From the IMG/VR virus record IMGVR_UViG_3300046333_000120: DNA of 64,000 nucleotides. One strand, 5' to 3'. The translations under genes were made by a program, and so were the position numbers. The stretch is from a virus. Under the pieces are notes generated by a model that was not told where the DNA came from, did not search any database, and saw only the letters and a program-made list of their open reading frames with translations. Each line of letters opens with the position of its first letter. The stretch's first letter is position 1. Shown here one piece after another: positions 1 to 64,000 of the stretch.

Positions 1-102
1 TTAGTACTTTTTGATGCAAAGAATATCCATGCAGCAACTCAGTATTTTGGAGATAAAATAGATAACTCTAGATTTTTTCATATGTTTTTCTTTGATGTAT
101 AA
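1..102 (+). CDS. 3' end of probable 2OG-Fe(II) oxygenase-family protein (partial)
   Basis: Frame 1 reads LVLFDAKNIHAATQYFGDKIDNSRFFHMFFFDV*. The LVLFD..x..H...R pattern matches the distal His and 2OG-binding Arg of the 2OG-oxygenase C-terminus. Confidence 0.6.
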   Translation, partial: LVLFDAKNIHAATQYFGDKIDNSRFFHMFFFDV

Positions 103-119
103 TAACTTAATATAATAAT

Positions 120-1955
120 ATGAAAATTAATATAATCACTAGATGTACTAGATTAGGTAATATCGAACAGGTTAAGGAATCAGTATTTAGTAATTTAACA
201 AAAAATACAATAGTTGAATGGCATATTGTATTTGACACAGCTTCGCTTAAAGATATTGATGCTGAATTATTAAATAGATTAGATGGTGAAAATACTAAAC
301 TTCACTTTATGAAAGGAGATGGATGGGGTTTAAGTCAATTAAATGGTCTTATTAAACAACTAGATGGATGGGTATATCATGTTGATGATGACAACATAGT
401 ACATCCTAATTTCTATGAAAGAATAGAAAAAGAGATTGAAAGTAATAAAGATGCAAAGGTTCTTATATTTTCACAATATGTTGGAGGAAAGGATTTTTCA
501 AGACTTGATATCAGAGAAGCTAAACATGAAAATGTTGCAGTTTCTAAAATAGATTTAGCACAATGGTTAATTCATTCAAGTCTACATATTGACTATGAAT
601 ATGGATCTGGTTATATAGCAGATGGACAATTTATATCTAATTTATATGAAAAAGAATCTAAGCATTTTGCATTTATTCCAGATATATTATGTCATTATAA
701 CTTCTTAGAAAAGAAATCATCAGCAAATGTTCCAAAAATATTATATATAGGAAAAGATGAACCTTTATTAAAATCATTAAAGGTATTGGAATATGAGGCA
801 GATAATTTAAATATTAAATATTTAAAGTCTGATGAAAATATTCCAATGGTTCTTGCACAATTTAAACCAGATTGTATTATTACAAGAGGAGATTCATGGA
901 GAAATTTCGAAGTATTAGCAAGTATGCCAGCACAATTTCGAAGAAAATGGATTAATATACCTGAAGAAGAAAGCACAGAAGTAGTTGGTCAATCAGCATA
1001 CCAATGTGCAATGAATACCATGATAGAACCTAATTCATTAGAAGATTCTGAAATGATTTCGTATACAACTCCAATTTATAATACAAAGGAAAAATTGTAT
1101 GAAACATATGAATCATTAAGGCAACAAACATATATGAATTGGGAATGGGTGCTTGTGAATGATTCAACAGATGGAGGTAAAACATTAAAGATCGCAGAAG
1201 ATATTGCAGCACATGATCCTCGTGTTAAAGTGTATGACTTTAGAGAGAAGAGTGGTGGAAATATAGGCGAAGTTAAATGGAGAGCTAATAGTATGGCTAA
1301 AGGATTTATTCTTGCCGAATTAGACCATGATGATTTATTAGTGCCATGGTGTACTGAAGATTTATATAAAGCGGCAAAGAAACATCCGGAAGCTGGATTC
1401 TTTTTTAATGACACACTAGAAGTTAATGAAAATTGGGAATATCAAACATATCCTGAAGGTTTTGCATTTTCATATGGATCTTATAGAGATGAAGAGTACA
1501 ATGGAAAAATGGTAAAGGTAGCAACTCAACACAATATTAATCCAAAAACAATTAGACATATAGTAGGAGTTCCTAACCATGTCAGAGCGTGGAGACGTTC
1601 TACTTATTTTGAAATCGGAGGGCATAATAGAAATCTTGCAATAGCAGATGATTACGAATTAATTGTAAGAACTTTTCTAAAAACGATAACATGTAAAATT
1701 CCTAAATTAGGATATGTTCAATTTTTATATAATAATGCAACTGGTCAAAATACACATGACTTAGCTAGAGCCGATATTCAACGAAGAGTAAGAACTATTA
1801 GCTATTATTATAATGAACAAATCAATGAAAGATTTGAAGAACTTGGATTAAAGGATTGGGCATATGAAGAAAATCCAAACGCACCATTAAATACAAGACC
1901 AAGATTCGGTGAAGAGGAAATGGCAGCAAATATTGTTTATACTGAAAATGAATAA
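120..1955 (+). CDS. Two-domain GT-A/GT2 glycosyltransferase
   Basis: N-domain has VDDDN. C-domain has TPIYNT..WEWVLVNDS..ELDHDD..ADDYEL GT2 motifs. Confidence 0.85.
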   Translation: MKINIITRCTRLGNIEQVKESVFSNLTKNTIVEWHIVFDTASLKDIDAELLNRLDGENTKLHFMKGDGWGLSQLNGLIKQLDGWVYHVDDDNIVHPNFYERIEKEIESNKDAKVLIFSQYVGGKDFSRLDIREAKHENVAVSKIDLAQWLIHSSLHIDYEYGSGYIADGQFISNLYEKESKHFAFIPDILCHYNFLEKKSSANVPKILYIGKDEPLLKSLKVLEYEADNLNIKYLKSDENIPMVLAQFKPDCIITRGDSWRNFEVLASMPAQFRRKWINIPEEESTEVVGQSAYQCAMNTMIEPNSLEDSEMISYTTPIYNTKEKLYETYESLRQQTYMNWEWVLVNDSTDGGKTLKIAEDIAAHDPRVKVYDFREKSGGNIGEVKWRANSMAKGFILAELDHDDLLVPWCTEDLYKAAKKHPEAGFFFNDTLEVNENWEYQTYPEGFAFSYGSYRDEEYNGKMVKVATQHNINPKTIRHIVGVPNHVRAWRRSTYFEIGGHNRNLAIADDYELIVRTFLKTITCKIPKLGYVQFLYNNATGQNTHDLARADIQRRVRTISYYYNEQINERFEELGLKDWAYEENPNAPLNTRPRFGEEEMAANIVYTENE

Positions 1956-2169
1956 TACATTTGTTAAAATATGGGTTCATAATATGGAAGTTGATCGAAT
2001 GGTTGACTTCCTACTTGAGCGTATTGAAGATGCTCCCACTTATTTTATATGCGAAACATATCTTCCAGAATCAATTACCGGTGGATGGATTGAATTATCC
2101 ATAACATTTAAAAGATATTTAAAACTCAGACAAACACGCGATTATACAGATTTCATATCTACTAAATAA
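1948..2169 (+). CDS. Hypothetical protein
   Basis: ORF track 1909..2169. ATG at 1948 overlapping the upstream stop is the likelier start. Confidence 0.55.
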   Translation: MNNTFVKIWVHNMEVDRMVDFLLERIEDAPTYFICETYLPESITGGWIELSITFKRYLKLRQTRDYTDFISTK

Positions 2170-2194
2170 ACTTTTTTGAATATTCACATATAAT
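2167..2194 (+). promoter_or_regulatory. Putative phage promoter TAAAC-N17-TATAAT
   Basis: Same bipartite motif with 17-nt spacer recurs at six sites upstream of genes. Confidence 0.6.
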
Positions 2195-2199
2195 ATTAT

Positions 2200-2436
2200 A
2201 TGGCAAAAATCAAAAAACCTTTAGAAATTTATGTTGTTAAACCAATCATTGGTGAAAGATACCATTTTAGATTTGCAGGTACACTTATGTATGGACCTAT
2301 TATATCTTTATGTGATAGTTTAACAAAGTTACATGGGCATGCATGTTATTGGTTCACATGCGATAAAGAAGGTATAAAGTCATGTAAATATCCAGTATCT
2401 ATTTATAATATTTCTAAAAAATCAGAAGATGTATAG
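2200..2436 (+). CDS. Hypothetical protein
   Basis: ORF directly after the promoter motif. Confidence 0.65.
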   Translation: MAKIKKPLEIYVVKPIIGERYHFRFAGTLMYGPIISLCDSLTKLHGHACYWFTCDKEGIKSCKYPVSIYNISKKSEDV

Positions 2437-3151
2437 CGTATCAAATTTAAAATCAATGTTATTTATTGACATTGAAACAGTTTCAGAATTTAAATATTAT
2501 AGTGAGTTTTGTGAAAACAGACCAGGTGCAATAATTCATTGGATAAAGAAAGCAGATAATTATCGAAGAACTGAAATTGATTGTGCAGAACTAAGTGATG
2601 CAGATCTTTATTTAAAAAATGCAGCATTACATCCTGAGTTTGCAAAAATAATTGTAGTTTCAATTGGTCAAATTCAGTTTGATGAAAATGGAAATCCAAT
2701 TAATGATAAAATTAGATCATTTTATGGAGATGATGAGTCAGTTTTTTTACATGAATTCATGGGAACTATTCAAGCAATCTTTAATAAGAATTCAAATATT
2801 CAATTTGTTGGACATAATATTAAAAACTTTGATTTTCCTTTTCTAATTAAAAGATCAATAATCAAAGGCATTCAAGTACCTCATCAATTGCATCTACAAA
2901 ACAAAAAGCCATGGGAAAATTGTTTATTAGATACTTATGACATTTGGAAATTTGCGGGATGGGGTAGTGCATCACTTGATTTAATATGTGATACATTAAG
3001 TATTCCATCACCTAAATCTTTAATGAAAGGCGACGAAACTACTGAAGAATATTGGAATGGAAATCTAGAGAAAATAAAAACATATTGTGAAGCTGACGTT
3101 AAATCAACAATGAATGTTATGCTTAAATTCTCATATAAATCTATAATTTAA
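2429..3151 (+). CDS. PolB-like 3'-5' exonuclease (DEDD family)
   Basis: ExoI FIDIET, ExoII GHNIKNFDFPF, ExoIII YCEADV. Confidence 0.85.
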   Translation: MYSVSNLKSMLFIDIETVSEFKYYSEFCENRPGAIIHWIKKADNYRRTEIDCAELSDADLYLKNAALHPEFAKIIVVSIGQIQFDENGNPINDKIRSFYGDDESVFLHEFMGTIQAIFNKNSNIQFVGHNIKNFDFPFLIKRSIIKGIQVPHQLHLQNKKPWENCLLDTYDIWKFAGWGSASLDLICDTLSIPSPKSLMKGDETTEEYWNGNLEKIKTYCEADVKSTMNVMLKFSYKSII

Positions 3152-3155
3152 GAAT

Positions 3156-3983
3156 ATGAAAGTATGGGCATACGTTACTGTTTGGAATGAGGAGAAGATG
3201 CTCCCATATTATTTAAGACACTATTCTCTATTTTGTGAAAGAATAATAGTATTAGATAATAAGTCAACAGACAGCACTCTAGACATTTGCAAGCAATGGC
3301 CAATGGTAGAAGTTAGGGAATTTGATACCAATGAAACATTTAATGATTATGTACATTTAGATTTAAAACATAAATGTATTGAAGAGTCTAAGGGAAATGC
3401 AGATTATATTATAATAAGTGATTGTGATGAATTTATATACCATCCTAATATTATTCAATTTTTACAAGAAAATAAATATCCAGTAATATTTCCGGCAGGT
3501 TTTCAAATGGTTTCACATTCATTTCCAACAGGAGAAGGACAAATATATGATGATATAAAAACTGGAGTTCCAGATCCATGGTATTCTAAACCTATTATTA
3601 TTAATCCAAATAAAATAGAATCTTTAATATGGATAGAGGGTTGCCATGAAATAGAATTATATTCTAAATTTGATGGAGAAATATTACATCCAGTTCCAAT
3701 TCAAATTAGACCAATAGGAGAATGGAATGGACATCCATGGGGAAGATGGAAGATGCAATTCGAAATACTAGATACCTATAATGATTTTCCGATAAAGTTA
3801 TTACATTATAAATTTATGGGTTCTGACTACGTTAAATCTAAATATGCACAATATGTTTTTAGAAATAGTAAACAAAACCAAGACGCTGGATTGGCAAATC
3901 ATTATAAGATTGCAATTGAAGGAAATAATATTGAAAATGAAATAAATACATTAATGAATAAAACTATTATAGTAAATTGTTAA
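3156..3983 (+). CDS. Glycosyltransferase family 2-like protein
   Basis: WNEEKMLPYYLRHY..LDNKSTDST..SDCDEF. Confidence 0.8.
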   Translation: MKVWAYVTVWNEEKMLPYYLRHYSLFCERIIVLDNKSTDSTLDICKQWPMVEVREFDTNETFNDYVHLDLKHKCIEESKGNADYIIISDCDEFIYHPNIIQFLQENKYPVIFPAGFQMVSHSFPTGEGQIYDDIKTGVPDPWYSKPIIINPNKIESLIWIEGCHEIELYSKFDGEILHPVPIQIRPIGEWNGHPWGRWKMQFEILDTYNDFPIKLLHYKFMGSDYVKSKYAQYVFRNSKQNQDAGLANHYKIAIEGNNIENEINTLMNKTIIVNC

Positions 3984-4056
3984 TAACTTTTATAAAATAA
4001 TTAGCCAAACATTTTTTTGTTTGGCTTTTTTAGTTATATTTACATTATAATTAAAA
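3977..4056 (+). repeat. Intergenic hairpin/promoter module, copy 1
   Basis: TTGTTAATAACTTTT..AAAATAA-[AGCCAAACA/TGTTTGGCT stem]-T-run-TATATTTACATTATAATTAAAA; near-identical to 8972-9053. Confidence 0.8.
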
Positions 4057-4069
4057 TAGATAAAAAAAC

Positions 4070-4354
4070 ATGGAAGACTTTGACCCTAATGAATTATTTG
4101 AAGAAAATAACGAAATTGAAACTATAAAAAAAGATGCACAAATGGAAGATGCACTGTATGCTTTGAAATTAAAACTTGCAAATGAAAACTATGAAATGAT
4201 AGTTGAGAAGGGAATCGATATTAAGTCCATGAGAAAAAATGGTCTAGATATTGATGCATTAGAAACAACGTTAAAGGTTATGTTAGATTTATTTATTGAA
4301 TTAGAGGAATATGAAAAATGTTCAAAGATTAAAGATGTTATTGAACAAATCTAA
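4070..4354 (+). CDS. Small acidic protein with C-terminal UVR-like EEYEKC motif
   Basis: FIELEEYEKCSKIKDVI. Confidence 0.7.
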   Translation: MEDFDPNELFEENNEIETIKKDAQMEDALYALKLKLANENYEMIVEKGIDIKSMRKNGLDIDALETTLKVMLDLFIELEEYEKCSKIKDVIEQI

Positions 4355-4384
4355 AATATATAATATATTAATAAATTAAATAAT

Positions 4385-4519
4385 ATGAACGAAGAATTAT
4401 TAAAACAAATCGCTGAAAGTCTTGTTAGAATTGCAATATGCATGGAAAATAAACAAGCAAGAGAAGTTGCTGAAAATAAAAAGAAGTTACAAGAATCTAA
4501 GAAATCATCTAGTAAATAA
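4385..4519 (+). CDS. 44-aa hypothetical protein (not in ORF track)
   Basis: MNEELLKQIAESLVRIAICMENKQAREVAENKKKLQESKKSSSK*; fills the gap before dnaJ. Confidence 0.55.
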   Translation: MNEELLKQIAESLVRIAICMENKQAREVAENKKKLQESKKSSSK

Positions 4520-4521
4520 AT

Positions 4522-5322
4522 ATGAATTACTACGAAACACTTAATGTTTCACAGGATGCATCGTCAGACGATATTAAAAAATCGTATAGGAGATTGGTAA
4601 AACAATACCATCCAGATAAAACAGGTGGAGATGATATTCAATTTAAAAAAATATCAGAAGCTTATGAAATTTTAGGAGATCCTGATAAGAGAAAGAAGCA
4701 TGATAGTAAAAATAATAAACATGCATCTGCATCCTATGGATTTAGCAATGAATGGGAAGATATTTTTAATAAATATGATTTTTCAAATATGTTTGACCAA
4801 TCATTTGGTGCTAATGCCAGAGGTAATGATGTTAGAGTCTCAATAAATATAACAATAGAGGAAAGCTATGAAGGAACAAGAAGATACATCGATGTCGGAA
4901 CTGGTGGATTTAATATTAATATACCTAAGGGAATTCCGAATGGCACGAAACTTAAAGTCAAAGAAAAAGGTCAAAGCCATCCAATTAACTCAAGCGCCAC
5001 AAGGGGAGATATAATATTAACAGTAAATGTTTTACATGATATTGATTTACTAGTGAATGGACATGACATCTTTATAGATTTATATCTAGATTGGATTGAT
5101 ATGCTACTTGGCGGTGAATTTGATGTAAAAACAAAGGTACATAATGTAAAAATTAAAGTGCCACAAGGTTCACATGATTCTAAAATACTTAGAGTTATTG
5201 GTAAAGGAATGCCAATATATAACTCAGATGGATTTGGTAATTTAATGGTTAAACTTAGAAACTTACCAATTAATTTAACAGAAGATCAAATAGAATTATT
5301 AAAAAAGATAAAAAGTTCGTGA
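4522..5322 (+). CDS. dnaJ: DnaJ-class co-chaperone (class B/CbpA-like, no Zn finger)
   Basis: J-domain YYETL..HPDK..ISEAYEIL plus DnaJ C-terminal domain (GKGMP..GNLMV). Confidence 0.9.
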   Translation: MNYYETLNVSQDASSDDIKKSYRRLVKQYHPDKTGGDDIQFKKISEAYEILGDPDKRKKHDSKNNKHASASYGFSNEWEDIFNKYDFSNMFDQSFGANARGNDVRVSINITIEESYEGTRRYIDVGTGGFNINIPKGIPNGTKLKVKEKGQSHPINSSATRGDIILTVNVLHDIDLLVNGHDIFIDLYLDWIDMLLGGEFDVKTKVHNVKIKVPQGSHDSKILRVIGKGMPIYNSDGFGNLMVKLRNLPINLTEDQIELLKKIKSS

Positions 5323-5573
5323 TGGATGAATTAGAAGAAAATGGATACGATGAAACGAAATTTATTAAAAAATTACAAGAATCCTCAAAGGACGAAATGA
5401 TGGATTTAATATATCATTCTATAGTAAATGAAAGAATGGGTGCTTTAAAACACAATGCACCTATCGAAGATAAAATAGAAGGAGTTCAAAAGATTTTAGA
5501 TTTTTTTAAAGAAAGAGAAGAATATGAAAAATGTATTGAACTTAAAAAAATAATAGATAAACTATCATGTTAA
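5319..5573 (+). CDS. Small protein with C-terminal UVR-like EEYEKC motif
   Basis: FFKEREEYEKCIELKKII. Confidence 0.7.
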   Translation: MMDELEENGYDETKFIKKLQESSKDEMMDLIYHSIVNERMGALKHNAPIEDKIEGVQKILDFFKEREEYEKCIELKKIIDKLSC

Positions 5574-5746
5574 TATCAAATGTAGAAAATGGAAATATAG
5601 AAAAAGCACTTAAAAATCTTAAGCGTAAAGTTTTTTTAACCAAACAAACACAAGAACTTAAGGAAAGAAAGGAATTTGTAAAACCATCTATTAAAAAAAG
5701 AGAAATAATTACAAAGGCAAAATATATCCAACAAAATATAATATAA
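5567..5746 (+). CDS. rpsU: Phage-encoded ribosomal protein bS21 (59 aa, below ORF-track cutoff)
   Basis: MLISNVENGNIEKALKNLKRKVFLTKQTQELKERKEFVKPSIKKREIITKAKYIQQNII*. IEKALK..KRK, F.KPS and KAxYIQ match Bacteroidetes bS21. Confidence 0.9.
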   Translation: MLISNVENGNIEKALKNLKRKVFLTKQTQELKERKEFVKPSIKKREIITKAKYIQQNII

Positions 5747-5845
5747 TAACATTTTTATCCCTGGGAATTAATTCATATATCCATCTAAATATATAATAAA
5801 GATAAAGTATATTAATACTTATTCTATTAAAAACAAACAATACAG

Positions 5846-6103
5846 ATGGAAGAAGTTACAAGAGATGAAAGAGACTCTTTAATGAGATCCAGCTACTACA
5901 TAATAACTAGAAATTTTACAAAAACCGTTAATAGGTTTATTGTATATCAAGATAGCAAAAATACAATAGATATTCCACATGGAATTGGACAAAGAAGTAT
6001 GTTCATCGATCTTCTTATAGAGTATTTTGTAGAGTTGGAAGAATATGAAAAATGTGATACACTAAAAAAGTTAAAAGAACTTGTCATTATGGCAGGTGAT
6101 TAA
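5846..6103 (+). CDS. Small protein with C-terminal UVR-like EEYEKC motif
   Basis: YFVELEEYEKCDTLKKL. Confidence 0.7.
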   Translation: MEEVTRDERDSLMRSSYYIITRNFTKTVNRFIVYQDSKNTIDIPHGIGQRSMFIDLLIEYFVELEEYEKCDTLKKLKELVIMAGD

Positions 6104-6117
6104 ATATACTTAAATTT

Positions 6118-6825
6118 ATGCAAAAGAAGACTAGTTCAGAGCACACTCCTGCTATTAAAAGAATGTCGGTTAAAGAAGAAAACATTAAACATGTTAATTT
6201 ACGAGACAATCAAAGAGAATACGTCCAACAAATTTTAAAGAATCAAATCACATTTTGCTCAGGTCCTGCTGGAACCTCAAAAACATTTACAGCGTGCTAC
6301 ACTTCATTATTATTACTTGCTGAAAAGAAGGTAAAGAAGATTATTTTATGTAAACCTATACAGGAATCTGGAGAGAAATTAGGATTTTTACCTGGTGATA
6401 TTGCAGACAAAATAGATCCATATATGCAATCATATATTTCTAATTTTAAGAAAATTGTAGGCGATGAATTAACTGAAAGTTTAATTCACCATGGACTAAT
6501 CGAATTTAAACCACTTGCATTTATGCGAGGAGATACATTTGATGATGCGTTCATGATTTTAGATGAGGCACAAAATGCACAATGGCATGCATTAATTTTA
6601 TTCATAACAAGGATGGGTAAAAATTCAAAGGTATTAGTCACTGGAGATATTAGTCAATATGATATAGCTAAGGACAAAGTATCATTTCATAAGTTTATTA
6701 AAATTTTTAGTAAAGTACATGGGGTTGGAGTTCATGCATTCACATCAAAGGACATTGTAAGAGCTAAAATTCTGCAAGAAGTTGTAGACATTTATGATAA
6801 ATGGAAGGATGAAAATAATCTTTAA
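6118..6825 (+). CDS. phoH: PhoH-family ATPase
   Basis: GPAGTSKT Walker A, LGFLPGD, FMRGDTF, ILDEAQN, TRMG, GDISQYD. Confidence 0.95.
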   Translation: MQKKTSSEHTPAIKRMSVKEENIKHVNLRDNQREYVQQILKNQITFCSGPAGTSKTFTACYTSLLLLAEKKVKKIILCKPIQESGEKLGFLPGDIADKIDPYMQSYISNFKKIVGDELTESLIHHGLIEFKPLAFMRGDTFDDAFMILDEAQNAQWHALILFITRMGKNSKVLVTGDISQYDIAKDKVSFHKFIKIFSKVHGVGVHAFTSKDIVRAKILQEVVDIYDKWKDENNL

Positions 6826-6840
6826 TATATAAATAAAACC

Positions 6841-6897
6841 AGCATAGAATGTTGAATTTGTAGTTATTTTCATAAAAAATTCTATGCTTGGCTTTTT
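6841..6897 (+). terminator. Stem-loop between phoH and homing endonuclease
   Basis: AGCATAGAAT (6841-50) / ATTCTATGCT (6879-88) inverted repeat followed by a T-run. Confidence 0.45.
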
Positions 6898-6944
6898 TCA
6901 TAAATAAAAAGATATATAATATAACTACAAATATATCAACATTT

Positions 6945-7742
6945 ATGAAAAACTACAAATATTATTATGTGTATCGAATAACAAATAAGATTCATAATAA
7001 ACATTATTATGGATATCGATCTTCAAATACTATTCCAGGCTTAGATATTGGAATAAAATATCTATCTTCAAGTAGCGATAAAGATTTTATAAAAGACCAA
7101 ATTCAAAATCCACAGAATTATAAATATGTAATTGTGCGTATTTTTAACAATAGGGAAGATGCGCATAACCTAGAAATTAAATTACATGCACGATTTAACG
7201 TAGGCGCTAATCCATCATTTTATAATAAAGCAAAAGCAACTTCTTCTAAATTTTCAATAACCGGAACTACTTTATCTGAACAAACCAAGAAAAAAATGTC
7301 AGAATCACGTAAAGGAAGAATAGTTACACAGGAAACACGTAATAAAATATCTATTGCAAATAAGGGAACAACACATGATGCCAATTTTAGAGATGCTGTT
7401 AAAATGCGAATGCAAGGAAATTCACACCACACTGGTAAAAAGCACAATGATGCTTCTAAATTAAAAATTTCAGAATCTCTTAAAGGGAAACCTGCATGGA
7501 ATAAGGGACTAGACACTCCAGATTGTGTTAAATTAAAACAGTCATTGTCTAAATTAAATATGACACAAGAACAAAAAGATAAGATGCATTCTTGGAAAAA
7601 AGGTCGACCATTACCTGAAGAAACCAAACAAAAACTTAGAAAGCCTCAGACAAAAATAGAATGCCCTCATTGTAACAAAATTGGAGGTATATCTGCAATG
7701 AAACAGAACCATTTTGATAGATGCAAATATCAGAATGGGTAA
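6945..7742 (+). mobile_element. Free-standing GIY-YIG homing endonuclease with NUMOD3-like repeats and C-terminal Zn finger
   Basis: YVYRITN..KHYYGYR (GIY-YIG), FYNK, repeated (H/L)SE(Q/E)TKKKMSES-like and PAWNKG motifs, CPHC. Likely start is ATG 6945. Confidence 0.85.
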
Positions 7743-7949
7743 AAGTTCAAAAGTACTTGTTACTGGTGATATTAGTCAATACGATATTCCTAAAGCAAGC
7801 GCTGGATTATCTGGATTTATTCAATTAATGAAAGGAGTAAATGGAGTTGGGAACATATCTTTGGAAATAAAGATATTGTAAGAGCTAAAATTTTGCAAGA
7901 GGTTGTAGATCGATACGACAGATGGAGAATCGATAATCCTGAAAAATAA
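7732..7949 (+). pseudogene. phoH: Displaced, frameshifted second copy of phoH 3' end
   Basis: RMGKSSKVLVTGDISQYDIPK..GVG-(1-nt deletion near 7850)-EHIFGNKDIVRAKILQEVVDRYDRW aligns to the last 70 aa of PhoH. Confidence 0.9.
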
Positions 7950-7950
7950 A

Positions 7951-7978
7951 GAAACAATTTAGAATCCATCTATATAAT
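7951..7978 (+). promoter_or_regulatory. Putative phage promoter GAAAC-N17-TATAAT
   Basis: Recurrent bipartite motif; upstream of RNase HII. Confidence 0.6.
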
Positions 7979-7996
7979 ATGTATAAAAATATATAG

Positions 7997-8629
7997 ATGG
8001 AAACTAGACAAATATTACTTAAGTCATCCTATACAGGAGACGAATCAATTGTAGAAATTGGACTTGACGAGGCAGGTCGAGGTGCTTTAGCTGGACCCGT
8101 TACTATATCAGCATGTATTATGCCATTTGGATTTGAACATCCTCTTATTAAAGATTCTAAACTTCTTAATGAACAACAGCGAAAAGATGCCAGAAGAATT
8201 GTATTAGATAATGCAATTGCATATAGTGTTGTTCATATTTATCCAAAACAAATTGAAACTACTAACATTCTAAGAGCCACACTACAAGGAATGAATGAAT
8301 GTTTGGTTAAAGTTAAAGAAAATAATAATTTTGATTTTATTTTAGTTGATGGAGATCAATTTCATGGATTTGATGGCATGCCATTTGAGACTATAATTGG
8401 TGGAGATAATAAATATATCTCAATTGCAGCTGCAAGCATTTTAGCTAAAACAGAAAGAGATGCATTAATGAAAGAGTTAGATATTAAAACTCCAGGATAT
8501 GGTTGGAATTCTAATAAAGGATATGGAACTGCACAACATATTAAAGCAATTAAAGAAATTGGTCCAAATGAAGTACATAGGCCAAGTTTTATATCTCATT
8601 TATTAACGGAAACAGGATCTTTATTTTGA
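7997..8629 (+). CDS. rnhB: Ribonuclease HII
   Basis: GLDEAGRGALAGP, DSKLL, LVDG, IAAASILAK, NKGYGT..H, HRPSF. Confidence 0.95.
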   Translation: METRQILLKSSYTGDESIVEIGLDEAGRGALAGPVTISACIMPFGFEHPLIKDSKLLNEQQRKDARRIVLDNAIAYSVVHIYPKQIETTNILRATLQGMNECLVKVKENNNFDFILVDGDQFHGFDGMPFETIIGGDNKYISIAAASILAKTERDALMKELDIKTPGYGWNSNKGYGTAQHIKAIKEIGPNEVHRPSFISHLLTETGSLF

Positions 8630-8970
8630 AAAACTTAATATATGGTTCATTATTATTTTTAATAGGACAATCTCTAATATGGTTCCAAACAAATGGTCAA
8701 TTTGTTTGGCCATGGTTTAAAAAACATCCAATCATAGTTGCGTTCATTGGAGGCTCTACGATTTCATACATGTTCATAGTTGCTACTGCATTTGTTGCAG
8801 AATATTATGATGGACAATTATGGCCAGGTAGATTTATTGGATTTACCACAGGTATGATTGCATTTTCATTCTTAACATACATGATAATGGATGAACCCTT
8901 AAATACTAAAACTATTATTTCATTAACGCTATCTTTCATATTAATATGTGTGCAGATATTCTGGAAATAA
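8626..8970 (+). CDS. Small 4-TM membrane protein (SMR/EamA-like)
   Basis: Four hydrophobic segments; ends MDEPLNTKTIISLTLSFILICVQ. Confidence 0.6.
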   Translation: MKNLIYGSLLFLIGQSLIWFQTNGQFVWPWFKKHPIIVAFIGGSTISYMFIVATAFVAEYYDGQLWPGRFIGFTTGMIAFSFLTYMIMDEPLNTKTIISLTLSFILICVQIFWK

Positions 8971-8971
8971 A

Positions 8972-9053
8972 TTGTTAATAACTTTTTTGAAAATAAGTAG
9001 CCAAACATTTTTTTGTTTGGCTTTTTTTGATTAGATTTACATTATAATTAAAA
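8972..9053 (+). repeat. Intergenic hairpin/promoter module, copy 2
   Basis: Near-identical to 3977-4056. Confidence 0.8.
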
Positions 9054-9076
9054 CAAATAAACTTAAACACTACATT

Positions 9077-9343
9077 ATGAGTTACACGAATTTCGACAGA
9101 CACGCAAATATGAATGAAGACACTAGATTTGAAATCATGAGTCTTATCAAAGATGTTAGATATTCCGATATTGAAGATACGGAAATTACATTTAATTTAG
9201 AAAATATGTTATATGGTATGTTTGATGGATATTTATATGAAAATGTACAATTATATGCGCTAGAACTACCAAGTGACTTAGAAGAAAGAGTAATGAAAGT
9301 TTATGAAATTTGTAATGCATATCCTAAATTAAAACAAGAATAA
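9077..9343 (+). CDS. Hypothetical protein
   Basis: ORF after the repeat module. Confidence 0.7.
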   Translation: MSYTNFDRHANMNEDTRFEIMSLIKDVRYSDIEDTEITFNLENMLYGMFDGYLYENVQLYALELPSDLEERVMKVYEICNAYPKLKQE

Positions 9344-9345
9344 TT

Positions 9346-9729
9346 ATGAAAGTATCAAATATTAAATGTAATGGAATTGGACCAACTGCACTTGCAAAAG
9401 CATCAATGCCAACTATCCAAACTGCAGTGTCTTTGTTTAGAATGAGGTATACTAATGATGAAATATTAGAAAAAATGCCAATAAATCATAATTATTATTT
9501 TGGCACTCGTTTTAATGATAACAATGCTATTACTATTAGAATTTGCAGTGCGTTAGTTAGCGAATCAAAAATAGAATTAAGAAGTGCTGATCCAGATCTA
9601 ATCGAAGGATATATTAAAACATTTATAGACTCATTAAAAGGATCTGAAATGGATGAATTAATAATAGATGGTATGCGAGATTGTGCGGGAGCAGATCATT
9701 GGTATACATTTGAAAAAGAATGGGAGTAA
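9346..9729 (+). CDS. Hypothetical protein
   Basis: ORF, tightly packed. Confidence 0.7.
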   Translation: MKVSNIKCNGIGPTALAKASMPTIQTAVSLFRMRYTNDEILEKMPINHNYYFGTRFNDNNAITIRICSALVSESKIELRSADPDLIEGYIKTFIDSLKGSEMDELIIDGMRDCAGADHWYTFEKEWE

Positions 9730-9734
9730 TATAG

Positions 9735-9965
9735 ATGTTATCATTTCAAGAAAGAAAGGAAAGAATTATTAATACGTCACATATTGTATTAATTGATGAC
9801 TCTGCTGTGCATATTGTTGACTCAGTTGAACAAATAGGTTCAATCATATTTGTTAATGTAGGTAATGGCCTTTTATTTCAAGATACTATGGTATTAACAC
9901 TAGAAGAAGCAGGCATAGCTTCTAAAATAATTTTAAACATTAAAAAATATTTAGATATAAAATAG
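9735..9965 (+). CDS. Hypothetical protein
   Basis: ORF, tightly packed. Confidence 0.6.
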   Translation: MLSFQERKERIINTSHIVLIDDSAVHIVDSVEQIGSIIFVNVGNGLLFQDTMVLTLEEAGIASKIILNIKKYLDIK

Positions 9966-9966
9966 T

Positions 9967-10887
9967 ATGGGAGCAAATTATGGTTACTGTTGTATCAATT
10001 TAACATTGGACAAACAAAAGGGAATTAAGATAGGTAGAAGTATGATTAAAAAAACCTTTCAAGCAAAGGGTATTAAATATGCAGGTGAGTTGGCCGAAGC
10101 CAACCTCAGGGATATGATTGAAATTCTTAAATGGAATAATGCAAATGGAATTACAATGTACCGTATGTCCTCTAGTATGTTTCCATGGAATTCAGAATAT
10201 GACATTGAAGAATTACCTAACTATAATACAATCAAATCCTTATTGAAAACTGCAGGTAATTATGCAACTAAGGTGGGTCAAAGACTTACATTCCATCCAG
10301 GTCCTTTCAATATTCTTGCAAGTCCAACACCAAAGGTTGTTAACGATGCAATATGGGAATTAACCCAACATGGAAAGGTATTGGATTTAATGGGCTTACC
10401 AAGAACTCATTATGCTGCAATGAATATCCACGTAGGTGGAACTTATGGAGATAAGGAATCTGCAATTTCTAGATTTGCAGAAAATTTTAAACTACTTCCG
10501 GAATGTGCAAGTTCAAGACTTGTTTTGGAAAATGACGATAAACCAAGTCAGTATGGTGTAAGAGATCTTTACGAGATTTATAAACTATGTGGAACTCCAA
10601 TTACATTTGACTTCTTTCACCATTTTTGTTACGAGGATTCTATGCCAGAAAAGGAAGCATTAGAATTATGTGCTAATACATGGCCAAATGACATTAGACA
10701 ATTATGTCACTATTCATCTTCTAAGAAACTACACGAGGATAACACAGTAATCCTAAGAGCACATGCAGATTATCTATATGAATTTATTGAAACCTATGGA
10801 ATGGACTTAGATATTGAAATAGAGGCCAAGGCAAAGGAACTTGCTCTTATTAAGTACCATAAAGAATTTTCAATGATATATAGTTAA
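9967..10887 (+). CDS. uvsE: UV-damage endonuclease UvsE/UVDE
   Basis: GYCCIN, YRMSS, FHPGPF, NIHVGG, LENDDK, FDFFHH, HYSSS, AHAD, IEAKAKE. Confidence 0.92.
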   Translation: MGANYGYCCINLTLDKQKGIKIGRSMIKKTFQAKGIKYAGELAEANLRDMIEILKWNNANGITMYRMSSSMFPWNSEYDIEELPNYNTIKSLLKTAGNYATKVGQRLTFHPGPFNILASPTPKVVNDAIWELTQHGKVLDLMGLPRTHYAAMNIHVGGTYGDKESAISRFAENFKLLPECASSRLVLENDDKPSQYGVRDLYEIYKLCGTPITFDFFHHFCYEDSMPEKEALELCANTWPNDIRQLCHYSSSKKLHEDNTVILRAHADYLYEFIETYGMDLDIEIEAKAKELALIKYHKEFSMIYS

Positions 10888-11411
10888 TGAATATATTTGA
10901 ATCAGAAGATACGTATAATGATTATCCAGTAGCTGCAAAGACCAATGCAAAAAAGGCGATTGAATGGAAAGAAAAGTATGGTAGAGATGAGGTAACTGCT
11001 GGAACTGCAGTTGGTTGGACTCGAGCACATCAATTAGCAAATGGAGAAAATCTATCAGCAGAAACAGTTGCTCGAATGTCATCATTTAATAGACATAGAA
11101 AAAATTCTAAAATTGCAACCGAATTTAAAAATGAACCATGGAAAGATAATGGATATGTTGCATGGTTAATTTGGGGTGGAGATGAAGGCATTGATTGGGC
11201 CATGGATAAAATGAAACAAATAAAAAAAGAAAGCAAATCTACAATGAAACATGTTAAATTATTTGAAGAGTTTTTAGAAGAAAAGAAAGGCCTATGGGAC
11301 AATGTATGGGCTAAAAGAAAAAGAGGTGAAGCTCCTGCAAAACCAGGAGATGAAGATTATCCAGACGAGGATGCATGGGATAGTGCACAGGGTAAAAAGA
11401 AATCTGAATAA
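10887..11411 (+). CDS. Two-module putative virion protein with internal MKHVKLFEEF leader
   Basis: N-module ends VAWLIWGGDEG. In-frame internal ATG 11244 starts MKHVKLFEEFLEE. Confidence 0.65.
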   Translation: MNIFESEDTYNDYPVAAKTNAKKAIEWKEKYGRDEVTAGTAVGWTRAHQLANGENLSAETVARMSSFNRHRKNSKIATEFKNEPWKDNGYVAWLIWGGDEGIDWAMDKMKQIKKESKSTMKHVKLFEEFLEEKKGLWDNVWAKRKRGEAPAKPGDEDYPDEDAWDSAQGKKKSE

Positions 11412-11869
11412 TGAAGTACATTAAGTTATTCGAAGAATTTTCAATCAATCAAATAACATGTGATACCTGTAAATGGAAATGGAGACTTGAAGATGGCGGA
11501 GATGATATGTATATTTGCCATAAATGCGGACATAATAACACGCCAATTCTTGGAGAATCATATATTCTTAAAGAACTTGAACCTAAATTCAATGTTATAT
11601 TAGATTTATATGATAATGGTAAATTCTTAGAATTAACTAGAATTGTTATTCCTAAAGAGGATAGAGGAAATGGAGTAGGTTCTGAGGTTATGGATAAAAT
11701 CAATGAGTATGCAGATCAAAAGGGTCTTAAAATATATTTGACTCCATCTAAAGATTTTGGTGCAACTTCAACCTCACGATTAGAAAAGTTTTACAAACAA
11801 CATGGGTTTATAAAGAATATTGATAAAAGCGAAACACGAAACACAATGGTACGTTTTCCTAGGAAATGA
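11411..11869 (+). CDS. GNAT acetyltransferase with leader peptide and Zn-ribbon
   Basis: MKYIKLFEEF leader, CDTC..CHKC, RGNGVGS acetyl-CoA motif, FYKQHGF. Confidence 0.8.
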   Translation: MKYIKLFEEFSINQITCDTCKWKWRLEDGGDDMYICHKCGHNNTPILGESYILKELEPKFNVILDLYDNGKFLELTRIVIPKEDRGNGVGSEVMDKINEYADQKGLKIYLTPSKDFGATSTSRLEKFYKQHGFIKNIDKSETRNTMVRFPRK

Positions 11870-12183
11870 AAACAAAGATAGATCAGTCACATATAGATGA
11901 CTTTATTGCTAGTTTCAAAAAATTTATTAGTGCATTAAAAAATGAAGGCGTTGAAACACAAAATGCATTTAAATTATTATACAGTCATGTATTGTCTAAG
12001 AAAAAAATGAGTAATACTGAAAAGGATTTAGTAGGAAACCAAATGCGTAATGTTTTAAAAACAATAGGACTTACTGCTATTGCAATTATGCCAGGAGGTG
12101 TTATTGTTGCTATATTAATAAAAGCTCTTAAACTTCAAAAACATATACTTCCATCTAGTTTTGAATATATGAATAAAAACTAA
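11866..12183 (+). CDS. LETM1-like domain protein
   Basis: Q..NVLKTIGLTAIAIMPGG..hydrophobic..LPSSF resembles the LETM1-related C-terminal domain of flavobacterial proteins. Confidence 0.5.
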   Translation: MKTKIDQSHIDDFIASFKKFISALKNEGVETQNAFKLLYSHVLSKKKMSNTEKDLVGNQMRNVLKTIGLTAIAIMPGGVIVAILIKALKLQKHILPSSFEYMNKN

Positions 12184-12224
12184 GATATATAAATTTGAAA
12201 TAATCATATAAAAAAAAAATCAAT

Positions 12225-12701
12225 ATGGCAAATATTAAATCATTTGAAGCCTTTGTTAACGAAATGGACAGAGCAGAGGAAATAGAAACTAAATTAAATG
12301 CAGTTGGAGAACCTGATGAAAAGGATGTAGAAGAAACTGAAGAAGAAGCTGAAGAAGTCCAAGAAGCTGAAGGAGTTACTCCAATTGGAATTAAAGAACC
12401 TGATGCAAACAAACAAAAGCTTCCAGTATATGCAATGCTAGAAAAATGTTATGAAGAAGTTATCGATGAAGCCAAAGTATGGGAATCTGATGCGCATGAC
12501 GATCATACGATAGAAACATATATGGCTGAAAATTCTGCATTAGTTGCAAAAATGGCAGTAGAAGCACTTACTGAAATGAAAGGTGATATGCAAACTGAAG
12601 CATTTGAAGCATGTTTAAATAAAATGTCAGAGGCTTATGCTAAAAAAATAAATGAGTGTAAAGACACTAAGGATGCAATAGATGCAGAGGATGTAGCATA
12701 A
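12225..12701 (+). CDS. Acidic putative internal head protein
   Basis: MANIKSFEAFVNE leader; Glu-rich; GATATATAA upstream. Confidence 0.6.
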   Translation: MANIKSFEAFVNEMDRAEEIETKLNAVGEPDEKDVEETEEEAEEVQEAEGVTPIGIKEPDANKQKLPVYAMLEKCYEEVIDEAKVWESDAHDDHTIETYMAENSALVAKMAVEALTEMKGDMQTEAFEACLNKMSEAYAKKINECKDTKDAIDAEDVA

Positions 12702-12709
12702 CACAAAAT

Positions 12710-12761
12710 TAAACTAAATAAAATGTCTATATATAATACTAAACATATATAGACTTTTTTT
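12710..12761 (+). promoter_or_regulatory. TAAAC-N17-TATAAT promoter overlapping terminator-like hairpin
   Basis: Promoter 12710-12737; GTCTATATAT/ATATATAGAC stem 12725-12754 followed by a T-run. Confidence 0.55.
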
Positions 12762-13283
12762 ATGCCTAAAATTCCGATTGAAATTATATACATGCAAGTT
12801 GCATATCAATTTGCAAAACTTAGTTATGCTAGTCGCCGAAAGGTTGGATGCGTTATCGTAAAGGAGAATCAAGTTATATCCTTTGGATATAATGGTACCC
12901 CTAAAGGATTTAATAATGACTGTGAGGAGATTAATATAGAAACCCAGTATTATGAAAATCCAGATGCTGCAATTATATTAGAGGAAGATTATGGGTTTTC
13001 ATGCAGCAATGGGTGTTGTACCAAAGAAACACAAATCACAAAGAGAGAAGTATTACACGCCGAATCAAACGCAATAATGAAAGTTGCAAAATCAACAATG
13101 AATTGTGATGGAGCTACGTTATATACAACCACATGCCCATGCTTCGATTGCGCAAAGTTAATTATACAGGCAGGAATTAGTAAAGTGTATTACACTGAAG
13201 ATTATAGAGATATGAGTGGTGTTGAATTATTACATACTGCAAATATTATTGTTGAACAAGTAAATGCATGGAATGAGTTTTAA
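12762..13283 (+). CDS. dCMP deaminase
   Basis: VGCVI, GYNG, HAESNA, PCFDC Zn-binding motifs. Confidence 0.92.
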   Translation: MPKIPIEIIYMQVAYQFAKLSYASRRKVGCVIVKENQVISFGYNGTPKGFNNDCEEINIETQYYENPDAAIILEEDYGFSCSNGCCTKETQITKREVLHAESNAIMKVAKSTMNCDGATLYTTTCPCFDCAKLIIQAGISKVYYTEDYRDMSGVELLHTANIIVEQVNAWNEF

Positions 13284-13476
13284 TAAACTAATAGTACCTG
13301 AAATTGAAGTACTTACAACTTTCTTAAAGGAAAATGGAAGCACTTTATTTTATATGAAATATGTAAAAAAAATAGATGTAATGATGGGAGACTGCGATGG
13401 AATTGATTTTATAGAAGATTTCGAAAATAAGTACTATGATACAGAAGATGATACAGAATTTCATTCATTGGATTAA
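13273..13476 (+). CDS. Hypothetical protein
   Basis: ORF track 13264..13476. Confidence 0.6.
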   Translation: MSFNKLIVPEIEVLTTFLKENGSTLFYMKYVKKIDVMMGDCDGIDFIEDFENKYYDTEDDTEFHSLD

Positions 13477-13504
13477 TAAACAATTTTATAAAAAGGAATA
13501 TAAT
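13477..13504 (+). promoter_or_regulatory. Putative promoter TAAAC-N17-TATAAT
   Basis: Recurrent motif directly after the upstream stop; implies the next gene starts at 13523. Confidence 0.55.
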
Positions 13505-13522
13505 TATGAAAATACACAAATA

Positions 13523-14047
13523 ATGGAAGTAGTGAAAGAAGCAGTTAAAAAATATCAATGGAAAAAAGGTGAAAACTTTGGGAAAGTTGTCGAAGTCTTA
13601 GAACAAGATGATAAATTTACAAAATTTACAGATGGTTCTCAGATATTTAATAATGTTATTAATGAATTTTTAGAAGAAGTAATTGGAGATAAATTACCAT
13701 TTCCAGGTGCAGATTCATTAAATATGTTAGCGATGGGTGAAATACAACCTAATGTTAAAAAAATTACAACTAAAACAAAACAAGAACCTATTATAGAAAT
13801 TTCTCCACTAGAAGAATTAGTTGGTAAACTTTCTAAAAAGAATATTGAACCATTAGAGACGGTTATTAATTTAAATATACCTAATAGGCAAATATTTAAT
13901 ATGTTAATTGAATCAGCGGATGAGGATAGAGATAATTTAATTGAAACAATTGCTAAAGTAGCTGTCTCACAAATAGAGATAAATAAATTGCAAGAATATT
14001 TAAAAGAAGAAGTAACAACATTTATTAATAAGTACTATAATGAGTAA
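13523..14047 (+). CDS. Hypothetical protein
   Basis: ORF track 13436..14047; start re-assigned to ATG 13523. Confidence 0.65.
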   Translation: MEVVKEAVKKYQWKKGENFGKVVEVLEQDDKFTKFTDGSQIFNNVINEFLEEVIGDKLPFPGADSLNMLAMGEIQPNVKKITTKTKQEPIIEISPLEELVGKLSKKNIEPLETVINLNIPNRQIFNMLIESADEDRDNLIETIAKVAVSQIEINKLQEYLKEEVTTFINKYYNE

Positions 14048-14432
14048 AGGAACATCACCGTCGAGAAAACAAACAAGGTCCCAATTTGGATCAATGGGTT
14101 ATTTAAAAGTTAAAAATATGTTTGGCAGATTTTCTGAAGAAGGGCAGGCCTGGTATGATAAAATGGCTGAAAATGGAAAAGCAGTCCATGACGCAAATAC
14201 TAATAGAACATTAGATAATATCGAAAACCAATTACAAACTAAACTAAATTCTGTAAAAGAAGTATGGATTGAAATGGGGCACAATGATTCAGAAATCAAA
14301 TTATTAGAAGAGGCATATTTATTGACAAATATTAAAAATAAAGAAACTCTTAAACAAGATAAAAAGGAAGTCAAAAGACTTATAAAAGAAGCCAAAGAAT
14401 CTTTAAATTCTAGATTAGATGCAAACAGTTAA
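14040..14432 (+). CDS. Hypothetical protein
   Basis: ORF in operon. Confidence 0.7.
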   Translation: MSKGTSPSRKQTRSQFGSMGYLKVKNMFGRFSEEGQAWYDKMAENGKAVHDANTNRTLDNIENQLQTKLNSVKEVWIEMGHNDSEIKLLEEAYLLTNIKNKETLKQDKKEVKRLIKEAKESLNSRLDANS

Positions 14433-14724
14433 AATAACATTAGCGGACAATGGGGTTATTAAAACCGTATTAGATGATAATATTAATTCTGCTGGAGAAA
14501 GTTTCGAATCAACTACGATTTATGATTTTGATAATAAGGAAAGTAAAATTAAATTTATCAACGAATTATGTGTTGACATTGGATTATCCTTTGGAAATTC
14601 AAAGAATAAAAAACAAATAAAAATTATCGAAGATTGGGGAGTTGATTATATACCCAGTGATTCCGAGAAATTAGAAAAAATAGATAGACTTAAAATTCAA
14701 TTAAAGAAATTAAGTGTATCATAA
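14419..14724 (+). CDS. Hypothetical protein
   Basis: ORF in operon. Confidence 0.7.
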   Translation: MQTVKITLADNGVIKTVLDDNINSAGESFESTTIYDFDNKESKIKFINELCVDIGLSFGNSKNKKQIKIIEDWGVDYIPSDSEKLEKIDRLKIQLKKLSVS

Positions 14725-14733
14725 CAATAATTA

Positions 14734-15138
14734 ATGAATAATTTAACAATTGAGTGTGTATGGTGTCCATCAAGACGTGAATTTAATAAGTTTATAAAAG
14801 AAATAGATAAAGTGTCAACTAAGGTAATTGACTATGCATCTATTAAAAGTAAACTTATTAAAGCAGATCCTTATGGACAAGAACCAAGTGACTCAGTTAT
14901 TGGATTAACCATAGTAAACGAAATTACGCGACATGTTCATGCATCAAATATGAATGTTAATCGCGTAATTTACTTATTTAAGAATCTTGAATATGATGTT
15001 GCTATTAATTTTACAAATTTAATAGAATCAAAATCAGAAAGAGAAACAACAATCATATTAACTGTTATACATAATAATGTAAAGGTAGATACTCGACTAA
15101 ACGATTTATTTCATCAAGTTAATATTATTAAAACATGA
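14734..15138 (+). CDS. Hypothetical protein
   Basis: ORF in operon. Confidence 0.7.
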   Translation: MNNLTIECVWCPSRREFNKFIKEIDKVSTKVIDYASIKSKLIKADPYGQEPSDSVIGLTIVNEITRHVHASNMNVNRVIYLFKNLEYDVAINFTNLIESKSERETTIILTVIHNNVKVDTRLNDLFHQVNIIKT

Positions 15139-15722
15139 TTAGACATAAGCTTTTCTCAAAGGGGGAATCAATCCATGTTCTTATTTCCAATAATAGATAT
15201 AACAATATAGTATTTCCAGTAAAGGCAATTATCCATGACGTAGAGTTTAATGATAAAATGCCAAGATATCAAATTCGAATCACAAAATTTTATGATGAAT
15301 TAGATTTCTTAAAACGATATATGTTTGATATGAAATTTGATAGAAACTTTAATGGTGTTTTAACATCATTTAGAATATCTAGACAAAAATTTTCAAATGT
15401 AAAGGATTTTCAGAATTATATAGATTCTAAATGGGAAACATATCTTGTTGTTGTAGATTCTGTGATGTGTGTTAGAACATACAATGAAATAAATGAATTA
15501 TATAATAATATACAGGATTTCTTTATTGAAAAAACAATAAAAGATTTATATGAACTTTCTACTCGAAACACTTATTCGAATGGTTCATATTATTACGGTA
15601 GTAAAGGTATATTCGAGGCGCATATCAAGAAATTCCTAGGAGATAGGGCAGGTGCATCCAAAGATTATTTTGAAAAATTACTGTTTAGACCTAGGACTAT
15701 TGATCTGGATAATCTAGAGTAA
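15135..15722 (+). CDS. Hypothetical protein
   Basis: ORF, ATGA overlap. Confidence 0.7.
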   Translation: MIRHKLFSKGESIHVLISNNRYNNIVFPVKAIIHDVEFNDKMPRYQIRITKFYDELDFLKRYMFDMKFDRNFNGVLTSFRISRQKFSNVKDFQNYIDSKWETYLVVVDSVMCVRTYNEINELYNNIQDFFIEKTIKDLYELSTRNTYSNGSYYYGSKGIFEAHIKKFLGDRAGASKDYFEKLLFRPRTIDLDNLE

Positions 15723-15767
15723 CTTTGGTTTAATAGATATATAATAAAATAAATATATCTAATAAAA

Positions 15768-17567
15768 ATGTCAGATACAACCAAGGGTTATTATGATAAA
15801 ATAAAGGAATCTATTTCCAATAAATCTAAAGAGGGATTTGAATATGCAAATAAATCAAGTTTAGGTAAAGGATTTATAAGTGCAATCAAAAGTGTAACAG
15901 GATATGATCCTTTAGGAACTGATGGCGCTAATCCAAATGGTGTGCATACTGGTGTTAGGAGAGGTGGTATTAGAATTAAAAGTAATGGTACACCTGATCA
16001 AACTAAAAATCGTGCTAAATCATCGGATGAACCATTTACAATAATATCTTCATCAAACTCTAAATACTATACTAAAGAATACGATTCTGAGAAATATAAA
16101 TCTACACAAGCAGGTAGTGAAGGTAAAGTCATTACAGTAGGCCCTAGACCATATTCTATTTTTAATAGCTATTCATTAGTTAATTATAGAGGTAATCCAT
16201 TGGATCTTAGTGTTAATGGATATGAAGCTGCAAGTGGAAAATATTCTAAGATAGATCCTTTAAGTTTAATTAATCCAACCGCCTCTAAGATTATAGAAAT
16301 GACAGGAAAGATTAAAGGCAACCTGGGATATAGATATAATTATTCTGATTTTGCACTAACTAAATATTTTGGAAAAATTCCAAATAATATGCTTATAACT
16401 TTAAGAAGGTTTGCATATCCATGTGCTGATGACATTATTACACCTAAGGCGTTATCTGCAGATGGTAAAACTATGGAAGCAATTGGACAACCCGATATTG
16501 CCAGAGCAGTAACCTGGTTAGGAGAAGCTCCTGGAAATTCAATGGGAGATATATTAAAGTTTAATCATGGATTTGGATGGAATGACGCAGAAGCTCAAGT
16601 TCAAACATTACAATCTAAAAAAGGAGCAGCAAGCGGAAGCTTTGGGAATATAGTTAATAGTAATAAATTTTTATCTGCTGCTGCAAACGCAGCAGCAGGA
16701 AAGGATGCTGTTTCTGCGAATGCAACTAAACAAAATGCAGGATATGACGCATTTTCAGATACGTATCCTAATCATGTTTTTGGTCCATTGAATGTTATTA
16801 AAAATACACTGGTAAGAGAACAAGGACTTAAATTTTCTCAGGAATTTACTCTTAAATTTGAATACGAACTTAAAAGTTTTGAAGGAGTTAATCCAAAGGT
16901 AATGATGTTAGATCAGCTATCAAATATTCTTGCGCTTACGTATAACAATGCACCATTTTGGGGAGGAAGTGTTAGATATATTAGTGATGGATCTGTTGCT
17001 AAACCATTGGGTGATTTAGCAAAACTTAGATCTGGTGACTATGGAGGGTTCATGGGATCCATTATTTCTGATATGGGAAATTTATTTAAAGGTGTTGCAA
17101 ACCCTGATAATTGGAAAAATTTAGCAAACAATAAACTATTAAATAATTTAATTGGTGGAAGTTTAATGGAAATGTTTAATACACCACAAGGAGGTCAAGC
17201 AGCGGCGGCCCTTTTAACAGGAGATCCTACTGGGCAATGGCATGTTACCGTTGGAAATCCATTAAATCCCATAATGGTTGTAGGTAATTTGGCAATGACA
17301 GATTGTGAAATTAATTTTGAAGGAGCTACTGCTCTTCAAGATTTTCCAGAAAAAATGGTAGTAGTTATTAAATTAAAACCAGCAAGACCTAGGGACAAGG
17401 CTGAAATTGAATCGATGTTTAATGCAGGTAGAGGAAGATTCTATGTTCAACCTGACGATGTGGCAGACATTAATGATACAGTGGATGTTAGTGCATACGG
17501 AAATAAAGATGGCAAAAGAACTGCTAGCGAATTTGTGAATGTATTTAGAAAAATAAGTAATGGATAA
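15768..17567 (+). CDS. Putative baseplate/tail-tube-associated structural protein
   Basis: First gene of the baseplate cluster; GATATATAA upstream; Gly/Ala-rich. Confidence 0.5.
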   Translation: MSDTTKGYYDKIKESISNKSKEGFEYANKSSLGKGFISAIKSVTGYDPLGTDGANPNGVHTGVRRGGIRIKSNGTPDQTKNRAKSSDEPFTIISSSNSKYYTKEYDSEKYKSTQAGSEGKVITVGPRPYSIFNSYSLVNYRGNPLDLSVNGYEAASGKYSKIDPLSLINPTASKIIEMTGKIKGNLGYRYNYSDFALTKYFGKIPNNMLITLRRFAYPCADDIITPKALSADGKTMEAIGQPDIARAVTWLGEAPGNSMGDILKFNHGFGWNDAEAQVQTLQSKKGAASGSFGNIVNSNKFLSAAANAAAGKDAVSANATKQNAGYDAFSDTYPNHVFGPLNVIKNTLVREQGLKFSQEFTLKFEYELKSFEGVNPKVMMLDQLSNILALTYNNAPFWGGSVRYISDGSVAKPLGDLAKLRSGDYGGFMGSIISDMGNLFKGVANPDNWKNLANNKLLNNLIGGSLMEMFNTPQGGQAAAALLTGDPTGQWHVTVGNPLNPIMVVGNLAMTDCEINFEGATALQDFPEKMVVVIKLKPARPRDKAEIESMFNAGRGRFYVQPDDVADINDTVDVSAYGNKDGKRTASEFVNVFRKISNG

Positions 17568-18076
17568 TGAAATTTAGCACATTAGAACTAAAACCATTTT
17601 CAATAGATGGAAGTAAAATAATATTAACAACACCTACTGTTGTTTTTGCAGGCGATACTAATATAATTGCAGAACATATTATAACAGAGGATCAGATAAG
17701 TAGAATGGATTTAATATCTTTAAAGTATTATACCGATGCTAACTATGTTGATTTTATTTTAAAATGGAATAATATATCAAATCCTTTTATATTGAATATA
17801 GGGGATGTGATTGAAATTCCATATCATAAATCTGTTTTGAAAACTGTTATTCCAGTTAAAATATTACAAACATCTACTGAAAGTGCATTTAATGCTTCTA
17901 TTCGTAATCAATTCATTGACACTAAAAGATTACCTATTAAAGACGTTAAAAGAATTGAATATTTACAAAGAAAGGCAGCTCAAAAGACAAATGGATCTAA
18001 ACAAATATTACCACCTAATATATTAAAAGAAGGTGAAAATCATATATCAATCGGGAACGGTACAATAATTATTTAA
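17567..18076 (+). CDS. Baseplate wedge gp53-like / LysM-type protein
   Basis: RMDLISLKYY..ILKWNNISNPF.LNIGDVIEIP. Confidence 0.7.
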   Translation: MKFSTLELKPFSIDGSKIILTTPTVVFAGDTNIIAEHIITEDQISRMDLISLKYYTDANYVDFILKWNNISNPFILNIGDVIEIPYHKSVLKTVIPVKILQTSTESAFNASIRNQFIDTKRLPIKDVKRIEYLQRKAAQKTNGSKQILPPNILKEGENHISIGNGTIII

Positions 18077-18079
18077 TAA

Positions 18080-19555
18080 ATGGCATCAATAGACAATCAT
18101 ATATTAACGATAACAGAACCTACTATTAAATTAGATAAAATTGAATTTGCATCGATGGGCGAAGGCGAAGGAAATGATAACGCTAATTTATCTAAAGGTC
18201 TAAATTTGGTTATATCAATTAATAGATATATGTTTAATATGGAAAATATTAAAAGTATGTTAGTTGATTGTATGGGAATTTTACCTACAATAGATTTAGT
18301 ACTTATAGATACTAATGGACAGTTTAGCGTTGATACATTTCCACGTGATGGTGATGTAATAAATCTTAGAATAGGTTCACTTGACAAAAAAACATACAAG
18401 GATATTAGAATGGATTTCGATATTGTAAATGTTGAAACTCCACAACAAGGAGCTGATGTAAAGGGTGGTAAGTATATTTTTACAGGAAGACTTAAAGTGC
18501 CTGGTTTATACTCAGAGGATTGTAAATCGTATGGGAAAGGAACCTCATTAGACCATATAGAATCCATTGCAAACGATTTAAAATTAGGGGTGGCAACTAA
18601 TATCGATTCCGCCGATGATGAGATGAATCTAGTAATACCATTTAATTCAATGTATGATACACTAGAAGATCTTGTAAGGCACTCTTACATCGATGAAGAT
18701 AGTTTTCAAGCGTTTTGTATAGATCAATATTATTATGTTAATTATGTTAATTTAAATAAATTATTTGATTCTGAAGAAACATTGGAGGATGCTATTTTAG
18801 CATATGGTCCAGATTTTACAGATATGCCATCTGCAAATATTAAAGATGATGCCATAAATCAAGCTAAATTACCTCTTGTTTTTTCAAATCATATGAGAGA
18901 TCAAGGTACTAATAGATTTATATCTTCGCAATCCCTTAAAAATAGATCAGGCGCATCTGCAAAAAAGAATGGTTATAAAAGAGTTTTACAATATTATGAA
19001 AATGATTCTGAAGAGGGATTAGTTTCACACTATATTGAACCTCTTGCTAGTAAAAATATGAAAGATATCGATGAACCTATGAAAGGTAGGAGAGATGAGG
19101 ATCGATATAAAAATGAGATTAAATATAAGTATGTTGGAAGAAAATCAGGAGACCCTGAAACTTCAAATGTGCATCTTAACTATGAATATGCTGCGATTGC
19201 TAACGCACAAAATATTGATGAGGTTAAAAAAATGTCATTAGATATAGAATTACCAACGTTTAATCCGGCAATACACAAATATCATAAAATCCCTGTATTT
19301 ATTTATAATAATGATAATGATAGAATGTTAGCTGGAAAACAAATAAATGACGCAAAAGATAAAGGAGGATTTGATACAACAAAGATTGTCGATTCAAATA
19401 TAGGAAATCCGGCAGTTTACGTCATTGATGAATTTTTAAGTGGATATTACATAGTAGGAGGAATTCAATATATCTATAAGGCGGGTAACGCATCAGTTTC
19501 ACAAAAGGTAAATTTACTTAGAAGAGAGTGGCCAAGTAGAATAAATAATATTTAG
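18080..19555 (+). CDS. Putative baseplate hub (gp27-like)
   Basis: Position between LysM and gp5; C-terminal LSGYYIV..I.Y motif typical of hub proteins. Confidence 0.5.
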   Translation: MASIDNHILTITEPTIKLDKIEFASMGEGEGNDNANLSKGLNLVISINRYMFNMENIKSMLVDCMGILPTIDLVLIDTNGQFSVDTFPRDGDVINLRIGSLDKKTYKDIRMDFDIVNVETPQQGADVKGGKYIFTGRLKVPGLYSEDCKSYGKGTSLDHIESIANDLKLGVATNIDSADDEMNLVIPFNSMYDTLEDLVRHSYIDEDSFQAFCIDQYYYVNYVNLNKLFDSEETLEDAILAYGPDFTDMPSANIKDDAINQAKLPLVFSNHMRDQGTNRFISSQSLKNRSGASAKKNGYKRVLQYYENDSEEGLVSHYIEPLASKNMKDIDEPMKGRRDEDRYKNEIKYKYVGRKSGDPETSNVHLNYEYAAIANAQNIDEVKKMSLDIELPTFNPAIHKYHKIPVFIYNNDNDRMLAGKQINDAKDKGGFDTTKIVDSNIGNPAVYVIDEFLSGYYIVGGIQYIYKAGNASVSQKVNLLRREWPSRINNI

Positions 19556-19593
19556 CAATTTTGCGCACCATAATAAAAAACAATATATAATGT

Positions 19594-20832
19594 ATGTCAG
19601 ATTTTAGAAACGTATCGGATTTTAGAAAAGGTTCATTTAAAAAATATCCATATCAGGATCCTACATACCTTTCATTTGCTATTCTATTTGATTGGTATAA
19701 CGCCGAAGAATCTCCACTGTTAGCAGGAAGCGGTGATATCACTAAACCCGATACATTAGGTCCAGCTGAATTATTCTTATATGAATTAGGAAACGCTGGA
19801 GGAGATTCTAGTCAATATTATAAAAATAAATTTGAGGATCTTATTAATTTTAAAAAAGCGCTTAAAACAATTAATGATGAAATGCCATGGTACTGGCAAT
19901 CACTAAAGGGGCTTGAAAGAGTTGTACAGCATGATCCTATGAATGCATATTTAGGAGGTGATGATGCTAAAATAGAAATAGAAACATTAGAATCTCTTAA
20001 TTTACCAATTGCAGGTTTAATGCATTTGTATCGTAGCGCGATTTTTGATGAAACAAAGTGGACATATATACTGCCAATTAATCTTAGAAAATTTAAAATG
20101 TATATTTATGTTACTGAGGTTAGAAGTATTCAAACAAATATTAGTACTAAAACAAATGGAATTCCTTCTAAATTAAATAAAGATGCTGTTAGTGGATTTC
20201 CCGGTAACTTTAAACCTACGATTGATTCACAAAATGAAAATGCTGGAATTATGGGATCTTCCGGAAGACCATATTTCATGACAGGTTTAGGATATTGTGA
20301 ATTTGATATGACAACAGGTACTACTATTTTTGCAGATCTTTCTAAAAATCCAGAAATGGCAACAAATTCAATTACCTTAAAATACGAAACATTAGAAAAA
20401 GTTGAAGCAAGGGTACTTAATGGAATTATAGAGGAATCTGCATATGCAAAAAATAATGTATCTCCTTCACCTGATTCTGAATTTTTTGAAAATTCTGTTA
20501 AAACTCCATTACAATTAGCTAAAGAAAAAGCAACAGGAAGGATAGTTGATATTACAGGCAAAGGTATTGAGACTGCAAATAAATTAGTTGAAGATAAAAA
20601 AAGAGAAATTGAACAAGAAATTAGAACAAGGACTGTTAACCGAATTCCATCAATGGAAAATGTATTTTCAAACGTTGTTAGAAAAATAGATAATGCAACA
20701 GATGTTACTCAGCAAAAGAGAAATATAGGAAATGCAATACAGGCAAATGTTAATGGAAATGTAGTTGGGAGCACTCTTAAACAAGGATTAGATATTGCTG
20801 CTGTTAAAAACTTAGGAAATATATATAAATAA
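19594..20832 (+). CDS. Putative tail/baseplate structural protein
   Basis: Synteny in the baseplate cluster. Confidence 0.45.
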   Translation: MSDFRNVSDFRKGSFKKYPYQDPTYLSFAILFDWYNAEESPLLAGSGDITKPDTLGPAELFLYELGNAGGDSSQYYKNKFEDLINFKKALKTINDEMPWYWQSLKGLERVVQHDPMNAYLGGDDAKIEIETLESLNLPIAGLMHLYRSAIFDETKWTYILPINLRKFKMYIYVTEVRSIQTNISTKTNGIPSKLNKDAVSGFPGNFKPTIDSQNENAGIMGSSGRPYFMTGLGYCEFDMTTGTTIFADLSKNPEMATNSITLKYETLEKVEARVLNGIIEESAYAKNNVSPSPDSEFFENSVKTPLQLAKEKATGRIVDITGKGIETANKLVEDKKREIEQEIRTRTVNRIPSMENVFSNVVRKIDNATDVTQQKRNIGNAIQANVNGNVVGSTLKQGLDIAAVKNLGNIYK

Positions 20833-21551
20833 TGGCAACTGATAAGGAATTAGATAAAGATAATATTAGAGAAACCCATTGGATTGGTGAGGTCGTAGAT
20901 AATAATGACCCTAAATTTCTAGGAAGATGCAGAGTAAAGGTATTTGGAAAATTTGATAAATTACCAAATGACTCAATTCCATGGGCAACTCCAATGAATA
21001 GAGACTTTGCAGGTTCTCATCATACTCCTAATTTAGGTACTATTGTTGCAGTTCGTTTTGACAATGGAAATATATACCACCCCGAATATTGGTTTCAAAT
21101 AAATCAAAGTAAATCGTTAAAGAAAGATATTCTAGATGCATCAGAGGCCGCACATAATGTAGTTTCATTAGTATATGACGAAGTAAGAAATATTAGAATC
21201 TATCACTCGCCTGAGGATGGACTTGTAATTACGAGAGGTAGTGGAGCTAAAGAAAGACCTTTAATTCAAATTGATGAAAAGGGTTATATTAAAATTTCAA
21301 CTACTGAAAAAATATTCCTAGACTCTGGAAATATATTTTTAAGTAATACAGGAGAAGGTTCAGAAGATGAAAAAGAACCTGCAGTTAGAGGAGTTTCATT
21401 AGAAAAATGGCTAAATAAATTATTGGATGATTATCAAAAGCACATACATCCTACACCTACTGGACCTTCTGGTCCACCATCAACCCCGACTCCTATGACT
21501 ATTTCAAGTTTAAAGAGTAAACATATTGATTACCAACAAAAGGGAAAATAA
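20832..21551 (+). CDS. Baseplate spike, gp5 N-terminal OB domain
   Basis: WIGEVVDNNDP..LGRCRVKVFG..IPWA..P..GTIV.V.FDNG; C-terminal HIHP metal-binding tip. Confidence 0.85.
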   Translation: MATDKELDKDNIRETHWIGEVVDNNDPKFLGRCRVKVFGKFDKLPNDSIPWATPMNRDFAGSHHTPNLGTIVAVRFDNGNIYHPEYWFQINQSKSLKKDILDASEAAHNVVSLVYDEVRNIRIYHSPEDGLVITRGSGAKERPLIQIDEKGYIKISTTEKIFLDSGNIFLSNTGEGSEDEKEPAVRGVSLEKWLNKLLDDYQKHIHPTPTGPSGPPSTPTPMTISSLKSKHIDYQQKGK

Positions 21552-21583
21552 TAAGAATATATAACTTATTAAAATAATAAGAC

Positions 21584-23209
21584 ATGCCTGCACAGTGGCC
21601 AACATTCATATATAATCTTTCAAATAAACTGAACAGTAGAAATTCTACTGGCCCAGACAATATTGGTATGTTTGTTGCTAATGAATATTTCAACGCTGTT
21701 AAAACTTCACAAACACTATTTGGTAATATACATAAATCTGGTCAAAAATCAATATTAGAAGAAGGATTTAAAAAAGCCTTTAATATGTTGTATAATTCAA
21801 AGGAACCTACTCTAATTGATAAATTTGGAAATGAATTATATGATGATATGTTTGAAATATTTCCAGAAATAGATATAAAGAATGATCCATTCTGTGACAT
21901 GGAAAGCTGGCTCATTGAAAACAAGGATACAATCGAACCTTTTATGTTTTATCAATTTTTTCCATCAACATGCCCTATTGAACCTCCTATTGATGCTAAT
22001 GTATTTGGAGAAATAGATATAACATTAGAAAATCTATCTGAAGTTATTACAAATACTCAACGTAATGAAGTTATCATGAAGGTTACAGGGGGTGACGGAG
22101 AAGCACCATACATAATTACATATAAACTAAATGGAGTTGTATTTAATACTACCACTGATTCACAGAGTGTATCAAGGGTTAGAATACCAACAGAACCTGG
22201 ATTTTACGAATATGTGTTTGAAAGCGCTATAGATTCTACTGGAAAAATAGAATTAAAAAATGTTAATCAAAAGGCTTCAATAGAAATAAAACCAGATGAA
22301 GTTCCTCGTATTATTATAGTTGATCAAAAACCAGAGAGACAGATTGTAGAAGATATGAATGAAGCCGCACGATTGAATTATGTTGCTAATAGAATTTTAA
22401 TGCAAAATGATGGAAGTGAATTCTTTAGAAGATGGATTGAAAATATAGATATTAATAGTTCTGACCCTTTTCTTAGGATGGTAAAGGAACGTGTGTTGAA
22501 TAATATGGCTTCCGGAATATCGTTTAATCGTAATCTAAGAGATAACTTTTTTCAAGAGGAATATAAATTGCATACTAAACAGTTACCAAAATGGCTTACG
22601 GTTGAATTTATAATAAGATATGTGTATGAACCTTCTAGAAATAAGTATCTAAGTTTATCTGATTACAAAAAGTCAACTGGAGATTTTATAGGAGCTTTTT
22701 ATACTAAATATAAAAAGAAGGCAGATAAAGATGCGTTAGAGGTTAAACAAAATAGATATAAGATAGAGCAGGAACGATTCAATGAATTGAAAAGAAGATG
22801 GATTTTAGAAATTTCAGAAAAAGAAAAAGAAAAAGAAGAGAATATAGATGAAAATGACGCTTATTTTGTCATGGCAGATTGCATTGTAAAATATTGGATG
22901 TCTACTGGTCCTGCCCCATTTAGCAAGGCTCCTCCTATTCCTCCGTGTAATATTCCAGATCCTGGAGTTTTTTTACCAATATCATACGGTAGTACTCGTA
23001 CTTTAGCAAATGACTTAAGAAAGGCATGGAATTCTGGTAAAAGATTTGAATTAGATTATTTAAATAGACCTGCCTCAAAAATAGTTGCAACGGCGGTTGC
23101 AGTATCATGTGCTAGACACTTATTAAAATTAAAATTCACATATATCGGTAAATTAACAATTGGAACTGCAACATCACCCATGGTGGGATTTAGTAAACTT
23201 GCATTCTAA
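21584..23209 (+). CDS. Hypothetical, probably structural protein
   Basis: Long ORF after the spike gene; AATATATAA upstream. Confidence 0.55.
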   Translation: MPAQWPTFIYNLSNKLNSRNSTGPDNIGMFVANEYFNAVKTSQTLFGNIHKSGQKSILEEGFKKAFNMLYNSKEPTLIDKFGNELYDDMFEIFPEIDIKNDPFCDMESWLIENKDTIEPFMFYQFFPSTCPIEPPIDANVFGEIDITLENLSEVITNTQRNEVIMKVTGGDGEAPYIITYKLNGVVFNTTTDSQSVSRVRIPTEPGFYEYVFESAIDSTGKIELKNVNQKASIEIKPDEVPRIIIVDQKPERQIVEDMNEAARLNYVANRILMQNDGSEFFRRWIENIDINSSDPFLRMVKERVLNNMASGISFNRNLRDNFFQEEYKLHTKQLPKWLTVEFIIRYVYEPSRNKYLSLSDYKKSTGDFIGAFYTKYKKKADKDALEVKQNRYKIEQERFNELKRRWILEISEKEKEKEENIDENDAYFVMADCIVKYWMSTGPAPFSKAPPIPPCNIPDPGVFLPISYGSTRTLANDLRKAWNSGKRFELDYLNRPASKIVATAVAVSCARHLLKLKFTYIGKLTIGTATSPMVGFSKLAF

Positions 23210-23259
23210 AAAAACATATATATAACATAATAAATTATTAATACTTAAAAACAAAAAAA

Positions 23260-24450
23260 ATGTCAAAAACACAGTTAGTAACAGAAGGAATTATTGGATT
23301 TGATTGGGATGCACATTTAGCAGATTGTCCATCATCATATAAAAGACCAAATTCACATGTAAAAACAAATGATGGTCACAAAGTTTATTCTAGAGAACCT
23401 TATGCTCAAGAACTTTATGATTTAATGGAAAACTCATTTTCACAAACGCCACATGTATTTGCTGTAAATGTTGGAGAAACATATACTGGTAAAGTATATT
23501 CAGTTGATACTGAATGGGCATCTATTGACGTAGGTCATAGAGAAATGGTATATGTGAATATGTCCAGAGAATCAGATATTTCAAAATCAAAATTAGTACC
23601 AGGTACTGAAGTATCTGTTGAAATTACAGGAGATAGAAATATTAAAGGGTTTGTTATTGGATCTGTTGAAGCTGGAATTAAAGCGGCAATTCTTAGAGAA
23701 ATTTTAGCATCAATCGAAGGTGGAAACACCGCGTATATTGGAACAGTAACTGGAATGATTCCAAACGGTGGATATTTCGTAAATGTGCAAGGTGTGGATT
23801 GTTTTATGCCAGGTTCACTTGCAGGAATTAATAAACTTGCGGAATTTGAGTCTATTCTAAATACACAAATGTATGTTGTTCCTATGAGTTATTCTCCTGA
23901 AAGAGGAACTGTAATTGTTTCGCATAGAAAATATTTACAAGCAATGATTCCTAGTAGAGTAGAAGAACTTAGAAATAATATTGGAGAAACAAAAACAGGT
24001 AATGTTACTGGTTCTGCTAAATATGGTGTATTTGTTGAGTTTGATGGATGTTTAACTGGAATGATTCATGCAAATGATTTAACATCAGAAATGGCCAAGA
24101 AACATAAGTCTAGAGAAATACTGCCTGGTGATGAAATTGAATTTAAAGTTAAAGAAATTATTAGTGATACTAAAATTACTTTAACCCAATTAGAGTATGC
24201 TGAAACAGTAGATCCATGGAAAGAAATTGCAGGAAAATATAAATCATTTCCAACAGAAGTACAAGGTTCTATTAAGTCAGTTAAAGACTATGGAGTATTT
24301 GTTGATATTGGAGATGGAATTGTAGGGTTATTACATGTATCTGAATTACCAGAAGGAATGGAAGTTGAATCTCTTACTAAAAATAGTCCAATTACAGTAC
24401 AAGTTACACGAATTGATATTGACACACGAAAAGTTTTCTTAAAACTATAG
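23260..24450 (+). CDS. rpsA: Ribosomal protein bS1-like protein (about 4 S1 domains)
   Basis: Tandem S1 repeats: GKVYSV..ASIDVG; GGYFVNVQGVDCFMPGS; KYGVFVEFDG.LTGMIH; DPW..DYGVFVDIGDGIVGLLHVSEL. Confidence 0.85.
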   Translation: MSKTQLVTEGIIGFDWDAHLADCPSSYKRPNSHVKTNDGHKVYSREPYAQELYDLMENSFSQTPHVFAVNVGETYTGKVYSVDTEWASIDVGHREMVYVNMSRESDISKSKLVPGTEVSVEITGDRNIKGFVIGSVEAGIKAAILREILASIEGGNTAYIGTVTGMIPNGGYFVNVQGVDCFMPGSLAGINKLAEFESILNTQMYVVPMSYSPERGTVIVSHRKYLQAMIPSRVEELRNNIGETKTGNVTGSAKYGVFVEFDGCLTGMIHANDLTSEMAKKHKSREILPGDEIEFKVKEIISDTKITLTQLEYAETVDPWKEIAGKYKSFPTEVQGSIKSVKDYGVFVDIGDGIVGLLHVSELPEGMEVESLTKNSPITVQVTRIDIDTRKVFLKL

Positions 24451-24532
24451 TAGTTAACAACTTTTTTTAAAATAATTAACCCGAGATTTTTTAGTCTCGG
24501 GTTTTTTGTTTATATTTACATTATAATTAAAA
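24451..24532 (+). repeat. Intergenic hairpin/promoter module, copy 3 (different stem)
   Basis: Same flanks as 3977 and 8972 but stem is AACCCGAGA/TCTCGGGTT. Confidence 0.75.
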
Positions 24533-24546
24533 CAAATATATAATAT

Positions 24547-25350
24547 ATGAACAAGCTTAAGACATACTCTCAATTTTTAAACGAATCAAAACAAAATAAT
24601 ATAGTTAATGTTATTTTAGATGCACTAGAACCTACTATTGTTGAAATGGTATCTTCTACTGAAAAATGGTTTGTTGAAACATTTAAACAAGAATTTACTA
24701 AGTATGATAGAGAAATGGCAAGGCTTAATCTAATTTTTGATATGGTAAAAGCTATCGAAACATATACTCTTCCAACAGATTCGTTGATTTCATTGAATGT
24801 TAGTAAAAGTGCTAAAGGAAATATTCAAATAGATGCCCAAATTCAAAGAGGAGAAACTACTTATAGTTTTTTAACAGAAGCAATTTATACAGGAGGACAT
24901 AATATCCAAGTACTTCATTATAGATATATTGTTAAAACTAATCTTCCAAAAAATGGAGCTACTGAAATTACTAAAGAGTATGCCGACAAAATTAAGAAAA
25001 TGTCAAAGCTTGAAAAGTTAAATAAAGAAATAAATAGCTACACTATACGTATTAAAAATGCTGAAGAAAAGGTTGAAACTAATTCTAAAGTAACGGATGA
25101 AGAAATATTAAAAATCTTAAAATCTAGAGAAGATTGGAAAGAATCTCCAACATGGGAAGAGATAATCCGAAGAGATGCTGCTAAAAATTATAATAACGAT
25201 GAAGCGCACTACTACCAAGAACAAGAAAGATATTTAAATTCTAGAATAGAACACTGGAAATATCTAAATGTAAATTCAAATAAATCATGGTTAGTAGGAG
25301 CAGCAAAGGAACTTAAAAAACTACAATCTAAATTAGATTCATTGGTATAA
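24547..25350 (+). CDS. Hypothetical protein with capsid-targeting-like leader
   Basis: MNKLKTYSQFLNES. Confidence 0.65.
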   Translation: MNKLKTYSQFLNESKQNNIVNVILDALEPTIVEMVSSTEKWFVETFKQEFTKYDREMARLNLIFDMVKAIETYTLPTDSLISLNVSKSAKGNIQIDAQIQRGETTYSFLTEAIYTGGHNIQVLHYRYIVKTNLPKNGATEITKEYADKIKKMSKLEKLNKEINSYTIRIKNAEEKVETNSKVTDEEILKILKSREDWKESPTWEEIIRRDAAKNYNNDEAHYYQEQERYLNSRIEHWKYLNVNSNKSWLVGAAKELKKLQSKLDSLV

Positions 25351-25397
25351 TTATTTACTAAGATATATAACTTAATAAGTAATATATCTATACAGTA

Positions 25398-26690
25398 ATG
25401 AATAATCTAAATGATGCAAATATTTTACAGAATGCTTTAGTAGGTGTTGAATTTGAATTTTATTCAAATTTATCAGCTGAAGAAACTGCAGATCAAATTG
25501 CAAAAATGCTTGGCAAAAAAATTCACGTTGAGAAGAAAGCGCATAGCGATTTTGAAGTAACTCGGGATGAATTTAAAATAGAACCTGATATGTCAGGTGG
25601 CGCTAAACTATTAGAATTAGTTACAGGTGCACTTCCTTACTTTGCTGCAAGATTAATGATAATTAAAGTATGTGATTGGATTGAAAAGAATGGATATACA
25701 AATGATCGTTCATCAATTCACTTAAATCTTTCTTTTGATAAATCTAAGATAGAGAATAAATATAGAATCTCTAAAATGAATACTCTTAAATTCATTTTAG
25801 ATTTTAATGAAGAGCAGGTGTTTAAATTCTTTCCAAAGAGAGAAAATTCAGCATATGCAAAATCAATTAAATTTGTTTTACCTAAAGAAGATACTTATTT
25901 CTTTGATGGTAAATATATCAATCAACAAAACTTTATATTTCCAGATACTAAATATTATGGTATCAATTTCGAAAAGAGACATAAAAATTATCTTGAATTT
26001 AGATATGTTGGCGGTGCAGATTGGGAAAAGAAAACAACTACAATTTTACATCTAGTCGATAGTTTTTTATTACAAGTATGGAAATCAACTGAAAATACTG
26101 AATTCTCAGGATTAAATGCAATCGAACTTAAAAAAATAATTTCTAAAAATCAAAGAATAATTGATGCAAGAAAGAATTGGAAAACAATACAAGATAATTG
26201 GAATGATGTTAAATTTACAGTTGATTTAAAGGATGATCCTAAAGTAGTAGATCTTTATTGGCCTAGTGTTAAAGAACGTGTTATGAAATTATTTACGCAT
26301 GGTACTTTAACAAAAGGACATGTCAATTACGATTCAGACAGTGGCAGAATTCAAGTAGCTAATGGTAAATTAGAGTACTGTGTAGATTTACATGGATATG
26401 AATTTATTGGTTGTTTCTTAAGAGGAGAATTTTCAGAATGTGATATGTATGGATGTGATATACATGGATCTGATATACACTACTGTAATTTCTATTCAAG
26501 TACTCAAATAAATTCAAGTAAATTAGATTCATCATATGTGCATGGTTCATGCGTTACGTCAGATTGCTATGTATATGGAAAAGGAATATTTAAAGGTACT
26601 ATGAATGGCGGTATTTTTAGAGAAGGTAGTTATGATAAAAAACTTGCAAAATTTAATGATGTTGAAATCATTAAATATAAATTAATATAA
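25398..26690 (+). CDS. Putative amidoligase (COOH-NH2 ligase-like) with C-terminal beta-helix-like region
   Basis: GVEFEF, PDMS, LELVT, SIHLN, LEFR motifs; Cys/Ser-rich short repeats at the C-terminus. Confidence 0.6.
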   Translation: MNNLNDANILQNALVGVEFEFYSNLSAEETADQIAKMLGKKIHVEKKAHSDFEVTRDEFKIEPDMSGGAKLLELVTGALPYFAARLMIIKVCDWIEKNGYTNDRSSIHLNLSFDKSKIENKYRISKMNTLKFILDFNEEQVFKFFPKRENSAYAKSIKFVLPKEDTYFFDGKYINQQNFIFPDTKYYGINFEKRHKNYLEFRYVGGADWEKKTTTILHLVDSFLLQVWKSTENTEFSGLNAIELKKIISKNQRIIDARKNWKTIQDNWNDVKFTVDLKDDPKVVDLYWPSVKERVMKLFTHGTLTKGHVNYDSDSGRIQVANGKLEYCVDLHGYEFIGCFLRGEFSECDMYGCDIHGSDIHYCNFYSSTQINSSKLDSSYVHGSCVTSDCYVYGKGIFKGTMNGGIFREGSYDKKLAKFNDVEIIKYKLI

Positions 26691-26706
26691 AAATAGAAAC
26701 AATATA

Positions 26707-27537
26707 ATGAGCGATATAATTATAGGAAATAATGATTTATTAAATGATCCAACATGGGGAAGTGATTGTTTTAATAACTTTGTTAACGAATTAGCAGATG
26801 AAATTACAGGTTCTTGTATGATTCCAATGAATCTTCCAAGAAAGGAAGTACAAAACATAGTATTGCGTGCTAAAAAATGGTTTTATAAAAATTATGAGTA
26901 CTCTGTTAGAGAGAATTTCATGGTTTTACCTGTAGAATTATTTGACTCTACCCACTTTAAAAGCAAAAGAAGTTTTACTTTACCTAAAATGGATTCAATT
27001 ACTGGAGGAAATGAAGTTTATTCAGTGTATGGATTATTTGAAGTTGGTGCAAACTGGGGAGGATCTATGGACATTAACTTTACTCAAGGAGATTTTTCTA
27101 TTGAAAGAATGTTAATGAGTGGAATGAGTGGTGGTTCTAGAACAGCTGATGCCGCAGAAAATTTACAATATTATGTAATTAATCAAAGTTTCTTTGATCT
27201 TGCCAGACAAATTATTCAAAATCCAATAGGATATCATTATAATCAATTAACACATGAATTAAGATTTACTGGAGAAACTCCGAAGAAAAATGTTATTCTT
27301 AATGTATATGAAACTATTCCAGAATGTGCATTATTTGATGATGAAATTTTCTTTAGATATTGCGCTGCAAAAATTAAAATTTCTTTAGGACAAAAATTAT
27401 CTATTTTTGGTTTTTCTCTTCCTGGAAATATTGAAGTAAATTCGGATGCTATTAAAGGATTAGGAGAAGATGAATTAGATAAAGTAATTGAAGAAATAAA
27501 AGGTGATGAAGGCGTAGATTGGATGATGCATTCTTAA
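26707..27537 (+). CDS. Neck protein, T4 gp13-like
   Basis: YCAAKIK..LG.KL..F...LPGNIEVN..I...G..ELDK matches the gp13 C-terminal pattern. Confidence 0.7.
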   Translation: MSDIIIGNNDLLNDPTWGSDCFNNFVNELADEITGSCMIPMNLPRKEVQNIVLRAKKWFYKNYEYSVRENFMVLPVELFDSTHFKSKRSFTLPKMDSITGGNEVYSVYGLFEVGANWGGSMDINFTQGDFSIERMLMSGMSGGSRTADAAENLQYYVINQSFFDLARQIIQNPIGYHYNQLTHELRFTGETPKKNVILNVYETIPECALFDDEIFFRYCAAKIKISLGQKLSIFGFSLPGNIEVNSDAIKGLGEDELDKVIEEIKGDEGVDWMMHS

Positions 27538-27553
27538 ACAAATATATAATACT

Positions 27554-27907
27554 ATGGAACTATATATAAAAACTTTAGGAGATCCTAATTATCGTGATGA
27601 TCAGATGCAATCTGACGAGGAAATCCTAATGATGTTAACTCAAATTGAAACGCTTGTATTTACAAATAAAGGCGAAGTAATGGGAGATCCGGAATTTGGA
27701 TTAAACTTAGAAGATTATGTATATTCATTCATGTATAACGATGATATGTTAAGAGGAGTAGTAAATAATGCAATAATACAGTATATTCCATTATCTTCAA
27801 AGTATCCTGTGAGTGTTACTGTAGAATATACAACACAATCAGATAGAAACGCAGTCTACATAGATATTACAATTGATAATAAATATGGAATAGGACTGTA
27901 TATATAA
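27554..27907 (+). CDS. Baseplate wedge gp25-like
   Basis: LVFTNKGEVMGDPEFGLNL signature. Confidence 0.85.
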   Translation: MELYIKTLGDPNYRDDQMQSDEEILMMLTQIETLVFTNKGEVMGDPEFGLNLEDYVYSFMYNDDMLRGVVNNAIIQYIPLSSKYPVSVTVEYTTQSDRNAVYIDITIDNKYGIGLYI

Positions 27908-27919
27908 AATATAAAAAAG

Positions 27920-29740
27920 ATGGCAGAATTAAAATTTTTATCAACCGCTAGAATAAAAACTAGCGAAATGTTAGCAGATACTAGAACTTATATCAGTAGA
28001 TTATACGGTAGAAGCGGTGAATTATTTACAAAAGCTTCTCCATTCTCTCAAATATTGGAAGTATTAGCCGAGCTTTCCAATTTAATATTCTTTTATATAG
28101 AGGATGCCACTGTTGAACAAAACATATTAACAGCACAAAATAATGAATCAATATATGGACTTGCAAGATTAGCAGGTCATGACGCATTTCGAGGAAGTTC
28201 TGCAATTGGAGAAATAAAAATAAGATTAAATACAAGCGCATTTAATGAAATTACAGGAGATGCTATTAATATTCCAGCAAATACCATTATTAAGGCACGT
28301 AAAAATAGTCTACCATACTTATTAAAAACAAATAATGATCAGTTTAGAATTGAAAAAAGTAATCCAGAATATTTGTATATTCCAATAATACAAGGAGAAA
28401 TACAAAATCAAACAGTTACAGGAACTGGTGAAAAATTACAATCATTTAATCTTATTATTAAAAAGAATACTGATCACCATTCTGTCAAGTTAAGTGTAAA
28501 TAGTGAACCATGGACAAAATATGATTCTCTATACGATATGAAATATGGTACTAAAGGATATATTGTTAAAACAGGAATTACAGGAGGTTTAGATATTTAT
28601 TTTGGAAACGGTTCATTTGGAATGATTCCAGTTTCAGGTGCAACTATTAATGTCGAATATATGATAACCTCAGGAAGCAAAGGTAATTTAACAGGTTCTA
28701 AAGATCTTAATTTTACATTTGAAACTGAAGGATATGATTCTTTAGGAAACTCATATAACTTAAATAAATTATTGGAATCTTCATTTACAACTGCTCCTGT
28801 GATGGGAACAGATCCAGAATCAATTGAACTTACTAAATTAATAGCACCGATGCAGAGTCACTCTTTTGTTTTAGCAACACCAGAGCATTATGAAGCATTT
28901 CTTTCAAGATATGGTATGTTTTCATATTTAGATGCATATAACACAACTGAAGATGGTTATCTAGATGATGATAATGTAATATATTTATTTATGTTACCTG
29001 ATACTGCTAAAAAACTTTCTAAAAATAATGATTATTTTAATCTTAATAGAGAAGAATTTTTCTTTTCTGAAGATGAAATAAATGGAATACTATCTAATAT
29101 AGAAAAATCTGGACAACAGATGGTTACAACTGAAGTAAAGGTGGTTAATCCTAGTGTCCAACTTTTTAGAATGGATATTAAGGTTAGGTATTTCGAAGGA
29201 TATGATAAAGCAAATTTATATACGGCCATACGTTCAAAAATTTCAGACTATTTAATTAATATTACGAGAAGAGATCGTTTACCAAAATCAGATATTATTG
29301 CGTTATTAGAAGGTGTTGATGGAATAGATTCAGTGAATGTTCGATTTGTTTCTGAAGCAGAAGAAACTGCTAGAAGAAATGGATATTATACAAGTGAAAC
29401 TATCACAGTTACTCCAAGCACACCCGTACTTGAAGATATTGGTAATGGAAATTCCAAATATGTTTTTTTTAAGAGAACAGTTACAAAAACAACGGTTAAC
29501 TTCGAAAAAGGAGCTGCTCTTCCTGAAAATGTAATTAATTTAGATTCCTTTGGAGATATTCTTTTAGATAAAGAAGAAGTTGCATTATTTAGAGGTGGAT
29601 GGCAAGATAGAGGAGGAGTAACGATATTAGATGATGCGAAGATGGGAGAAATGGCTGCACTTTCAATTTATTTTGATGAACCTGCAGTTCCAAATACAAT
29701 ATTTAGTCGAGTACAATCACAAAATAGAAAAGCACTGTAA
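27920..29740 (+). CDS. Baseplate wedge gp6 / baseplate J-like
   Basis: ILTAQ..SIYGLARLAGH, IYFGNGSFG.IP, G.DPESIE. Confidence 0.8.
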   Translation: MAELKFLSTARIKTSEMLADTRTYISRLYGRSGELFTKASPFSQILEVLAELSNLIFFYIEDATVEQNILTAQNNESIYGLARLAGHDAFRGSSAIGEIKIRLNTSAFNEITGDAINIPANTIIKARKNSLPYLLKTNNDQFRIEKSNPEYLYIPIIQGEIQNQTVTGTGEKLQSFNLIIKKNTDHHSVKLSVNSEPWTKYDSLYDMKYGTKGYIVKTGITGGLDIYFGNGSFGMIPVSGATINVEYMITSGSKGNLTGSKDLNFTFETEGYDSLGNSYNLNKLLESSFTTAPVMGTDPESIELTKLIAPMQSHSFVLATPEHYEAFLSRYGMFSYLDAYNTTEDGYLDDDNVIYLFMLPDTAKKLSKNNDYFNLNREEFFFSEDEINGILSNIEKSGQQMVTTEVKVVNPSVQLFRMDIKVRYFEGYDKANLYTAIRSKISDYLINITRRDRLPKSDIIALLEGVDGIDSVNVRFVSEAEETARRNGYYTSETITVTPSTPVLEDIGNGNSKYVFFKRTVTKTTVNFEKGAALPENVINLDSFGDILLDKEEVALFRGGWQDRGGVTILDDAKMGEMAALSIYFDEPAVPNTIFSRVQSQNRKAL

Positions 29741-30009
29741 TGGATTTATTAAGTAATTTATTTAAAGTTCGTAAGGTTAAATTATATGATATTAAATTAT
29801 CAGTGATGGATGATAGAAAAAATGTTGGAAATAATTATAGATCTAATATTTTGATTAATTCAATTTCACAGTACATTCAAAGAAATGATGCAGTAAATGA
29901 TTTCGTAATTATGATACAACATGTTATCGCAGATTTCGTAGATTCAGTTACATATTTAAAATCATATAAGTCTTTTACACTTAAAAAAGGAGACAAAAAA
30001 GTTAAATAA
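29740..30009 (+). CDS. Hypothetical baseplate-cluster protein
   Basis: TAATG-coupled to the gp6-like gene. Confidence 0.6.
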   Translation: MDLLSNLFKVRKVKLYDIKLSVMDDRKNVGNNYRSNILINSISQYIQRNDAVNDFVIMIQHVIADFVDSVTYLKSYKSFTLKKGDKKVK

Positions 30010-30011
30010 TA

Positions 30012-32774
30012 ATGGCATATAATAAATTAAGATTCTTTGATAGTGAATCAAACGACCTAAACCTTCTATATAATTCAGAAACGAATATATGGGAAGGTAT
30101 TTGTTATTTACCAAAGGTTTCAACAGGTCTTTATGAAACTCTTACAATTTATATATTAGAGGAAGTTCAAGGTCAATTAGGAAATACTAAGTATATTACA
30201 CCAATTGCAGAAAATGCAAATCCTACTTCATTTAAATTTAAATTCTTTAATGGATACGAATTTAGTGAAGATATTTTCATGTATGGGGCTGAAAATATAG
30301 GTGGTAATTTAGAGATTAAAAAAATCGAGGAACAAAACTTTGATTTATTAGATGCAACCTTAAGTATAGGAATAAATTCAGATGGATTTAAAATAATTGG
30401 AGGAAACCTTCCATTATCGCCGATGAAATGTAACATTGCTCTTATGAGTAATATTGACAACTATCATACCAGACTTCTCGATATTACTGAAATTACAGAT
30501 GGAGTTGAAACCCTAGTGGCAACCATCAGAATTTACGGAGAAACTGAAGAAGAAGATGAAAGACTTGCAGTCCTATTATCAAACATAGGAATGACTCTTA
30601 CTCCAGAAGATTATATGATACTTAAAGATGCAGACATTAAGGAGTTATCTCCTGACTGGTTGTTAATGAATCAAAAGCGTAAAGAATTACTTTTACAAGC
30701 AAGTACTATTAAACCGTTTGTAGGAACATATAAGGCTCTATTAAATGCAATAGATTTTTTCGGTTATGACAAAATAACTCTTAAAGAATATTGGTTAAAT
30801 ATCAATGAACAGTCTGAAAATTTTGGAAAATTAAAGGCTGTTGCTATTCCAAATCAAGAGGTTACTGGATTTTTAGCAGATAAAAATAAAGGACATGAAC
30901 TTCCAAGTTCAAATCTTAAAAAGACGAGTAGGTTTTCATTAGTCTATAGATTAAATGAAACAGATGGTGGTGTAGATGAATGGGATATCCCAACAGTTAA
31001 GGAGTCTATTGACTATTCACCTGATGAAGTATTGATTAAATTATATGGATTAAAAAATAAATTACAAAAGACTTTTTTACCTTTACATGCTAAGATAGTA
31101 GATATTACAGGAGAAGGAGATTACTTCTCTCAATTTAATTTAAATACATGGAATAATCAACATTCTATAAAGGTTCAAAACGCAGGAGTCGATGTTACAT
31201 TTCATAGATTACCTGAGAAAAGACAGGTATTTATTGAAGATCTTAGAAAAGTAGATTATAGACTTACAGGAATTGATCAAGATTTTAATTCTTTAGATGA
31301 TACTGATAGAGAAGAAATAGCGCAATCAATTAATAATTTTTATAGTGATTATTATAATAATGATCTATCTACCTTTAATACATTGACTGGTATACCTGTA
31401 GGTTGTCCTATTGTATTAAGTGCAGATTCATTTATACATATGTGGGATTCAGCTGAATTCACATGGATGGATGCAAATGACACAGGTAATCATTTATTGA
31501 CATGGAACAATTGGTGGAAACAGGGAGTCTATGAAATGGAATGGATAGTAAAAGGACCTAATAATTATTTAAAAACATTTAGAGGTGGTGTAGGTTATTG
31601 GGATAATGCTGGAATATTTCATCCAGAGTATCAACAATTTCCATTAGTATTACCATTTGCTGGAATGTATTCAATAGAACTTGCACTATTTGATTTATAT
31701 AATGTAAGAAGTTCATGGAGAGAAGAGAATTATTTTGAAGTAAAAAATAAAAATGTTGAAGTATATGGATTATTTCAAAGAATGCTTCCTAAGTTAAGTT
31801 GGAATCAATATAAATATTCATATGATAATGCAGGTAGTGACTGGGATTGGGCTAGAGAAAATACAGCGAATGTAGATAGTATTATTGCAACATATTATCT
31901 AACACTGGATAGAGCAAATTATGTGCATGACAGCGATGATGGAGAGGAATTCTCAACAGTTAGAAGATACTTAGATAGTACTACTCCAACTGGATTTAAT
32001 GAAACTCCAGGTCCATACCAATGGAAAGAACTAAGAACCCAAGAATGGAATGATGGAGAAGAAATTAATTGGGATATGATGAGAGTAGGTGCCGATATTA
32101 CATCTTCATTTAAATTTGATATTAGACAATCCGGTGGATATTCTAATGGATATGCATTTTTTATAAAACAAGTAGATCCTATTACCAATGCCGAGATAAT
32201 AGATTCGTATGAAATAATATCAACGTATCCTATTGATAAATATGATTTAGTAGCATGGAGTAATATTGCAGATGAACTCTCTGGATTAGATCCAATTGAG
32301 CATCCAATATTAACAAGATTTAATTACAATGCAATATTAAAGGATAATGGCGGTGATGGTATTGAAGATGAATGTACCTATATTTTAGTAGTTGGAGAAG
32401 AACCTTCTAGAACCAATGATTTTGAAATTGCAGGATTTTTAAATTCAAATGGAGGCGCAATCGTTTCTGGATCTGAAGTACATTTTACAAGTTATAATCC
32501 AGATTTTAATGATATATGTATAATTGATACCCATATGGAAGTAAATAGGTTAAACCATGTTACCTTTTCATATGACATTACTAATATGCCTGGTATTATT
32601 TCACAAAAATGGACACTAAAAAACAATAGTGAAAATGTTAATGATATATATTATAGTAATACGTGGCTAACATACCTATTTAAATATAAAGGTGATTACA
32701 CGATAGAACTTGAATTAACTGATGTTAATGGAAATAAAAACAAAATAAATAAAAATATATTAAAAATCATTTAA
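30012..32774 (+). CDS. Baseplate wedge gp7-like protein with PKD-like repeats
   Basis: GTYKALLNAIDFFG; GMYSIEL..FD and GDYTIELELTD motifs; follows gp6-like. Confidence 0.55.
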   Translation: MAYNKLRFFDSESNDLNLLYNSETNIWEGICYLPKVSTGLYETLTIYILEEVQGQLGNTKYITPIAENANPTSFKFKFFNGYEFSEDIFMYGAENIGGNLEIKKIEEQNFDLLDATLSIGINSDGFKIIGGNLPLSPMKCNIALMSNIDNYHTRLLDITEITDGVETLVATIRIYGETEEEDERLAVLLSNIGMTLTPEDYMILKDADIKELSPDWLLMNQKRKELLLQASTIKPFVGTYKALLNAIDFFGYDKITLKEYWLNINEQSENFGKLKAVAIPNQEVTGFLADKNKGHELPSSNLKKTSRFSLVYRLNETDGGVDEWDIPTVKESIDYSPDEVLIKLYGLKNKLQKTFLPLHAKIVDITGEGDYFSQFNLNTWNNQHSIKVQNAGVDVTFHRLPEKRQVFIEDLRKVDYRLTGIDQDFNSLDDTDREEIAQSINNFYSDYYNNDLSTFNTLTGIPVGCPIVLSADSFIHMWDSAEFTWMDANDTGNHLLTWNNWWKQGVYEMEWIVKGPNNYLKTFRGGVGYWDNAGIFHPEYQQFPLVLPFAGMYSIELALFDLYNVRSSWREENYFEVKNKNVEVYGLFQRMLPKLSWNQYKYSYDNAGSDWDWARENTANVDSIIATYYLTLDRANYVHDSDDGEEFSTVRRYLDSTTPTGFNETPGPYQWKELRTQEWNDGEEINWDMMRVGADITSSFKFDIRQSGGYSNGYAFFIKQVDPITNAEIIDSYEIISTYPIDKYDLVAWSNIADELSGLDPIEHPILTRFNYNAILKDNGGDGIEDECTYILVVGEEPSRTNDFEIAGFLNSNGGAIVSGSEVHFTSYNPDFNDICIIDTHMEVNRLNHVTFSYDITNMPGIISQKWTLKNNSENVNDIYYSNTWLTYLFKYKGDYTIELELTDVNGNKNKINKNILKII

Positions 32775-32775
32775 A

Positions 32776-33339
32776 ATGGCAAGTATAACAACTATCTTAG
32801 GAACCGACAGTGTTTCCTCATCAAGAATTGTAATTAACAATAACTTTAGTGCAGTAAATACCCAACTTGGTAACTTTGCATCGGTGTTAAATACAACAAA
32901 TCAAACATTATCATTAACTGGAGAAGTTAAAGGTGGTACTTTTAGAGCAAATAATGGTACAATAGACACATTGGTTGTTTCTACAACTGATATCACTGCA
33001 AATGTTGAATCTATATTTAATAAAAAGGTAACTTTACAAGATGCATTAATTTTAAATTTAGAAGCTGGAATTACTACAATTCCAACGACTGGATATAAAT
33101 CATCTACGTATGTATTGGGTACATTTAGTTCTCCAATTTTACTTCCATCTGCTGAAGATGGTCAATTAATCACATTAATTGCAGGTGGTGGAGTAATAAA
33201 TTTAAATATTAGTAATATCCAAGGTCCTACTGTTGTTCAAATTAAAGCATCTGGATCTATTACATTAGTTTATTCTGCTACAATTACAAAATTCTATGTA
33301 GTTTCAGCAGTAAATGCTACTGTAACATATGCACCTTAA
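32776..33339 (+). CDS. Short fibre/structural protein
   Basis: TTILGTDSVSSSRIVINNNF N-terminus typical of fibre proteins; Thr-rich. Confidence 0.55.
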   Translation: MASITTILGTDSVSSSRIVINNNFSAVNTQLGNFASVLNTTNQTLSLTGEVKGGTFRANNGTIDTLVVSTTDITANVESIFNKKVTLQDALILNLEAGITTIPTTGYKSSTYVLGTFSSPILLPSAEDGQLITLIAGGGVINLNISNIQGPTVVQIKASGSITLVYSATITKFYVVSAVNATVTYAP

Positions 33340-33360
33340 TAAAATATAAACATACAATAA

Positions 33361-35292
33361 ATGGCAACACCATTAATAAGAATACCTCAAGAGCAAGGAG
33401 GAACTATGTATGCATTTTCAGGTGCAGCAAGGGACTTAACACGTGCATATTATAATCCAGATATCAATTTTGAATATTCAAAGTTTGCACTCGTGGATAT
33501 TCCAGTAGTTGCAGCTCCTTCTGATGGTGAAAATTATATCCAATTCGAAAATTTGTTTGAAGGTGGAGCTTCGCCAGCTGCATCATACATTCCTAATGCA
33601 GATGCAAATGTTAGTTTTGCAGAAACATTACAAAACTATGCATTGAATTTTGAAAATTTCATTTTAAGTGATGATGATTTTGATCCTTCAATATATGCAT
33701 CTGACGCTGAGAAAGTTTTCTTTAAATGGCTACATCATTTAGGTGCCTTTGAAGTTAAACCAGCAACTTCACAACAGGTTGTTTCAGGATATTCTAGAGT
33801 AACCGAGAATGAAGATACTACAAATACTGGTAATAATTATAGTAGAGTAGTAAAGTACCTTGGAAACATTGATGTGTCTAATGACAAGAATTATCAAGGA
33901 AATACTTATAATGAAATATTTGTAAATGTTCCATCGTATGCAGGATATAGTCCTGACGTTTTATTTAAATCTTCAAATTACAATACATCTGCATCAAATT
34001 ATTTACCAGATTCAGAAATAAATGGTAGAAATGGACAATCGCATCCTGACATTAATCTAACGTTAGAATCGCTTGCAGATAATGAAAATGGTACTATAGA
34101 TTTAAATCCAGCCACGACATATAATTATGGAATTGAATGGAACTCATCTATATATGCTAAAATAGCAAATGACCCTACTTTAAATAATTTTGGAGATTAT
34201 TCAAAAAGAGGTGGAGATTTTAGATTTAATGCAATTTTAGTTTACTATGATTTGTATTCTAAATCAAATGTAGTAAATAGATCAACAAATCTATATGGTA
34301 TAATAATTTTAGATAATTTTAAAAATGATCCTAATTCAACTGGATGGTATATTCCTGAATTAACAAAATATAAACCGAATGATGTTACTGGGTTAAATGG
34401 TAATGCATTTGCATTAAAGCTTAATGTTAAATTTAATTCTTCATTAGATAATGTTGGAGTTGAGGCTAATATTAATGACTTTACAACATTTTCAATGGAC
34501 ATTTTCTTAGACACAACAACTTCTTTAGAAAATGCTGCTAGATTAATGGTAGAAGCTAATAATAGATATGCAAGTATCGTTGATAGATTAGCAACTGTTG
34601 AAGATTTATTAATGACGTCAGGGGATGCTGCTAATTTATCGATTAGGGTGAATGCACTAGAGAAATCCCTAGAGGATGCCTCTCTTAATTATGCTAATTC
34701 TACATCTATTTTAGATATGATTACCTCAGTTAACTCTAGATTAAACCAGGTAATCAATGGAAAGATACCTACTGAAATACAATATAATACCGATGTTATA
34801 TCAGGTGGAGATGGAATGACAATAGATAAATCGAACCAAACATCTATAAAATTAGTAAATACAAATTATGGATATACATTAAATGATGTATTTGAATATG
34901 ATTTTATTTCTGCAATTACTGGAAATTTAATTGGATCTTCTAATTTATTTAACATGTCATTAACTGCGTCTAAAGGACTTATTACAAGAGTAAGACCTTA
35001 TGAAAATTTAATAAGAATTCATGCTAATACTGTGGTATTATCAGGAGATTTGAATATATACTTAGATGATAGTATTAATACTTGGAAAAAAGGACAAACA
35101 ATTAAGTTCTCTTTCAAGAATTTATTACCAACACTAGGAACCAACAAAATTAACATATATACAGATAAACAAAATGGGTGGCTATTAAAGGCAACATTAG
35201 ATACATCAAATCTATTAAGTCTAAAACCATACGTTGAATTAATATGTGTAGACCAAACAAACAAGACGTTTGAACTTGAAATTATAAGATAA
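33361..35292 (+). CDS. Putative virion structural protein
   Basis: Large ORF in the tail module with a central coiled coil. Confidence 0.55.
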   Translation: MATPLIRIPQEQGGTMYAFSGAARDLTRAYYNPDINFEYSKFALVDIPVVAAPSDGENYIQFENLFEGGASPAASYIPNADANVSFAETLQNYALNFENFILSDDDFDPSIYASDAEKVFFKWLHHLGAFEVKPATSQQVVSGYSRVTENEDTTNTGNNYSRVVKYLGNIDVSNDKNYQGNTYNEIFVNVPSYAGYSPDVLFKSSNYNTSASNYLPDSEINGRNGQSHPDINLTLESLADNENGTIDLNPATTYNYGIEWNSSIYAKIANDPTLNNFGDYSKRGGDFRFNAILVYYDLYSKSNVVNRSTNLYGIIILDNFKNDPNSTGWYIPELTKYKPNDVTGLNGNAFALKLNVKFNSSLDNVGVEANINDFTTFSMDIFLDTTTSLENAARLMVEANNRYASIVDRLATVEDLLMTSGDAANLSIRVNALEKSLEDASLNYANSTSILDMITSVNSRLNQVINGKIPTEIQYNTDVISGGDGMTIDKSNQTSIKLVNTNYGYTLNDVFEYDFISAITGNLIGSSNLFNMSLTASKGLITRVRPYENLIRIHANTVVLSGDLNIYLDDSINTWKKGQTIKFSFKNLLPTLGTNKINIYTDKQNGWLLKATLDTSNLLSLKPYVELICVDQTNKTFELEIIR

Positions 35293-35293
35293 T

Positions 35294-38200
35294 ATGAGCG
35301 CTAGCAATTCAATATCACAATTACTTGAACAGTTTTTGGAGTTAAACACTAACTCATTAGAAACTTTTAATAGAATTAATGAAGCAATAACCACCAATAA
35401 AGAAACGGTGGTTATTGACCTTTATAATAGTAAGACAGGGTCCATGGAGACCATTCAAATTCCAGCATTTGGATATTTGAAAAGAGAAATTGAAAGGTTA
35501 AATAATAATATTAATTCTATCAGTGGTCTTGAAGGATCTGATGCTAATGTAAGATTAAAGGATGGTTCATATAGAACTATTCATACTGCACGATTAAAAG
35601 GACCATCGAAAGATATTACTTCGCTTGCTACTCCAACTACATTTACAACTAAATTAAATGAATTTTTTGAGGATTTTCTTAATCCATTATTAACAATTAA
35701 TCTTGATGTGACTGGTCAAATTCCAGTAGAGACTGAAAAGGTTTATGTTGAACGTTTTATTTTCGATTATGAAGATGCTGCAACTAGCACTGCATTTGAC
35801 GAAATTTATAAAGGTGGAAGTGAAATTGATTATAGCACATTTAAAACGACACTGATAGATAAAGCATATAAGTATTATGTAGATGCTGAAGTATTAGAGA
35901 TGCCAATGCGATTAATACAATATAGTGGAACATTTGATGTTACCAAAATTGATAATGCAGAAAAGAATTATGTAATTGATGGAGTATCTCAAACCAAAAC
36001 AGTAAAATTATATACTGTTAATAAATTAACTTTTACTGATTCTGCAAAGGCGCTTAAAGATACTGAAACTTTAAAGGTTGGTGATTCATTAATTATTAAT
36101 TCAGGCAATTATAGAACAAGATATCAAATAGTTTCCATAGATAATTCAACATCGCAATTAGAACTTTTATTATTGGAAGGCTCAGAGGTTGTAAGACTTG
36201 GAGCAAATCAACTTGGAATCTATAAAGACGTAGATACTAATTTAGATATTGAAGTTAAGGTTGGATATAATGAAAGACAAATTGTCTTTGTAAAAGCAAT
36301 AGATCCTAACTCTAAAATTCCAGCGGAGAACTTTTCTCCTGGTGTTGCATTCTATTCGAATGAATTAGAGATTACAGATACTACCGGAGCTTCAATGACA
36401 TTGGCTCAATATTATAGAGATCAAGTTTCTGATTTTGGACAATTTATTAAATCTTTAAAAGTAGATTATATTCCACCTAGTTCAGTTGGAATAGTTCCTG
36501 ATGCTCCTGTAATTGACACAACAAATTTTAAAGTTGTTCAAATTAATAAGCATCTTACCGATAATACTAATACTAATAAGATTAAACAGTTAAAGTCTGA
36601 TAAAGTCGCAACTGATCAATCCTTAAAGAAATTAGATGAATCGATTAAACAAAAGAAATCTTTAGTAAATACTAAGAAATTTTCTTCAAGTGCAGAAAAA
36701 GATACACATATAAATGAGCTTAGTTCATTAATCTCTCAAAGAGAATCTGAATCAAAATTATTTTCATCTATTGTAACTGAAATTAAATCATCGGCTGAGT
36801 CTGCAGATTTACAAACAGTAGCACCTAAATTTAGAGTTAGAGGATTTTGGTCAATTCCAGATCCAAAGAAAATAGGTAATGAGGTTTCGCAGGAAGTTGT
36901 TCAATTTAAAATTAGATATAGATATGTTTCTACTTCTGGTAAAACAGCAGTAGTAGACCAAATTAAATTTACAGATTCAACAAATCAAACTGAAAAAACT
37001 GCGGCGTTCTCGAACTGGACTGAAGTATTAGGACCAGTTAGAAAAAGACAGATGAATACTGAAGGAAAATACGTATGGATTATAGAAGGAGAAGAAGATG
37101 CTGACGCAGTTAACTTCAACTCATTCGATCTTCCTATCGTTCCTGGTGAAATTGTCGAATTTATGGTTAAATCTATTTCTGAGGCAGGATTTCCAGCAAA
37201 TCCAGTTGAATCAGCATGGTCAGATATTAATAAAATAGAATTTCCTGTTGCTGAAATAAATACAGATGTATTAGGTGATACTATAAAGGCAAATGAAATG
37301 GATGCCTTAAAGGTGTCTATTAAAACAGATTTAGAATCTGCGGGAGTTTATAAGCATGTTGAAGATTCGTTTACCACAGGTGACACAACATATTCACACA
37401 GTGCTAATTCAATTGCTTCTGGGTTTTTAACAGATCAACAAGCTCCAATTTCAGTATATGAAAAGTTATTAGCTCTTCAAAATGAAGTATTGAGTTTACG
37501 TGCAGTTATCGAAAAAACTACAGGAGAATTATTAATAAGAATTATTGATGAAAATGGTAATGTAACGCCAGTAACTAATAATACTACAGTTCAATTGTTT
37601 GCAGGATATTACGTGAATGAAATTCCTACAACAAACGGTAAAGGAGCAATAGTTACTAAAAACTTTAAAATTGAATTATCTAATACTAAAGCCTCTGACC
37701 TTGAATTAATAAGTAGAATAGTTGGTGATATTACACAACCTGCACCTGTTTCTACGAATAACACTCGATTTGGTAGTGGAACTGGAACTCCTGATGTTAT
37801 ATACAATAGTGATTATTATAGACAAGAAGCAAGATATGATTTAGTTCCTGTTGTTTATCAAAATATAAATGGAGCTACTGATGCTATTTATTTCAATAAT
37901 GGACCAGATCAATCTACACAATTAAAGGGACAATTCATTTATTCAAGATTCAGAAATATAGCTAATGATGATAATTTATATGTTATAACAGAGGGAACTA
38001 TCGGAGATATTGATCCTAATTCAGGATATGGGTATGACACGTATGAATATGGTCTTAATTTTAATTATTCAACAGTTCCAACGGTATCAGGTGCAGGAAT
38101 TACAAATTTTGATAATGCTATTATTAGCAATTGGAATCCAGACAATGGTTCTACTGATTTTATATGGTCAGGCGGTTTTTCAGGAACAGTTCCTCAGCGC

Positions 38201-38932
38201 ACTGCAGTATCTACGGTTACTAATGCAAAATATGATGCTGGAATATTTATGCATTCATCACACTCATTATTACAAAATGGTGCTACAACTCCATTGGATA
38301 TTATTAGTAATGGATTAGTTGGCATGCCAAAAACAGCGCCAAGAAGATCTACCGATATGCATGGAATTAAACAAACTCCGCTTAGAATAATAAATACTAT
38401 AACGAATGCAGGTGTATTAGGTCCTAGATCTACTTGTAAAAATGGATTTTCACCAGAAGATCAGTATTTATTAGGAGGAAGATCTTGTGGATCTTTCTTA
38501 TACATGTCACCACTTAATATAAATTCATTAGTGGTTTCTTCTTCTAATAAAAATGGAAAGAAAACAATTCCCGGAGGATCTGCAAATGCAATCACTGTCG
38601 ATTTAATATTTCAATATAGAATGACAGATTATTATGGATCTGGAGATACTGGAACAGGTAGAGTAGGTGGAGTACTTGCAAATACTCTTACCAACTTAAC
38701 GTATTCTAAAAAAATAGGTATAGATATTTTAGATTTTTCAAATACTGATTTCCAATTTGATGTTGAAGTTTATGCGAAATATACCACACAAGGTAAAAAC
38801 ATAAATAATATTACAAGTTCGATGCTAACTAATTATAACACTAATGCAACCGGTGGTTTAAGTGGTGGCAGAAGAAAATATTTAAGCGATAATACTATTA
38901 ATTATTCATTCCCTGAAATAAACCAATGGTAA
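35294..38932 (+). CDS. Large putative virion structural protein
   Basis: 1212 aa; coiled-coil and beta-rich regions. Confidence 0.55.
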   Translation: MSASNSISQLLEQFLELNTNSLETFNRINEAITTNKETVVIDLYNSKTGSMETIQIPAFGYLKREIERLNNNINSISGLEGSDANVRLKDGSYRTIHTARLKGPSKDITSLATPTTFTTKLNEFFEDFLNPLLTINLDVTGQIPVETEKVYVERFIFDYEDAATSTAFDEIYKGGSEIDYSTFKTTLIDKAYKYYVDAEVLEMPMRLIQYSGTFDVTKIDNAEKNYVIDGVSQTKTVKLYTVNKLTFTDSAKALKDTETLKVGDSLIINSGNYRTRYQIVSIDNSTSQLELLLLEGSEVVRLGANQLGIYKDVDTNLDIEVKVGYNERQIVFVKAIDPNSKIPAENFSPGVAFYSNELEITDTTGASMTLAQYYRDQVSDFGQFIKSLKVDYIPPSSVGIVPDAPVIDTTNFKVVQINKHLTDNTNTNKIKQLKSDKVATDQSLKKLDESIKQKKSLVNTKKFSSSAEKDTHINELSSLISQRESESKLFSSIVTEIKSSAESADLQTVAPKFRVRGFWSIPDPKKIGNEVSQEVVQFKIRYRYVSTSGKTAVVDQIKFTDSTNQTEKTAAFSNWTEVLGPVRKRQMNTEGKYVWIIEGEEDADAVNFNSFDLPIVPGEIVEFMVKSISEAGFPANPVESAWSDINKIEFPVAEINTDVLGDTIKANEMDALKVSIKTDLESAGVYKHVEDSFTTGDTTYSHSANSIASGFLTDQQAPISVYEKLLALQNEVLSLRAVIEKTTGELLIRIIDENGNVTPVTNNTTVQLFAGYYVNEIPTTNGKGAIVTKNFKIELSNTKASDLELISRIVGDITQPAPVSTNNTRFGSGTGTPDVIYNSDYYRQEARYDLVPVVYQNINGATDAIYFNNGPDQSTQLKGQFIYSRFRNIANDDNLYVITEGTIGDIDPNSGYGYDTYEYGLNFNYSTVPTVSGAGITNFDNAIISNWNPDNGSTDFIWSGGFSGTVPQRTAVSTVTNAKYDAGIFMHSSHSLLQNGATTPLDIISNGLVGMPKTAPRRSTDMHGIKQTPLRIINTITNAGVLGPRSTCKNGFSPEDQYLLGGRSCGSFLYMSPLNINSLVVSSSNKNGKKTIPGGSANAITVDLIFQYRMTDYYGSGDTGTGRVGGVLANTLTNLTYSKKIGIDILDFSNTDFQFDVEVYAKYTTQGKNINNITSSMLTNYNTNATGGLSGGRRKYLSDNTINYSFPEINQW

Positions 38933-38997
38933 GACATTGTTTAGATTAGTCCCAACTATACAAGGGATATATAATCTAAACAAAAAGAGTCTTATAC

Positions 38998-41900
38998 ATG
39001 GCTAACATTAATACTAATATTGAAAACAGTTCAATAGATGATAAATCATTTGCACTTTTAAGAACAAACCCTAAGTTAACAAGCAATGCAAAATTGCTTG
39101 TTAACGACAATGGTGATTTATTCTTAAGTTCTTTTAGAGCAAATAAGGAACTTTCCAAAATAGAATATCAAAAGTATGCAGTGTCTTCTGATGGAAGATA
39201 TTCAGATGATATTGCTAAGTTTTATAAAGGTCTTCCTTCCACACAAAAATACCAAGTACTTAGATCTAATTCAGACACCACTGTATTTTCTGACTATAAA
39301 TTTCAATATGAAGATCAGTATCAATATGGAGCTATTCATAATATTACTAAATTATATGATGAGCAATATAAGATTTTTGCTCCAATTTGGCTTGATAAAA
39401 AGATTCCAACGAATTTTGTTGTATATCGAATAGAGGACGTTGATTATTCTGTAACATTTGATGAAAATGTACAGGGTCAAAATTCAAGAATAAAGGAATT
39501 ATTAAAAAATGCCACAATAGTAAAAACATTTGATTTAAGTAAAAGTTCAAATATTGGTAAGTATTTGAATAATCATATCAATGATAAGTTATTTCCTGAA
39601 TCAGCCCTTACTATTAATTTTACAGAAGGATCTCAATCTACATTTAATGGAATTGATTTAAATAATGGCGGATTTGTAAGTAGAGCTGAACAATTAGATA
39701 AGTATTATACTCAAATAGATTATCCAGAAATATTTAGTAATGAAATAATAACACAGGGGTTTGAGAGAAATGAAATTGCAATCGCGAATATAATTAATCT
39801 TGAATTTTTATTTGATGATATTAATGCTGATAATTATAAAATATACAGATATTTTGGATTATATACAGATTCATATGAAGAAGGATCTTTTGATAGTGAA
39901 GGAATGAGTTCTTCTGGAGTTATTAATGTAAATTCAACTAGTTATTCAAGTGTTTACGATACAGATCAGTATACAACACCATTGACTATGTTTCCATTAT
40001 CTAGCGAGTTCGATATTCCATGTATAAGATGGGTTAAAGATAAAAATGGTACTTTTTATAATTTAAAGAATGCAGTTAACTCACCATATTATAGATTAAT
40101 GATTTCTCATAATAATGTAAGCGCTGATATGTTTACAGGGTATGCTAAAAATGGTAAAAGTATTATAACATCAACAAATACACCTAATCACAGAGGATTT
40201 ATTAAGTTTACTGTGACAGCGGTACCTAATCAAAACGATAGACTTTTTATATGTGATAAAACTGAACTAGGAATTTCAAAATATAATTTAGGAGATTATA
40301 TTGTTATTGCAGATCCTTCTATTTTACCAGGAAGAGCGAATGGTAATAAATTTTCAAATCAAGGTAGTTTACAACAAATTGCAATGGCAATTTCTGCAGC
40401 AATACGAAATGGAGAAATAGTGACATATGATGTTACGGTCGATGGCACATCTATTATTATTGAAGATTATTCGGCAGGTAATAGAAGAAGACAAAATGCA
40501 TTCGGAATTTATAATTTAAATTTTGTTAATTTTATTACAATTGATTCTGGCGAGTTAAACAATGTTGGTCTAGTAGATTCAATTGTTCCTCCTAGTACAA
40601 ATACAGTATTTAGTCACTGGAAAATATATACAATGATTGGTGGTTCAGATGAGGGACAAGCAGTACTTGTAGATTCAAAGGAAATAGGAAATATAAGTGT
40701 TGGCGAATGGGTAAAACAAAAGGATTCTAATGTATTTGTTCAAATAATTGAAATAGAACAAGATCCATTCGATACTAATTTTTATAGAGTGGTTTTAAAT
40801 ATTCCAGTTAAAGTATCTAACGATAATACCTTTGAAATATATGAACCATACCATGTTTCACATGGTGTATTTGCAGCATACGATTTTAAAGATTTTGATT
40901 TTGATTTTTATTCTACAAAAAATTCTAAACTAGGAGATTTATTATATGATGATAGCATAGTTTCTACATCAACATATGATGGATTAAATGGAGTATTAGG
41001 TGCCGAGACTATATATGAAGATAGTGTGCAACAGATTATAGAAAGTGAATATGATAGACTTAATGAAAATCAATTAAAAGAAACTGCAATATTGAGCAGG
41101 GTTGTTCCTACTATTTGTAAATTTGAATTAAAAGATGCAACTAATGCTAGAAATCTTCCGTATGTATTAAATGTAAATGAAGCATTCGGCGAAGATAATC
41201 TATCACCAAACATTGAAATAGAGTCTGGAAGAAAGGTAGAATATATGAATATGGAACACTTTCATATTAATAAAATACCTACTAGATTATATGGAAATGG
41301 TCAATTAGATTTTAATAATTATTTAAATTTTAACGCCGATGCTGGTTTAACATTAGATAGATTAAAAAATACTAGTTTTAATTATTTTGATGTTCACTTT
41401 AATTGGAATGGATATTATGATTCAGTCGATAATATATGGTATGATAATACTTATAAAAAACTTTGGAGTAAATTTGATATAGGAAATTCCGAAAGAAATT
41501 CTTCTGCAGTATTTAGAGGACTTAGATATTCTTATTTAAAAAGAAAGGAAAATCAAAAAGAAGTACCTACTGAATTTATATCAGATTCAAATGTTAATGA
41601 TTATAAATTTGGTGTAGTATTTAATTATAATAGTGGATCTAACATTGAAACTAATGGGGTAGATTTTAATGTTATTAAAAATGATGTTTTTAAATTTATA
41701 TGTGTTGTAGTTGAAGTTAACATGGTAGAAAACGATGTTGAATATATTGATAGATACCAAATGTATTCTTTAACTGATATCATATTAAATAATCAGGTAT
41801 TAGATACAAATATACCTTTTTTCATTGATTTTGATGGTTCAAATTTTAGTCCTTCTAATCCAGATCAAGAATCAATTTTAGAAGCTTCGCAATTTTCAAT

Positions 41901-43398
41901 ATTAGATGGTAGTGCTAAATTTAAAAAAGTTATTACACAGAATGAGTTTGGAGAATATTCATGGATATATTTCAATACACTTGGAAATATCTATGCAGTA
42001 AAGGTTGTTGAAGTTATTGATGATTCGCATGTTAAAGTAGCTGGATGGCCATGGAAGTTTGATACTATTTCAGGAGAAACTATAGTTCCTTCTGTTAGAC
42101 TGAATCCATCTAACTTTTCTCTTATTGCAATTAATGGAGAATTTAAATATTCAAAAGGAGGCAGAAATGGTTTTACAAATATCTTGAATGAAACAAATGC
42201 ATATAACTTTGCTAAGAAATTTAACCAGTATGGTAATATAAATTATGCTACAGTTAATATTGATTCTAGTGTTACTCTTAATGATTTTGTGTTAAATATA
42301 GAATCAGGAGTTGATATTATTAAACCATCGTTAATAAGGTCAGAGACTGACCCATATAGACCTAAAGCATATCAATTATCTGCAGGGGAGATTGGAAGTA
42401 TAATAACAGATAGAACCGATGGAGGTTATATAACATTATTACGAAGAATGAATGGTGCTTACAATCCATCATTTAATAATATCATTACATTTTCAGATAG
42501 GTATACAAACCATAAAATTATATTGAATGGAAATAGTGTACGAACTAAATTAATTTATAAAAAGTTTAATAATATTTCAACAGTATTTGATTCGCATAAG
42601 GGAATCGACACTAATTATGGATATATTAACAACTATTTTTTCCATAAAACCAATGCAGAGGATTCTAAAAATATATTAAAACTTTCACAAACATCTGATA
42701 AGTTACCATTATACCCTAAAATCGGAGAGGTTGCTATTGATAAGAAACAAATCAATATGTTTAAATCTAAATACACATTAGATTACTTTACAAAATCCCT
42801 GTCAGGTGGAAATAGTGAATTTGTAAATGGAACATTAAGTCCAGTTGAAAAGAAAACATTTTTATCTTCCACTATAATGAAAGTTAAAGATACGTATGAC
42901 ATTACAAAGTATACGAGTACTCAAGAATTTTCATTAGATGCATTGGATAAAGTTAGATTAAATTTATTAAATGTATCTTCAATACATTGGTATGAAGATG
43001 ATTCAGAAATTATAGCAGATATTTATTTACCTGATGCTATTTTATCAGAATTAATAGAAGACGGAATTGCTACTAAATTTAAAAATTATGTAGTGCCTGA
43101 AAACTCATATGGAGATAAAACAACACTAGATGATGATTTAAAAATATATGCAGATTACAATATTTCTCCAAGATTTATTATAGATGCAATTACAATATAT
43201 GGAATAGAAGGTAAAGATTTAAAAACTGAATTCTACTCTACAAAATACGTATCAGAATTAACTGATGATGGATTTAAACCATTAACTAATTACAATATTC
43301 AAAGTTATCAAAACGATGGATTAAGTTTTAGATTAATATATAATAAGAGAAGCGGGTATTTTTATAATTTTAAAATACACGTTAAAATACAGGCTTAA
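38998..43398 (+). CDS. Large putative virion structural protein
   Basis: 1466 aa; GATATATAA upstream. Confidence 0.55.
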   Translation: MANINTNIENSSIDDKSFALLRTNPKLTSNAKLLVNDNGDLFLSSFRANKELSKIEYQKYAVSSDGRYSDDIAKFYKGLPSTQKYQVLRSNSDTTVFSDYKFQYEDQYQYGAIHNITKLYDEQYKIFAPIWLDKKIPTNFVVYRIEDVDYSVTFDENVQGQNSRIKELLKNATIVKTFDLSKSSNIGKYLNNHINDKLFPESALTINFTEGSQSTFNGIDLNNGGFVSRAEQLDKYYTQIDYPEIFSNEIITQGFERNEIAIANIINLEFLFDDINADNYKIYRYFGLYTDSYEEGSFDSEGMSSSGVINVNSTSYSSVYDTDQYTTPLTMFPLSSEFDIPCIRWVKDKNGTFYNLKNAVNSPYYRLMISHNNVSADMFTGYAKNGKSIITSTNTPNHRGFIKFTVTAVPNQNDRLFICDKTELGISKYNLGDYIVIADPSILPGRANGNKFSNQGSLQQIAMAISAAIRNGEIVTYDVTVDGTSIIIEDYSAGNRRRQNAFGIYNLNFVNFITIDSGELNNVGLVDSIVPPSTNTVFSHWKIYTMIGGSDEGQAVLVDSKEIGNISVGEWVKQKDSNVFVQIIEIEQDPFDTNFYRVVLNIPVKVSNDNTFEIYEPYHVSHGVFAAYDFKDFDFDFYSTKNSKLGDLLYDDSIVSTSTYDGLNGVLGAETIYEDSVQQIIESEYDRLNENQLKETAILSRVVPTICKFELKDATNARNLPYVLNVNEAFGEDNLSPNIEIESGRKVEYMNMEHFHINKIPTRLYGNGQLDFNNYLNFNADAGLTLDRLKNTSFNYFDVHFNWNGYYDSVDNIWYDNTYKKLWSKFDIGNSERNSSAVFRGLRYSYLKRKENQKEVPTEFISDSNVNDYKFGVVFNYNSGSNIETNGVDFNVIKNDVFKFICVVVEVNMVENDVEYIDRYQMYSLTDIILNNQVLDTNIPFFIDFDGSNFSPSNPDQESILEASQFSILDGSAKFKKVITQNEFGEYSWIYFNTLGNIYAVKVVEVIDDSHVKVAGWPWKFDTISGETIVPSVRLNPSNFSLIAINGEFKYSKGGRNGFTNILNETNAYNFAKKFNQYGNINYATVNIDSSVTLNDFVLNIESGVDIIKPSLIRSETDPYRPKAYQLSAGEIGSIITDRTDGGYITLLRRMNGAYNPSFNNIITFSDRYTNHKIILNGNSVRTKLIYKKFNNISTVFDSHKGIDTNYGYINNYFFHKTNAEDSKNILKLSQTSDKLPLYPKIGEVAIDKKQINMFKSKYTLDYFTKSLSGGNSEFVNGTLSPVEKKTFLSSTIMKVKDTYDITKYTSTQEFSLDALDKVRLNLLNVSSIHWYEDDSEIIADIYLPDAILSELIEDGIATKFKNYVVPENSYGDKTTLDDDLKIYADYNISPRFIIDAITIYGIEGKDLKTEFYSTKYVSELTDDGFKPLTNYNIQSYQNDGLSFRLIYNKRSGYFYNFKIHVKIQA

Positions 43399-43401
43399 TT
43401 A

Positions 43402-44754
43402 ATGAAAATTGATATAAAAGAAATATTCAAAAGTGACTTGGACCCTAATAGTCCAGCATGGTGGTCTACTCCTAAAATAGATAAAGTTAACTATAACTTT
43501 TATCAATTAAAAGATGGTGGTATGCCAGGTCCTGATGGTTCGATTGGCCCTGATGGCGATTTTGGAGCAGTTGGAAGTAAAGGATTTCAGGGTGCTACTG
43601 GATATAAAGGATTTCAAGGATTTCAGGGTGCTGCTGCAGATACTGACTGGCTTTATTTTCATGAAGATGCACAAAAACCAGGTTATCTGTTTCCAAAGAA
43701 GATTAGTACAAGTGGTGTACAATACGCGCCAACTCCTATCAGTATTGGAATTAGAACAAATGATAATTACGGTGGCATAAATAGATACGAAAATCCCACA
43801 GGATATGGAGATTGTGTTGTATTATCTAATGTAAATACAACTAATAATACTGGAAGTATAAAATCAAATTTAAGACTTAGTCATAGTAGTAAGGTATGCG
43901 ATTTTAAATTATCTGAAACTAATAATTTACATATTGGTAAATTTATAAGTAGTGATCCTAATTTTTCTATAATACAATATCTCACAACATCTACACTAAA
44001 GTCATATAACTCAGCAGGTGTTGGTACCATATATGCGGCGCATGTCATGGATAATACCAGTGCAATAATAAATGAAATGAATAATGCTAATGCAATTCTT
44101 TCAAATAGCTTAGTCGCTACAACGATATCAAATAGTGTATTTAATTATAATGTTGATGCTAATATTAATTATATATTAGCGTCTGATAATACTGCAGGTA
44201 ATGTTAGATGGAGGAAAAAACGTGAATTATTTCCAAGTTTTCCAATAGGTTCTATAATTTCAATAAGATCATTAGATTTAATTAGTACTTATTTTTATTT
44301 GAATGAAACAATAATACAACAACCTATTGGTGGAGTTTTACCGGCACTTAATATTAGATGGGGAAGAGGTAAATCAAATACTCAATATTCAGGATGGTAT
44401 ATATGTAATGGAAAGGAATGGAAGCCAAGTGACTCTGTCTCTCCATCATATTTAGTACCTAATCTAAATTCATATGATTATTCTATAGCATCAAATGGAG
44501 CAGGTCAACATACAGTAACAGGTGCTGGTAATAATTCACCAATATTAATAGGAGGATCTGATATTTTATTAAATGCAACACAGTCTGCTGGTGTATACAA
44601 TATTTTATATGGAAATACAATACCTGCCAATAACAATGGAACATCAATAATATTAGATAATACATCGTTAACTCCTAATTTATATGTTACAAAACAAATA
44701 CATATTATTTATTTAGAACGAGATGATTTAATTTGGCAAGATCCAGGCGTCTAA
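43402..44754 (+). CDS. Collagen-repeat tail fibre with collar-like domain
   Basis: 13 Gly-X-Y triplets (43519-43635); PIGSII..GWYICNG..PNL collar motif. Confidence 0.75.
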   Translation: MKIDIKEIFKSDLDPNSPAWWSTPKIDKVNYNFYQLKDGGMPGPDGSIGPDGDFGAVGSKGFQGATGYKGFQGFQGAAADTDWLYFHEDAQKPGYLFPKKISTSGVQYAPTPISIGIRTNDNYGGINRYENPTGYGDCVVLSNVNTTNNTGSIKSNLRLSHSSKVCDFKLSETNNLHIGKFISSDPNFSIIQYLTTSTLKSYNSAGVGTIYAAHVMDNTSAIINEMNNANAILSNSLVATTISNSVFNYNVDANINYILASDNTAGNVRWRKKRELFPSFPIGSIISIRSLDLISTYFYLNETIIQQPIGGVLPALNIRWGRGKSNTQYSGWYICNGKEWKPSDSVSPSYLVPNLNSYDYSIASNGAGQHTVTGAGNNSPILIGGSDILLNATQSAGVYNILYGNTIPANNNGTSIILDNTSLTPNLYVTKQIHIIYLERDDLIWQDPGV

Positions 44755-44797
44755 TAATATTTAATGAATATATAGTAATATAAATATAGAATAAGAA

Positions 44798-47611
44798 ATG
44801 GCAATTAATTTAAAACAAATTAGTGTTTCTGATAGTGATAATATCAAATTAGACAAAGTTAATTATAATTTTGACCAATTAGTGTCAAATGGTGGAGGAC
44901 CTCAAGGTAATATTGGACCTAAGGGAGACACTGGACCACAGGGAATTACTGGAGCAACTGGAGAAAAAGGATATCAAGGATATCAGGGGTTTCAAGGACC
45001 TGCAGGATCTATTGATACTGCAACCTGGAAAAGAATTCAAGGATCTGGTGCAAGTTTAACTGCCGATACAATATTACCTATTCATAGATCAGATACAATG
45101 TTATATCCACCTGTGGTTAGCATTGGATTTTTAGAGACAGATGCTGAATATAATACTGCACAACCATTTGATGGAATTAATTCGCCATATCAGTGGATAA
45201 TTAATAGAAAAAATCATTTTAAATCAAATTTAAGATTAACCAACGCCAGCATATCTAATTATTTTGATTTTATAATGAGTTACGATTCTGTAACTAATAA
45301 AAATAACTTAACAATAGAAGCAAGTAATGGTATACAATCTACTATTACATGGTATGCTCAGAATCATATATTTAAAAGTAATGTTACTGGAGTAACACTA
45401 TTAAATATATCAGATACATCTATAACATATAATACTGATGTTATTTTTAATAGACCAGTTACTATTAATAGAAACTTGACAATATCAAATTCAAATGCGG
45501 GTACAAATAAGATAGCAGTCGCTGTAGATAGTACTGGTAAAGTTGCATTTAAAACTGCATTAGAAATAGGTGGAATAGTTCCAGTAGGGACTATAATTTC
45601 TATTTTACCTTCTATTTTTACCGATTCTACAAAATTTATTAACAGTCAAATTTATAGTGCAAATACTCCATCAACACAGATTCTACCAGTTCCTATTAAA
45701 GTAGGCGGTGGAATTGGCGATTATACAGGATGGTATTTATGTAATGGAAAAACATGGACAAATGGTATCAGTAATTATGCATTACCAGACTTAAATTCAT
45801 TTTCATATTCTATTGCTGATAATACAACAACATACGCATCAAATAGCCAAGGATTTGCAAGTGTTACAAATAATGAGATAGCTTTAATAGGTGGCGCGGA
45901 TGCCAATTTAACAGCAACAACATCTTCTCCTGGTATTTACACGATTAACGGAGCAGTACAAACTACAAGCGTGCCATTAACTGCAAATGGCAGTGGTACA
46001 TCGCTTACAATTAGAAAATTACCTCAAATCATATATTTAGGTGTTGCAGATCTTTATTGGACAGATAAAGGTACTTCCCCACAGTCAACTAATACATATA
46101 CATTTGATGATTTAAATAATACAGCAACTGGATGTGCTACGGTTACAGTGAGTGACACTAGAGCTGAAGGAACAGTATCTCCTGCAATTACATTTACAAG
46201 AGTAATAACAGCACCAAGTTCTTATTATTTCCAAACAATACCTACCGTTGCTTCATTTATCGAAGCAGGTACAGGATATGCTGTAACTAATGTGGTAGCT
46301 GGAAGTGGAACATATCCAACAACAATAACGGTCACTGTAAGTGTATCATTGCAAGAAGTTAATGGCACACAAAGAAGTATAACGTATAATACGACAAGTA
46401 ATATTGCAACAATTCCAGCATATACTATAACTTATAAATTTATAGATGAGAATACAAACAATGGAGTTCCGACTGTTCAAATAACAAATACAGGTGTTGC
46501 AGGTTCTTCTACTATACCATTAGGTAATGTTCTTATTAGTGCAGCATCACTTAGTCCAGGAATGCATTGGACTTCTGTTCCAACGTTTACTACTCCCGCA
46601 GGAAGTGGGCTAAGTTTTAGTGCAACCATAGATACCACGGATACGACTGATAAAACAATAAAAATAGCAACAAGTGTTACTAGCCAACCAGCTGATGGAG
46701 CATTTAGTGGAAATATAGTAGAAATTAAATATAATTCACTTGCATTTAAAGTATATGACACAGTATCTTTAACCTTAACTAGAGCAAATTCTCCAGCATT
46801 TGTATCTATTACAACGCCGCCTGTTAGTAACTCAATAACTAATTTCCATTATCAAAATGGTTGGACCGGAAATGTTATTATCAATGCAAACTCAGGATAT
46901 ACATATAGTAGTCCGAATGATGTTAATATGTATAGTAAAGATACATACCAACCTGGAGATACATATTCAAATGGACCAACATGGGATAGTTTAGAGTATA
47001 TAATTAATTCTAGAGTATGGACTCCAAGTACTACTGTAGGAAAATCAATTACAATGAATATTACCATTAAAGGCGATTTATCGGCAGGTTCAACATATTA
47101 TTATGGAATAGCAGGAAACCCTGTATTGACATCAATATTTACCTTTGTTTCACATGTAGGTGATCCTCAGACTTCATCGTCAGGTCCTATTGTTAGTGCA
47201 AGTACTAATGGTGGAAATTATTCATATAGTGGAATTAATATTGTTGATATGAATGGAACTACAAATCAATATGTACACTTAGTATTGGATGGAAACAGAC
47301 CAGTGGGTCTCTTTGGTGGAACTAGAGCTGGAACCCTTAACATATCAGTGGAGCCAGGATATGCTGGTAGTGTAATAGTTGTACCTAATGGAACTCCTAC
47401 TCCATTTTCGATATCAGGCGAAGATTTAGAGGCTACACCAACTGCTAGTGTTGGATCATTCTATCTATCACCAGGAAGATACCGTGTAACTATGACTGCT
47501 TCAGTATCTAATGCACCAACTAGTCAATACGGACAGAACTCTAGTGCTGTTTCATATTTATATATGTCAAATAATAATACTAATCCATGGACATTGATTG
47601 GAACATGGTAA
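44798..47611 (+). CDS. Collagen-repeat tail fibre paralog with Thr/Ser-rich C-terminal extension
   Basis: 13 Gly-X-Y triplets (44897-45013); PVGTII..GWYLCNG..PDL; long beta-rich tail. Confidence 0.75.
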   Translation: MAINLKQISVSDSDNIKLDKVNYNFDQLVSNGGGPQGNIGPKGDTGPQGITGATGEKGYQGYQGFQGPAGSIDTATWKRIQGSGASLTADTILPIHRSDTMLYPPVVSIGFLETDAEYNTAQPFDGINSPYQWIINRKNHFKSNLRLTNASISNYFDFIMSYDSVTNKNNLTIEASNGIQSTITWYAQNHIFKSNVTGVTLLNISDTSITYNTDVIFNRPVTINRNLTISNSNAGTNKIAVAVDSTGKVAFKTALEIGGIVPVGTIISILPSIFTDSTKFINSQIYSANTPSTQILPVPIKVGGGIGDYTGWYLCNGKTWTNGISNYALPDLNSFSYSIADNTTTYASNSQGFASVTNNEIALIGGADANLTATTSSPGIYTINGAVQTTSVPLTANGSGTSLTIRKLPQIIYLGVADLYWTDKGTSPQSTNTYTFDDLNNTATGCATVTVSDTRAEGTVSPAITFTRVITAPSSYYFQTIPTVASFIEAGTGYAVTNVVAGSGTYPTTITVTVSVSLQEVNGTQRSITYNTTSNIATIPAYTITYKFIDENTNNGVPTVQITNTGVAGSSTIPLGNVLISAASLSPGMHWTSVPTFTTPAGSGLSFSATIDTTDTTDKTIKIATSVTSQPADGAFSGNIVEIKYNSLAFKVYDTVSLTLTRANSPAFVSITTPPVSNSITNFHYQNGWTGNVIINANSGYTYSSPNDVNMYSKDTYQPGDTYSNGPTWDSLEYIINSRVWTPSTTVGKSITMNITIKGDLSAGSTYYYGIAGNPVLTSIFTFVSHVGDPQTSSSGPIVSASTNGGNYSYSGINIVDMNGTTNQYVHLVLDGNRPVGLFGGTRAGTLNISVEPGYAGSVIVVPNGTPTPFSISGEDLEATPTASVGSFYLSPGRYRVTMTASVSNAPTSQYGQNSSAVSYLYMSNNNTNPWTLIGTW

Positions 47612-47626
47612 AATAAATAATAATTC

Positions 47627-48463
47627 ATGAATAAAATTAATCAATACGTAGAATATTTAAAAAATCTAAAGTCTAAAATTTCAAGAACAACCCTAATTTT
47701 TATTGGGGTTGTTCTTCTTGTTTTATTACTATTACAACAATGCGATTCTAATGCTTCTCTTAGACGTGAAATTAAACAAGTTCAATTAGTAGCAGATAGG
47801 GAACTTAATAATTATAAAGCAAGTCTAGATACTATTAAAATCGAAAGAAATAAAAATAATGATTTAGTTGCAATCAAAAAAACATATGAATTTGATATAA
47901 ATTCATTAACTGCAGATAATAAAAAACTAATTACAAATTATCAAAGTGCTCTTAATCTTTCAAAGGAATTTAAAGATATTAACTCATTATTGAAAATAGA
48001 AATTAAAAGTAAGGATTCTATTATTAATGCTAAATCAAATGTATCATATGTTAATGATACATTAAGTATTATTAATTTTACCGATGAAAAAAATTGGGAT
48101 AAATATAATTGGAGAAGATTCAATGGAAAGGTTGGAGTATTTAGAAATAGTAAGACAAATTTTTTATTGGTTCAATCTAGTCAATTTAATTTTGAACAAG
48201 GAATTGAATTAAAGGCTGCAATACTAAGTGAAAATGGAGTGAGAACATTAAAGATAAGTACACCTTATTCTGGAATTACTTTCACTAATATAGAAAATAT
48301 AAATTTAGTTAATGATAAACTAAATGAAAAAAATGAAAAAAAAGCAGGTTGGTCAATAGGAGTTGGTTTAGGATATGGAATAAACCTTGGAAATGGAGTA
48401 TTAACCCTAGGACCATCTCTTAACGTAGGTATATTATGGTCACCAAAATGGCTTAGATTTTAA
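47627..48463 (+). CDS. Membrane-anchored coiled-coil protein (possible spanin-like)
   Basis: N-terminal TM helix ending LLQQC, coiled coil, C-terminal amphipathic beta-strands ending in Phe. Confidence 0.45.
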   Translation: MNKINQYVEYLKNLKSKISRTTLIFIGVVLLVLLLLQQCDSNASLRREIKQVQLVADRELNNYKASLDTIKIERNKNNDLVAIKKTYEFDINSLTADNKKLITNYQSALNLSKEFKDINSLLKIEIKSKDSIINAKSNVSYVNDTLSIINFTDEKNWDKYNWRRFNGKVGVFRNSKTNFLLVQSSQFNFEQGIELKAAILSENGVRTLKISTPYSGITFTNIENINLVNDKLNEKNEKKAGWSIGVGLGYGINLGNGVLTLGPSLNVGILWSPKWLRF

Positions 48464-48477
48464 AAAACAATAAAGAA

Positions 48478-50541
48478 ATGGCAAAATCATCAAGATTCTT
48501 AAGAATAGACGAAGATGTATTATTAGAATTCATCTATCACGATCAATCGAATTCCGATCAGGTTAAGATTGAAAATGATAATAATGGAACTCAAATTAAA
48601 TACTTAAATACAGTCGATGGAGACAATAGTGCTTCAAGATTCTTAATTAGCGAGCTAGGTGCAGATGTTGTTGAGTTTACAGTTACAACTTCAAGTGGAT
48701 ATGTTATAATAAATAGTTTTGCAAGTAGACAACTTTTACTTAGAAATGGTAAAACATATAAATTCGATTTAACAGATTCAAGTATTAATAATGTAGCTGG
48801 ATTTACAATTCCAGGAGGTGCAGGTTATTTAAATGGACAAATATACGTCTATACCCCAACAACAAATGGAACATTTAAATATGAATATACTGATTTAGCT
48901 GAAACTAGTTTTATTGGAGGTCAAATTGAAGTTTCAAATAGAGCAAGTTCTCTTTTTTCAGTTCCAGAAGCACAAACTGGAAATGATATTAAAACAGCAC
49001 CTGGAGAATCTGGTAGATATTATGCAGTTCCTACTGATACTAGTGGAACCTTAGCACTATTAAATAATTCATTAAATTATCTAGATTCAACAGAATGGTT
49101 AGGAACTAATTCAAGTTCTCTTAGTGTAATTCCTACTTCAACTGTAAATGCAGTGTGGTATGATACAATAAGACTTCATTTGCGAACTGGTTATTCTTTT
49201 TCCGGAAGAGGATATGATGGATTTTTATTTCAAACAAAGATTAAAAGGCATTCTGGCATTTATAATTATTTTAATTCTACAGTTTACTTAAACTCTTCAA
49301 GTTTTGAACTTCAAAATCCAAATCCATTTATTTTAGCAGATACTTCATATTCAAAATATATTGAGATTAAAGTACCTACTTTAGTAAGTATGTATGACCC
49401 TACTAAAAATTTAGAATTTGAAGAAAGTTTCTTTGGAACTACAGGTTCTTTAGATGCAATTAATCCTTCAATAAATTATGAAATTGATTTTAAATTAATC
49501 AATGAAGTAGTTACAATAGGAGGATATGATTATATTCAAGTGGCTGAAGGTAACTCTCTTACTCTTTCACAGGAAGACGAGTATGTTGATATTTCATTAA
49601 ATGTAGAACATTCAACCGAAGGTGACTATTTTGAAATATATGGAACTAAAGATGGTTCTACTGCAGGATTTGAAAGTTATATTAATGGAAGGATGCAAAC
49701 ATCTGGAGATGATTTAACTATTTTCTATGAAGTACAAGTAAGCGAACAGTTAGGTCTTAATTATATTAATACCTTTTCAAATACATTTACACAAACATCA
49801 CAGTTCGATCAACCTATTGTATTTAGACCAGTGATTATGAACTCATCTATTTCAAATAACTTTACAATTACGGTAAATATGAGAATTTATAATGAGACAG
49901 ATAATACCCAGATATTAAAAGTAGCATCATTAATTTATAGTCAACCTAAAAAGTATGGTAAAAAATTATTGAAGTTAAATTTAAACTCAAGTTTTTCACC
50001 AACTGTGGTTTATAATACATTACCAAATACATCAGTTAATAGAGAATTAAATCAATTTGTTAATTCAATAAGACCATCCATAGGAGAAACTAAATATGTT
50101 CCAGTTGCATTAGATACATACGGTATTGTTGCATCAAATAGTAAAATATCAACAGATGGCGCAGACGTAACATCAACGGCAGACATTAAATATGATACAG
50201 AAGGAAATGGTATTATTACATTGTCAAAGGTATCAGATAACTTTATTAAATTTAAAGTTGCAAAACCAGGGGATGGAGTTCTTAATGCAATAAGTCTTGT
50301 AAATGCAGAAGACATGATATTAATTATTAAGAGTGGAACTATAGAAGAAAGAATTTCACATGACCCTTCATTTCCAGGAGTGGATATGGGTAATGGAGAA
50401 GTTTTCTTTAAAATTGCAAAGAGTACAGCAGTTAGATTTGACCAATCAGATACAAATCAAAATGCCGATAAATTTTATATTAACATAAAAAATGGTGGTA
50501 CTGAATCTTTATTGTACTACGGAAAAGTTAACATTATATAA
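48478..50541 (+). CDS. Putative virion structural protein
   Basis: Large beta-rich ORF in the tail module. Confidence 0.5.
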   Translation: MAKSSRFLRIDEDVLLEFIYHDQSNSDQVKIENDNNGTQIKYLNTVDGDNSASRFLISELGADVVEFTVTTSSGYVIINSFASRQLLLRNGKTYKFDLTDSSINNVAGFTIPGGAGYLNGQIYVYTPTTNGTFKYEYTDLAETSFIGGQIEVSNRASSLFSVPEAQTGNDIKTAPGESGRYYAVPTDTSGTLALLNNSLNYLDSTEWLGTNSSSLSVIPTSTVNAVWYDTIRLHLRTGYSFSGRGYDGFLFQTKIKRHSGIYNYFNSTVYLNSSSFELQNPNPFILADTSYSKYIEIKVPTLVSMYDPTKNLEFEESFFGTTGSLDAINPSINYEIDFKLINEVVTIGGYDYIQVAEGNSLTLSQEDEYVDISLNVEHSTEGDYFEIYGTKDGSTAGFESYINGRMQTSGDDLTIFYEVQVSEQLGLNYINTFSNTFTQTSQFDQPIVFRPVIMNSSISNNFTITVNMRIYNETDNTQILKVASLIYSQPKKYGKKLLKLNLNSSFSPTVVYNTLPNTSVNRELNQFVNSIRPSIGETKYVPVALDTYGIVASNSKISTDGADVTSTADIKYDTEGNGIITLSKVSDNFIKFKVAKPGDGVLNAISLVNAEDMILIIKSGTIEERISHDPSFPGVDMGNGEVFFKIAKSTAVRFDQSDTNQNADKFYINIKNGGTESLLYYGKVNII

Positions 50542-51092
50542 TGATTTTAAATAGTAGAAATAATTTATTCAATTTCAAATTCCCTAGGACTTTTATTCCT
50601 AAGGAAGTTGCTGACAAATATCGAAAGTATTTGAATAGAATGCCAGGTAATTTAATTTCAGAACCAATTGATTTTATAAATTATTCAATTCAGGGTGTTA
50701 ATCTTCCGGGTATTACATTTGATCCTATTGAAGTAGCACCCAATGATGGAACAATAACATATCATAGAGGTTCGATTCCAATACAAAATACAATTGATAG
50801 ACAATTTAAAGTTACAATGCAACTTTTAGATGGTTATATTAATTATTGGATTATGCAAGATACTTTACTTTATTATTATTCAAAAACAGTAAGGGAACCA
50901 TGGTTAAACGATATTAAACTCCAAATAATGGATGCTGAAGGTATTCATATAATGAGTGCTGTATTTGAAAAACCAATTATGAACTCAATATCTGAACTTG
51001 ATTTAAATATGAGTTCAAATATTGCAGAGTTTACTACATTTGATTTAAACTTCTATTATAACAAGTTTAATATTCAATTAGAAATAGATTAA
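50541..51092 (+). CDS. Tail tube/tail terminator-fold protein (T4 gp3/gp19-like)
   Basis: IQGVNLPGITF..F.VTMQL.D..INYW..SELDL..F..FYY. Confidence 0.6.
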   Translation: MILNSRNNLFNFKFPRTFIPKEVADKYRKYLNRMPGNLISEPIDFINYSIQGVNLPGITFDPIEVAPNDGTITYHRGSIPIQNTIDRQFKVTMQLLDGYINYWIMQDTLLYYYSKTVREPWLNDIKLQIMDAEGIHIMSAVFEKPIMNSISELDLNMSSNIAEFTTFDLNFYYNKFNIQLEID

Positions 51093-51104
51093 GATATATA
51101 AAGT

Positions 51105-51410
51105 ATGAAAACATTTGATGATTATATAAACGAAGGAAAGGTTACTATAGATAACCTAACATTTGCAATACAGACTATTGTAGATAGAAAGGGATTAGCT
51201 ATAACATTTATACCTGATTCAAAAACATTAGATACAATTCATATTAATGGTAAAAACACTATTGTAGATATTATTGAAAAGAAAATGGCTAAAAGTTCTC
51301 CACTAATATCAACATGTATGTGGTTTGAAGCTGGTCATGACGCTGCAGGATTTACGTTTAGAATTGATCCTACTGAATTAACTGACGAATTAACTAAAGC
51401 ATTTAAATAA
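51105..51410 (+). CDS. Small protein with capsid-targeting-like leader
   Basis: MKTFDDYINE; GATATATAA upstream. Confidence 0.65.
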   Translation: MKTFDDYINEGKVTIDNLTFAIQTIVDRKGLAITFIPDSKTLDTIHINGKNTIVDIIEKKMAKSSPLISTCMWFEAGHDAAGFTFRIDPTELTDELTKAFK

Positions 51411-51778
51411 TGAAAACATTTTTAGATTATATTAAAGAGGAAAATATATCCGATAAAGAATTAGCAATATTAACAGAATCTCTACAAACAGAGTGGACTG
51501 AAGAATTAGAAGCTAAAGTTGATGCTGCAATTGAAGAGTTTGCTTCAACATATAAAAATCTGGATGGTACTTATGATATTCATGCCTTTAATGAAGAGCT
51601 TACAAACGAAGGAGTATTAGGAAGCATATTTGGTGGATTGGCAGGTTTTGCACTTGGTAAAACTATTGGTAAAACACTGGCAAATATTCTTGGGATTACT
51701 TCAGGTATTATGTATGATATGTTAACTTCGAGATTAGTAGGAGCTGCATTAGGTTCTTCGCTTGGTAACAAAATATAA
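51410..51778 (+). CDS. Leader-bearing glycine-zipper membrane protein
   Basis: MKTFLDYIKEE, LTNE/G then GxxxG repeats GVLGSIFGGLAGFALGKTIG. Confidence 0.65.
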   Translation: MKTFLDYIKEENISDKELAILTESLQTEWTEELEAKVDAAIEEFASTYKNLDGTYDIHAFNEELTNEGVLGSIFGGLAGFALGKTIGKTLANILGITSGIMYDMLTSRLVGAALGSSLGNKI

Positions 51779-51779
51779 T

Positions 51780-52436
51780 ATGAATTTTGTAACCATTGAC
51801 TTTTCCCTTAACTCTCCTGGAATCTGTATATTTAAAGATAACAAATATAATTTTATTGGTTATTTAAAACCAAAGACAGGAACTAAAAAGGAACAAATAT
51901 TACAAGAGGAACTTAATCTTCTTGAAGATACTCAGATCTCACATCAACCTGATTGGACAAATAATGAGTCCTATTCAAAGAGTGAGATGATTAAAATCCA
52001 AAGACATACTCAGACTGCAAAAGACATTATTGATATGGTTATTGAAATCACAGGTAATGATTCTCCTTTCGTTATTGCATTTGAAGGATCTTCTTATGGT
52101 TCTTCTGCAGGTACTAATAATATTATTGACATGGCAGCAGGAGCAGCAATCTTAAAGATGGAAATGATGTCAAGACTTGAAGTCTTAGAAATGATGACCA
52201 TTGCACCTTCAACCATTAAGAAACACGCAGGAAAAGGTTCCATGAAAAAGGATGAGCTTTGGCTTAAATTTCTAGAAAACATTCTTGATGATTCTTCTTT
52301 AGCATCCTCGTCTCTTCTTAAATTCTGTAAAGACAATATAGGAGAGGTAAAGAATATACCTAAACCAATGGATGATTTAGTAGATGCATATTTCTTAAAC
52401 CATTTATCTAGAAGTTTATTTTACCCCAAGGCTTAA
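51780..52436 (+). CDS. RuvC-like (RNase H fold) nuclease / Holliday junction resolvase
   Basis: IDFSLNSPG, IAFEG, PSTIKKHAG.G..KK, DDLVDAY. Confidence 0.75.
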   Translation: MNFVTIDFSLNSPGICIFKDNKYNFIGYLKPKTGTKKEQILQEELNLLEDTQISHQPDWTNNESYSKSEMIKIQRHTQTAKDIIDMVIEITGNDSPFVIAFEGSSYGSSAGTNNIIDMAAGAAILKMEMMSRLEVLEMMTIAPSTIKKHAGKGSMKKDELWLKFLENILDDSSLASSSLLKFCKDNIGEVKNIPKPMDDLVDAYFLNHLSRSLFYPKA

Positions 52437-52444
52437 AGACTTAA

Positions 52445-52565
52445 GTTATATTGTCAGGGTACTGGATTGTTTCAGTAAAACTAAAAATAATTTAAAATAG
52501 TTTTCAAGTACCTATAAAAAGAATTAAAAATAGTACTGAAACTAAATTAAATAAAGATATATAAT
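52445..52565. promoter_or_regulatory. Divergent pair of GAAAC..TATAA(T/C) promoter-like motifs
   Basis: Plus strand GAAAC 52538-N17-TATAAT. Minus strand GAAAC 52473-N18-TATAAC. GTTTCAGTA/TACTGAAAC inverted repeat. Confidence 0.45.
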
Positions 52566-52596
52566 ACATGTACTAATATTTAAAAATGTATCATAG

Positions 52597-52785
52597 ATGA
52601 ATTCTTTCAATACAACCGAGCACTTTAATTTATTCAAAGCTCTAAGTAAACTAGTAACGTTAGGTAAAATCTCTAGAGATGAAATGGAAAACTTACTTAC
52701 TAAATCAGGTCTATCTAAAATAGATAAAAACCAATATAAAGATGATTCAGGTAATATTTTAACTATAGGTCGTGAAACATTTTAA
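52597..52785 (+). CDS. Hypothetical protein
   Basis: ORF after the promoter motif. Confidence 0.55.
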   Translation: MNSFNTTEHFNLFKALSKLVTLGKISRDEMENLLTKSGLSKIDKNQYKDDSGNILTIGRETF

Positions 52786-52843
52786 GGGTATCAGTATATA
52801 ATTAACAAATTAAAGTATTAACAAAAATTAAAGTATTTAAGAC

Positions 52844-53761
52844 ATGGCAGAATTTGACATTTTTAACTTAGGTGTAGCAGATGTAGACACACATGAAACA
52901 CAAGCTTCTTCAGGAAGTGACCTTTACAAACCAACAGCAGACGATGGTAAAGACGGAACTTACAAAGCAATTATTCGTTTTGTTCCAAACCCATCAAATC
53001 CCCGAAACTCTTTAGTAAAAAAATACGTACACTGGCTTACAAACGCAGGCGGTGATGGTAAAATGGTAGATTCCCCTTCAACAGTAGGAGAAAAATGCCC
53101 AATAGCTGATGTATTTTTTAAATTACGTAAAAGTGATTCAGCAGTTGATCGTAAAATGAGTGATAAACTTAAAAGACGTGAGCAGTACTTTGCTCTAGTT
53201 AAAGTTATTAAAGATCCTCAAAACCCAGATTTAGAAGGACAATACAAAATCTTCAAATTTGGTTATAAAATCAAAGAAAAAATTGACGAAGAATTGAAAC
53301 CAGCGTTTGGTGAACCAACTCAAGTATTTGACCTATTTGCAGGTAAAAACTTTGAATTGATTATATCAAGACAAGGAGATTTCAATAACTACGATAAATC
53401 AAAATTCTCATCTTCAACCAGTGCTATTGACATGGCAGGTTCTCCAGCAGAAAGAACTAAAGAAGTTATGACAACAATCAAAACTGAATTGGATGCTGCA
53501 CCTTCATTAGAACCTTACGAGTACAAAACATGGGATGAAGAAACCAGAGATTTTGTTAATAATATCTTAAGAAATTATTTAAATCCAGGTGATTCAATGG
53601 ACTCTGTTATTTCAAAACCAGCAGCTAAAAAACCAGCAGCTAAAACTGAAAGTGCAAATACATCAAGTGACTTTGAATTTCCAAGCGAAATGACTTCAAG
53701 TCCAAATTCTGCAAGTGATGCAGATGATTTAGATGATTTTCTAAATGATTTAGGAGTTTAA
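52844..53761 (+). CDS. Single-stranded DNA-binding protein, T4 gp32-like
   Basis: AIIRFVP, CPI, VIKDPQNPDLEG..IFKFGYKI, FDLF.GKNF.L, NYD.SKF, acidic tail DDLDDFLNDL. Confidence 0.92.
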   Translation: MAEFDIFNLGVADVDTHETQASSGSDLYKPTADDGKDGTYKAIIRFVPNPSNPRNSLVKKYVHWLTNAGGDGKMVDSPSTVGEKCPIADVFFKLRKSDSAVDRKMSDKLKRREQYFALVKVIKDPQNPDLEGQYKIFKFGYKIKEKIDEELKPAFGEPTQVFDLFAGKNFELIISRQGDFNNYDKSKFSSSTSAIDMAGSPAERTKEVMTTIKTELDAAPSLEPYEYKTWDEETRDFVNNILRNYLNPGDSMDSVISKPAAKKPAAKTESANTSSDFEFPSEMTSSPNSASDADDLDDFLNDLGV

Positions 53762-53781
53762 TCTTAAAATATAGTTAAATT

Positions 53782-53823
53782 AAATGGGTCAGGTGTAAAC
53801 TTGACCCATTTTTTATATATAAT
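53782..53823 (+). terminator. Intrinsic terminator after SSB overlapping TAAAC-N17-TATAAT promoter
   Basis: AAATGGGTCA/TGACCCATTT stem plus T-run; TAAAC at 53796, TATAAT at 53818. Confidence 0.7.
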
Positions 53824-53828
53824 ATTAT

Positions 53829-54953
53829 ATGACAAGCCCAAAAATTACAGAAGAATTAAAATCAAAGATACGAAGTTTAGTTAAAGAAGCGATTGTTAAA
53901 GCCCATAATGAACCTTCTAAACATATGCTTAAGGAAATGCCAGGTAGGATTACAATGGCATGTCCATTTTGTGGTGATTCCAGTTCTGACCATAAGAAGA
54001 AGAGAGGTAATTTATACTGGGACACTCTACAATATCATTGTTTTAATTGTGGTACTCACTCGAATGCATACCAATTACTTAAGGAACATCATGTAAAATT
54101 TAAAAATACAGACGATTCAATCCAGGTTATTGATTACATTCAAGAACATAAGATGGAAACAAATCATATTGAAGTCTTAGAACATGACGTATTTAAATTA
54201 GCATATGATTTATCTCCAACAAGAACAGAACTTAAACAATGGTTTGACTTTTATGAAATACAACCAGGAGATCCTGCATTTTTCTATTTAAGAAATAGAT
54301 TACTATCTTCAAAATTAGATAGGTTTATGTATTCGCCAAAGGATAAAAGAATTGTAGTTCTTAATCTTGCACCAAAGGATAAAGTTATTGGATTTCAAAC
54401 GCGCTCACTTATTAAAAAAGCAAATTCAAGATATTTAACATATGACCTTGAAAAAATATATGAAGAGGCAGGAAAGGAACTTGTAATATCTGAAGAAGAA
54501 TTAGTAAGTGTTAAAAAGGTTTCGACATTATTTAATGTAATGATGGTTGATTTCGAAAGAGAAGTAACTATGTTTGAAGGACCTATTGACTCAATGTTTA
54601 TACCAAACTCTATTGGACTTGCAACCGCAGGTAGATCTACAGAGGAATTCGATGAAATTCCAACTATTAGATATATGTTCGATAATGATGTTACTGGTAA
54701 AAAGAAGATGATGGAAAAATTAAAAAGAGGTAGAAAGATATTTATATGGGAAAAATTCTTAAAAGAAACATCAATTGAAAAGGATTGGGATAATTTCCTT
54801 AAAAATATTGATAAAAATAATAGAGATAAATATCCTAAACAAATAGGTGATTTAAACGATTTGGTTATTGCGGCGTGGCTAACTAAGAATAAATGTTTAA
54901 GCAAATTGATGGATTATTTTACTAACTCTAAACTTGATGCATATCACTTATGA
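53829..54953 (+). CDS. DNA primase, T4 gp61-like
   Basis: CPFCGDS..KKRG..HCFNC Zn finger; TOPRIM FEGPIDS, FDND. Confidence 0.9.
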   Translation: MTSPKITEELKSKIRSLVKEAIVKAHNEPSKHMLKEMPGRITMACPFCGDSSSDHKKKRGNLYWDTLQYHCFNCGTHSNAYQLLKEHHVKFKNTDDSIQVIDYIQEHKMETNHIEVLEHDVFKLAYDLSPTRTELKQWFDFYEIQPGDPAFFYLRNRLLSSKLDRFMYSPKDKRIVVLNLAPKDKVIGFQTRSLIKKANSRYLTYDLEKIYEEAGKELVISEEELVSVKKVSTLFNVMMVDFEREVTMFEGPIDSMFIPNSIGLATAGRSTEEFDEIPTIRYMFDNDVTGKKKMMEKLKRGRKIFIWEKFLKETSIEKDWDNFLKNIDKNNRDKYPKQIGDLNDLVIAAWLTKNKCLSKLMDYFTNSKLDAYHL

Positions 54954-55168
54954 TAAAAAAAGAATTTTTACAAATGATCGAAGAGCAATTCGAGGACTTT
55001 GAAAATGAGAGAAGTAAAAGAAAAAATCTAAAACTAATTATAGATTTTACATCCACTAGTATCTCACACGAAGGCAAGGAATTTACAATAACAAAACCAA
55101 AACTTAAGGCTAAGTTTAATAGTTCAGTGTATATTAAAGACAATAAAAAAGGAACCTCATTATTTTAA
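54950..55168 (+). CDS. Hypothetical protein
   Basis: ATGA-coupled to primase. Confidence 0.6.
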   Translation: MIKKEFLQMIEEQFEDFENERSKRKNLKLIIDFTSTSISHEGKEFTITKPKLKAKFNSSVYIKDNKKGTSLF

Positions 55169-55179
55169 ATAAGACTAAT

Positions 55180-55608
55180 ATGTCAGAAACAATTGATAAA
55201 ATACAACAGTTAGATGATTACTTAAGTAAACAAAGAACTGACTGGACTTCTAAAATAAAGGCATTGACTGAACAATTAAAGTTAGGTAATAATTTAGAAG
55301 AGGTTAGTGCATATACATTAAGTTACCGCCAAATATTAGTAGAACATTTGGCTACTATGGGAAATCGCATTAAATCGCAAAAGGCAACTGTAGATAAAAG
55401 GTATAGAGATAAATGGATCGAATACTTTAGTTATGATTATAAGCTTACCGATAAAATGCGCGAAAAATTTGTTGAAGCTGATATTTCAGACGATACACAA
55501 ATCCTTGAGTTATTAATTACTCAAAAAGGGTTTATTGAGGGATCAGTAAAAACACTTGATAATATGGGCTTTGCAATAAAGAATCGCCTAGATATTTCAA
55601 AGCTCTAG
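55180..55608 (+). CDS. uvsY: UvsY-like recombination mediator
   Basis: Helical 142 aa upstream of UvsW; C-terminal GFAIKNR matches the UvsY pattern. Confidence 0.6.
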   Translation: MSETIDKIQQLDDYLSKQRTDWTSKIKALTEQLKLGNNLEEVSAYTLSYRQILVEHLATMGNRIKSQKATVDKRYRDKWIEYFSYDYKLTDKMREKFVEADISDDTQILELLITQKGFIEGSVKTLDNMGFAIKNRLDISKL

Positions 55609-55633
55609 GGCTTAAAAAAGATCATAATGAGAT

Positions 55634-57142
55634 TTGATTTTAACATTAACGGAAGACAATCAATTTTTAAGAATTGATGAATCAACTGAACTTGAGTTAG
55701 AGCAGATTAGAATTTCTTTAACAAAACGTATTGACTCTTGGAGATTTAATCCTTTAGTCAAACGAGGTGTGTGGGATGGTTATGTAACATATATTAAAGA
55801 TGATAAATGGATTCCTGCAGGTCTATGGCGATATGTCATGGGAATATGTAAAGACTATAGATTTGAATTAAAAATTAATGGAATCAAACGATTAATAGAT
55901 CCAAATATAAATGCAGAAACATTCGAAACATGGGCATATGGCCTATTTGAAGGTTCTAAGATAACTCCAAGGGATTACCAAGTAGATGCTGCATATAATA
56001 TATTAAAATTTAGAAAGTGTCTTGCTGAACTCGCAACATCAGCAGGTAAGACCCTAATTAGTTTTCTTACAATATCTTATATGCTAGAAAAAGGAACAGC
56101 ATCTAAGATATTATTTATAGTACCAAACGTTTCGCTAGTAGTACAAGCACATGAGGATTTTCATGACTATAACTTTAAAAATAGAATTGACTTAAGAATT
56201 CAACAAATTTTTGCAGGACAAAAGATCAAATCTAATAAGAATATAGTTATTGGTACTTACCAATCGTTAATCAAAAAGGATAAAGAATATTTTGAACAAT
56301 TCGATGCAGTAATTGTAGATGAAACACATAAGGCAAAATCAGCAAGTATTAAAACGATTTTACAAAAATGTACTAATGCTAAATATAGATTTGGTCTTTC
56401 AGGTACAATTCCAAAGGATGGAACTTTAGACAAATTAACATTAATGAGTCAAACTGGTCCTGTAATTGCAGAAGTTAAAGCAAGTTTTTTACAAAAAGAA
56501 GGACACATTGCCAAATGTGCAGTTAAAGTAATTGAAATGGATTATGCAACTGACAAGCAAAAAACAGCATTAATGGAATTAGCTCAAAATAAATATGAGA
56601 ATAAAGATGTATTTGCACTAGAACAAAACTTTGTTATAAATAATGCAGCACGACTTGATTTTATTTCAAATGTAATAGGTAGAGTACCAAAGAATAGTTT
56701 AGTACTTTTTCATAGAATAGAGCATGGTCAAAGGCTTTATGAAAAACTTAGGCAAGAAACTAATAAGAGAGTATTTTATGTAGACGGTGGAACTGCAACT
56801 GATATTAGAGAGGAATACAAAAAGAAAATGGAATCCGGAGAAGAAATTGTTATTGTTGCAAGTTATGGAACCTTTTCAACAGGTATATCAATTAAGAAAA
56901 TTCATAATATATTTTTTACAGAATCTTTTAAATCTGAAGTGATAATTAGACAATCAATTGGACGTGGACTTAGACAACATGAATCAAAGGACAAGGTATT
57001 AATTGTAGATTTTGTGGATAATATTAGAACAGTAGAATGGGATAATTATTTGTATAGACATGGCAAAGCAAGACAAGCAATATACAAACAAGAGAAATTT
57101 GAATACACCATAAAGAAAGTCAATTTTGAAGGAGATATATAA
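55634..57142 (+). CDS. uvsW: SF2 DNA helicase UvsW
   Basis: WDG, PRDYQ, TSAGKT, VDETH, GLSGT, SYGTFSTG, QSIGRGLR; TTG start. Confidence 0.92.
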   Translation: MILTLTEDNQFLRIDESTELELEQIRISLTKRIDSWRFNPLVKRGVWDGYVTYIKDDKWIPAGLWRYVMGICKDYRFELKINGIKRLIDPNINAETFETWAYGLFEGSKITPRDYQVDAAYNILKFRKCLAELATSAGKTLISFLTISYMLEKGTASKILFIVPNVSLVVQAHEDFHDYNFKNRIDLRIQQIFAGQKIKSNKNIVIGTYQSLIKKDKEYFEQFDAVIVDETHKAKSASIKTILQKCTNAKYRFGLSGTIPKDGTLDKLTLMSQTGPVIAEVKASFLQKEGHIAKCAVKVIEMDYATDKQKTALMELAQNKYENKDVFALEQNFVINNAARLDFISNVIGRVPKNSLVLFHRIEHGQRLYEKLRQETNKRVFYVDGGTATDIREEYKKKMESGEEIVIVASYGTFSTGISIKKIHNIFFTESFKSEVIIRQSIGRGLRQHESKDKVLIVDFVDNIRTVEWDNYLYRHGKARQAIYKQEKFEYTIKKVNFEGDI

Positions 57143-57174
57143 ATATAATAACGTAATAAAAAAACAAATTAAAA

Positions 57175-59124
57175 ATGGCAGAAGTTAATAGAATCTCATC
57201 ATTTAAAAGTTTTTCAGAGATTAAATCTCAAGAAAATGAAACTAAATTAAGAGAAGAAAACAATCTAAAGAAACAAGAAACACTATCTAAAATTGAAGAA
57301 ATTTTAGATGAGATGGGATTAACAAATCTATCTGAAATCGATGAAGATTCTCAGACAGCTTTCATATCTAAATTGTTAGGTAAAGAAACGAATGAAGGTA
57401 ATGCATTTGTATATGCTGCAGGTAAAGCTAAGGCAGATGGGAAAAAAGAATTTGAATTTAATGGTAAAACTTATAAAGTAACTATTAAAGACACTGGCAT
57501 CAAAGAAGATAATGAGATTATCGATGAAGCAATTAGCAGAAGTATATATGATAGAATGGATGGACTTCACAATATTAAAGCTATGAAATCTTTAATTGAT
57601 TCTGCGAAGACTATCTTTGATGATTTATCTGAAGAAATGTTTGAATTTGATGAAATCTGTGATTTCATTGTAATGAAAATAAAGAAAAGTAAATTAGCAG
57701 GAATGTATGAATCTGTAAATGAAGCAAGAATTAAAGCTCCTACTGCACTTCAAGAAATTATTGATGGCAATACATCAAGAGCTGAAGGTATTAAATTATC
57801 AAAACCAATGGCTGAACATATATTGAATTGGATTAATACATCAGCGTATGGTAAAAAGTATGGCAAAGATTTACCGTTAAACATGGTTATTAAGGCTTCA
57901 TTTAGTTGGGGTATTGAAAGAGGTTTAGATCCTAAATTGAAATCTGAATTAGATACATTAAAAGATAGTATTAAAGAATCTGTAATCAATGAAGCCAAAG
58001 TTAAGCAATTTGATGCTGACTTTAATGACATGGTTAAAAATATCAAATCAGGTTATGGTTGGATTGATCCAGAATATGTCGCAGATACTTGGGAAAATTC
58101 AAGTGACTCTGTTGATTTTGAATTAGTTAAAGGAGAAATCTACAAAAGATTAATTGCAGCAGGTTTATTAGCATATCCAAATCCAGATGATGAAGAAAAG
58201 AAAGGTGTGCCTGTTAGAAAATTGCAAGAACTTGGTATTAAAGAATCTATTACAAACGAAGCAACTGTTGAAGTAGATGCAACAGATCCTAAAGATAAAA
58301 ACCTTGCAAAACTATTAAAGAAACATAAAGTTTCGTTGGAAGTAATCAATAAAAATGGACCATCCGGATGGCCTGAAGTTAAATTAACAGGAGATATTAA
58401 AGATCTTAAAGCAGTTTTAGCAGATTCTGAATATGGATGGGATGATGAAGGCTTAGCAGATTATATTGAAGAATCAGTAGTTAATGAAGCTGAGAAATTT
58501 AAAAGTACTAAAGACTTTGAAGATTTCTTAGAAGAAATTGATGGTATGCCAGAGAACAGAATCAAAAGAATCATGGGTAAAGATTATATCGATACTCCAG
58601 GTGGATATAGAGATGAAGCTGATGATTATGATAACGATATTACAGAATACATGATTTCTAACATGGGTAAATCTGATTTTAATGAACTTAAAACATGGTG
58701 GGAAACCAATGTTGCTGAATCATTTATTAGTGAATCAAGTATGGGAGAAATCGATCAAATGGCACAAGATGCTAAAGATTTCAAATCATTTGTAAAAGAA
58801 TTTACAAAAAAATACCATGATTTATCCAATACAGGAGAACCTGGACAATTTAAAGAATGGTTACAATCTGCTTATGATGCAGCAAAAGAAAACATGGATG
58901 AATCATCAGTTACTGAAGCTGAAGTTAGTTCTGATGATGAATTTAAAGAATATGCAATGGCTGTTTTGAAAAAAGCATTTGGAGAAGACTTTGATGAAGC
59001 TAAGGCTGGTGAAGTAGTTGATGGAATTCTTAAAAAATGTGATGGAGACTATGGCGCATGTGTTGGAATGCTAACAAGTTCTCTTGGAGAATCGAATGAT
59101 ACCACATCATCTCAAGAATCTTAA
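57175..59124 (+). CDS. Putative packaged polyprotein of small modules joined by ES-x-x-NEA linkers
   Basis: SSFKSFSE leader; linkers ETNEG, EIIDEA, ESVNEA, ESVINEA, ESITNEA, ESVVNEA, ESFISES, ESSVTEA. Confidence 0.7.
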   Translation: MAEVNRISSFKSFSEIKSQENETKLREENNLKKQETLSKIEEILDEMGLTNLSEIDEDSQTAFISKLLGKETNEGNAFVYAAGKAKADGKKEFEFNGKTYKVTIKDTGIKEDNEIIDEAISRSIYDRMDGLHNIKAMKSLIDSAKTIFDDLSEEMFEFDEICDFIVMKIKKSKLAGMYESVNEARIKAPTALQEIIDGNTSRAEGIKLSKPMAEHILNWINTSAYGKKYGKDLPLNMVIKASFSWGIERGLDPKLKSELDTLKDSIKESVINEAKVKQFDADFNDMVKNIKSGYGWIDPEYVADTWENSSDSVDFELVKGEIYKRLIAAGLLAYPNPDDEEKKGVPVRKLQELGIKESITNEATVEVDATDPKDKNLAKLLKKHKVSLEVINKNGPSGWPEVKLTGDIKDLKAVLADSEYGWDDEGLADYIEESVVNEAEKFKSTKDFEDFLEEIDGMPENRIKRIMGKDYIDTPGGYRDEADDYDNDITEYMISNMGKSDFNELKTWWETNVAESFISESSMGEIDQMAQDAKDFKSFVKEFTKKYHDLSNTGEPGQFKEWLQSAYDAAKENMDESSVTEAEVSSDDEFKEYAMAVLKKAFGEDFDEAKAGEVVDGILKKCDGDYGACVGMLTSSLGESNDTTSSQES

Positions 59125-59140
59125 AATAATTTGAATAAAT

Positions 59141-59190
59141 AATATGACCTGGATTTTTTCTAGGTCATATTTTTTTATTATATTTACAAT
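59141..59190 (+). terminator. Terminator hairpin fused to TATATTTACA promoter-like motif
   Basis: AATATGACCT/AGGTCATATT stem, T-run, then TATATTTACA as in the repeat modules. Confidence 0.6.
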
Positions 59191-60477
59191 ATGAAATCAA
59201 AAATCCTTAATTTTAATCAGTTTTTAACTGAAAAATACGAAGTAAGATTAAATGAACAACTCCTATTAGAAGGAGGTGCTGCAGGACATATGTCTCATCC
59301 ATTTGATGAAAGAGACCTTACATTTAGTGACTTTAAGAAAATAATCGAAGCAGGTCTTTCGGGAGATTTAACATTTGAAGAAGATCCAACTGAAAAAACA
59401 GATGGACAGAATGTCTTTGCTACTGTCCAAGATGGTCAAGTTAAATTTGCAAGAAATAAAACTGAACTTAAGAATCCAATGGATCTTAATACATTTAAAC
59501 AGAAATTTACAGGACATCCAAGCAAAATGGTTGAAGAGACATTTCAATTTGCTGCAGAAGATTTAGCACATGCACTTATTAAATTGTCAGCCAAAGATTT
59601 AGAAGCATTTGATAATGGTAAGAATTTCATGAATATGGAGCTTATATATTCTAAGAATCCTAATGTTATTTATTACGATAGAGACATCATACAGTTTCAT
59701 GGGATTAAAATAACTGACGGTGAGGGTAATATTATCGGAGATGATAATAAATATGCTAGATCTATTGCAAAGGCCTTAGAAGATGTCAAGGCACACATAG
59801 GAAAGGTATTTACTATTATTCCTCCACAAATTATCAAGATAGGTAAGGATATAGATTTTAATATTAATAAATCCAAATTTATTAAAAAGGTAGAAGACTT
59901 AAAGAATCGTTATAAATTAACAGATGCCGATGAGGTTTCTAAATATCATGAAATGTGGTGGAGAGAATTAATAGACCAAAATTTCCCAGATTTAACACAG
60001 GATTTTAAAGAAGGTTTATTATTAAGATGGGCATATGATGATAAGAAAACTCTTAATTTAAGAAGTTTAGATAAAGAACTTGGAAAAGATAAAGCAGAAC
60101 TTATTAAGAAGTTTGATAAAGAAGATGTTAAAAAGAAATATAAAGAAAACATTAGACCATTTGAGGATTTATTTCTTGAATTAGGAAGTGTTATCTTAAA
60201 GAATGCAAGTAACTTTGTTGCTGCAAACCCAAAGGCAGAAATGCAAAGATTACATACCCAGATTAGAACAGAAGCTGAAAATATTAAATTGAATGGTGAT
60301 ACTGCTCAAATTGATAAAGTAATGTCAGAGCTTGAAAGACTTGATAGAATTGGAGGTATTGAATCAATTATTCCTACTGAAGGTATTGTATTTGTTTACA
60401 AAGGAAAAACTATGAAACTTACAGGTACATTTGCTGCCATCAATCAATTAATGGGTATCATTAAGTATGGTAGATAA
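59191..60477 (+). CDS. Leader-bearing ATP-dependent ligase-fold nucleotidyltransferase
   Basis: ILNFNQFLTE leader, LLE/GGAAGHM, motif I EKTDG, motif III MELIY, motif IV EGIVF, motif V MKL. Confidence 0.65.
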   Translation: MKSKILNFNQFLTEKYEVRLNEQLLLEGGAAGHMSHPFDERDLTFSDFKKIIEAGLSGDLTFEEDPTEKTDGQNVFATVQDGQVKFARNKTELKNPMDLNTFKQKFTGHPSKMVEETFQFAAEDLAHALIKLSAKDLEAFDNGKNFMNMELIYSKNPNVIYYDRDIIQFHGIKITDGEGNIIGDDNKYARSIAKALEDVKAHIGKVFTIIPPQIIKIGKDIDFNINKSKFIKKVEDLKNRYKLTDADEVSKYHEMWWRELIDQNFPDLTQDFKEGLLLRWAYDDKKTLNLRSLDKELGKDKAELIKKFDKEDVKKKYKENIRPFEDLFLELGSVILKNASNFVAANPKAEMQRLHTQIRTEAENIKLNGDTAQIDKVMSELERLDRIGGIESIIPTEGIVFVYKGKTMKLTGTFAAINQLMGIIKYGR

Positions 60478-60495
60478 ATAAAATAAATAATAGAC

Positions 60496-60813
60496 ATGAA
60501 ATATACACAAGCGTTTGAATCATTTATTAATGAAGCTACTGATAAACCAACTTTAGATTCTTCAACTGGATTAATCTATTACTTCGATATTCCTTTCACA
60601 TCAGAAGATATGGAAGAATTATTAAGTGCAAGTAAAATGGTATTAAATGGAAAATTTACTCCAAATAAACAGTTTGAAATCCAACCGATGATTTTTATTA
60701 AAGATAAAGTTAATGGTGGAGAACATACATTTAGTGTTACACAAATTGGATTATTAGGCTCTTTTTATAATAAGAACAAAGACAGTGTTGCATCTAGATC
60801 AGATTTCAATTAA
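60496..60813 (+). CDS. Small protein with capsid-targeting-like leader
   Basis: MKYTQAFESFINEA. Confidence 0.65.
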   Translation: MKYTQAFESFINEATDKPTLDSSTGLIYYFDIPFTSEDMEELLSASKMVLNGKFTPNKQFEIQPMIFIKDKVNGGEHTFSVTQIGLLGSFYNKNKDSVASRSDFN

Positions 60814-60828
60814 TATAATTTAATAAAA

Positions 60829-62724
60829 ATGGCATTACAAAAATTAAGAGAGTATTTTAACGAAACCAATAGAGAAAATTTTATTGAAATGTTAAAAAGT
60901 AGGGTGTTAGTGACTGAAAAGATTGCAGCACCATCTTTTCTTTTTAAAAGAAATACAGATGGATTTGAGTTTTATAAGTCTTCAACATCAGATAAATTAA
61001 ATTTTATTGATAGAACAGTTATATCACTATATGAAATGGCAATTAATCATTTACAGAGTTTACCAAGCGATGTAAAATCTCAGTTTCCATTAGATTGGAA
61101 ATTTGGATTTGAATATTTACCAGAAACCAAAGCGTCTAATATAGATTATGCCACAACTCCAACCAATAGTTTAATTCTTACACACATTCAACAATTGAGT
61201 GAAGGTGGAAAACTTAGAAAAACTATTAATGATCCATTAATTTTAAATAAATGGGCTAAATTATTAGAAGTGCAATCTCCCAGTGTTATTTTTGATGGTT
61301 ATATGTCACAACAACAAAGAGATGAACTTCTAACCGTATTATCAATGAGTGATAGAGAATTCTCAGATTCATTTGATTACGCAATAGAAACTGAAGATAA
61401 AACAAGTTTCACTTCAAAGATATTTAAGATGTTTAATCCAAATATCTATTCAACTGCACTAAATCCAGATCTTGAAACTGAAATTGATGGATTAGTTATA
61501 AACTTCATAGAAGCAAAAACAATGAAGTCATTTAAACTTGAAGATTTTTTAAGAGCTTCCGCTGATAAAAGAGATTTAAGAGCTTCTAGCCATACTTACC
61601 AAATTGCTGTAACTGATTTCTTAGAGTATATCATACAGCAAGATCTGAACGATATTAATTTAGAAGATGAACATGCCGATCATAGATACTTAGAATTAAT
61701 GTCAGTTTTATTTAATGGATATATTGATAAAAATTCTTCAAAATATATTGGTGTTAATTTTGAAAGTGCAGAATTTTCAGAAGCACAATCATTTAGATTA
61801 AATACCAAATATATTAAAAATGAAAAAACATTAAAATTTGTAAATAATGAAGTACTTGCTGAATTATTTAAAATGGTTTTAAGTTCTTTTAGAAAGAAAA
61901 GAACTAAAGAATCAGACTTAATTGACAAAGATACAATGTCAAGAATGAATGAAATTATTGATGCAATTAATGAAAAGATATTTGTAGAAAATACAGATGA
62001 AAATGCAATATACGATTATACTAATTTTATGTTACATAATAAGATTAAATCTTCAGTAAATTTAAATGAAGCTCTTACAGTAAAACACATGGAACAAGGT
62101 AAACAACCCGTAAATATGTTTGTTGGTAGATTTCAACCATTCACATTAGGGCACGCTAAGGTATTAGAAACAATGAATAAGGAAAATGGATTTCCAGTAG
62201 TTGTATTTTTAGTTAAATCTAAGGTTAAAAAGGGCGAGGAGTTTAGTAAACCATACGATGAAAAAACACAAGTTGATATGTTTAATCATGTCAAAAAACA
62301 ATATCCTTTTTTAAAGGAAATATATGTTGTTCCTAATGCTGCAATCGATACATTATATAATGAGATGAGACCGAAATATGAACCAGTATTATGGGGAACA
62401 GGATCTGATAGAATGAAAGGATATGGATATATGGTTAATAATGATTCTTATAGAGACCAATTAAATGCTAGGGCAGATTTTGGATTATTTGAGATTCCAA
62501 GAACAGACGATAATATTTCAGCAACCAAGGTTAGAAACGCAATGTTAGATGGAAATGAAAAAGATTTTCAGACAATGACACCTAAAGCTATTCATGGAAT
62601 GTATAAAGAATTAAAGTCAAAATTAGAAGATGCTATTGGAGTTGTTCACGAAAATATTGAAAATTCAGAAGAAATCATGACATTTGAACAATTCATAAAT
62701 AAATCTAAATATATAATCTTATAA
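60829..62724 (+). CDS. Fusion of degenerate ligase-fold domain and HxGH cytidylyltransferase-like nucleotidyltransferase
   Basis: N-part VTEKI..FEYL..IDGLVI..FKL; LNEA linker; GRFQPFTLGH, GSDR, ISATKVR. Confidence 0.7.
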   Translation: MALQKLREYFNETNRENFIEMLKSRVLVTEKIAAPSFLFKRNTDGFEFYKSSTSDKLNFIDRTVISLYEMAINHLQSLPSDVKSQFPLDWKFGFEYLPETKASNIDYATTPTNSLILTHIQQLSEGGKLRKTINDPLILNKWAKLLEVQSPSVIFDGYMSQQQRDELLTVLSMSDREFSDSFDYAIETEDKTSFTSKIFKMFNPNIYSTALNPDLETEIDGLVINFIEAKTMKSFKLEDFLRASADKRDLRASSHTYQIAVTDFLEYIIQQDLNDINLEDEHADHRYLELMSVLFNGYIDKNSSKYIGVNFESAEFSEAQSFRLNTKYIKNEKTLKFVNNEVLAELFKMVLSSFRKKRTKESDLIDKDTMSRMNEIIDAINEKIFVENTDENAIYDYTNFMLHNKIKSSVNLNEALTVKHMEQGKQPVNMFVGRFQPFTLGHAKVLETMNKENGFPVVVFLVKSKVKKGEEFSKPYDEKTQVDMFNHVKKQYPFLKEIYVVPNAAIDTLYNEMRPKYEPVLWGTGSDRMKGYGYMVNNDSYRDQLNARADFGLFEIPRTDDNISATKVRNAMLDGNEKDFQTMTPKAIHGMYKELKSKLEDAIGVVHENIENSEEIMTFEQFINKSKYIIL

Positions 62725-62740
62725 AATAAAATTAAAATAA

Positions 62741-64000
62741 ATGAGCACATTTGATAAATATCTAAATGACATGAATAATACGTTAAATGAGAGGTCAATT
62801 AACAAAATTCAAGCAGAATTTACAGATGTAGTAACTAAAATGTCAGCAATGGCAAAAGAATATGCTACTACAGAAGGAGATGAAAAAACAAATATTCTTA
62901 CAGAATTAAAAGGATTAACTGCAAAGAAAAATGAGTTAATAAAGGAACTCGATAATGCAGTAGCAGGAAAGGATAAAGATGTCCAATTAGCTATTAAAGA
63001 ATCTGAAATTAATGAAGCATATGGAAGCTCTAATCCTCATGCAAAACCAGCGGGTCTTGATAAAGAAGAAACTATGGTTATAGCTCAAAAATTTGCAGAT
63101 GCAATGTCTAAAGCAGAAGGAGCTAAAGTTACTGTAAATAAAAGAACATTAGAGGAAGATTCATTTGATTTAGATTACAATGGAGAAGAATTTGATGGAG
63201 GTTCATATAACATCTACCAAAATGGAAATGTTATGAATATGGCATTAAGAGATAATCCAGTATATGGTAGAAAAAACGATAGTGTAGATACTATTGCAAA
63301 GAATATGAAAAAATTCATGAGCGAATCAGTAGCTAATGAAGGTAGACATATTACTCTTAAAAGACAATACACTGGAAACCATCCTGCAACCACCGTTGGA
63401 AAAATTGCAGCTGTTAGAAATAAAGTGTTAGAGGCAATTAAAGATGGTAAAATACCACAAGAACAATTTGAAAAAATAGTTTCTGAAATTTCTAATAACT
63501 CTAAAAGATGGACAAAAAATAACTCAAAATATTTTACAATATCAGAAGACGGTGTTTCACTTTCTGGTTTTGGTAAAAAAGTACTTTCAAGTATAACAGT
63601 TAATGAAGCAGATTTTAAAGAATTTCCAAAAGGTTATAATCCAGAAATATGGGTACCTGGTAATTTTGATAAAGCTATTTCCAAATATTCAAATGCAAAA
63701 TTAACTAGAAAAATTGTATTGGATGCTGCTAAAAAATGGGATGTTACACCCGAAGATGCTATTAATTATGTAGAATTTGGATGGCATGTAGATTTATCAG
63801 AAAATATAAATATAAATATAAATATGAAAACAAAATTTATTTACGAATCATTTAGCGAATTCATTGGAGCTTTAAATGAATCTAATGAAATATTAAATGA
63901 AGCATTTGCTTCTACAAAACTTGCAAGTCTTTTAACAGGCGCAAATGCAATGCCAAAGGATCTTCCTGCTGCATTCTATAATATGTCAAAATTAGCTCTT
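62741..64000 (+). CDS. Second putative packaged polyprotein (runs off the window; not in ORF track)
   Basis: Open for 420 codons: MSTFDKYLN..TLNE, ESEINEA, ESVANEG, ITVNEA, then internal MKTKFIYESFSEFIGALNESNEILNEA. Confidence 0.75.
   Translation, partial: MSTFDKYLNDMNNTLNERSINKIQAEFTDVVTKMSAMAKEYATTEGDEKTNILTELKGLTAKKNELIKELDNAVAGKDKDVQLAIKESEINEAYGSSNPHAKPAGLDKEETMVIAQKFADAMSKAEGAKVTVNKRTLEEDSFDLDYNGEEFDGGSYNIYQNGNVMNMALRDNPVYGRKNDSVDTIAKNMKKFMSESVANEGRHITLKRQYTGNHPATTVGKIAAVRNKVLEAIKDGKIPQEQFEKIVSEISNNSKRWTKNNSKYFTISEDGVSLSGFGKKVLSSITVNEADFKEFPKGYNPEIWVPGNFDKAISKYSNAKLTRKIVLDAAKKWDVTPEDAINYVEFGWHVDLSENINININMKTKFIYESFSEFIGALNESNEILNEAFASTKLASLLTGANAMPKDLPAAFYNMSKLAL

Follow-up and report, generated by a model that had tools for sequence, protein, structure and literature searches.

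Why do otherwise unrelated proteins encoded on one stretch of phage DNA share similar short peptides? The stretch, 64,000 nucleotides from an uncultured marine T4-like phage, is called the window here. A preliminary description of it had proposed that the peptides resemble the capsid targeting sequence (CTS) of the T4 internal proteins, for which Mullaney and Black 1996 is reportedly the source, and that they load at least ten proteins, including enzymes, into the head from any position in the chain. All twelve peptides listed there are present at their coordinates, in plus-strand ORFs.

We searched the 66 ORFs of the window for [FYW]xx[FYW][ILVM]xE within the first 13 residues and found this strict pattern in six. 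The internal rate predicts 0.36 (Poisson P = 2e-6), whole-protein shuffles give 0.14 and shuffles of residues 2-20 alone give 0.16, with 0 of 5000 reaching six; the pattern was partly fitted after data inspection, and T4's own CTS satisfies it. The strict leaders open the ORFs at 12225, 24547, 51105, 51410, 59191 and 60496:

12225..12263, plus strand: leader of an acidic 158-aa protein, 13 residues
24547..24585, plus strand: leader of a 267-aa protein, 13 residues ending LNE, then Ser
51105..51134, plus strand: leader of a 101-aa protein, 10 residues in the T4 register (aromatics at 4 and 7, Ile at 8, Glu at 10), then Gly
51410..51439, plus strand: leader of a 122-aa protein that ends in a glycine zipper, 10 residues
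59191..59232, plus strand: leader of a 428-aa KxDG ligase-like enzyme, 14 residues, followed by a variable linker and a conserved LEGG...GHM..HPFD core
60496..60534, plus strand: leader of a 105-aa protein, 13 residues ending INE, then Ala

The 51105 leader is retained in a 90-93% identical relative. The 24547 gene sits inside the baseplate gene block, which counts against a head-cargo reading. Looser versions of the pattern were found at four N-termini, in three to four internal copies and in one C-terminal copy, among them:

11411..11440, plus strand: leader-like start (F-E-E-F, no aliphatic residue, no Glu) of a zinc-ribbon and GNAT acetyltransferase protein
11244..11282, plus strand: internal Met-led leader in ORF 10887-11411, between an N-domain of about 115 aa and a DUF3008-like basic module

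In T4, CTS residues 4 and 7 target the protein and residues 8 and 10 are needed for its processing by gp21, which cleaves after L/I-x-E; Asp at position 10 blocks cutting and leaves targeting intact (PMC9026906). The T4 reference proteins IPII and IPIII start with M-K-T-Y-Q-E-F-I-A-E|A and IPI with M-K-T-F-K-E-F; gp23 is matured at F-G-S-F-L-T-E|A. Aromatic residues occupy the equivalents of positions 4 and 7 in the six strict leaders, in those of 62741, 57175 and 11411, and in the internal and C-terminal copies. The aliphatic residue and Glu equivalent to positions 8 and 10 are present in all six strict leaders, whereas three to four of the leaders in the preliminary list lack one or the other; 11411 (no Glu), 62741 (Asp) and the C-terminal copy (Lys) depart from the T4 requirement at these positions. 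The identity of the four fixed leader positions with the mapped T4 CTS positions supports the capsid-targeting reading. As for the number of tagged proteins, about ten can be counted; the claimed minimum of ten includes four looser leaders, and one of these, the N-terminus of 60829 (L-R-E-Y-F-N-E), was dropped as a leader, since its Glu is not conserved in homologues.

Strict leaders (six) and loose ones (three to four) alike span 10-15 residues. Once the first 16 residues were removed, the tagged proteins gave no pairwise BLASTP hit with one another, indicating that they are mutually unrelated. The codons and the in-between residues vary among the leaders, so selection acts on the peptide. 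The set therefore resembles the T4 internal proteins in having an N-terminal peptide of 10-14 residues, in which aromatics spaced by three precede an aliphatic-x-Glu end, cargo that is otherwise unrelated and a gp21-family protease in the lineage, with the 51105 and 51410 leaders in identical register. Unlike T4, which has three such genes, it comprises about ten in 64 kb, its cargo includes enzymes and multi-module polyproteins, its tag has conserved C-terminal and internal copies, its preferred cut motif is (I/L/V)-N-E, and the system is known from sequence alone.

Predicted enzymes among the tagged cargo are the ligase-like protein 59191, the cytidylyltransferase protein 60829 and the GNAT protein 11411. 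All 119 full-length homologues of 59191 retain the N-terminal motif with an invariant Glu, and their 59 distinct leader contexts of 15 residues all have F or Y at both aromatic positions, while the approximately 30 residues around the motif are hypervariable. Such strict conservation inside hypervariable N-termini supports the capsid-targeting reading. The residue following the leader Glu is mostly Lys or Arg in this family, as opposed to a small residue at most other sites. E-K-T-D-G is invariant among the homologues. Searches of 59191 against Pfam and PDB sequences gave no match, and a PDB profile search likewise gave no significant match. The structure model (pLDDT 67) shows the leader as a helix of low confidence with a disordered linker behind it, and a fold search with the model placed T4 Rnl1 and other RNA ligases on top at non-significant values (E about 0.8-1). 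Homology to the KxDG protein of cyanophage S-CAM1 is not claimed, as the two showed no BLASTP similarity.

The cytidylyltransferase protein carries its tag at the other end, together with a joint between its domains:

60829..62724, plus strand: 631-aa protein with an N-terminal domain, a joint and a cytidylyltransferase/NMNAT-like domain
62056-62073, plus strand: conserved domain joint, (L/V/M)-N-E|(A/G)
62638-62652, plus strand: h-x-E site upstream of the C-terminal copy, which is also preceded by a variable spacer
62677..62703, plus strand: C-terminal tag copy, MTFEQFINK, with the two aromatics and the aliphatic residue kept and Lys replacing Glu

The joint N-E|A/G is present in every junction variant listed among the homologues. 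Of 120 homologues (62-92% identity), 119 retain the C-terminal copy, and in 110 of these 119 h-x-E lies within 16 residues upstream of it.

Sites of the same kind punctuate two long ORFs near the end of the window:

57175..59124, plus strand: 649-aa polyprotein-like ORF with a loose leader, modules and E-S-(V/I)-x-N-E|A-type linkers
62741..64000, plus strand: second polyprotein-like ORF with four strict N-E|(A/S) linkers, partial, running off the window
62741..62770, plus strand: leader of the second ORF, 10 residues, in which Asp stands at position 10 where the relative has Glu

The first has five strict linker sites plus more loose ones, and its leader, F-K-S-F-S-E, is one residue short; leader-like internal copies at 58510 and 58774 follow linker sites by 10 and 17 residues, respectively. 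A tblastn search with this polyprotein gave no match. The second contains a Met-led internal leader copy at 63824, and its counterpart in the relative is 982 aa long. One module lies within the 57175 polyprotein in the window and within the 982-aa polyprotein in the relative. The 10887 N-domain of about 115 aa is conserved and, with the same leader joint, precedes many different C-terminal modules among homologues; in the homologue P0253, the GNAT cargo of 11411 is fused directly behind this N-domain. Across the 20.6 kaa encoded in the window, 14 of 16 (I/L/V/T)-N-E-(A/G/S) sites fall in tagged ORFs, and with leader ends excluded there are 11 in tagged ORFs versus 2 elsewhere (Fisher P = 7e-8). 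Two long tail-fibre-block proteins were dropped as cargo candidates, each having a single site: ORF 35294 at residue 28 and ORF 38998 at residue 726.

The genes for the S77 (gp21-type) protease, the scaffold and the capsid protein lie outside the window and were read from the relative, which shares 90-93% DNA identity. There the portal gene is followed by genes for a 116-aa protein with a leader, a 650-aa S77 protease-scaffold and, last, a gp23-type capsid protein. The protease-scaffold contains the sites RVNE|S, FINE|G and MINE|A, and the capsid protein starts with M-A-N-L-I-N-E|S; an N-E site thus opens the capsid protein and joins the protease to the scaffold. The co-occurrence of N-E linkers with leaders, and of the same motif in the relative's capsid and protease-scaffold proteins, supports the capsid-targeting reading. 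Neither a leader nor an N-E site was found in the relative's DNA polymerase, RNR, UvsX, DnaB, nuclease, clamp-loader or RNase H. The relative's scaffold also contains eight copies of a 14-residue repeat, Y-x-x-Y/H-L/V-A-E, in a region at about residues 190-350 of the 650-aa protein, whose resemblance to the tag is absent in the scaffolds of T4 (gp22), PTm1 and Mel-JY01. A gp21-family protease with a T4-type scaffold and capsid occurs also in LR756500, PTm1 and Mel-JY01. The only blastn matches in a phage collection were weak and lay in Tenacibaculum phage PTm1 and in an uncultured huge phage. No strict leader occurs within the first 34 kb of PTm1.

Cyanophages provide a link to virion composition. 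The cytidylyltransferases S-SZBM1 ORF140 and S-CREM2 gp154 were detected by LC-MS in CsCl-purified virions (PMC9146016, PMC10665884), a detection that for cyanophage enzymes may reflect carry-over, as one of the studies itself cautions (PMC10665884). Both proteins start with the tag followed by Ala, as do the cytidylyltransferases Syn9 gp184 and that of P-TIM40, and the 60829 cytidylyltransferase domain is 25% identical to the P-TIM40 domain over 171 residues (E = 4e-6). The enzyme family and the tag are shared, as is the neighbourhood, after a helicase and beside a KxDG ligase-like gene and multi-module proteins. In contrast to the cyanophages, where the tag is N-terminal, the window enzyme forms the C-terminal half of a two-domain protein and its conserved tag is C-terminal. 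The literature that we searched draws no connection between the virion detection of these cytidylyltransferases and a CTS. The detection of tagged homologues in cyanophage virions supports the capsid-targeting reading.

A short amphipathic helix might instead serve a role outside the head, as a Clp degron or adaptor handle, a membrane or oligomerisation helix, or a feature of translation starts. The low-confidence helix predicted for the leader fits such a role, and AT-rich starts favour Lys, Phe, Asn and Glu codons; shuffling within residues 2-20 nevertheless never reached the observed count. Moreover, a role of this kind leaves unexplained why the motif coincides with the mapped T4 positions, why tagged cyanophage enzymes are detected in virions and why it is linked with N-E|A joints, which otherwise occur in the capsid and protease-scaffold proteins; we regard it as unlikely. 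The peptides could also be substrates of the prohead protease only, either inactivating propeptides or cut marks, with loading achieved by the cargo fold or by a carrier domain. Variation is lowest at Glu and the aliphatic residue, the relative's capsid N-terminus has the cut part without the aromatics, and the 10887-type N-domain looks like a very conserved carrier module on many cargoes. On the other hand, the aromatics, which are the targeting determinants in T4, are conserved equally with the cut residues, and the C-terminal copy retains them while dropping Glu, which fits binding rather than cutting; a substrate-only role is accordingly quite improbable in our estimate.

A role of leaders and linkers solely as recombination joints of mobile cassettes, kept for gene shuffling without function at the protein level, would account for the module shared by the two polyproteins and for the P0253 fusion, yet the leaders share a residue pattern and not nucleotides, their codons differ, and homologous recombination works poorly on stretches of 10-14 codons whose third positions vary; this seems very improbable, and the shuffling is better viewed as a consequence of modular tags. 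Chance or a compositional artefact, suggested by the 30% G+C of the genome and by the refinement of the pattern after inspection, is already refuted by the strong enrichment over shuffles and the strict conservation over hundreds of homologues, and its probability is negligible.

Taken together, the sequence comparisons make it likely that the leaders are T4-type capsid-targeting propeptides accompanied by protease-jointed cargo polyproteins whose modules have been swapped between relatives. The central proposal of the preliminary description, a capsid-targeting-like leader on unrelated cargo, is thereby supported by several independent lines, namely the T4 positions, the protease-type linkers, the cut motif in the relative's capsid and protease-scaffold proteins, the conservation and the cyanophage virion detection; its further claim that the tag is independent of position is no more than plausible, since the internal copies at module joints could be retained leaders of fused genes.

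We envisage that the two aromatics, three apart on a short N-terminal helix, would dock the protein onto the prohead scaffolding core, and that the gp21-family (S77) prohead protease would cut at aliphatic-x-Glu and so remove the tag once the shell has closed. ORFs 57175 and 62741 and the two-domain enzyme 60829 would be loaded as single chains and cut by the same protease at the E-S-(V/I)-x-N-E|A-type joints, yielding small internal proteins and separate enzymes, and the cargo would exit the head with the DNA. Tag-plus-cargo units, whose exchange is visible in the sequences, would be cassettes that related phages fuse, split and shift from gene to gene. For the source phage we infer scaffold binding, actual cleavage, packaging and ejection, and a varied set of proteins probably enters the host together with its DNA.

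The encapsulin cargo-loading peptide offers a parallel: short, transferable and functional at either terminus, it directs unrelated enzymes into an HK97-fold shell. It differs in binding the shell protein directly and in being retained, without protease removal, and encapsulins involve neither DNA nor ejection. Among phages, T4 Alt is a packaged ADP-ribosyltransferase that loses propeptides at both ends by gp21 processing, and the T4 core proteins gp67, gp68 and gp22 undergo gp21 cuts at several sites (PMC9026906). Alt thus shows the packaging and gp21 processing proposed for the enzymes considered here, but its leader is not an IP-type CTS, and, unlike Alt and the core proteins, the window strings unrelated modules together with near-identical joints. 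In phiKZ, 201phi2-1 and SPN3US, ejection and inner-body proteins are cut by a gp21 homologue at S/A-x-E (PMC9026906, PMC5694885). There too, cleavage after Glu affects many proteins inside the head, frequently at more than one site, but the propeptides are mostly long (>100 residues) with no short consensus tag, and the lineage and cut motif are different.

A broader picture is tentative and could well fail: a plug-and-play system of an abundant marine T4-like lineage, in which an N-terminal, internal or C-terminal address peptide would mimic the scaffold repeat, and protease-cut joints would allow unrelated enzymes (ligase-like, NMNAT-like, GNAT) to be strung together, swapped and delivered as a kit. 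If the capsid-targeting reading holds, the T4 CTS would be no T-even curiosity but a conserved loading code of abundant ocean phages, injected proteins would be predictable from their genes, and the recurrence of cytidylyltransferase/NMNAT-like enzymes in cyanophage virion proteomes would be explained. Candidate first-minute effectors would include the ligase-like and NMNAT-like enzymes, the acetyltransferase, the glycine-zipper protein and many small modules. Rules for engineering foreign proteins into phage heads might also be drawn from the conserved C-terminal copy and the protease-jointed cassettes.

Finally, the preliminary description had noted an ATATATA motif upstream of many leaders. 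RATATATAR occurs 24 times in the window versus 17.6 expected, 21 of the 24 copies on the plus strand and most of them at most 70 nt upstream of a start codon:

51093..51101, plus strand: RATATATAR copy upstream of 51105
10875, 12184, 24535, 57134 and 62708: further RATATATAR copies

The association is real for several tagged genes, as the motif precedes 10887, 12225, 24547, 51105, 57175 and 62741. It is not specific to them, since baseplate and tail genes are preceded by it as well, a sharing that counts in favour of the capsid-targeting reading, and it is a general late-type upstream motif rather than a mark of tagged genes.

The preliminary description proposed a family of leader peptides, resembling the T4 capsid targeting sequence (CTS), on unrelated cargo proteins, and every peptide that it listed was found at its coordinate in the window. 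Using a pattern that T4's own tag meets, aromatic-x-x-aromatic-aliphatic-x-Glu, we found strict leaders within the first 13 residues of 6 of the 66 ORFs, versus 0.36, 0.14 and 0.16 expected from the internal rate, whole-protein shuffles and shuffles of residues 2-20 only, respectively, confirming the family itself. None of 5000 shuffles confined to residues 2-20 reached six. Looser versions occur on four more N-termini. After removal of the first 16 residues, no two tagged proteins resembled each other, so the cargo is indeed unrelated. The codons and the in-between residues differ among the leaders, indicating that their common feature is a selected peptide pattern and not recently copied DNA. 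Further strict copies lie near, not at, N-termini, at residue 21 of ORF 26707 (26767-26790) and residue 15 of ORF 14734 (14776-14802); since the PHROG head-tail-adaptor match of ORF 26707 starts directly after the motif, these copies may be longer propeptides.

In the T4 sequences, the internal proteins IPII and IPIII start with M-K-T-Y-Q-E-F-I-A-E↓A (↓, cut point after Glu) and IPI with M-K-T-F-K-E-F, and the gp23 maturation site, F-G-S-F-L-T-E↓A, meets the same pattern as the leaders. A review states that the first ten residues of IPIII are sufficient for loading, that CTS residues 4 and 7 are the main determinants of targeting and residues 8 and 10 those of processing, that cleavage by gp21 follows L/I-x-E, and that proteins with Asp at position 10 are still loaded but no longer cut (PMC9026906). 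These four determinant positions are exactly the four fixed positions of the window leaders, in identical register in ORFs 51105 and 51410.

The window has a G+C content of ~30%, with every gene on the + strand, and its phage belongs, as a distant relative, to the T4 superfamily. PHROG matches define three blocks:

1-15.7 kb, + strand: accessory and nucleotide-metabolism genes
15.8-51.1 kb, + strand: T4-type baseplate and fibre block (gp5-like hub, gp6-like wedge, tail-tube-like gene)
51.8-57.1 kb, + strand: RuvC, gp32-type SSB, primase and helicase

ORF 4522-5322 opens with a DnaJ-type J-domain, and a homing-endonuclease-like ORF lies at 6888-7742. Isolates show almost no similarity to the window at the DNA level; proteins 79-93% identical to those of the window are very commonly encoded in marine metagenomes, Tara samples among them, by contigs of up to 235 kb.

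The tagged ORFs are also rich in a putative cut-site motif. Of 16 (I/L/V/T)-N-E-(A/G/S) sites in 20.6 kaa of window proteins, 14 are in tagged ORFs; when leader ends are left out, 11 are in tagged ORFs versus 2 elsewhere (Fisher P = 7e-8). In the two polyprotein-like ORFs, 57175 and 62741, N-E sites follow one another at intervals of 45-100 residues within E-S-(V/I)-x-N-E↓A joints that are nearly identical, and the segments between the joints are mutually unrelated. Between the window and a relative with 90% identical DNA, both polyproteins differ by entire modules, and the module at 58465-58724 is part of the window's 57175 polyprotein and, in the relative, of a 982-aa polyprotein. ORF 60829 has one N-E site, exactly between its N-terminal domain and its cytidylyltransferase/NMNAT-like domain, and all junction variants listed for its homologues retain this site. 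The most likely explanation of these sequence patterns, and in our judgment a fairly probable one, is that the leaders are a T4-type capsid-targeting and processing tag, accompanied by protease-jointed cargo polyproteins.

We reached the head genes of the relative (90-93% DNA identity to the window) by walking along contigs whose encoded proteins are identical or 93% identical. In order, these genes encode a T4-type portal, an acidic protein of 116 aa whose start is leader-like, a protein of 650 aa in which a gp21-type (S77) protease domain is fused to a scaffold, and a gp23-type capsid protein beginning M-A-N-L-I-N-E↓S. In the protease-scaffold, two sites, RVNE↓S and FINE↓G, follow the protease domain, and a third, MINE↓A, is close to the C-terminus. 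S77 proteases and gp23-type capsid genes also occur in the uncultured huge phage LR756500, Tenacibaculum phage PTm1 and Microcystis phage Mel-JY01. In the same 50 kb of the relative, neither a leader nor an N-E site was found in the DNA polymerase pieces, RNR, UvsX, DnaB, gp46/47-like nuclease, clamp loader or RNase H, and a single N-E site is in one tail-sheath-stabiliser-like protein. The preliminary description had named an equal frequency of the motif in replication proteins as an outcome that would refute its reading; these replication proteins lack the motif. The relative's scaffold (L025:12600-13080) contains eight Y-x-x-Y/H-L/V/I-A/x-E copies, with a spacing of partly 14 residues, five of which meet the strict leader pattern (P = 9e-6). 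The LR756500 scaffold has six loose copies, and those of T4 (gp22), PTm1 and Mel-JY01 have none. These repeats suggest that in the window's lineage the tag may imitate the scaffold's own self-association repeat. The relative's family-B DNA polymerase is split over two ORFs of 465 and 398 aa (L020:13712-15109, 18705-19901), with both ribonucleotide reductase genes and a 253-aa ORF between them, and a 229-aa NUMOD3 homing-endonuclease gene (L017:2526-3215), absent from the window (~52440-52590), lies between RuvC and the next gene.

The leader of the ligase-like enzyme of ORF 59191 is kept in all 119 full-length proteins among its best 120 homologues (79-99% identity), with the 30 flanking residues hypervariable and the linker varying in length. 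The Glu is invariant, 57 of 59 distinct contexts have F as the second aromatic, and one variant, T-Y-Q-E-F-L-A-E, is almost T4's tag. LR756500 (462 kb) has a syntenic gene (34% identity) with the leader present, and leaders also on three neighbours. An E-K-T-D-G motif is invariant in ORF 59191; no significant sequence or fold match was found, with modest model quality, and RNA ligases ranked top in the fold search at non-significant scores. In Mel-JY01 (L001:2323-4242), a cytidylyltransferase and a 59191-type ligase-like enzyme are fused in the opposite order into a 639-aa protein without a leader.

ORF 60829 carries its tag copy at the C-terminus, as do 119 of 120 homologues (62-92% identity). 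This frequency, and better conservation than in the preceding spacer, rule out a decaying remnant. Met, both aromatics and the aliphatic residue are kept, Lys or Asn replaces Glu, and an h-x-E site lies at most 16 residues upstream in 110 of the 119. Together with its upstream site, the copy looks as would be expected of a C-terminal loading tag that can be removed, for which T4 Alt, which also loses a C-terminal propeptide (PMC9026906), is a precedent. Alternatively, the copy may be an intrinsic C-terminal helix of the enzyme family, as cyanophage cytidylyltransferases end in a similar F-S-D-F/Y. Cytidylyltransferase/NMNAT-like enzymes of T4-like cyanophages have repeatedly been detected in purified virions by LC-MS, including S-SZBM1 ORF140, with its neighbour ORF139, and S-CREM2 gp154; two of these reports comment that such detection is frequent but offer no explanation (PMC9146016, PMC10665884, PMC9602691). 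Reading the genes, we found the tag followed by Ala at the start of ORF140 and gp154, and likewise in Syn9 gp184 and the P-TIM40 cytidylyltransferase, whose domain is alignable with that of the window. The window and cyanophages share a neighbourhood of helicase, KxDG protein, cytidylyltransferase and multi-module proteins, including a DUF3008-like module. Full-text searches found no literature in which proteins of cyanophages or marine phages are linked to a CTS. The virion-detected gp154 (L029:3109-3969) also ends with an I-M-F-K-N-F-I copy, and the Syn9 MazG-like pyrophosphatase (L014:74-475) starts with a strict one.

The internal copy in ORF 10887 lies at the joint after a very conserved N-domain of ~115 residues. 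In 32 of 96 distinct homologues, this domain precedes a leader, usually Met-led, and the modules behind the leader differ: DUF5824, GNAT, a DUF3008-like basic module or unknown modules. In homologue P0253 the cargo is a zinc-ribbon GNAT, which in the window is the separate next gene, the GNAT ORF 11411. The copies in ORF 57175 lie 10 and 17 residues past linker sites, and that in ORF 62741 is Met-led with sites after it. From these joint or linker positions and Met-led starts, the most plausible reading of the internal copies is that they are leaders left in place when tag-plus-cargo units fuse. The 10887 N-domain (10887-11240), which ends in W-G-G-D-E-G-V-D-W-A and has no Pfam family, recurs at 60-83% identity in hundreds of proteins from marine phages, alone, C-terminal, or N-terminal before the leader and varied modules (NUDIX too); it resembles a carrier or adaptor module. 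The tagged 122-aa protein of ORF 51410 (51410-51778) has a long C-terminal stretch that is glycine-zipper-like, with many Gly, Ala and Leu residues (weak match to Pfam PF05433), and could be a membrane-active ejection protein.

The ATATATA motif noted upstream of many leaders does precede tagged genes, but is not specific to them. RATATATAR has 24 copies in the window against 17.6 expected, overall no commoner than chance; 21 are on the coding strand, most within 70 nt of a start codon, before baseplate and tail genes and six tagged genes. The motif is promoter-like and common to virion genes, which agrees with late expression.

Follow-up and report, generated by a model that had tools for sequence, protein, structure and literature searches.

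Modular architecture and predicted prohead-protease sites suggest a capsid-targeted polyprotein in a large uncultured T4-like phage

Why does a single phage gene encode a chain of small, mutually unrelated segments separated by variants of one short peptide, and is this chain kept whole or cut apart? The question is raised by an open reading frame of the virus record IMGVR_UViG_3300046333_000120, from a large, uncultured, T4-like phage, of which a stretch of 64,000 nucleotides (hereafter the window) was analyzed. The low GC content hints at an aquatic host. A preliminary description, made from the letters of the window, had reported this reading frame together with eight linkers, evenly spaced between about eight unrelated modules, and an N-terminal F-x-x-F. 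The ORF is real and free of stops and encodes an acidic protein of 649 aa (pI 4.6), hereafter P0001 (Table 1). All eight linkers are found where they had been placed, from 57385 to 58900; they delimit, however, nine segments rather than about eight, and these are not evenly sized, with lengths of 74, 44, 65, 90, 89, 76, 82, 61 and 68 aa (a true spacing of 44-90 aa). The nine segments gave no BLASTP match to each other at E 1e-3, in agreement with their supposed unrelatedness, and the F-x-x-F lies at aa 10-13 (SFKSFSE) and is kept in homologues.

Table 1. Features of the P0001 locus in window coordinates (a slash within a motif marks the module boundary).
Feature	Position	Strand	Remarks
P0001, whole putative polyprotein ORF	57175..59124	+	ORF translation; homologue searches
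Module 1, aa 1-74	57175..57396	+	Family-defining N-terminal module; long helix
Junction 1, ETNE/G	57385..57399	+	Low pLDDT at aa 70-75; ends of homology blocks cluster at aa 70-79
Module 2, aa 75-118	57397..57528	+	Small helix and beta-hairpin unit with GKKEFEFNGKTYKV
Junction 2, EIIDE/A (ESIDEA in homologues)	57514..57531	+	
Module 3, aa 119-183	57529..57723	+	Variable; 32/120 homologues
Junction 3, ESVNE/A	57709..57726	+	pLDDT <50 at aa 171-184
Module 4, aa 184-273	57724..57993	+	Sole basic module of P0001, pI 8.9
Junction 4, ESVINE/A	57976..57996	+	
Module 5, aa 274-362	57994..58260	+	Three helices and a hairpin; AF2 pLDDT 83
Junction 5, ESITNE/A	58243..58263	+	Recombination breakpoint with P0003, P0012 and P0015 exactly here
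Module 6, aa 363-438	58261..58488	+	Alpha/beta; matches phrog_5922
Junction 6, ESVVNE/A	58471..58491	+	Family consensus
Module 7, aa 439-520	58489..58734	+	
Junction 7, ESFISE/S	58717..58737	+	
Module 8, aa 521-581	58735..58917	+	Rare; 3/120 homologues
Junction 8, ESSVTE/A	58900..58920	+	
Module 9, aa 582-649	58918..59124	+	Conserved helical bundle; pLDDT about 90 (AF2); C-terminus ...QES
Terminator-like hairpin	59141..59171	+	13-bp stem and T run, just 3' of the P0001 stop codon
Stand-alone tagged neighbor, 105 aa	60496..60813	+	Leader ending ESFINE/A
Second beads-on-a-string gene	62741..64000	+	Extends past the window end; at least 4 same-type junctions, one internal full leader

Homologues of P0001 were found in metagenomes (1,052 cluster representatives at E<=1e-3; 638 word-indexed homologues), and a tblastn search of 50,697 cultured or deposited phage records gave no match to the protein. 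Among the 120 homologues listed, the N- and C-terminal modules are constant (module 1 is present in 120/120, with an N-terminus conserved across loci), and the gain, loss and reordering of modules coincide precisely with the junctions; no fewer than 45 families of modules and 75 different architectures were counted. In P0012 and P0013, for instance, module 6 comes after a C-terminal-type module, i.e., the order is permuted. More generally, 71% of the internal starts of homology blocks fall no more than 8 aa from a junction, and such zones account for 21% of the length. Module content between linkers therefore varies among orthologs, and the invariant content that would have spoken against the preliminary description was not seen. 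In the most distant, marine homologues (L029-L062), only module 9 is still recognizable and the middle of the protein is highly acidic and of low complexity. The AF2 model of the whole protein has a pTM of 0.25 and every junction falls in a dip of pLDDT<50 between better-predicted modules, such as module 1 with its helix at aa 10-46; as modeled, P0001 would thus not form the single continuous fold that would have spoken against the preliminary description. Together, this model and the existence of stand-alone module genes identify the modules as independent units, and module 2 is also found in other phage proteins (L063-L073).

A strict form of the linker, E-[ST]-x(1-3)-[NTDS]-E-[AS], is present in six copies in P0001. 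A seventh copy lies in the N-terminal leader of the 105-aa ORF at 60496, and the six reading frames of the 64-kb window contain no other. The 120 homologues have 267 copies of the 7-mer form, versus 1.2 in shuffled sequences. A junction logo was derived from 321 distinct contexts upstream of homologous modules, collected without using the motif. In 314 of the 321, the boundary consists of E followed by A, G or S (in a few cases E or T). P1 is E in 100% and never D, against a background E frequency of 11.6%; P3 is V, I or L in 95%, P2 is N in 68%, and P1' is A, G or S in 54, 39 and 5%, respectively. About 70% of the junctions are preceded, at a distance of 5-6 residues, by another site of this type. 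With its aliphatic P3, Glu at P1 and small P1', the logo matches the T4 gp21 rule; as far as sequence can tell, the linkers are thus built like T4-type prohead-protease sites, in keeping with the earlier comparison to gp21. The linker is in addition conserved beyond the known needs of T4 gp21, with E-S at P6-P5 and N at P2.

The likeness extends to the leaders of T4 internal proteins (IPs). In T4 (NC_000866), IPII and IPIII start with MKTYQEFIAE/A and IPI with MKTFKEF...ITE/A, while the sites of the head proteins gp23 and gp24 are FLTE/A and LLRE/S. Within the T4 capsid targeting sequence (CTS), residues 4 and 7 drive targeting and residues 8 and 10 processing, which is blocked by Asp at position 10 (PMC9026906). 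Stand-alone module genes start with MK..(F/Y)xx(F)(I/L/V)xE/A, a leader whose form is MK..TF-E-x-F-(I/L/V)-N-E/A(G), and continue with the same module sequence. The T4-type grammar (MK, an aromatic residue at about position 4 and another at about 7, an aliphatic one at 8, Glu at 10, then a small residue) is followed by neighboring genes and by the stand-alone versions of three modules: module 4, behind MKHIKTFESFLNE/A (P0161), module 5, in leader-bearing genes of 93-102 aa (P0221, P0237, P0200, P0197 and P0228), and module 7, behind MKNHIPTFENFINE/A in P0127. Of the broader claim that each module also stands alone behind a T4-CTS-like leader, the leader match is what was established for these three. 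The N-terminus of P0001 itself carries a degenerate CTS only, F-K-S-F-S-E at aa 10-15 (57202-57219), one residue shorter than the T4 spacing. At the internal junctions, the targeting aromatics are lost and the processing half of the leader is kept.

The same tag is present on about 8% of the genes, including one for a 428-aa ligase-like enzyme, which implies either that exceptionally many proteins are packaged or that the tag has a different role. Within the window, the second beads-on-a-string gene encodes a region (aa 18-93) homologous to modules in the polyproteins of other phages. Tagged genes also exist in LR756500.1, the closest deposited phage by UvsW (55%), where no polyprotein adjoins uvsW.

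The position of the P0001 gene is constant, always between uvsW and a ligase-like gene, and the order tube-SSB-primase-UvsY-UvsW-[P0001 gene]-ligase-like-CTase was found in about 60 loci, with UvsW identities down to 56%. Within this order, the P0001 gene diverges much faster than its flanks: in one comparison, the flanks are 93-98% identical and the P0001 gene is 87% identical over the first 56% of its length only, and in another the values are about 80% for the flanks versus 38%. By analogy, this hypervariable locus within conserved synteny resembles the internal-protein hotspots of T-even phages, whose Ip1-3 proteins are encoded by hotspot genes, have only the packaging leader in common and each inhibit a different GmrSD enzyme (PMC12373910). 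The slot is that of uvsW and the ligase-like gene and not the head cluster with portal, protease and major capsid protein (MCP) genes. The P0001 gene sits in a replication/recombination block, which counts against a role as cargo; the ip genes of T4 also lie outside the head cluster. It is the last gene of its transcription unit, apparently the UvsY-UvsW one. The sequence TATAAATA at 57138, 30 nt upstream of the gene, is a candidate T4-type late promoter; this pattern is neither enriched in the 64-kb window nor conserved in relatives, and no conserved T4-type late promoter for the P0001 gene was found in either.

A gp21-type protease, which the preliminary description had invoked, is indeed encoded in this phage clade. 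An S77 prohead protease (PF03420, above cut-off) was found in 5/5 large relatives, including the near-identical G005, and a gp23-type MCP in 3/5. L001, in which the genes flanking the locus share 93-98% identity with those of the window, comes from one of these five records. Between portal and protease, at the position of T4 gp67/68, all five relatives have an acidic gene of 113-116 aa whose product starts with MKIIKTFE.F, and a scaffold-like acidic extension follows the protease domain. Among the 72,800 aa of a 236-kb relative, 19 linker-type motifs were counted: 15 are in tagged or polyprotein genes and two in the C-terminal extension of the protease ORF itself (YLAESYNE/G). The MCP propeptide was considered as a positive control for the extended motif and set aside, since its maturation site is apparently a plain L-x-E site lacking ES..NE; the LINE/A at residues 4-8 of the MCPs of relatives lines up with the beginning of the gp23 propeptide in T4 and is hence ambiguous.

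Taken as a whole, these observations are best explained, with a probability that we put at roughly 0.6, by P0001 being a capsid-targeted polyprotein processed by the prohead protease, in other words a concatenated version of the T4 internal-protein system; to judge from its sequence, P0001 probably represents several small proteins packed in advance as one set and then separated by cleavage inside the capsid. The precursor would consist of nine independently folding mini-domains, each junction being a site for the S77, gp21-like prohead protease, with an aliphatic residue at P3, Glu at P1, a small residue at P1' and no restriction at P2, which is mostly Asn. The N-terminal aromatic-x-x-aromatic leader and the conserved first module probably carry the chain into the assembling prohead, where the protease would cut it into modules; these would stay inside the capsid and be delivered to the host along with the DNA. 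Each junction would be a remnant of the leader that every module bears as a separate gene and, therefore, fused genes and separate genes would yield identical mature products, and modules could be exchanged at the junctions. Cleavage, packaging and injection of these products are what we infer from this arrangement. Speaking against this reading are the location of the gene among replication and recombination genes without a conserved late promoter, the degenerate leader of P0001, the apparently plain L-x-E site of the MCP, the breadth of tagging, and a linker conservation in excess of what gp21 is known to need. Of the polyprotein delivery proposed in the preliminary description, the parts that find support in this way are the site anatomy, the independence of the modules, the protease and the hotspot.

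Could P0001 instead remain a single, uncleaved cytoplasmic chain? Linkers would then be relics of the leaders of fused small genes, maintained as flexible linkers or as stretches of DNA homology for module exchange by phage recombination. The coincidence of breakpoints with linkers is expected in this case, as is the location among replication genes without a conserved late promoter. The linkers also show a codon bias beyond their amino acid identity, with GCT for Ala in 13/16 (31% in the background) and TCA for Ser in 12/16 (34%), although these 16 copies are not independent. Nine distinct 21-mers nonetheless encode the same linker peptide, and selection therefore acts at least partly on the peptide. 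Moreover, the positions relevant to a protease (aliphatic P3, P1 Glu and never Asp, small P1') are those kept in 314/321 divergent junctions while P2, P4 and P5 vary, the internal junctions have retained the processing half of the leader without its targeting aromatics, and the linker-type motif recurs in the protease ORF, all of which makes an uncleaved chain improbable. We consider it equally unlikely that P0001 is a prohead-protease substrate with a role in assembly rather than a cargo. By analogy with T4 gp22, gp67, gp68 or Inh, it would then fill space in association with the core or scaffold, or compete for the protease and so buffer or time its action, the fragments being expelled or inert. 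Like prohead scaffold and core proteins, P0001 combines multiple gp21-type sites with an acidic composition: its acidity recalls gp67 and the internal peptides of T4, and its many closely spaced sites recall gp22. The constant terminal modules and the acidic, low-complexity middle of the marine homologues would fit such a role too. A positional analogy exists as well, as T4 inh adjoins uvsW; P0001 has no sequence similarity to Inh, and was not retained as its counterpart. On the other hand, relatives already possess a scaffold-like acidic extension and a gp67-like gene in their head cluster, and the extreme turnover of modules that are folded, individually conserved and also encoded as separate tagged genes is unexpected of a structural filler.

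A last alternative, to which we give little credence, is that another machine reads the tag and linkers outside the capsid, either a phage ClpC-ClpP with adaptors, the tag being a degron for timed removal, or an unknown cytoplasmic endopeptidase. ClpP was found in 3/4 large relatives searched, and a tag present on so many genes, enzymes included, could suit such a function. Co-occurrence does not discriminate between S77 and ClpP, since the large relatives have both and the marine contigs are incomplete. Clp proteases are, however, processive degraders without P1-Glu specificity, and the N-terminal half of the tag is missing from the internal junctions. In T4, where ClpCP is absent, tagging follows the same logic and has been tied by experiment to gp21 and the prohead core; in the relatives, the tag is furthermore present on the gene between portal and protease.

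The proposed capsid-targeted polyprotein has partial counterparts in known systems. With the IPs of T4 and T-even phages, the present system shares the leader grammar (MK, aromatic-x-x-aromatic, aliphatic-x-Glu, Ala, in the stand-alone module genes), a gp21-type protease (here in relatives), and small, unrelated cargo domains encoded in a hypervariable hotspot away from the head genes (PMC12373910). T-even Ips are single genes, whereas here up to nine or more units follow one another in a single ORF, each junction repeating the processing half of the leader; T4 IPs have no sequence homology to any P0001 module, IPII and IPIII are basic whereas P0001 modules are mostly acidic, and the breadth of tagging also differs. 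Polyvalent proteins likewise combine many disparate domains in one polypeptide, for which co-delivery with DNA and processing into functional units have been predicted (Iyer, Burroughs, Anand, de Souza, Aravind 2017; PMC5512222). They are large and rich in recognizable enzymatic domains, and their processing is thought to rely on an in-chain zincin-like metallopeptidase (PMC5512222). P0001 has the multi-domain layout itself, but no recognizable domain and no peptidase domain; its modules are only 44-90 aa long, and the proposed processing would depend on the prohead protease, acting in trans on a conserved linker. Several post-Glu (x-x-Glu) sites per substrate, as predicted for P0001, are also found in T4 gp22, gp67 and gp68 and in inner-body or ejection proteins of giant phages of the phiKZ/SPN3US type. 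In those cases propeptides are lost or the protein is degraded to peptides, in contrast to the shuffled, independently conserved domains of P0001, whose gene is hypervariable and lies outside the head cluster.

As to what the modules do, no Pfam family, and in particular no peptidase domain, was detected in P0001, its eight separate segments (modules 1 and 2 being taken together in the Pfam and PHROGs scans) or ten long homologues. Since Pfam did not recover them in these ten homologues, the names "PIN domain", "acetyltransferase" and "FliE" given by JGI were discarded. With PHROGs, the whole protein and the eight segments gave a sole match, of aa 383-432 to phrog_5922, an 85-aa phage protein of unknown function. 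Sequence searches of the PDB with P0001 gave no match, and the ESM Atlas no usable lead for two modules. A resemblance of module 5 to RecX-repeat or winged-helix-like folds was too weak to be used (best PDB match by VIA-align, Z 5.4). A Foldseek search of viral and PDB libraries with the whole model gave nothing at E<=0.001 except a 79-aa uncharacterized phage protein, which is a stand-alone module. All modules of P0001 are thus orphans, with no Pfam, PDB or fold match. Because they have no detectable family or fold and are mostly acidic, the label "effector" is unsupported and an effector function would be speculative; the fast turnover of modules in a fixed slot nevertheless suggests a role in an arms race, i.e., in counter-defense.

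A wider scheme can tentatively be drawn, for which we would give somewhat less than even odds. A two-part peptide grammar, with a targeting half and a cutting half, would load dozens of proteins into the capsid throughout the clade and, at one fixed hotspot, up to a dozen orphan mini-effectors would be chained in one polyprotein that the prohead protease dices after packaging. Recombination at junctions would create new combinations in this array of injected counter-defense proteins, each module being a candidate inhibitor of host immunity. If the polyprotein reading holds, the T4 internal-protein principle would extend from three single genes of one model phage to a large environmental clade, and the phage polyprotein of packaged cargo would be a new architecture. 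A sequence rule would predict the injected proteome of uncultured phages from their genomes, and the at least 45 orphan module families, with their rapid turnover, would be prime candidates for new anti-defense proteins. The T4 CTS is already in use as a packaging cassette in engineered phages; tag and junction together could serve there as a packaging and release cassette for protein delivery. Even without any effector role, the strict junction logo would represent a specificity profile for an uncharacterized branch of S77 proteases.

The window has a GC content of 30%, carries all its genes on one strand and is part of a large T4-like phage, whose closest deposited relative by UvsW (55% identity) is the 462-kb uncultured phage LR756500.1. 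It also encodes a gp32-type SSB, a primase, UvsY and UvsW, and the polyprotein gene is located within this replication block, directly downstream of uvsW; no conserved late promoter was found for it.

Features of the polyprotein locus and tagged genes (coordinates in the window unless another record is named)
Feature	Coordinates	Strand	Remarks
Leader-bearing ORFs (starts)	11411, 12225, 24547, 51105, 51410, 60496	+
Baseplate wedge, tail-fibre and tail-tube genes	27920-51089
Polyprotein ORF	57175-59124	+	649 aa, pI 4.6
Strong terminator-like hairpin	59141-59171		after polyprotein ORF
428-aa conserved gene	59191-60477	+	N-terminal tag, GGAAGHM.HPFD motif, KxDG-type motif (EKTDGQN)
631-aa protein	60829-62724	+	cytidylyltransferase-like domain, aa 430-531
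Second beads-on-a-string gene	62741-64000	+	runs off the window
Tagged acidic ORF of relatives (113-116 aa)	7506-7853 (L086, in the 236-kb relative G001)	-	between portal and prohead protease; L077-L081

The preliminary description had proposed a chain of unrelated modules separated by eight repeated linkers, all of which were located where it had placed them, and no similarity was detectable between any of the nine resulting segments (44-90 aa). The strict linker motif has six copies in the polyprotein ORF and one in the 105-aa ORF at 60496, at the N-terminus, and is absent elsewhere in the six frames of the 64 kb. In 120 homologues, whose linker consensus is (L/I/V)-x-E-S-V-V-N-E-A, its 7-residue form is found 267 times, versus 1.2 after shuffling. 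An AlphaFold2 model of the whole polyprotein, P0001, built from 39 aligned sequences (mean pLDDT 65, pTM 0.25), shows beads on a string rather than one domain: every junction has a segment in which pLDDT drops below 50, the modules on either side are better predicted, and aa 274-356 and 582-638 attain a pLDDT of about 90. Modelled alone, module 5 (aa 274-362) forms three helices and a hairpin (pLDDT 83), its best PDB match reaching only Z 5.4, and no module matched Pfam, PDB or a known fold.

A word-indexed search returned 638 homologues of 395-1,116 aa (query coverage 14-99%), and exhaustive phmmer against 1.84 billion cluster representatives returned 1,052 at E<=1e-3, 599 of them at E<=1e-10. 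About 60 IMG/VR loci, with UvsW identities as low as 56%, conserve the order tube-SSB-primase-UvsY-UvsW-polyprotein-428-aa ligase-like-cytidylyltransferase. The polyprotein gene itself diverges far faster than its flanks: where these are 93-98% identical, it is 87% identical, and this in its first 56% only, and where they are near 80%, it falls to 38%. The first module and the terminal helical module are constant throughout the family. Between them the composition is combinatorial: 120 proteins contain at least 45 module families, arranged in at least 75 architectures. Exchange of modules takes place at the junctions: in pairwise comparisons, homology blocks shared with close homologues stop at aa 363 and start at aa 355 and 576, all junction positions, and the module order is permuted in two homologues (P0012 and P0013). 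More broadly, in a set of 747 BLASTP blocks, 71% of the internal starts and 57% of the ends (73% when the variable C-terminal tail is left out) are no more than 8 residues from a junction, in a zone that covers 21% of the polyprotein. In nearly all close family members, whichever module is last, QES or QEA directly precedes the stop codon (aa 645-649 of P0001), which may represent the first residues of a junction that this codon cuts short. In marine IMG/VR contigs (L029-L062), the ORF following uvsW is a distant homologue that retains the terminal helical module alone; its middle is strongly acidic, of low complexity and repetitive, with full leaders embedded, internal Met included (e.g., ...IMSFDKFVNE|A).

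Projecting the module starts of P0001 onto every homologous protein, without use of the motif, gave 321 distinct upstream contexts, 314 of which have a Glu at the boundary and then A, G or S (in a few cases E or T). P3 is V, I or L in 95%; P2 is Asn in 68%, then Thr, Tyr or Val among others; P1 is always Glu, never Asp; and P1' is Ala (54%), Gly (39%) or Ser (5%). The positions that remain fixed while the rest drifts are those read by T4 gp21-type proteases, and the prohead proteases of T4, phiKZ, 201phi2-1 and SPN3US cleave after Glu (PMC5694885). In about 70% of junctions, Glu-Ser preceded by an aliphatic residue stands 5-6 residues upstream, a second candidate site. The linker codons show some nucleotide-level bias, and junctions may therefore also act as recombination joints, a role compatible with protease processing.

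Modules also occur as separate genes, whose products of 93-150 aa comprise one module (or two) behind a leader, MK..(T/L)(F/Y)-E-x-F-(I/L/V)-N-E, then A or G, after which the module sequence is the same as in the polyprotein; this makes the internal linker the leader's C-terminal "processing" half. The leader of P0001 itself is degenerate. The clade leader matches the T4 capsid targeting sequence (CTS) at each position, in the order aromatic, x, x, aromatic, aliphatic, x, Glu, small: in the T4 genes (NC_000866), IPII and IPIII start with MKTYQEFIAE|A and IPI has MKTFKEF...ITE|A, while gp23 is cut at FLTE|A and gp24 at LLRE|S. In the T4 CTS, residues 4 and 7 serve targeting and residues 8 and 10 processing, which Asp at position 10 blocks (PMC9026906). 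Internal junctions have lost the two aromatics and retained aliphatic-x-Glu-small, a pattern that would fit a single targeting signal for the whole chain and a cutting signal for each module.

A Peptidase_S77 (gp21-type prohead protease) domain is present in all five large relatives, including the record of L001, essentially the same phage as that of the window, and a gp23-type MCP in three of the five. In G001 the portal gene is followed by an acidic ORF of 116 aa, then by the protease ORF, which is 640 aa long and has an acidic scaffold-like tail, and by the MCP gene. The acidic ORF starts with the tag (MKIIKTFE.F) in 5/5 relatives, and occupies the same position as T4 gp67/gp68. G001, with 72,800 aa in all, has only 19 copies of the generalised linker motif: eight in the polyprotein, seven in other tagged genes, two in the C-terminal extension of the protease ORF, where a linker-type site reads YLAESYNE|G, and two weak ones elsewhere; the likely maturation site of the MCP lacks the extended motif and is a bare L-x-E. 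Far from the head cluster, G001 has a second S77-like match, a short one (132-aa ORF, 156418-156672, E 1.7e-8), and LR756500.1 has a weak second match as well.

The phage also encodes ClpCP, and co-occurrence cannot tell this protease from the S77 protease as the reader of the tag and linkers; Clp proteases are not known to have P1-Glu specificity, however, and a reading by ClpCP is very improbable. Judged from sequence, a polyprotein targeted to the capsid and processed by the prohead protease has a probability of roughly 0.6. What the preliminary description observed is confirmed and its interpretation partly supported: the cleavage-site and module logic is strongly borne out, and the delivery and effector role it assigned to the modules has so far found no support.

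The closest known system is that of the T-even internal proteins, which share only a packaging leader, are located in hotspots and were recently all shown to inhibit distinct GmrSD enzymes (PMC12373910; PMC3012670). The same logic appears here in concatenated and combinatorial form, in an uncultured clade. Polyvalent proteins are a related concept, but differ in size, recognisable enzymatic domains and self-processing by an in-chain metallopeptidase (PMC5512222). Our literature search found no description of a phage polyprotein of CTS-type cargo, nor of this linker.

The leader is also found beyond the polyprotein, on 8 of 71 window ORFs versus 1.1 expected, a count that takes in 59191 and the doubtful 14734. 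All relatives retain the 122-aa ORF at 51410, which comes just behind the tail-tube gene. About 23 of 299 G001 genes start with a nearly invariant MK(H/K)(I/V)KLFE(Q/E)F(I/L/V)NE; tagging of about 8% of genes, a conserved ligase-like enzyme among them, implies either a very large packaged proteome or a broader meaning for the tag. That enzyme, encoded by the 428-aa gene, looks like a nucleotidyltransferase or ligase; it had no Pfam, PHROG or PDB sequence match, and its gene adjoins the hotspot in all relatives, LR756500.1 included. The 631-aa protein has a junction-type site, VNLNE|A (aa 412-418), just ahead of its cytidylyltransferase-like domain and ends in a leader-like ...MTFEQFINK...; it may be a two-part precursor, or this end a recombination scar. 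The second beads-on-a-string product has junctions at aa 86-93 (...ESEINE|A), 195-201 (...ESVANE|G) and 284-291 (...ITVNE|A) and a complete internal leader at aa 363-391, and its aa 18-93 are homologous to modules within other phages' polyproteins. In G001, six consecutive tagged genes (L093, 148026-151503), several with one or two internal junctions, make up another, smaller hotspot with this grammar.

Follow-up and report, generated by a model that had tools for sequence, protein, structure and literature searches.

Putative protease-site linkers join exchangeable modules in two polyprotein genes of an uncultured T4-like phage

The window, that is the whole 64,000-nucleotide stretch of DNA analysed here, appears from its sequence to come from an uncultured large T4-like aquatic phage, and two of its genes, which we call polyprotein 1 and polyprotein 2, read as strings of small unrelated modules joined by a short linker (Table 1). 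A protein search returned at least 557 homologues of polyprotein 1, ranging from 395 to 1116 aa and none of them annotated, and 10 positions within residues 5-20 of its N-terminus are invariant. Polyprotein 2 is 764-982 aa long in the relatives that have a full-length copy, and the fossil gene junction near its end in the window is kept in all relatives. The modules have mostly acidic pI values of 4-5, and the C-terminal one of polyprotein 1 (58918-59121) is widely distributed. In an AF2 model of polyprotein 1, pLDDT falls below 50 at residues 67-80, 268-274, 357-372, 431-440, 514-534 and 569-582, which are six linker sites, while linker site 183 is the end of a long low-confidence stretch (102-185). 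With confidence below 50 at all seven linker sites, the model predicts a beads-on-a-string architecture. We rejected the TATAAATA motif upstream of polyprotein 1 as proof of late expression because this motif is not enriched in the AT-rich window (16 found versus 23 expected); its position alone is suggestive of a late promoter.

Table 1. Polyprotein genes, linkers and associated features in the window (↓, predicted cut)
Feature	Position	Strand	Remark
Late-promoter-like motif TATAAATA, T4-type	57138..57145	+	30 nt upstream of polyprotein 1 start
Polyprotein 1, 649 aa	57175..59124	+	Conserved N-terminal leader region, then about 8 modules of 61-109 aa, mostly acidic
Linker 1, …KETNE↓G	57373..57399	+	
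Linker 2, …YESVNE↓A	57700..57726	+	
Linker 3, IKESVINE↓A, first exact DNA copy	57970..57996	+	Site of junctions in family comparisons
Linker 4, IKESITNE↓A, second exact DNA copy	58237..58263	+	
Linker 5, IEESVVNE↓A, 2-mismatch copy	58465..58491	+	Left junction of F module
F module, 82 aa	58489..58734	+	In polyprotein 1 here; absent from the 98%-identical relative L163
Linker 6, …AESFISE↓S	58711..58737	+	Right junction of F module
Linker 7, …DESSVTE↓A	58894..58920	+	Extra G module of L163 sits here
Leader of a small stand-alone gene, ending ESFINE↓A like the linkers	60496..60537	+	
Polyprotein 2, starting with leader and D module	62741..64000	+	Open at window end
Linker IKESEINE↓A, third exact DNA copy	62993..63019	+	Insertion point of L163 module
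Linker …SESVANE↓G	63317..63343	+	
Linker …ITVNE↓A	63584..63610	+	
In-frame fossil gene junction	63805..63904	+	Three overlapping TATAAATA, ATG at 63824, leader with two cleavage motifs

The first-pass annotation had described the linkers as a DNA repeat found at 57970, 58237 and 62993. By searching the window for the pattern ATTAAAGAATCT-N6-AAYGAAGC, we found three exact matches on the + strand (57970-57995, 58237-58262 and 62993-63018) and a fourth copy with 2 mismatches (58465-58490), and no match to the 26-base pattern in 100 dinucleotide-preserving shuffles of the window. The repeat is thus confirmed as exact, in-frame matches far above chance as DNA. The copies at 57970, 58237 and 58465 lie inside the ORF 57175-59124 and that at 62993 in the separate ORF 62741-64000, all of them in frame and encoding IKES-xx-NE↓A (IEES-xx-NE↓A at 58465). 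This peptide is one form of a linker present about 14 times over the two polyprotein genes, in which we counted 14 strict cleavage-motif sites. The peptide [ILVTAFM]-N-E-[AGS] occurs 5 times in each of the two polyprotein ORFs, compared to about 9 times in total in the other 69 ORFs. Likewise, among 120 family members the density of the linker motif is 0.84 per 100 aa, 5-fold above the 0.17 expected by composition, with an invariant Glu followed by a small residue. The repeat is a repeat of a peptide motif, for which we propose the consensus (I/x)(K/E)ES-x-x-(N/T)E↓(A/G/S), and the repeated DNA would be the coding form of this linker; the excess at the DNA level is small.

The annotation had further proposed that the linkers are cassette-shuffling sites at which modules are exchanged in frame, within and between polyproteins. 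Comparison with the 98%-identical relative L163 and with the wider family bears this out, since modules are gained, lost and relocated in frame at linkers. First, L163 has 98.1-98.7% DNA identity to the window over 11 kb, yet the two sequences differ by 5 indels of module size, none of them outside the two polyproteins. In four of the 5, the junctions lie inside linkers, including those at 58465 and 62993, although linkers make up only about 3% of the stretch compared. At the 62993 linker, L163 carries a 201-nt (67-codon) module inserted exactly there. The C-terminal junction at 59098-59112 does not join one linker cleanly to another. Second, in a DNA junction test covering 15 relatives, strict linkers held 45 of 58 junctions, compared to 5.7 expected, and the remaining 13 were at looser x-x-E↓G/A sites, so that breakpoints do fall where the annotation had placed them. 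A breakpoint test on BLASTP HSP ends gave only a 2-3-fold enrichment because these ends are fuzzy, and the DNA junction test was used instead. Third, modules change genes. The F module is in polyprotein 1 here and in L005 and L020 but in polyprotein 2 in L001, L002 and L003 (89% nucleotide identity to the L001 copy), and the D module is in polyprotein 2 here but inside polyprotein 1 in L005, L007, L011, L016, L017 and L020. The 120 proteins display 85 architectures, with up to 20 different neighbours per module, and their genes hold at least 72 module families, defined with a stricter coverage rule because single-linkage clustering merges unrelated modules via their shared linkers. The flanking genes are syntenic and free of large indels, with 74-98% amino acid identity in the closer relatives. 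L163 came from a protein search, and a metagenome scan gave no closer relative than those compared. In wild populations, the modules are in effect cassettes: they are gained and lost, replace one another and switch polyproteins, with linkers as junctions. Since the same short in-frame element stands at both ends of each module, any join made at a linker should give a functional product.

How such joins arise is another matter. The linker-coding DNA could itself be a recombination substrate, its 12-26 nt of homology guiding in-frame crossovers inside one polyprotein or from one to the other, in the way that the PeSL or the ip-leader sequences of T4-type phages act between genes, a reading that we hold to be rather doubtful. 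It fits the mapping of junctions to linkers, where the homology blocks overlap by 8-25 nt (at linker 4, position 58237, the blocks homologous to L001, which has an extra module there, overlap by 8 nt), and it has a precedent, as PeSL of about 100 bp recombine and excise ORF cassettes in T4-type phages (PMC2839356). However, exact runs are short, with a maximum of 13 nt between linker copies and about 6-10 nt at mapped crossovers. At 62993, all three variants of the left copy are present in the window copy, so that a deletion would have had to cross over right at the 3' edge of the linker, beside a 6-nt run and outside the longest run of 10 nt. The unclean C-terminal junction at 59098-59112 also argues against this reading.

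Conservation of the linkers as DNA, also claimed by the annotation, bears on the same question and was largely not borne out: there is a small surplus of identity, but about 94% is explained by amino acids and codon bias. On the one hand, mean pairwise identity between linkers is 13.98 of 27 nt compared to 13.1 +/- 0.3 in a re-encoding simulation (P about 0.002), a surplus of 0.9 nt per 27 that favours a DNA substrate and whose P ranges from about 0.002 to 0.08 depending on the test. Exact runs of at least 12 nt link 4 linker pairs where 0.8-0.9 are expected (P about 0.01), and of 14 distinct instances in the family, 10 have the same IKES 12-mer. On the other hand, given the peptide, the chance of the exact DNA pattern is 0.089 per copy, the three exact copies share 5 of 7 codons compared to 2.86 expected (P=0.077), and the codon-identity ratio of 1.24 is no more than about 1.3 sd away from random windows drawn in the same genes. 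Moreover, silent-site identity between orthologues is 0.62-0.82 in linkers and 0.57-0.79 in module bodies, so that linkers show no extra conservation at these sites. These last two results speak against a DNA substrate. The claim of a conserved DNA repeat is thus weak, and the near-identity of the linkers is probably in the main a by-product of a constrained peptide and of the codon bias of DNA with 30% G+C. The surplus, nominally significant, leaves room for a DNA-level role and is what shared descent or occasional linker exchange would leave.

Selection alone might also produce these junctions, which we regard as plausible while leaning against it. Illegitimate joins would then occur anywhere, the survivors being those that keep the frame, whole modules and the cleavage site; linkers would only mark tolerated joins, and arrangements would spread by homologous recombination in flanking conserved modules. 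This agrees with the peptide explaining most of the DNA identity and with double linkers holding 5-residue mini-segments (…NE↓SVVNE↓A), which look like tolerated imprecise joins. Also, identity between the window and L163 is 98.6% in the flanks of the R and A modules but about 95% in the modules themselves, which suggests replacement of a patch from a diverged donor via flanking homology. However, four of the five recent L163 indels are joined cleanly and without scars in roughly the final 10 nt of a linker, which one would not expect of random joins, even once selection has acted. More tentatively, the linker could serve two purposes, as a protease site in the protein and as a dedicated in-frame recombination junction in the DNA. 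If so, the polyproteins would act like an integron inside an open reading frame, their cargo cassettes being captured, excised and moved between genes and co-infecting phages with the frame intact, and needing no promoter, start codon or targeting signal of their own.

The proteolytic side of the linker is suggested by its likeness to T4 sites. The T4 protease gp21 cuts after L/I-X-E, as first seen at a Glu-Ala bond, and the capsid-targeting sequence is the first 10 residues of IPIII (PMC9026906). The linker fits this rule, with a hydrophobic residue at P3, Glu at P1 and a small residue next. The protease and capsid genes are not in the 64-kb window but are seen in related contigs: each of the 5 long related contigs encodes a Peptidase_S77 (T4 gp21) domain that passes the Pfam cut-off, among them the contig of L001, which is 88% identical in nucleotides to the window. 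In these relatives the domain is fused to a scaffold-like region and directly followed by the linker motif, and the Gp23-family capsid protein starts with MANLINE↓A. Small neighbouring genes of the relatives, which occur as arrays, begin with leaders of the type MKHIKLYEEFVNE↓A, and six ORFs of the window carry leaders of the capsid-targeting type as judged from their sequence; such N-terminal leaders of about 10-20 residues would be removed at the motif. The linkers could instead be uncleaved, as flexible spacers of large virion or scaffold proteins whose likeness to a protease motif is coincidental, and the acidic, largely helical chain does resemble scaffold or core proteins. We consider this improbable: the same motif recurs at the N-terminus of the capsid protein, after the protease domain and at the ends of small-gene leaders, and a spacer has no need of an invariant Glu followed by a small residue, nor of a 5-fold enrichment.

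Cleavage at the linker is the reading that we retain. Most likely, the phage's head-maturation protease, of the T4 gp21 type, cuts at the linker, and the linker derives from the C-terminal half of a capsid-targeting leader like those of T4; on that basis, the analogy with the T-even ip locus drawn in the first-pass annotation holds. Two presumably late genes would use it to join small, independently folding, mostly unrelated modules, and we infer that the single translation product enters the prohead via its leader and is cut there into many small proteins, the joining of cassettes following a recombination pathway that we likewise infer. As a whole, a protease-site linker in a packaged, cleavable string of cargo whose cassettes are joined at linkers is probably the best explanation of the data.

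Several known systems share parts of this arrangement. As here, the T4 proteins IPI, IPII, IPIII and Alt (PMC9026906, PMC3012670) have a short leader with hydrophobic positions and an (I/L/V)-x-E end followed by Ala, and both systems combine a gp21-family protease (here in relatives) with diverse, fast-evolving cargo and adjoining small leader-bearing genes. They differ in that here many putative cargo modules lie in one ORF with presumed leader remnants as internal linkers, and Asn or Thr is preferred at P2 of the motif and ES at P6-P5. In addition, most modules are acidic whereas the T4 internal proteins are basic, which makes a scaffold or core-filler role possible. As summarised in PMC2839356 and PMC9026906, the T-even ip loci (Repoila et al. 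1994) also hold variable cargo between conserved short sequences, with different cassettes at the same place in different phages; in those loci whole genes serve as cassettes, with intergenic regulatory sequence among the conserved elements, whereas here each cassette is a portion of a single ORF and the junctions lie in coding sequence. The PeSL of T4-type phages (PMC2839356, PMC4122927) are short repeats on either side of small ORFan units, and close relatives differ by insertions, deletions and replacements that map to these repeats; the variable IP loci have PeSL-like sequences at their flanks (PMC2839356). PeSL are intergenic promoter-terminator elements of about 100 bp with demonstrated mini-circle intermediates, while the linkers are 27-nt in-frame coding sequences inside ORFs; with no promoter hexamers or stem-loop evident in them by eye, the linkers fall outside the PeSL class. 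The head and inner-body proteins of phiKZ, 201phi2-1 and SPN3US (PMC5694885, PMC9026906) are also cut after the Glu of a three-residue motif, some at multiple sites, with products packaged or ejected. Their motifs are S/A/G-X-E or A-X-E, they have no homology to the polyproteins found here, and descriptions of them mention no strings of unrelated, shuffled modules. Finally, polyvalent proteins (Iyer et al. 2017, PMC5512222) have 2-15 unrelated domains per polypeptide, a highly variable architecture and predicted packaging and delivery to the host. What defines them are conflict or effector domains already known (MuF, ART, MPTase, ParB-like and others), and a peptidase domain of their own processes them, whereas the polyproteins here would be cut at a standard linker, by the prohead protease. 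Pfam found no domain in polyprotein 1 or 2, and fold searches with the whole-chain model returned nothing below E=0.01.

The modules themselves have no recognisable function by Pfam, PHROGs, ESM Atlas or Foldseek. Pfam gave no domain in either polyprotein, PHROGs one weak match to a PHROG of unknown function and no family of known function, tblastn of polyprotein 1 no match in 50,697 deposited phage genomes, and an ESM Atlas search with residues 274-438 no usable match. Foldseek with the whole-chain AF2 model against PDB and BFVD returned nothing below E=0.01, a result that says little on module folds since the model is multi-domain with a pTM of 0.28. One local Foldseek match of 61 residues is to a 79-aa uncharacterised phage protein; to the extent that the model can be trusted, it indicates that modules exist also as small stand-alone genes, and nothing more. 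No homology to IPI, IPII, IPIII or Alt was detected by Pfam, annotated PHROGs or the tblastn of the 50,697 phage records, so that the system works like that of T4 and yet lies outside those T4 protein families. We found no published description of such polyproteins.

T4 needs no more than a leader of ten residues and a cut site of three to load any protein into its capsid for delivery to the next host. In these large aquatic T4-like phages, such loading seems to have been extended to a cassette system, in which a late gene carries a changeable set of small proteins, each flanked by the same cut site, and genomes that are 98% identical in the wild already differ in the cassettes that they hold. 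If cleavage and packaging are true, the polyproteins would be a natural case of evolution resembling exon shuffling in a virus, with junctions at base resolution, as well as a large unannotated pool of candidate injected proteins and a design rule for multi-cargo phage capsids. Whether coding microhomology or selection alone acts at module boundaries would then become testable in the laboratory.

By searching the window for the pattern ATTAAAGAATCT-N6-AAYGAAGC, we found exact matches at 57970, 58237 and 62993 and a two-mismatch copy at 58465, with 0 matches in dinucleotide-preserving shuffles, so that the repeat pattern claimed by the first-pass annotation is real. Copies 57970, 58237 and 58465 lie inside a 649-codon ORF (57175-59124, polyprotein 1) and copy 62993 inside a second one (62741-64000, polyprotein 2) running off the window. 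Every copy keeps the reading frame and specifies IKES-xx-NE with Ala as the next residue. This peptide is one form of a broader motif (hydrophobic/Thr, Asn/Thr/Ser, Glu, Ala/Gly/Ser), in front of which Glu-Ser is frequent. Each polyprotein ORF has five instances of the Asn form, which is rare in the rest of the window. Hereafter, "linker" is the 27-nt element coding for this motif, and ↓ marks the predicted cut site.

The window is phage DNA (29.8% G+C) with genes for a gp32-type single-strand-binding protein, a UvsW-like helicase and baseplate components. The ORFs at 23260-24450 and 25398-26690 include one for a phage protein with a pair of S1 RNA-binding domains (Pfam PF00575, E=6e-26) and an amidoligase-like one, for whose product the best relatives come from huge uncultured phages of 460-735 kb and from Agrobacterium phage Atu_ph07. 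Polyprotein 1 had no homologue in any deposited phage genome searched. Homologues are numerous in IMG/VR and metagenome contigs from lakes and seas (30-34% G+C). Since the largest of these contigs measure 236 kb and are estimated to be 77% complete, the phages would have genomes of roughly 300 kb. A protein search returned at least 557 homologues, 395-1116 residues long, all lacking a Pfam domain and an informative name.

Then, we compared window 52827-64000 with a close relative, contig L163, reached via the closest homologue. All flanking sequence is 98.1-98.7% identical, and the five module-sized indels all fall within the two polyproteins. First, the F module (82 codons) is missing from L163, where one linker matches both window linkers 58465 and 58711 over 25 nt. 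Second, an extra G module of L163 is found at window linker 58894. Third, a 201-nt module of L163 sits exactly at window linker 62993. L163 also has an extra C-terminal module, whose junction is not clean. The junctions at 58465 and 62993 thus make two of the four motif copies the sites of very recent events. Between the L163 junctions, the R and A modules are ~95% identical, against 98.6% in the remaining gene, which suggests a patch from a more distant donor. Extending the junction test at DNA level to 15 family members gave 58 distinct junctions, 45 of them in strict 27-nt linkers versus 5.7 expected from coverage, and the remaining 13 all at looser x-x-E↓G/A sites. The flanking genes are syntenic and without large indels, at 74-98% protein identity across the closer relatives. 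Linkers are module breakpoints.

Modules also move between the two polyproteins. In the window, L005 and L020 the F module is part of polyprotein 1, in contigs L001, L002 and L003 part of polyprotein 2; between window and L001 its DNA is 89% identical, on a par with the 88% of the backbone, and this homology stops at linkers on both sides. Likewise, the D module comes first in polyprotein 2 of the window and L001-L003 and is internal to polyprotein 1 in six other relatives. Among 120 homologues we counted 85 architectures and 72 module clusters, a module having up to 20 different left neighbours. Together with the linker junctions, these relocations support the cassette shuffling, within and between polyproteins, that had been proposed from the sequence.

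The proposal that linkers are conserved as DNA did not fare as well. Given the IKES-xx-NEA peptide and the codon usage of the window, the exact pattern has a chance of 0.089; the three exact copies share the same codon at 5/7 conserved positions versus 2.86 expected (P=0.077), and their Asn and Ala codons vary. Codon identity over all paralogous linkers is 1.24x expectation, compared with 1.08 +/- 0.12 for windows drawn at random from these genes, and silent-site identity between orthologues spans 0.62-0.82 for linkers versus 0.57-0.79 for module bodies. In 5000 rounds of re-encoding the 14 linker peptides, paired copies agreed on average at 13.05-13.16 of their 27 bases versus 13.98 observed (P about 0.002), and exact runs of at least 12 nt arose in 0.8-0.9 pairs versus 4 observed (P about 0.01). 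Of 14 distinct family instances of the IKES 12-mer, 10 have the same sequence, many of them orthologues. Thus, the codon tests and the simulation ascribe ~94% of linker identity to peptide and codon bias, and synonymous conservation exceeds that expectation by a small surplus only. This surplus is compatible with shared linker descent or occasional linker-linker exchange and is not evidence for selection on DNA.

An AlphaFold2 model of polyprotein 1, built from a 15-sequence alignment, reached moderate confidence (mean pLDDT 59.8), with values reaching 70-90 in the inter-linker modules, mostly acidic units of 61-109 residues. The pLDDT falls below 50 at residues 67-80, 102-185, 268-274, 357-372, 431-440, 514-534 and 569-582; six of the seven predicted cut sites (74, 183, 273, 362, 438, 520 and 581) are each in a separate dip, the exception being 183, at the end of the extended low-confidence segment 102-185. 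The C-terminal module (58918-59121) also terminates extremely acidic marine phage proteins of 460-620 aa from IMG/VR contigs L029-L062 (31-33% G+C); these proteins have short tandem repeats as well as leader-like segments in their interior (…RIMSFANFVTE↓A), so that the same building principle is found in another phage group.

A Peptidase_S77 domain, of the family of T4 prohead protease gp21, scores above the curated cut-off in every one of the five long related contigs; the gene is seen in relatives and is absent from the 64-kb window. In relatives this domain and a scaffold-like region are fused, with the linker motif twice directly behind the former, and the Gp23-family major capsid protein starts with a seven-residue peptide ending in the motif, then Ala. 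Small-gene arrays, much like the T-even ip locus, follow polyprotein 2 in relatives, every gene having a ~13-residue leader that ends in the motif. Motif-ending leaders are present on six window ORFs, and the ES-x-x-NE↓A linker equals the C-terminal half of such leaders, e.g. at 60496. In T4, gp21 cleaves behind L/I-X-E, its cut having first come to notice at a Glu-Ala bond, and IPIII is targeted to the capsid by its first ten residues (PMC9026906). Because the motif is shared with leaders, capsid protein and protease border and agrees with the gp21 rule, we infer that linkers are leader remnants acting as predicted prohead-protease sites.

In relatives L075-L077, the protease domain and a 450-residue coiled-coil, repeat-rich scaffold-like region form one ORF of 635-638 aa, whose cut motifs are placed where the domain ends and close to the C-terminus. 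The arrays of L001, L005 and L007 have near-identical 13-residue leaders of the MKHIKLYEEFVNE type; the array region lies beyond the window end.

Arrays, genes and gene junction with leaders or leader-like N-termini in the window and related contigs
Feature	Sequence	Coordinates	Strand	Description
Small-gene array	L001	16522-17483		3-5 genes directly after polyprotein 2
Small-gene array	L005	16613-18326		3-5 genes directly after polyprotein 2
Small-gene array	L007	16735-18077		3-5 genes directly after polyprotein 2
Fossil gene junction in polyprotein 2	window	63805-63904	+	in frame: late-promoter-like repeats, ATG, leader
Enzyme between polyproteins	window	59191-60477		428 aa; leader-like N-terminus; ligase-type KxDG motif (EKTDGQN)
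Enzyme between polyproteins	window	60829-62724		631 aa; leader-like N-terminus; C-terminal half cytidylyltransferase-like HxGH nucleotidyltransferase (Pfam PF01467, PHROG 3041), preceded by internal linker motif (…VNLNE↓A)

At the fossil junction, three overlapping TATAAATA motifs, translated as Asn-Ile repeats, precede the ATG and a complete leader, which has two cut motifs. The junction is kept in all relatives, the Met being lost in L003, and could still be usable as an internal late promoter and start. The products of both genes between the polyproteins may be packaged RNA- or nucleotide-modifying enzymes. Leader-like N-termini ending in a cut motif are also found far from the polyproteins, at 12225-12701 and 24547-25350 (…FEAFVNE, …YSQFLNE↓S), so that candidate capsid-targeted proteins span the window.

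We found no description of such polyproteins in the literature searched. They resemble T4 internal proteins in their targeting leader and gp21-type processing (here predicted), but no sequence homology to them was detected. They share variability with T-even ip loci and PeSL cassettes (PMC2839356, PMC4122927), whereas their cassettes are parts of one ORF with coding junctions. The defining domains of polyvalent proteins (PMC5512222) are missing, and motif and organisation differ from those of the multiply cleaved phiKZ-like head proteins (PMC5694885).

Mapped crossovers fall in the last ~ten linker bases, i.e. codons x-(N/T)-E and the next small residue, with identity runs of 6-10 nt. At 62993, the three variants of the left-hand copy in L163 are all found in the window copy, so a deletion would have crossed over beside a 6-nt run rather than in the longest one, of 10 nt. 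Relatives commonly have double linkers with mini-segments of five residues, which look like tolerated imprecise joins. Microhomology-guided recombination and illegitimate joining, the latter sifted by selection on frame and cut site, probably both contribute, and existing arrangements can then spread by ordinary homologous recombination through the conserved flanking modules.
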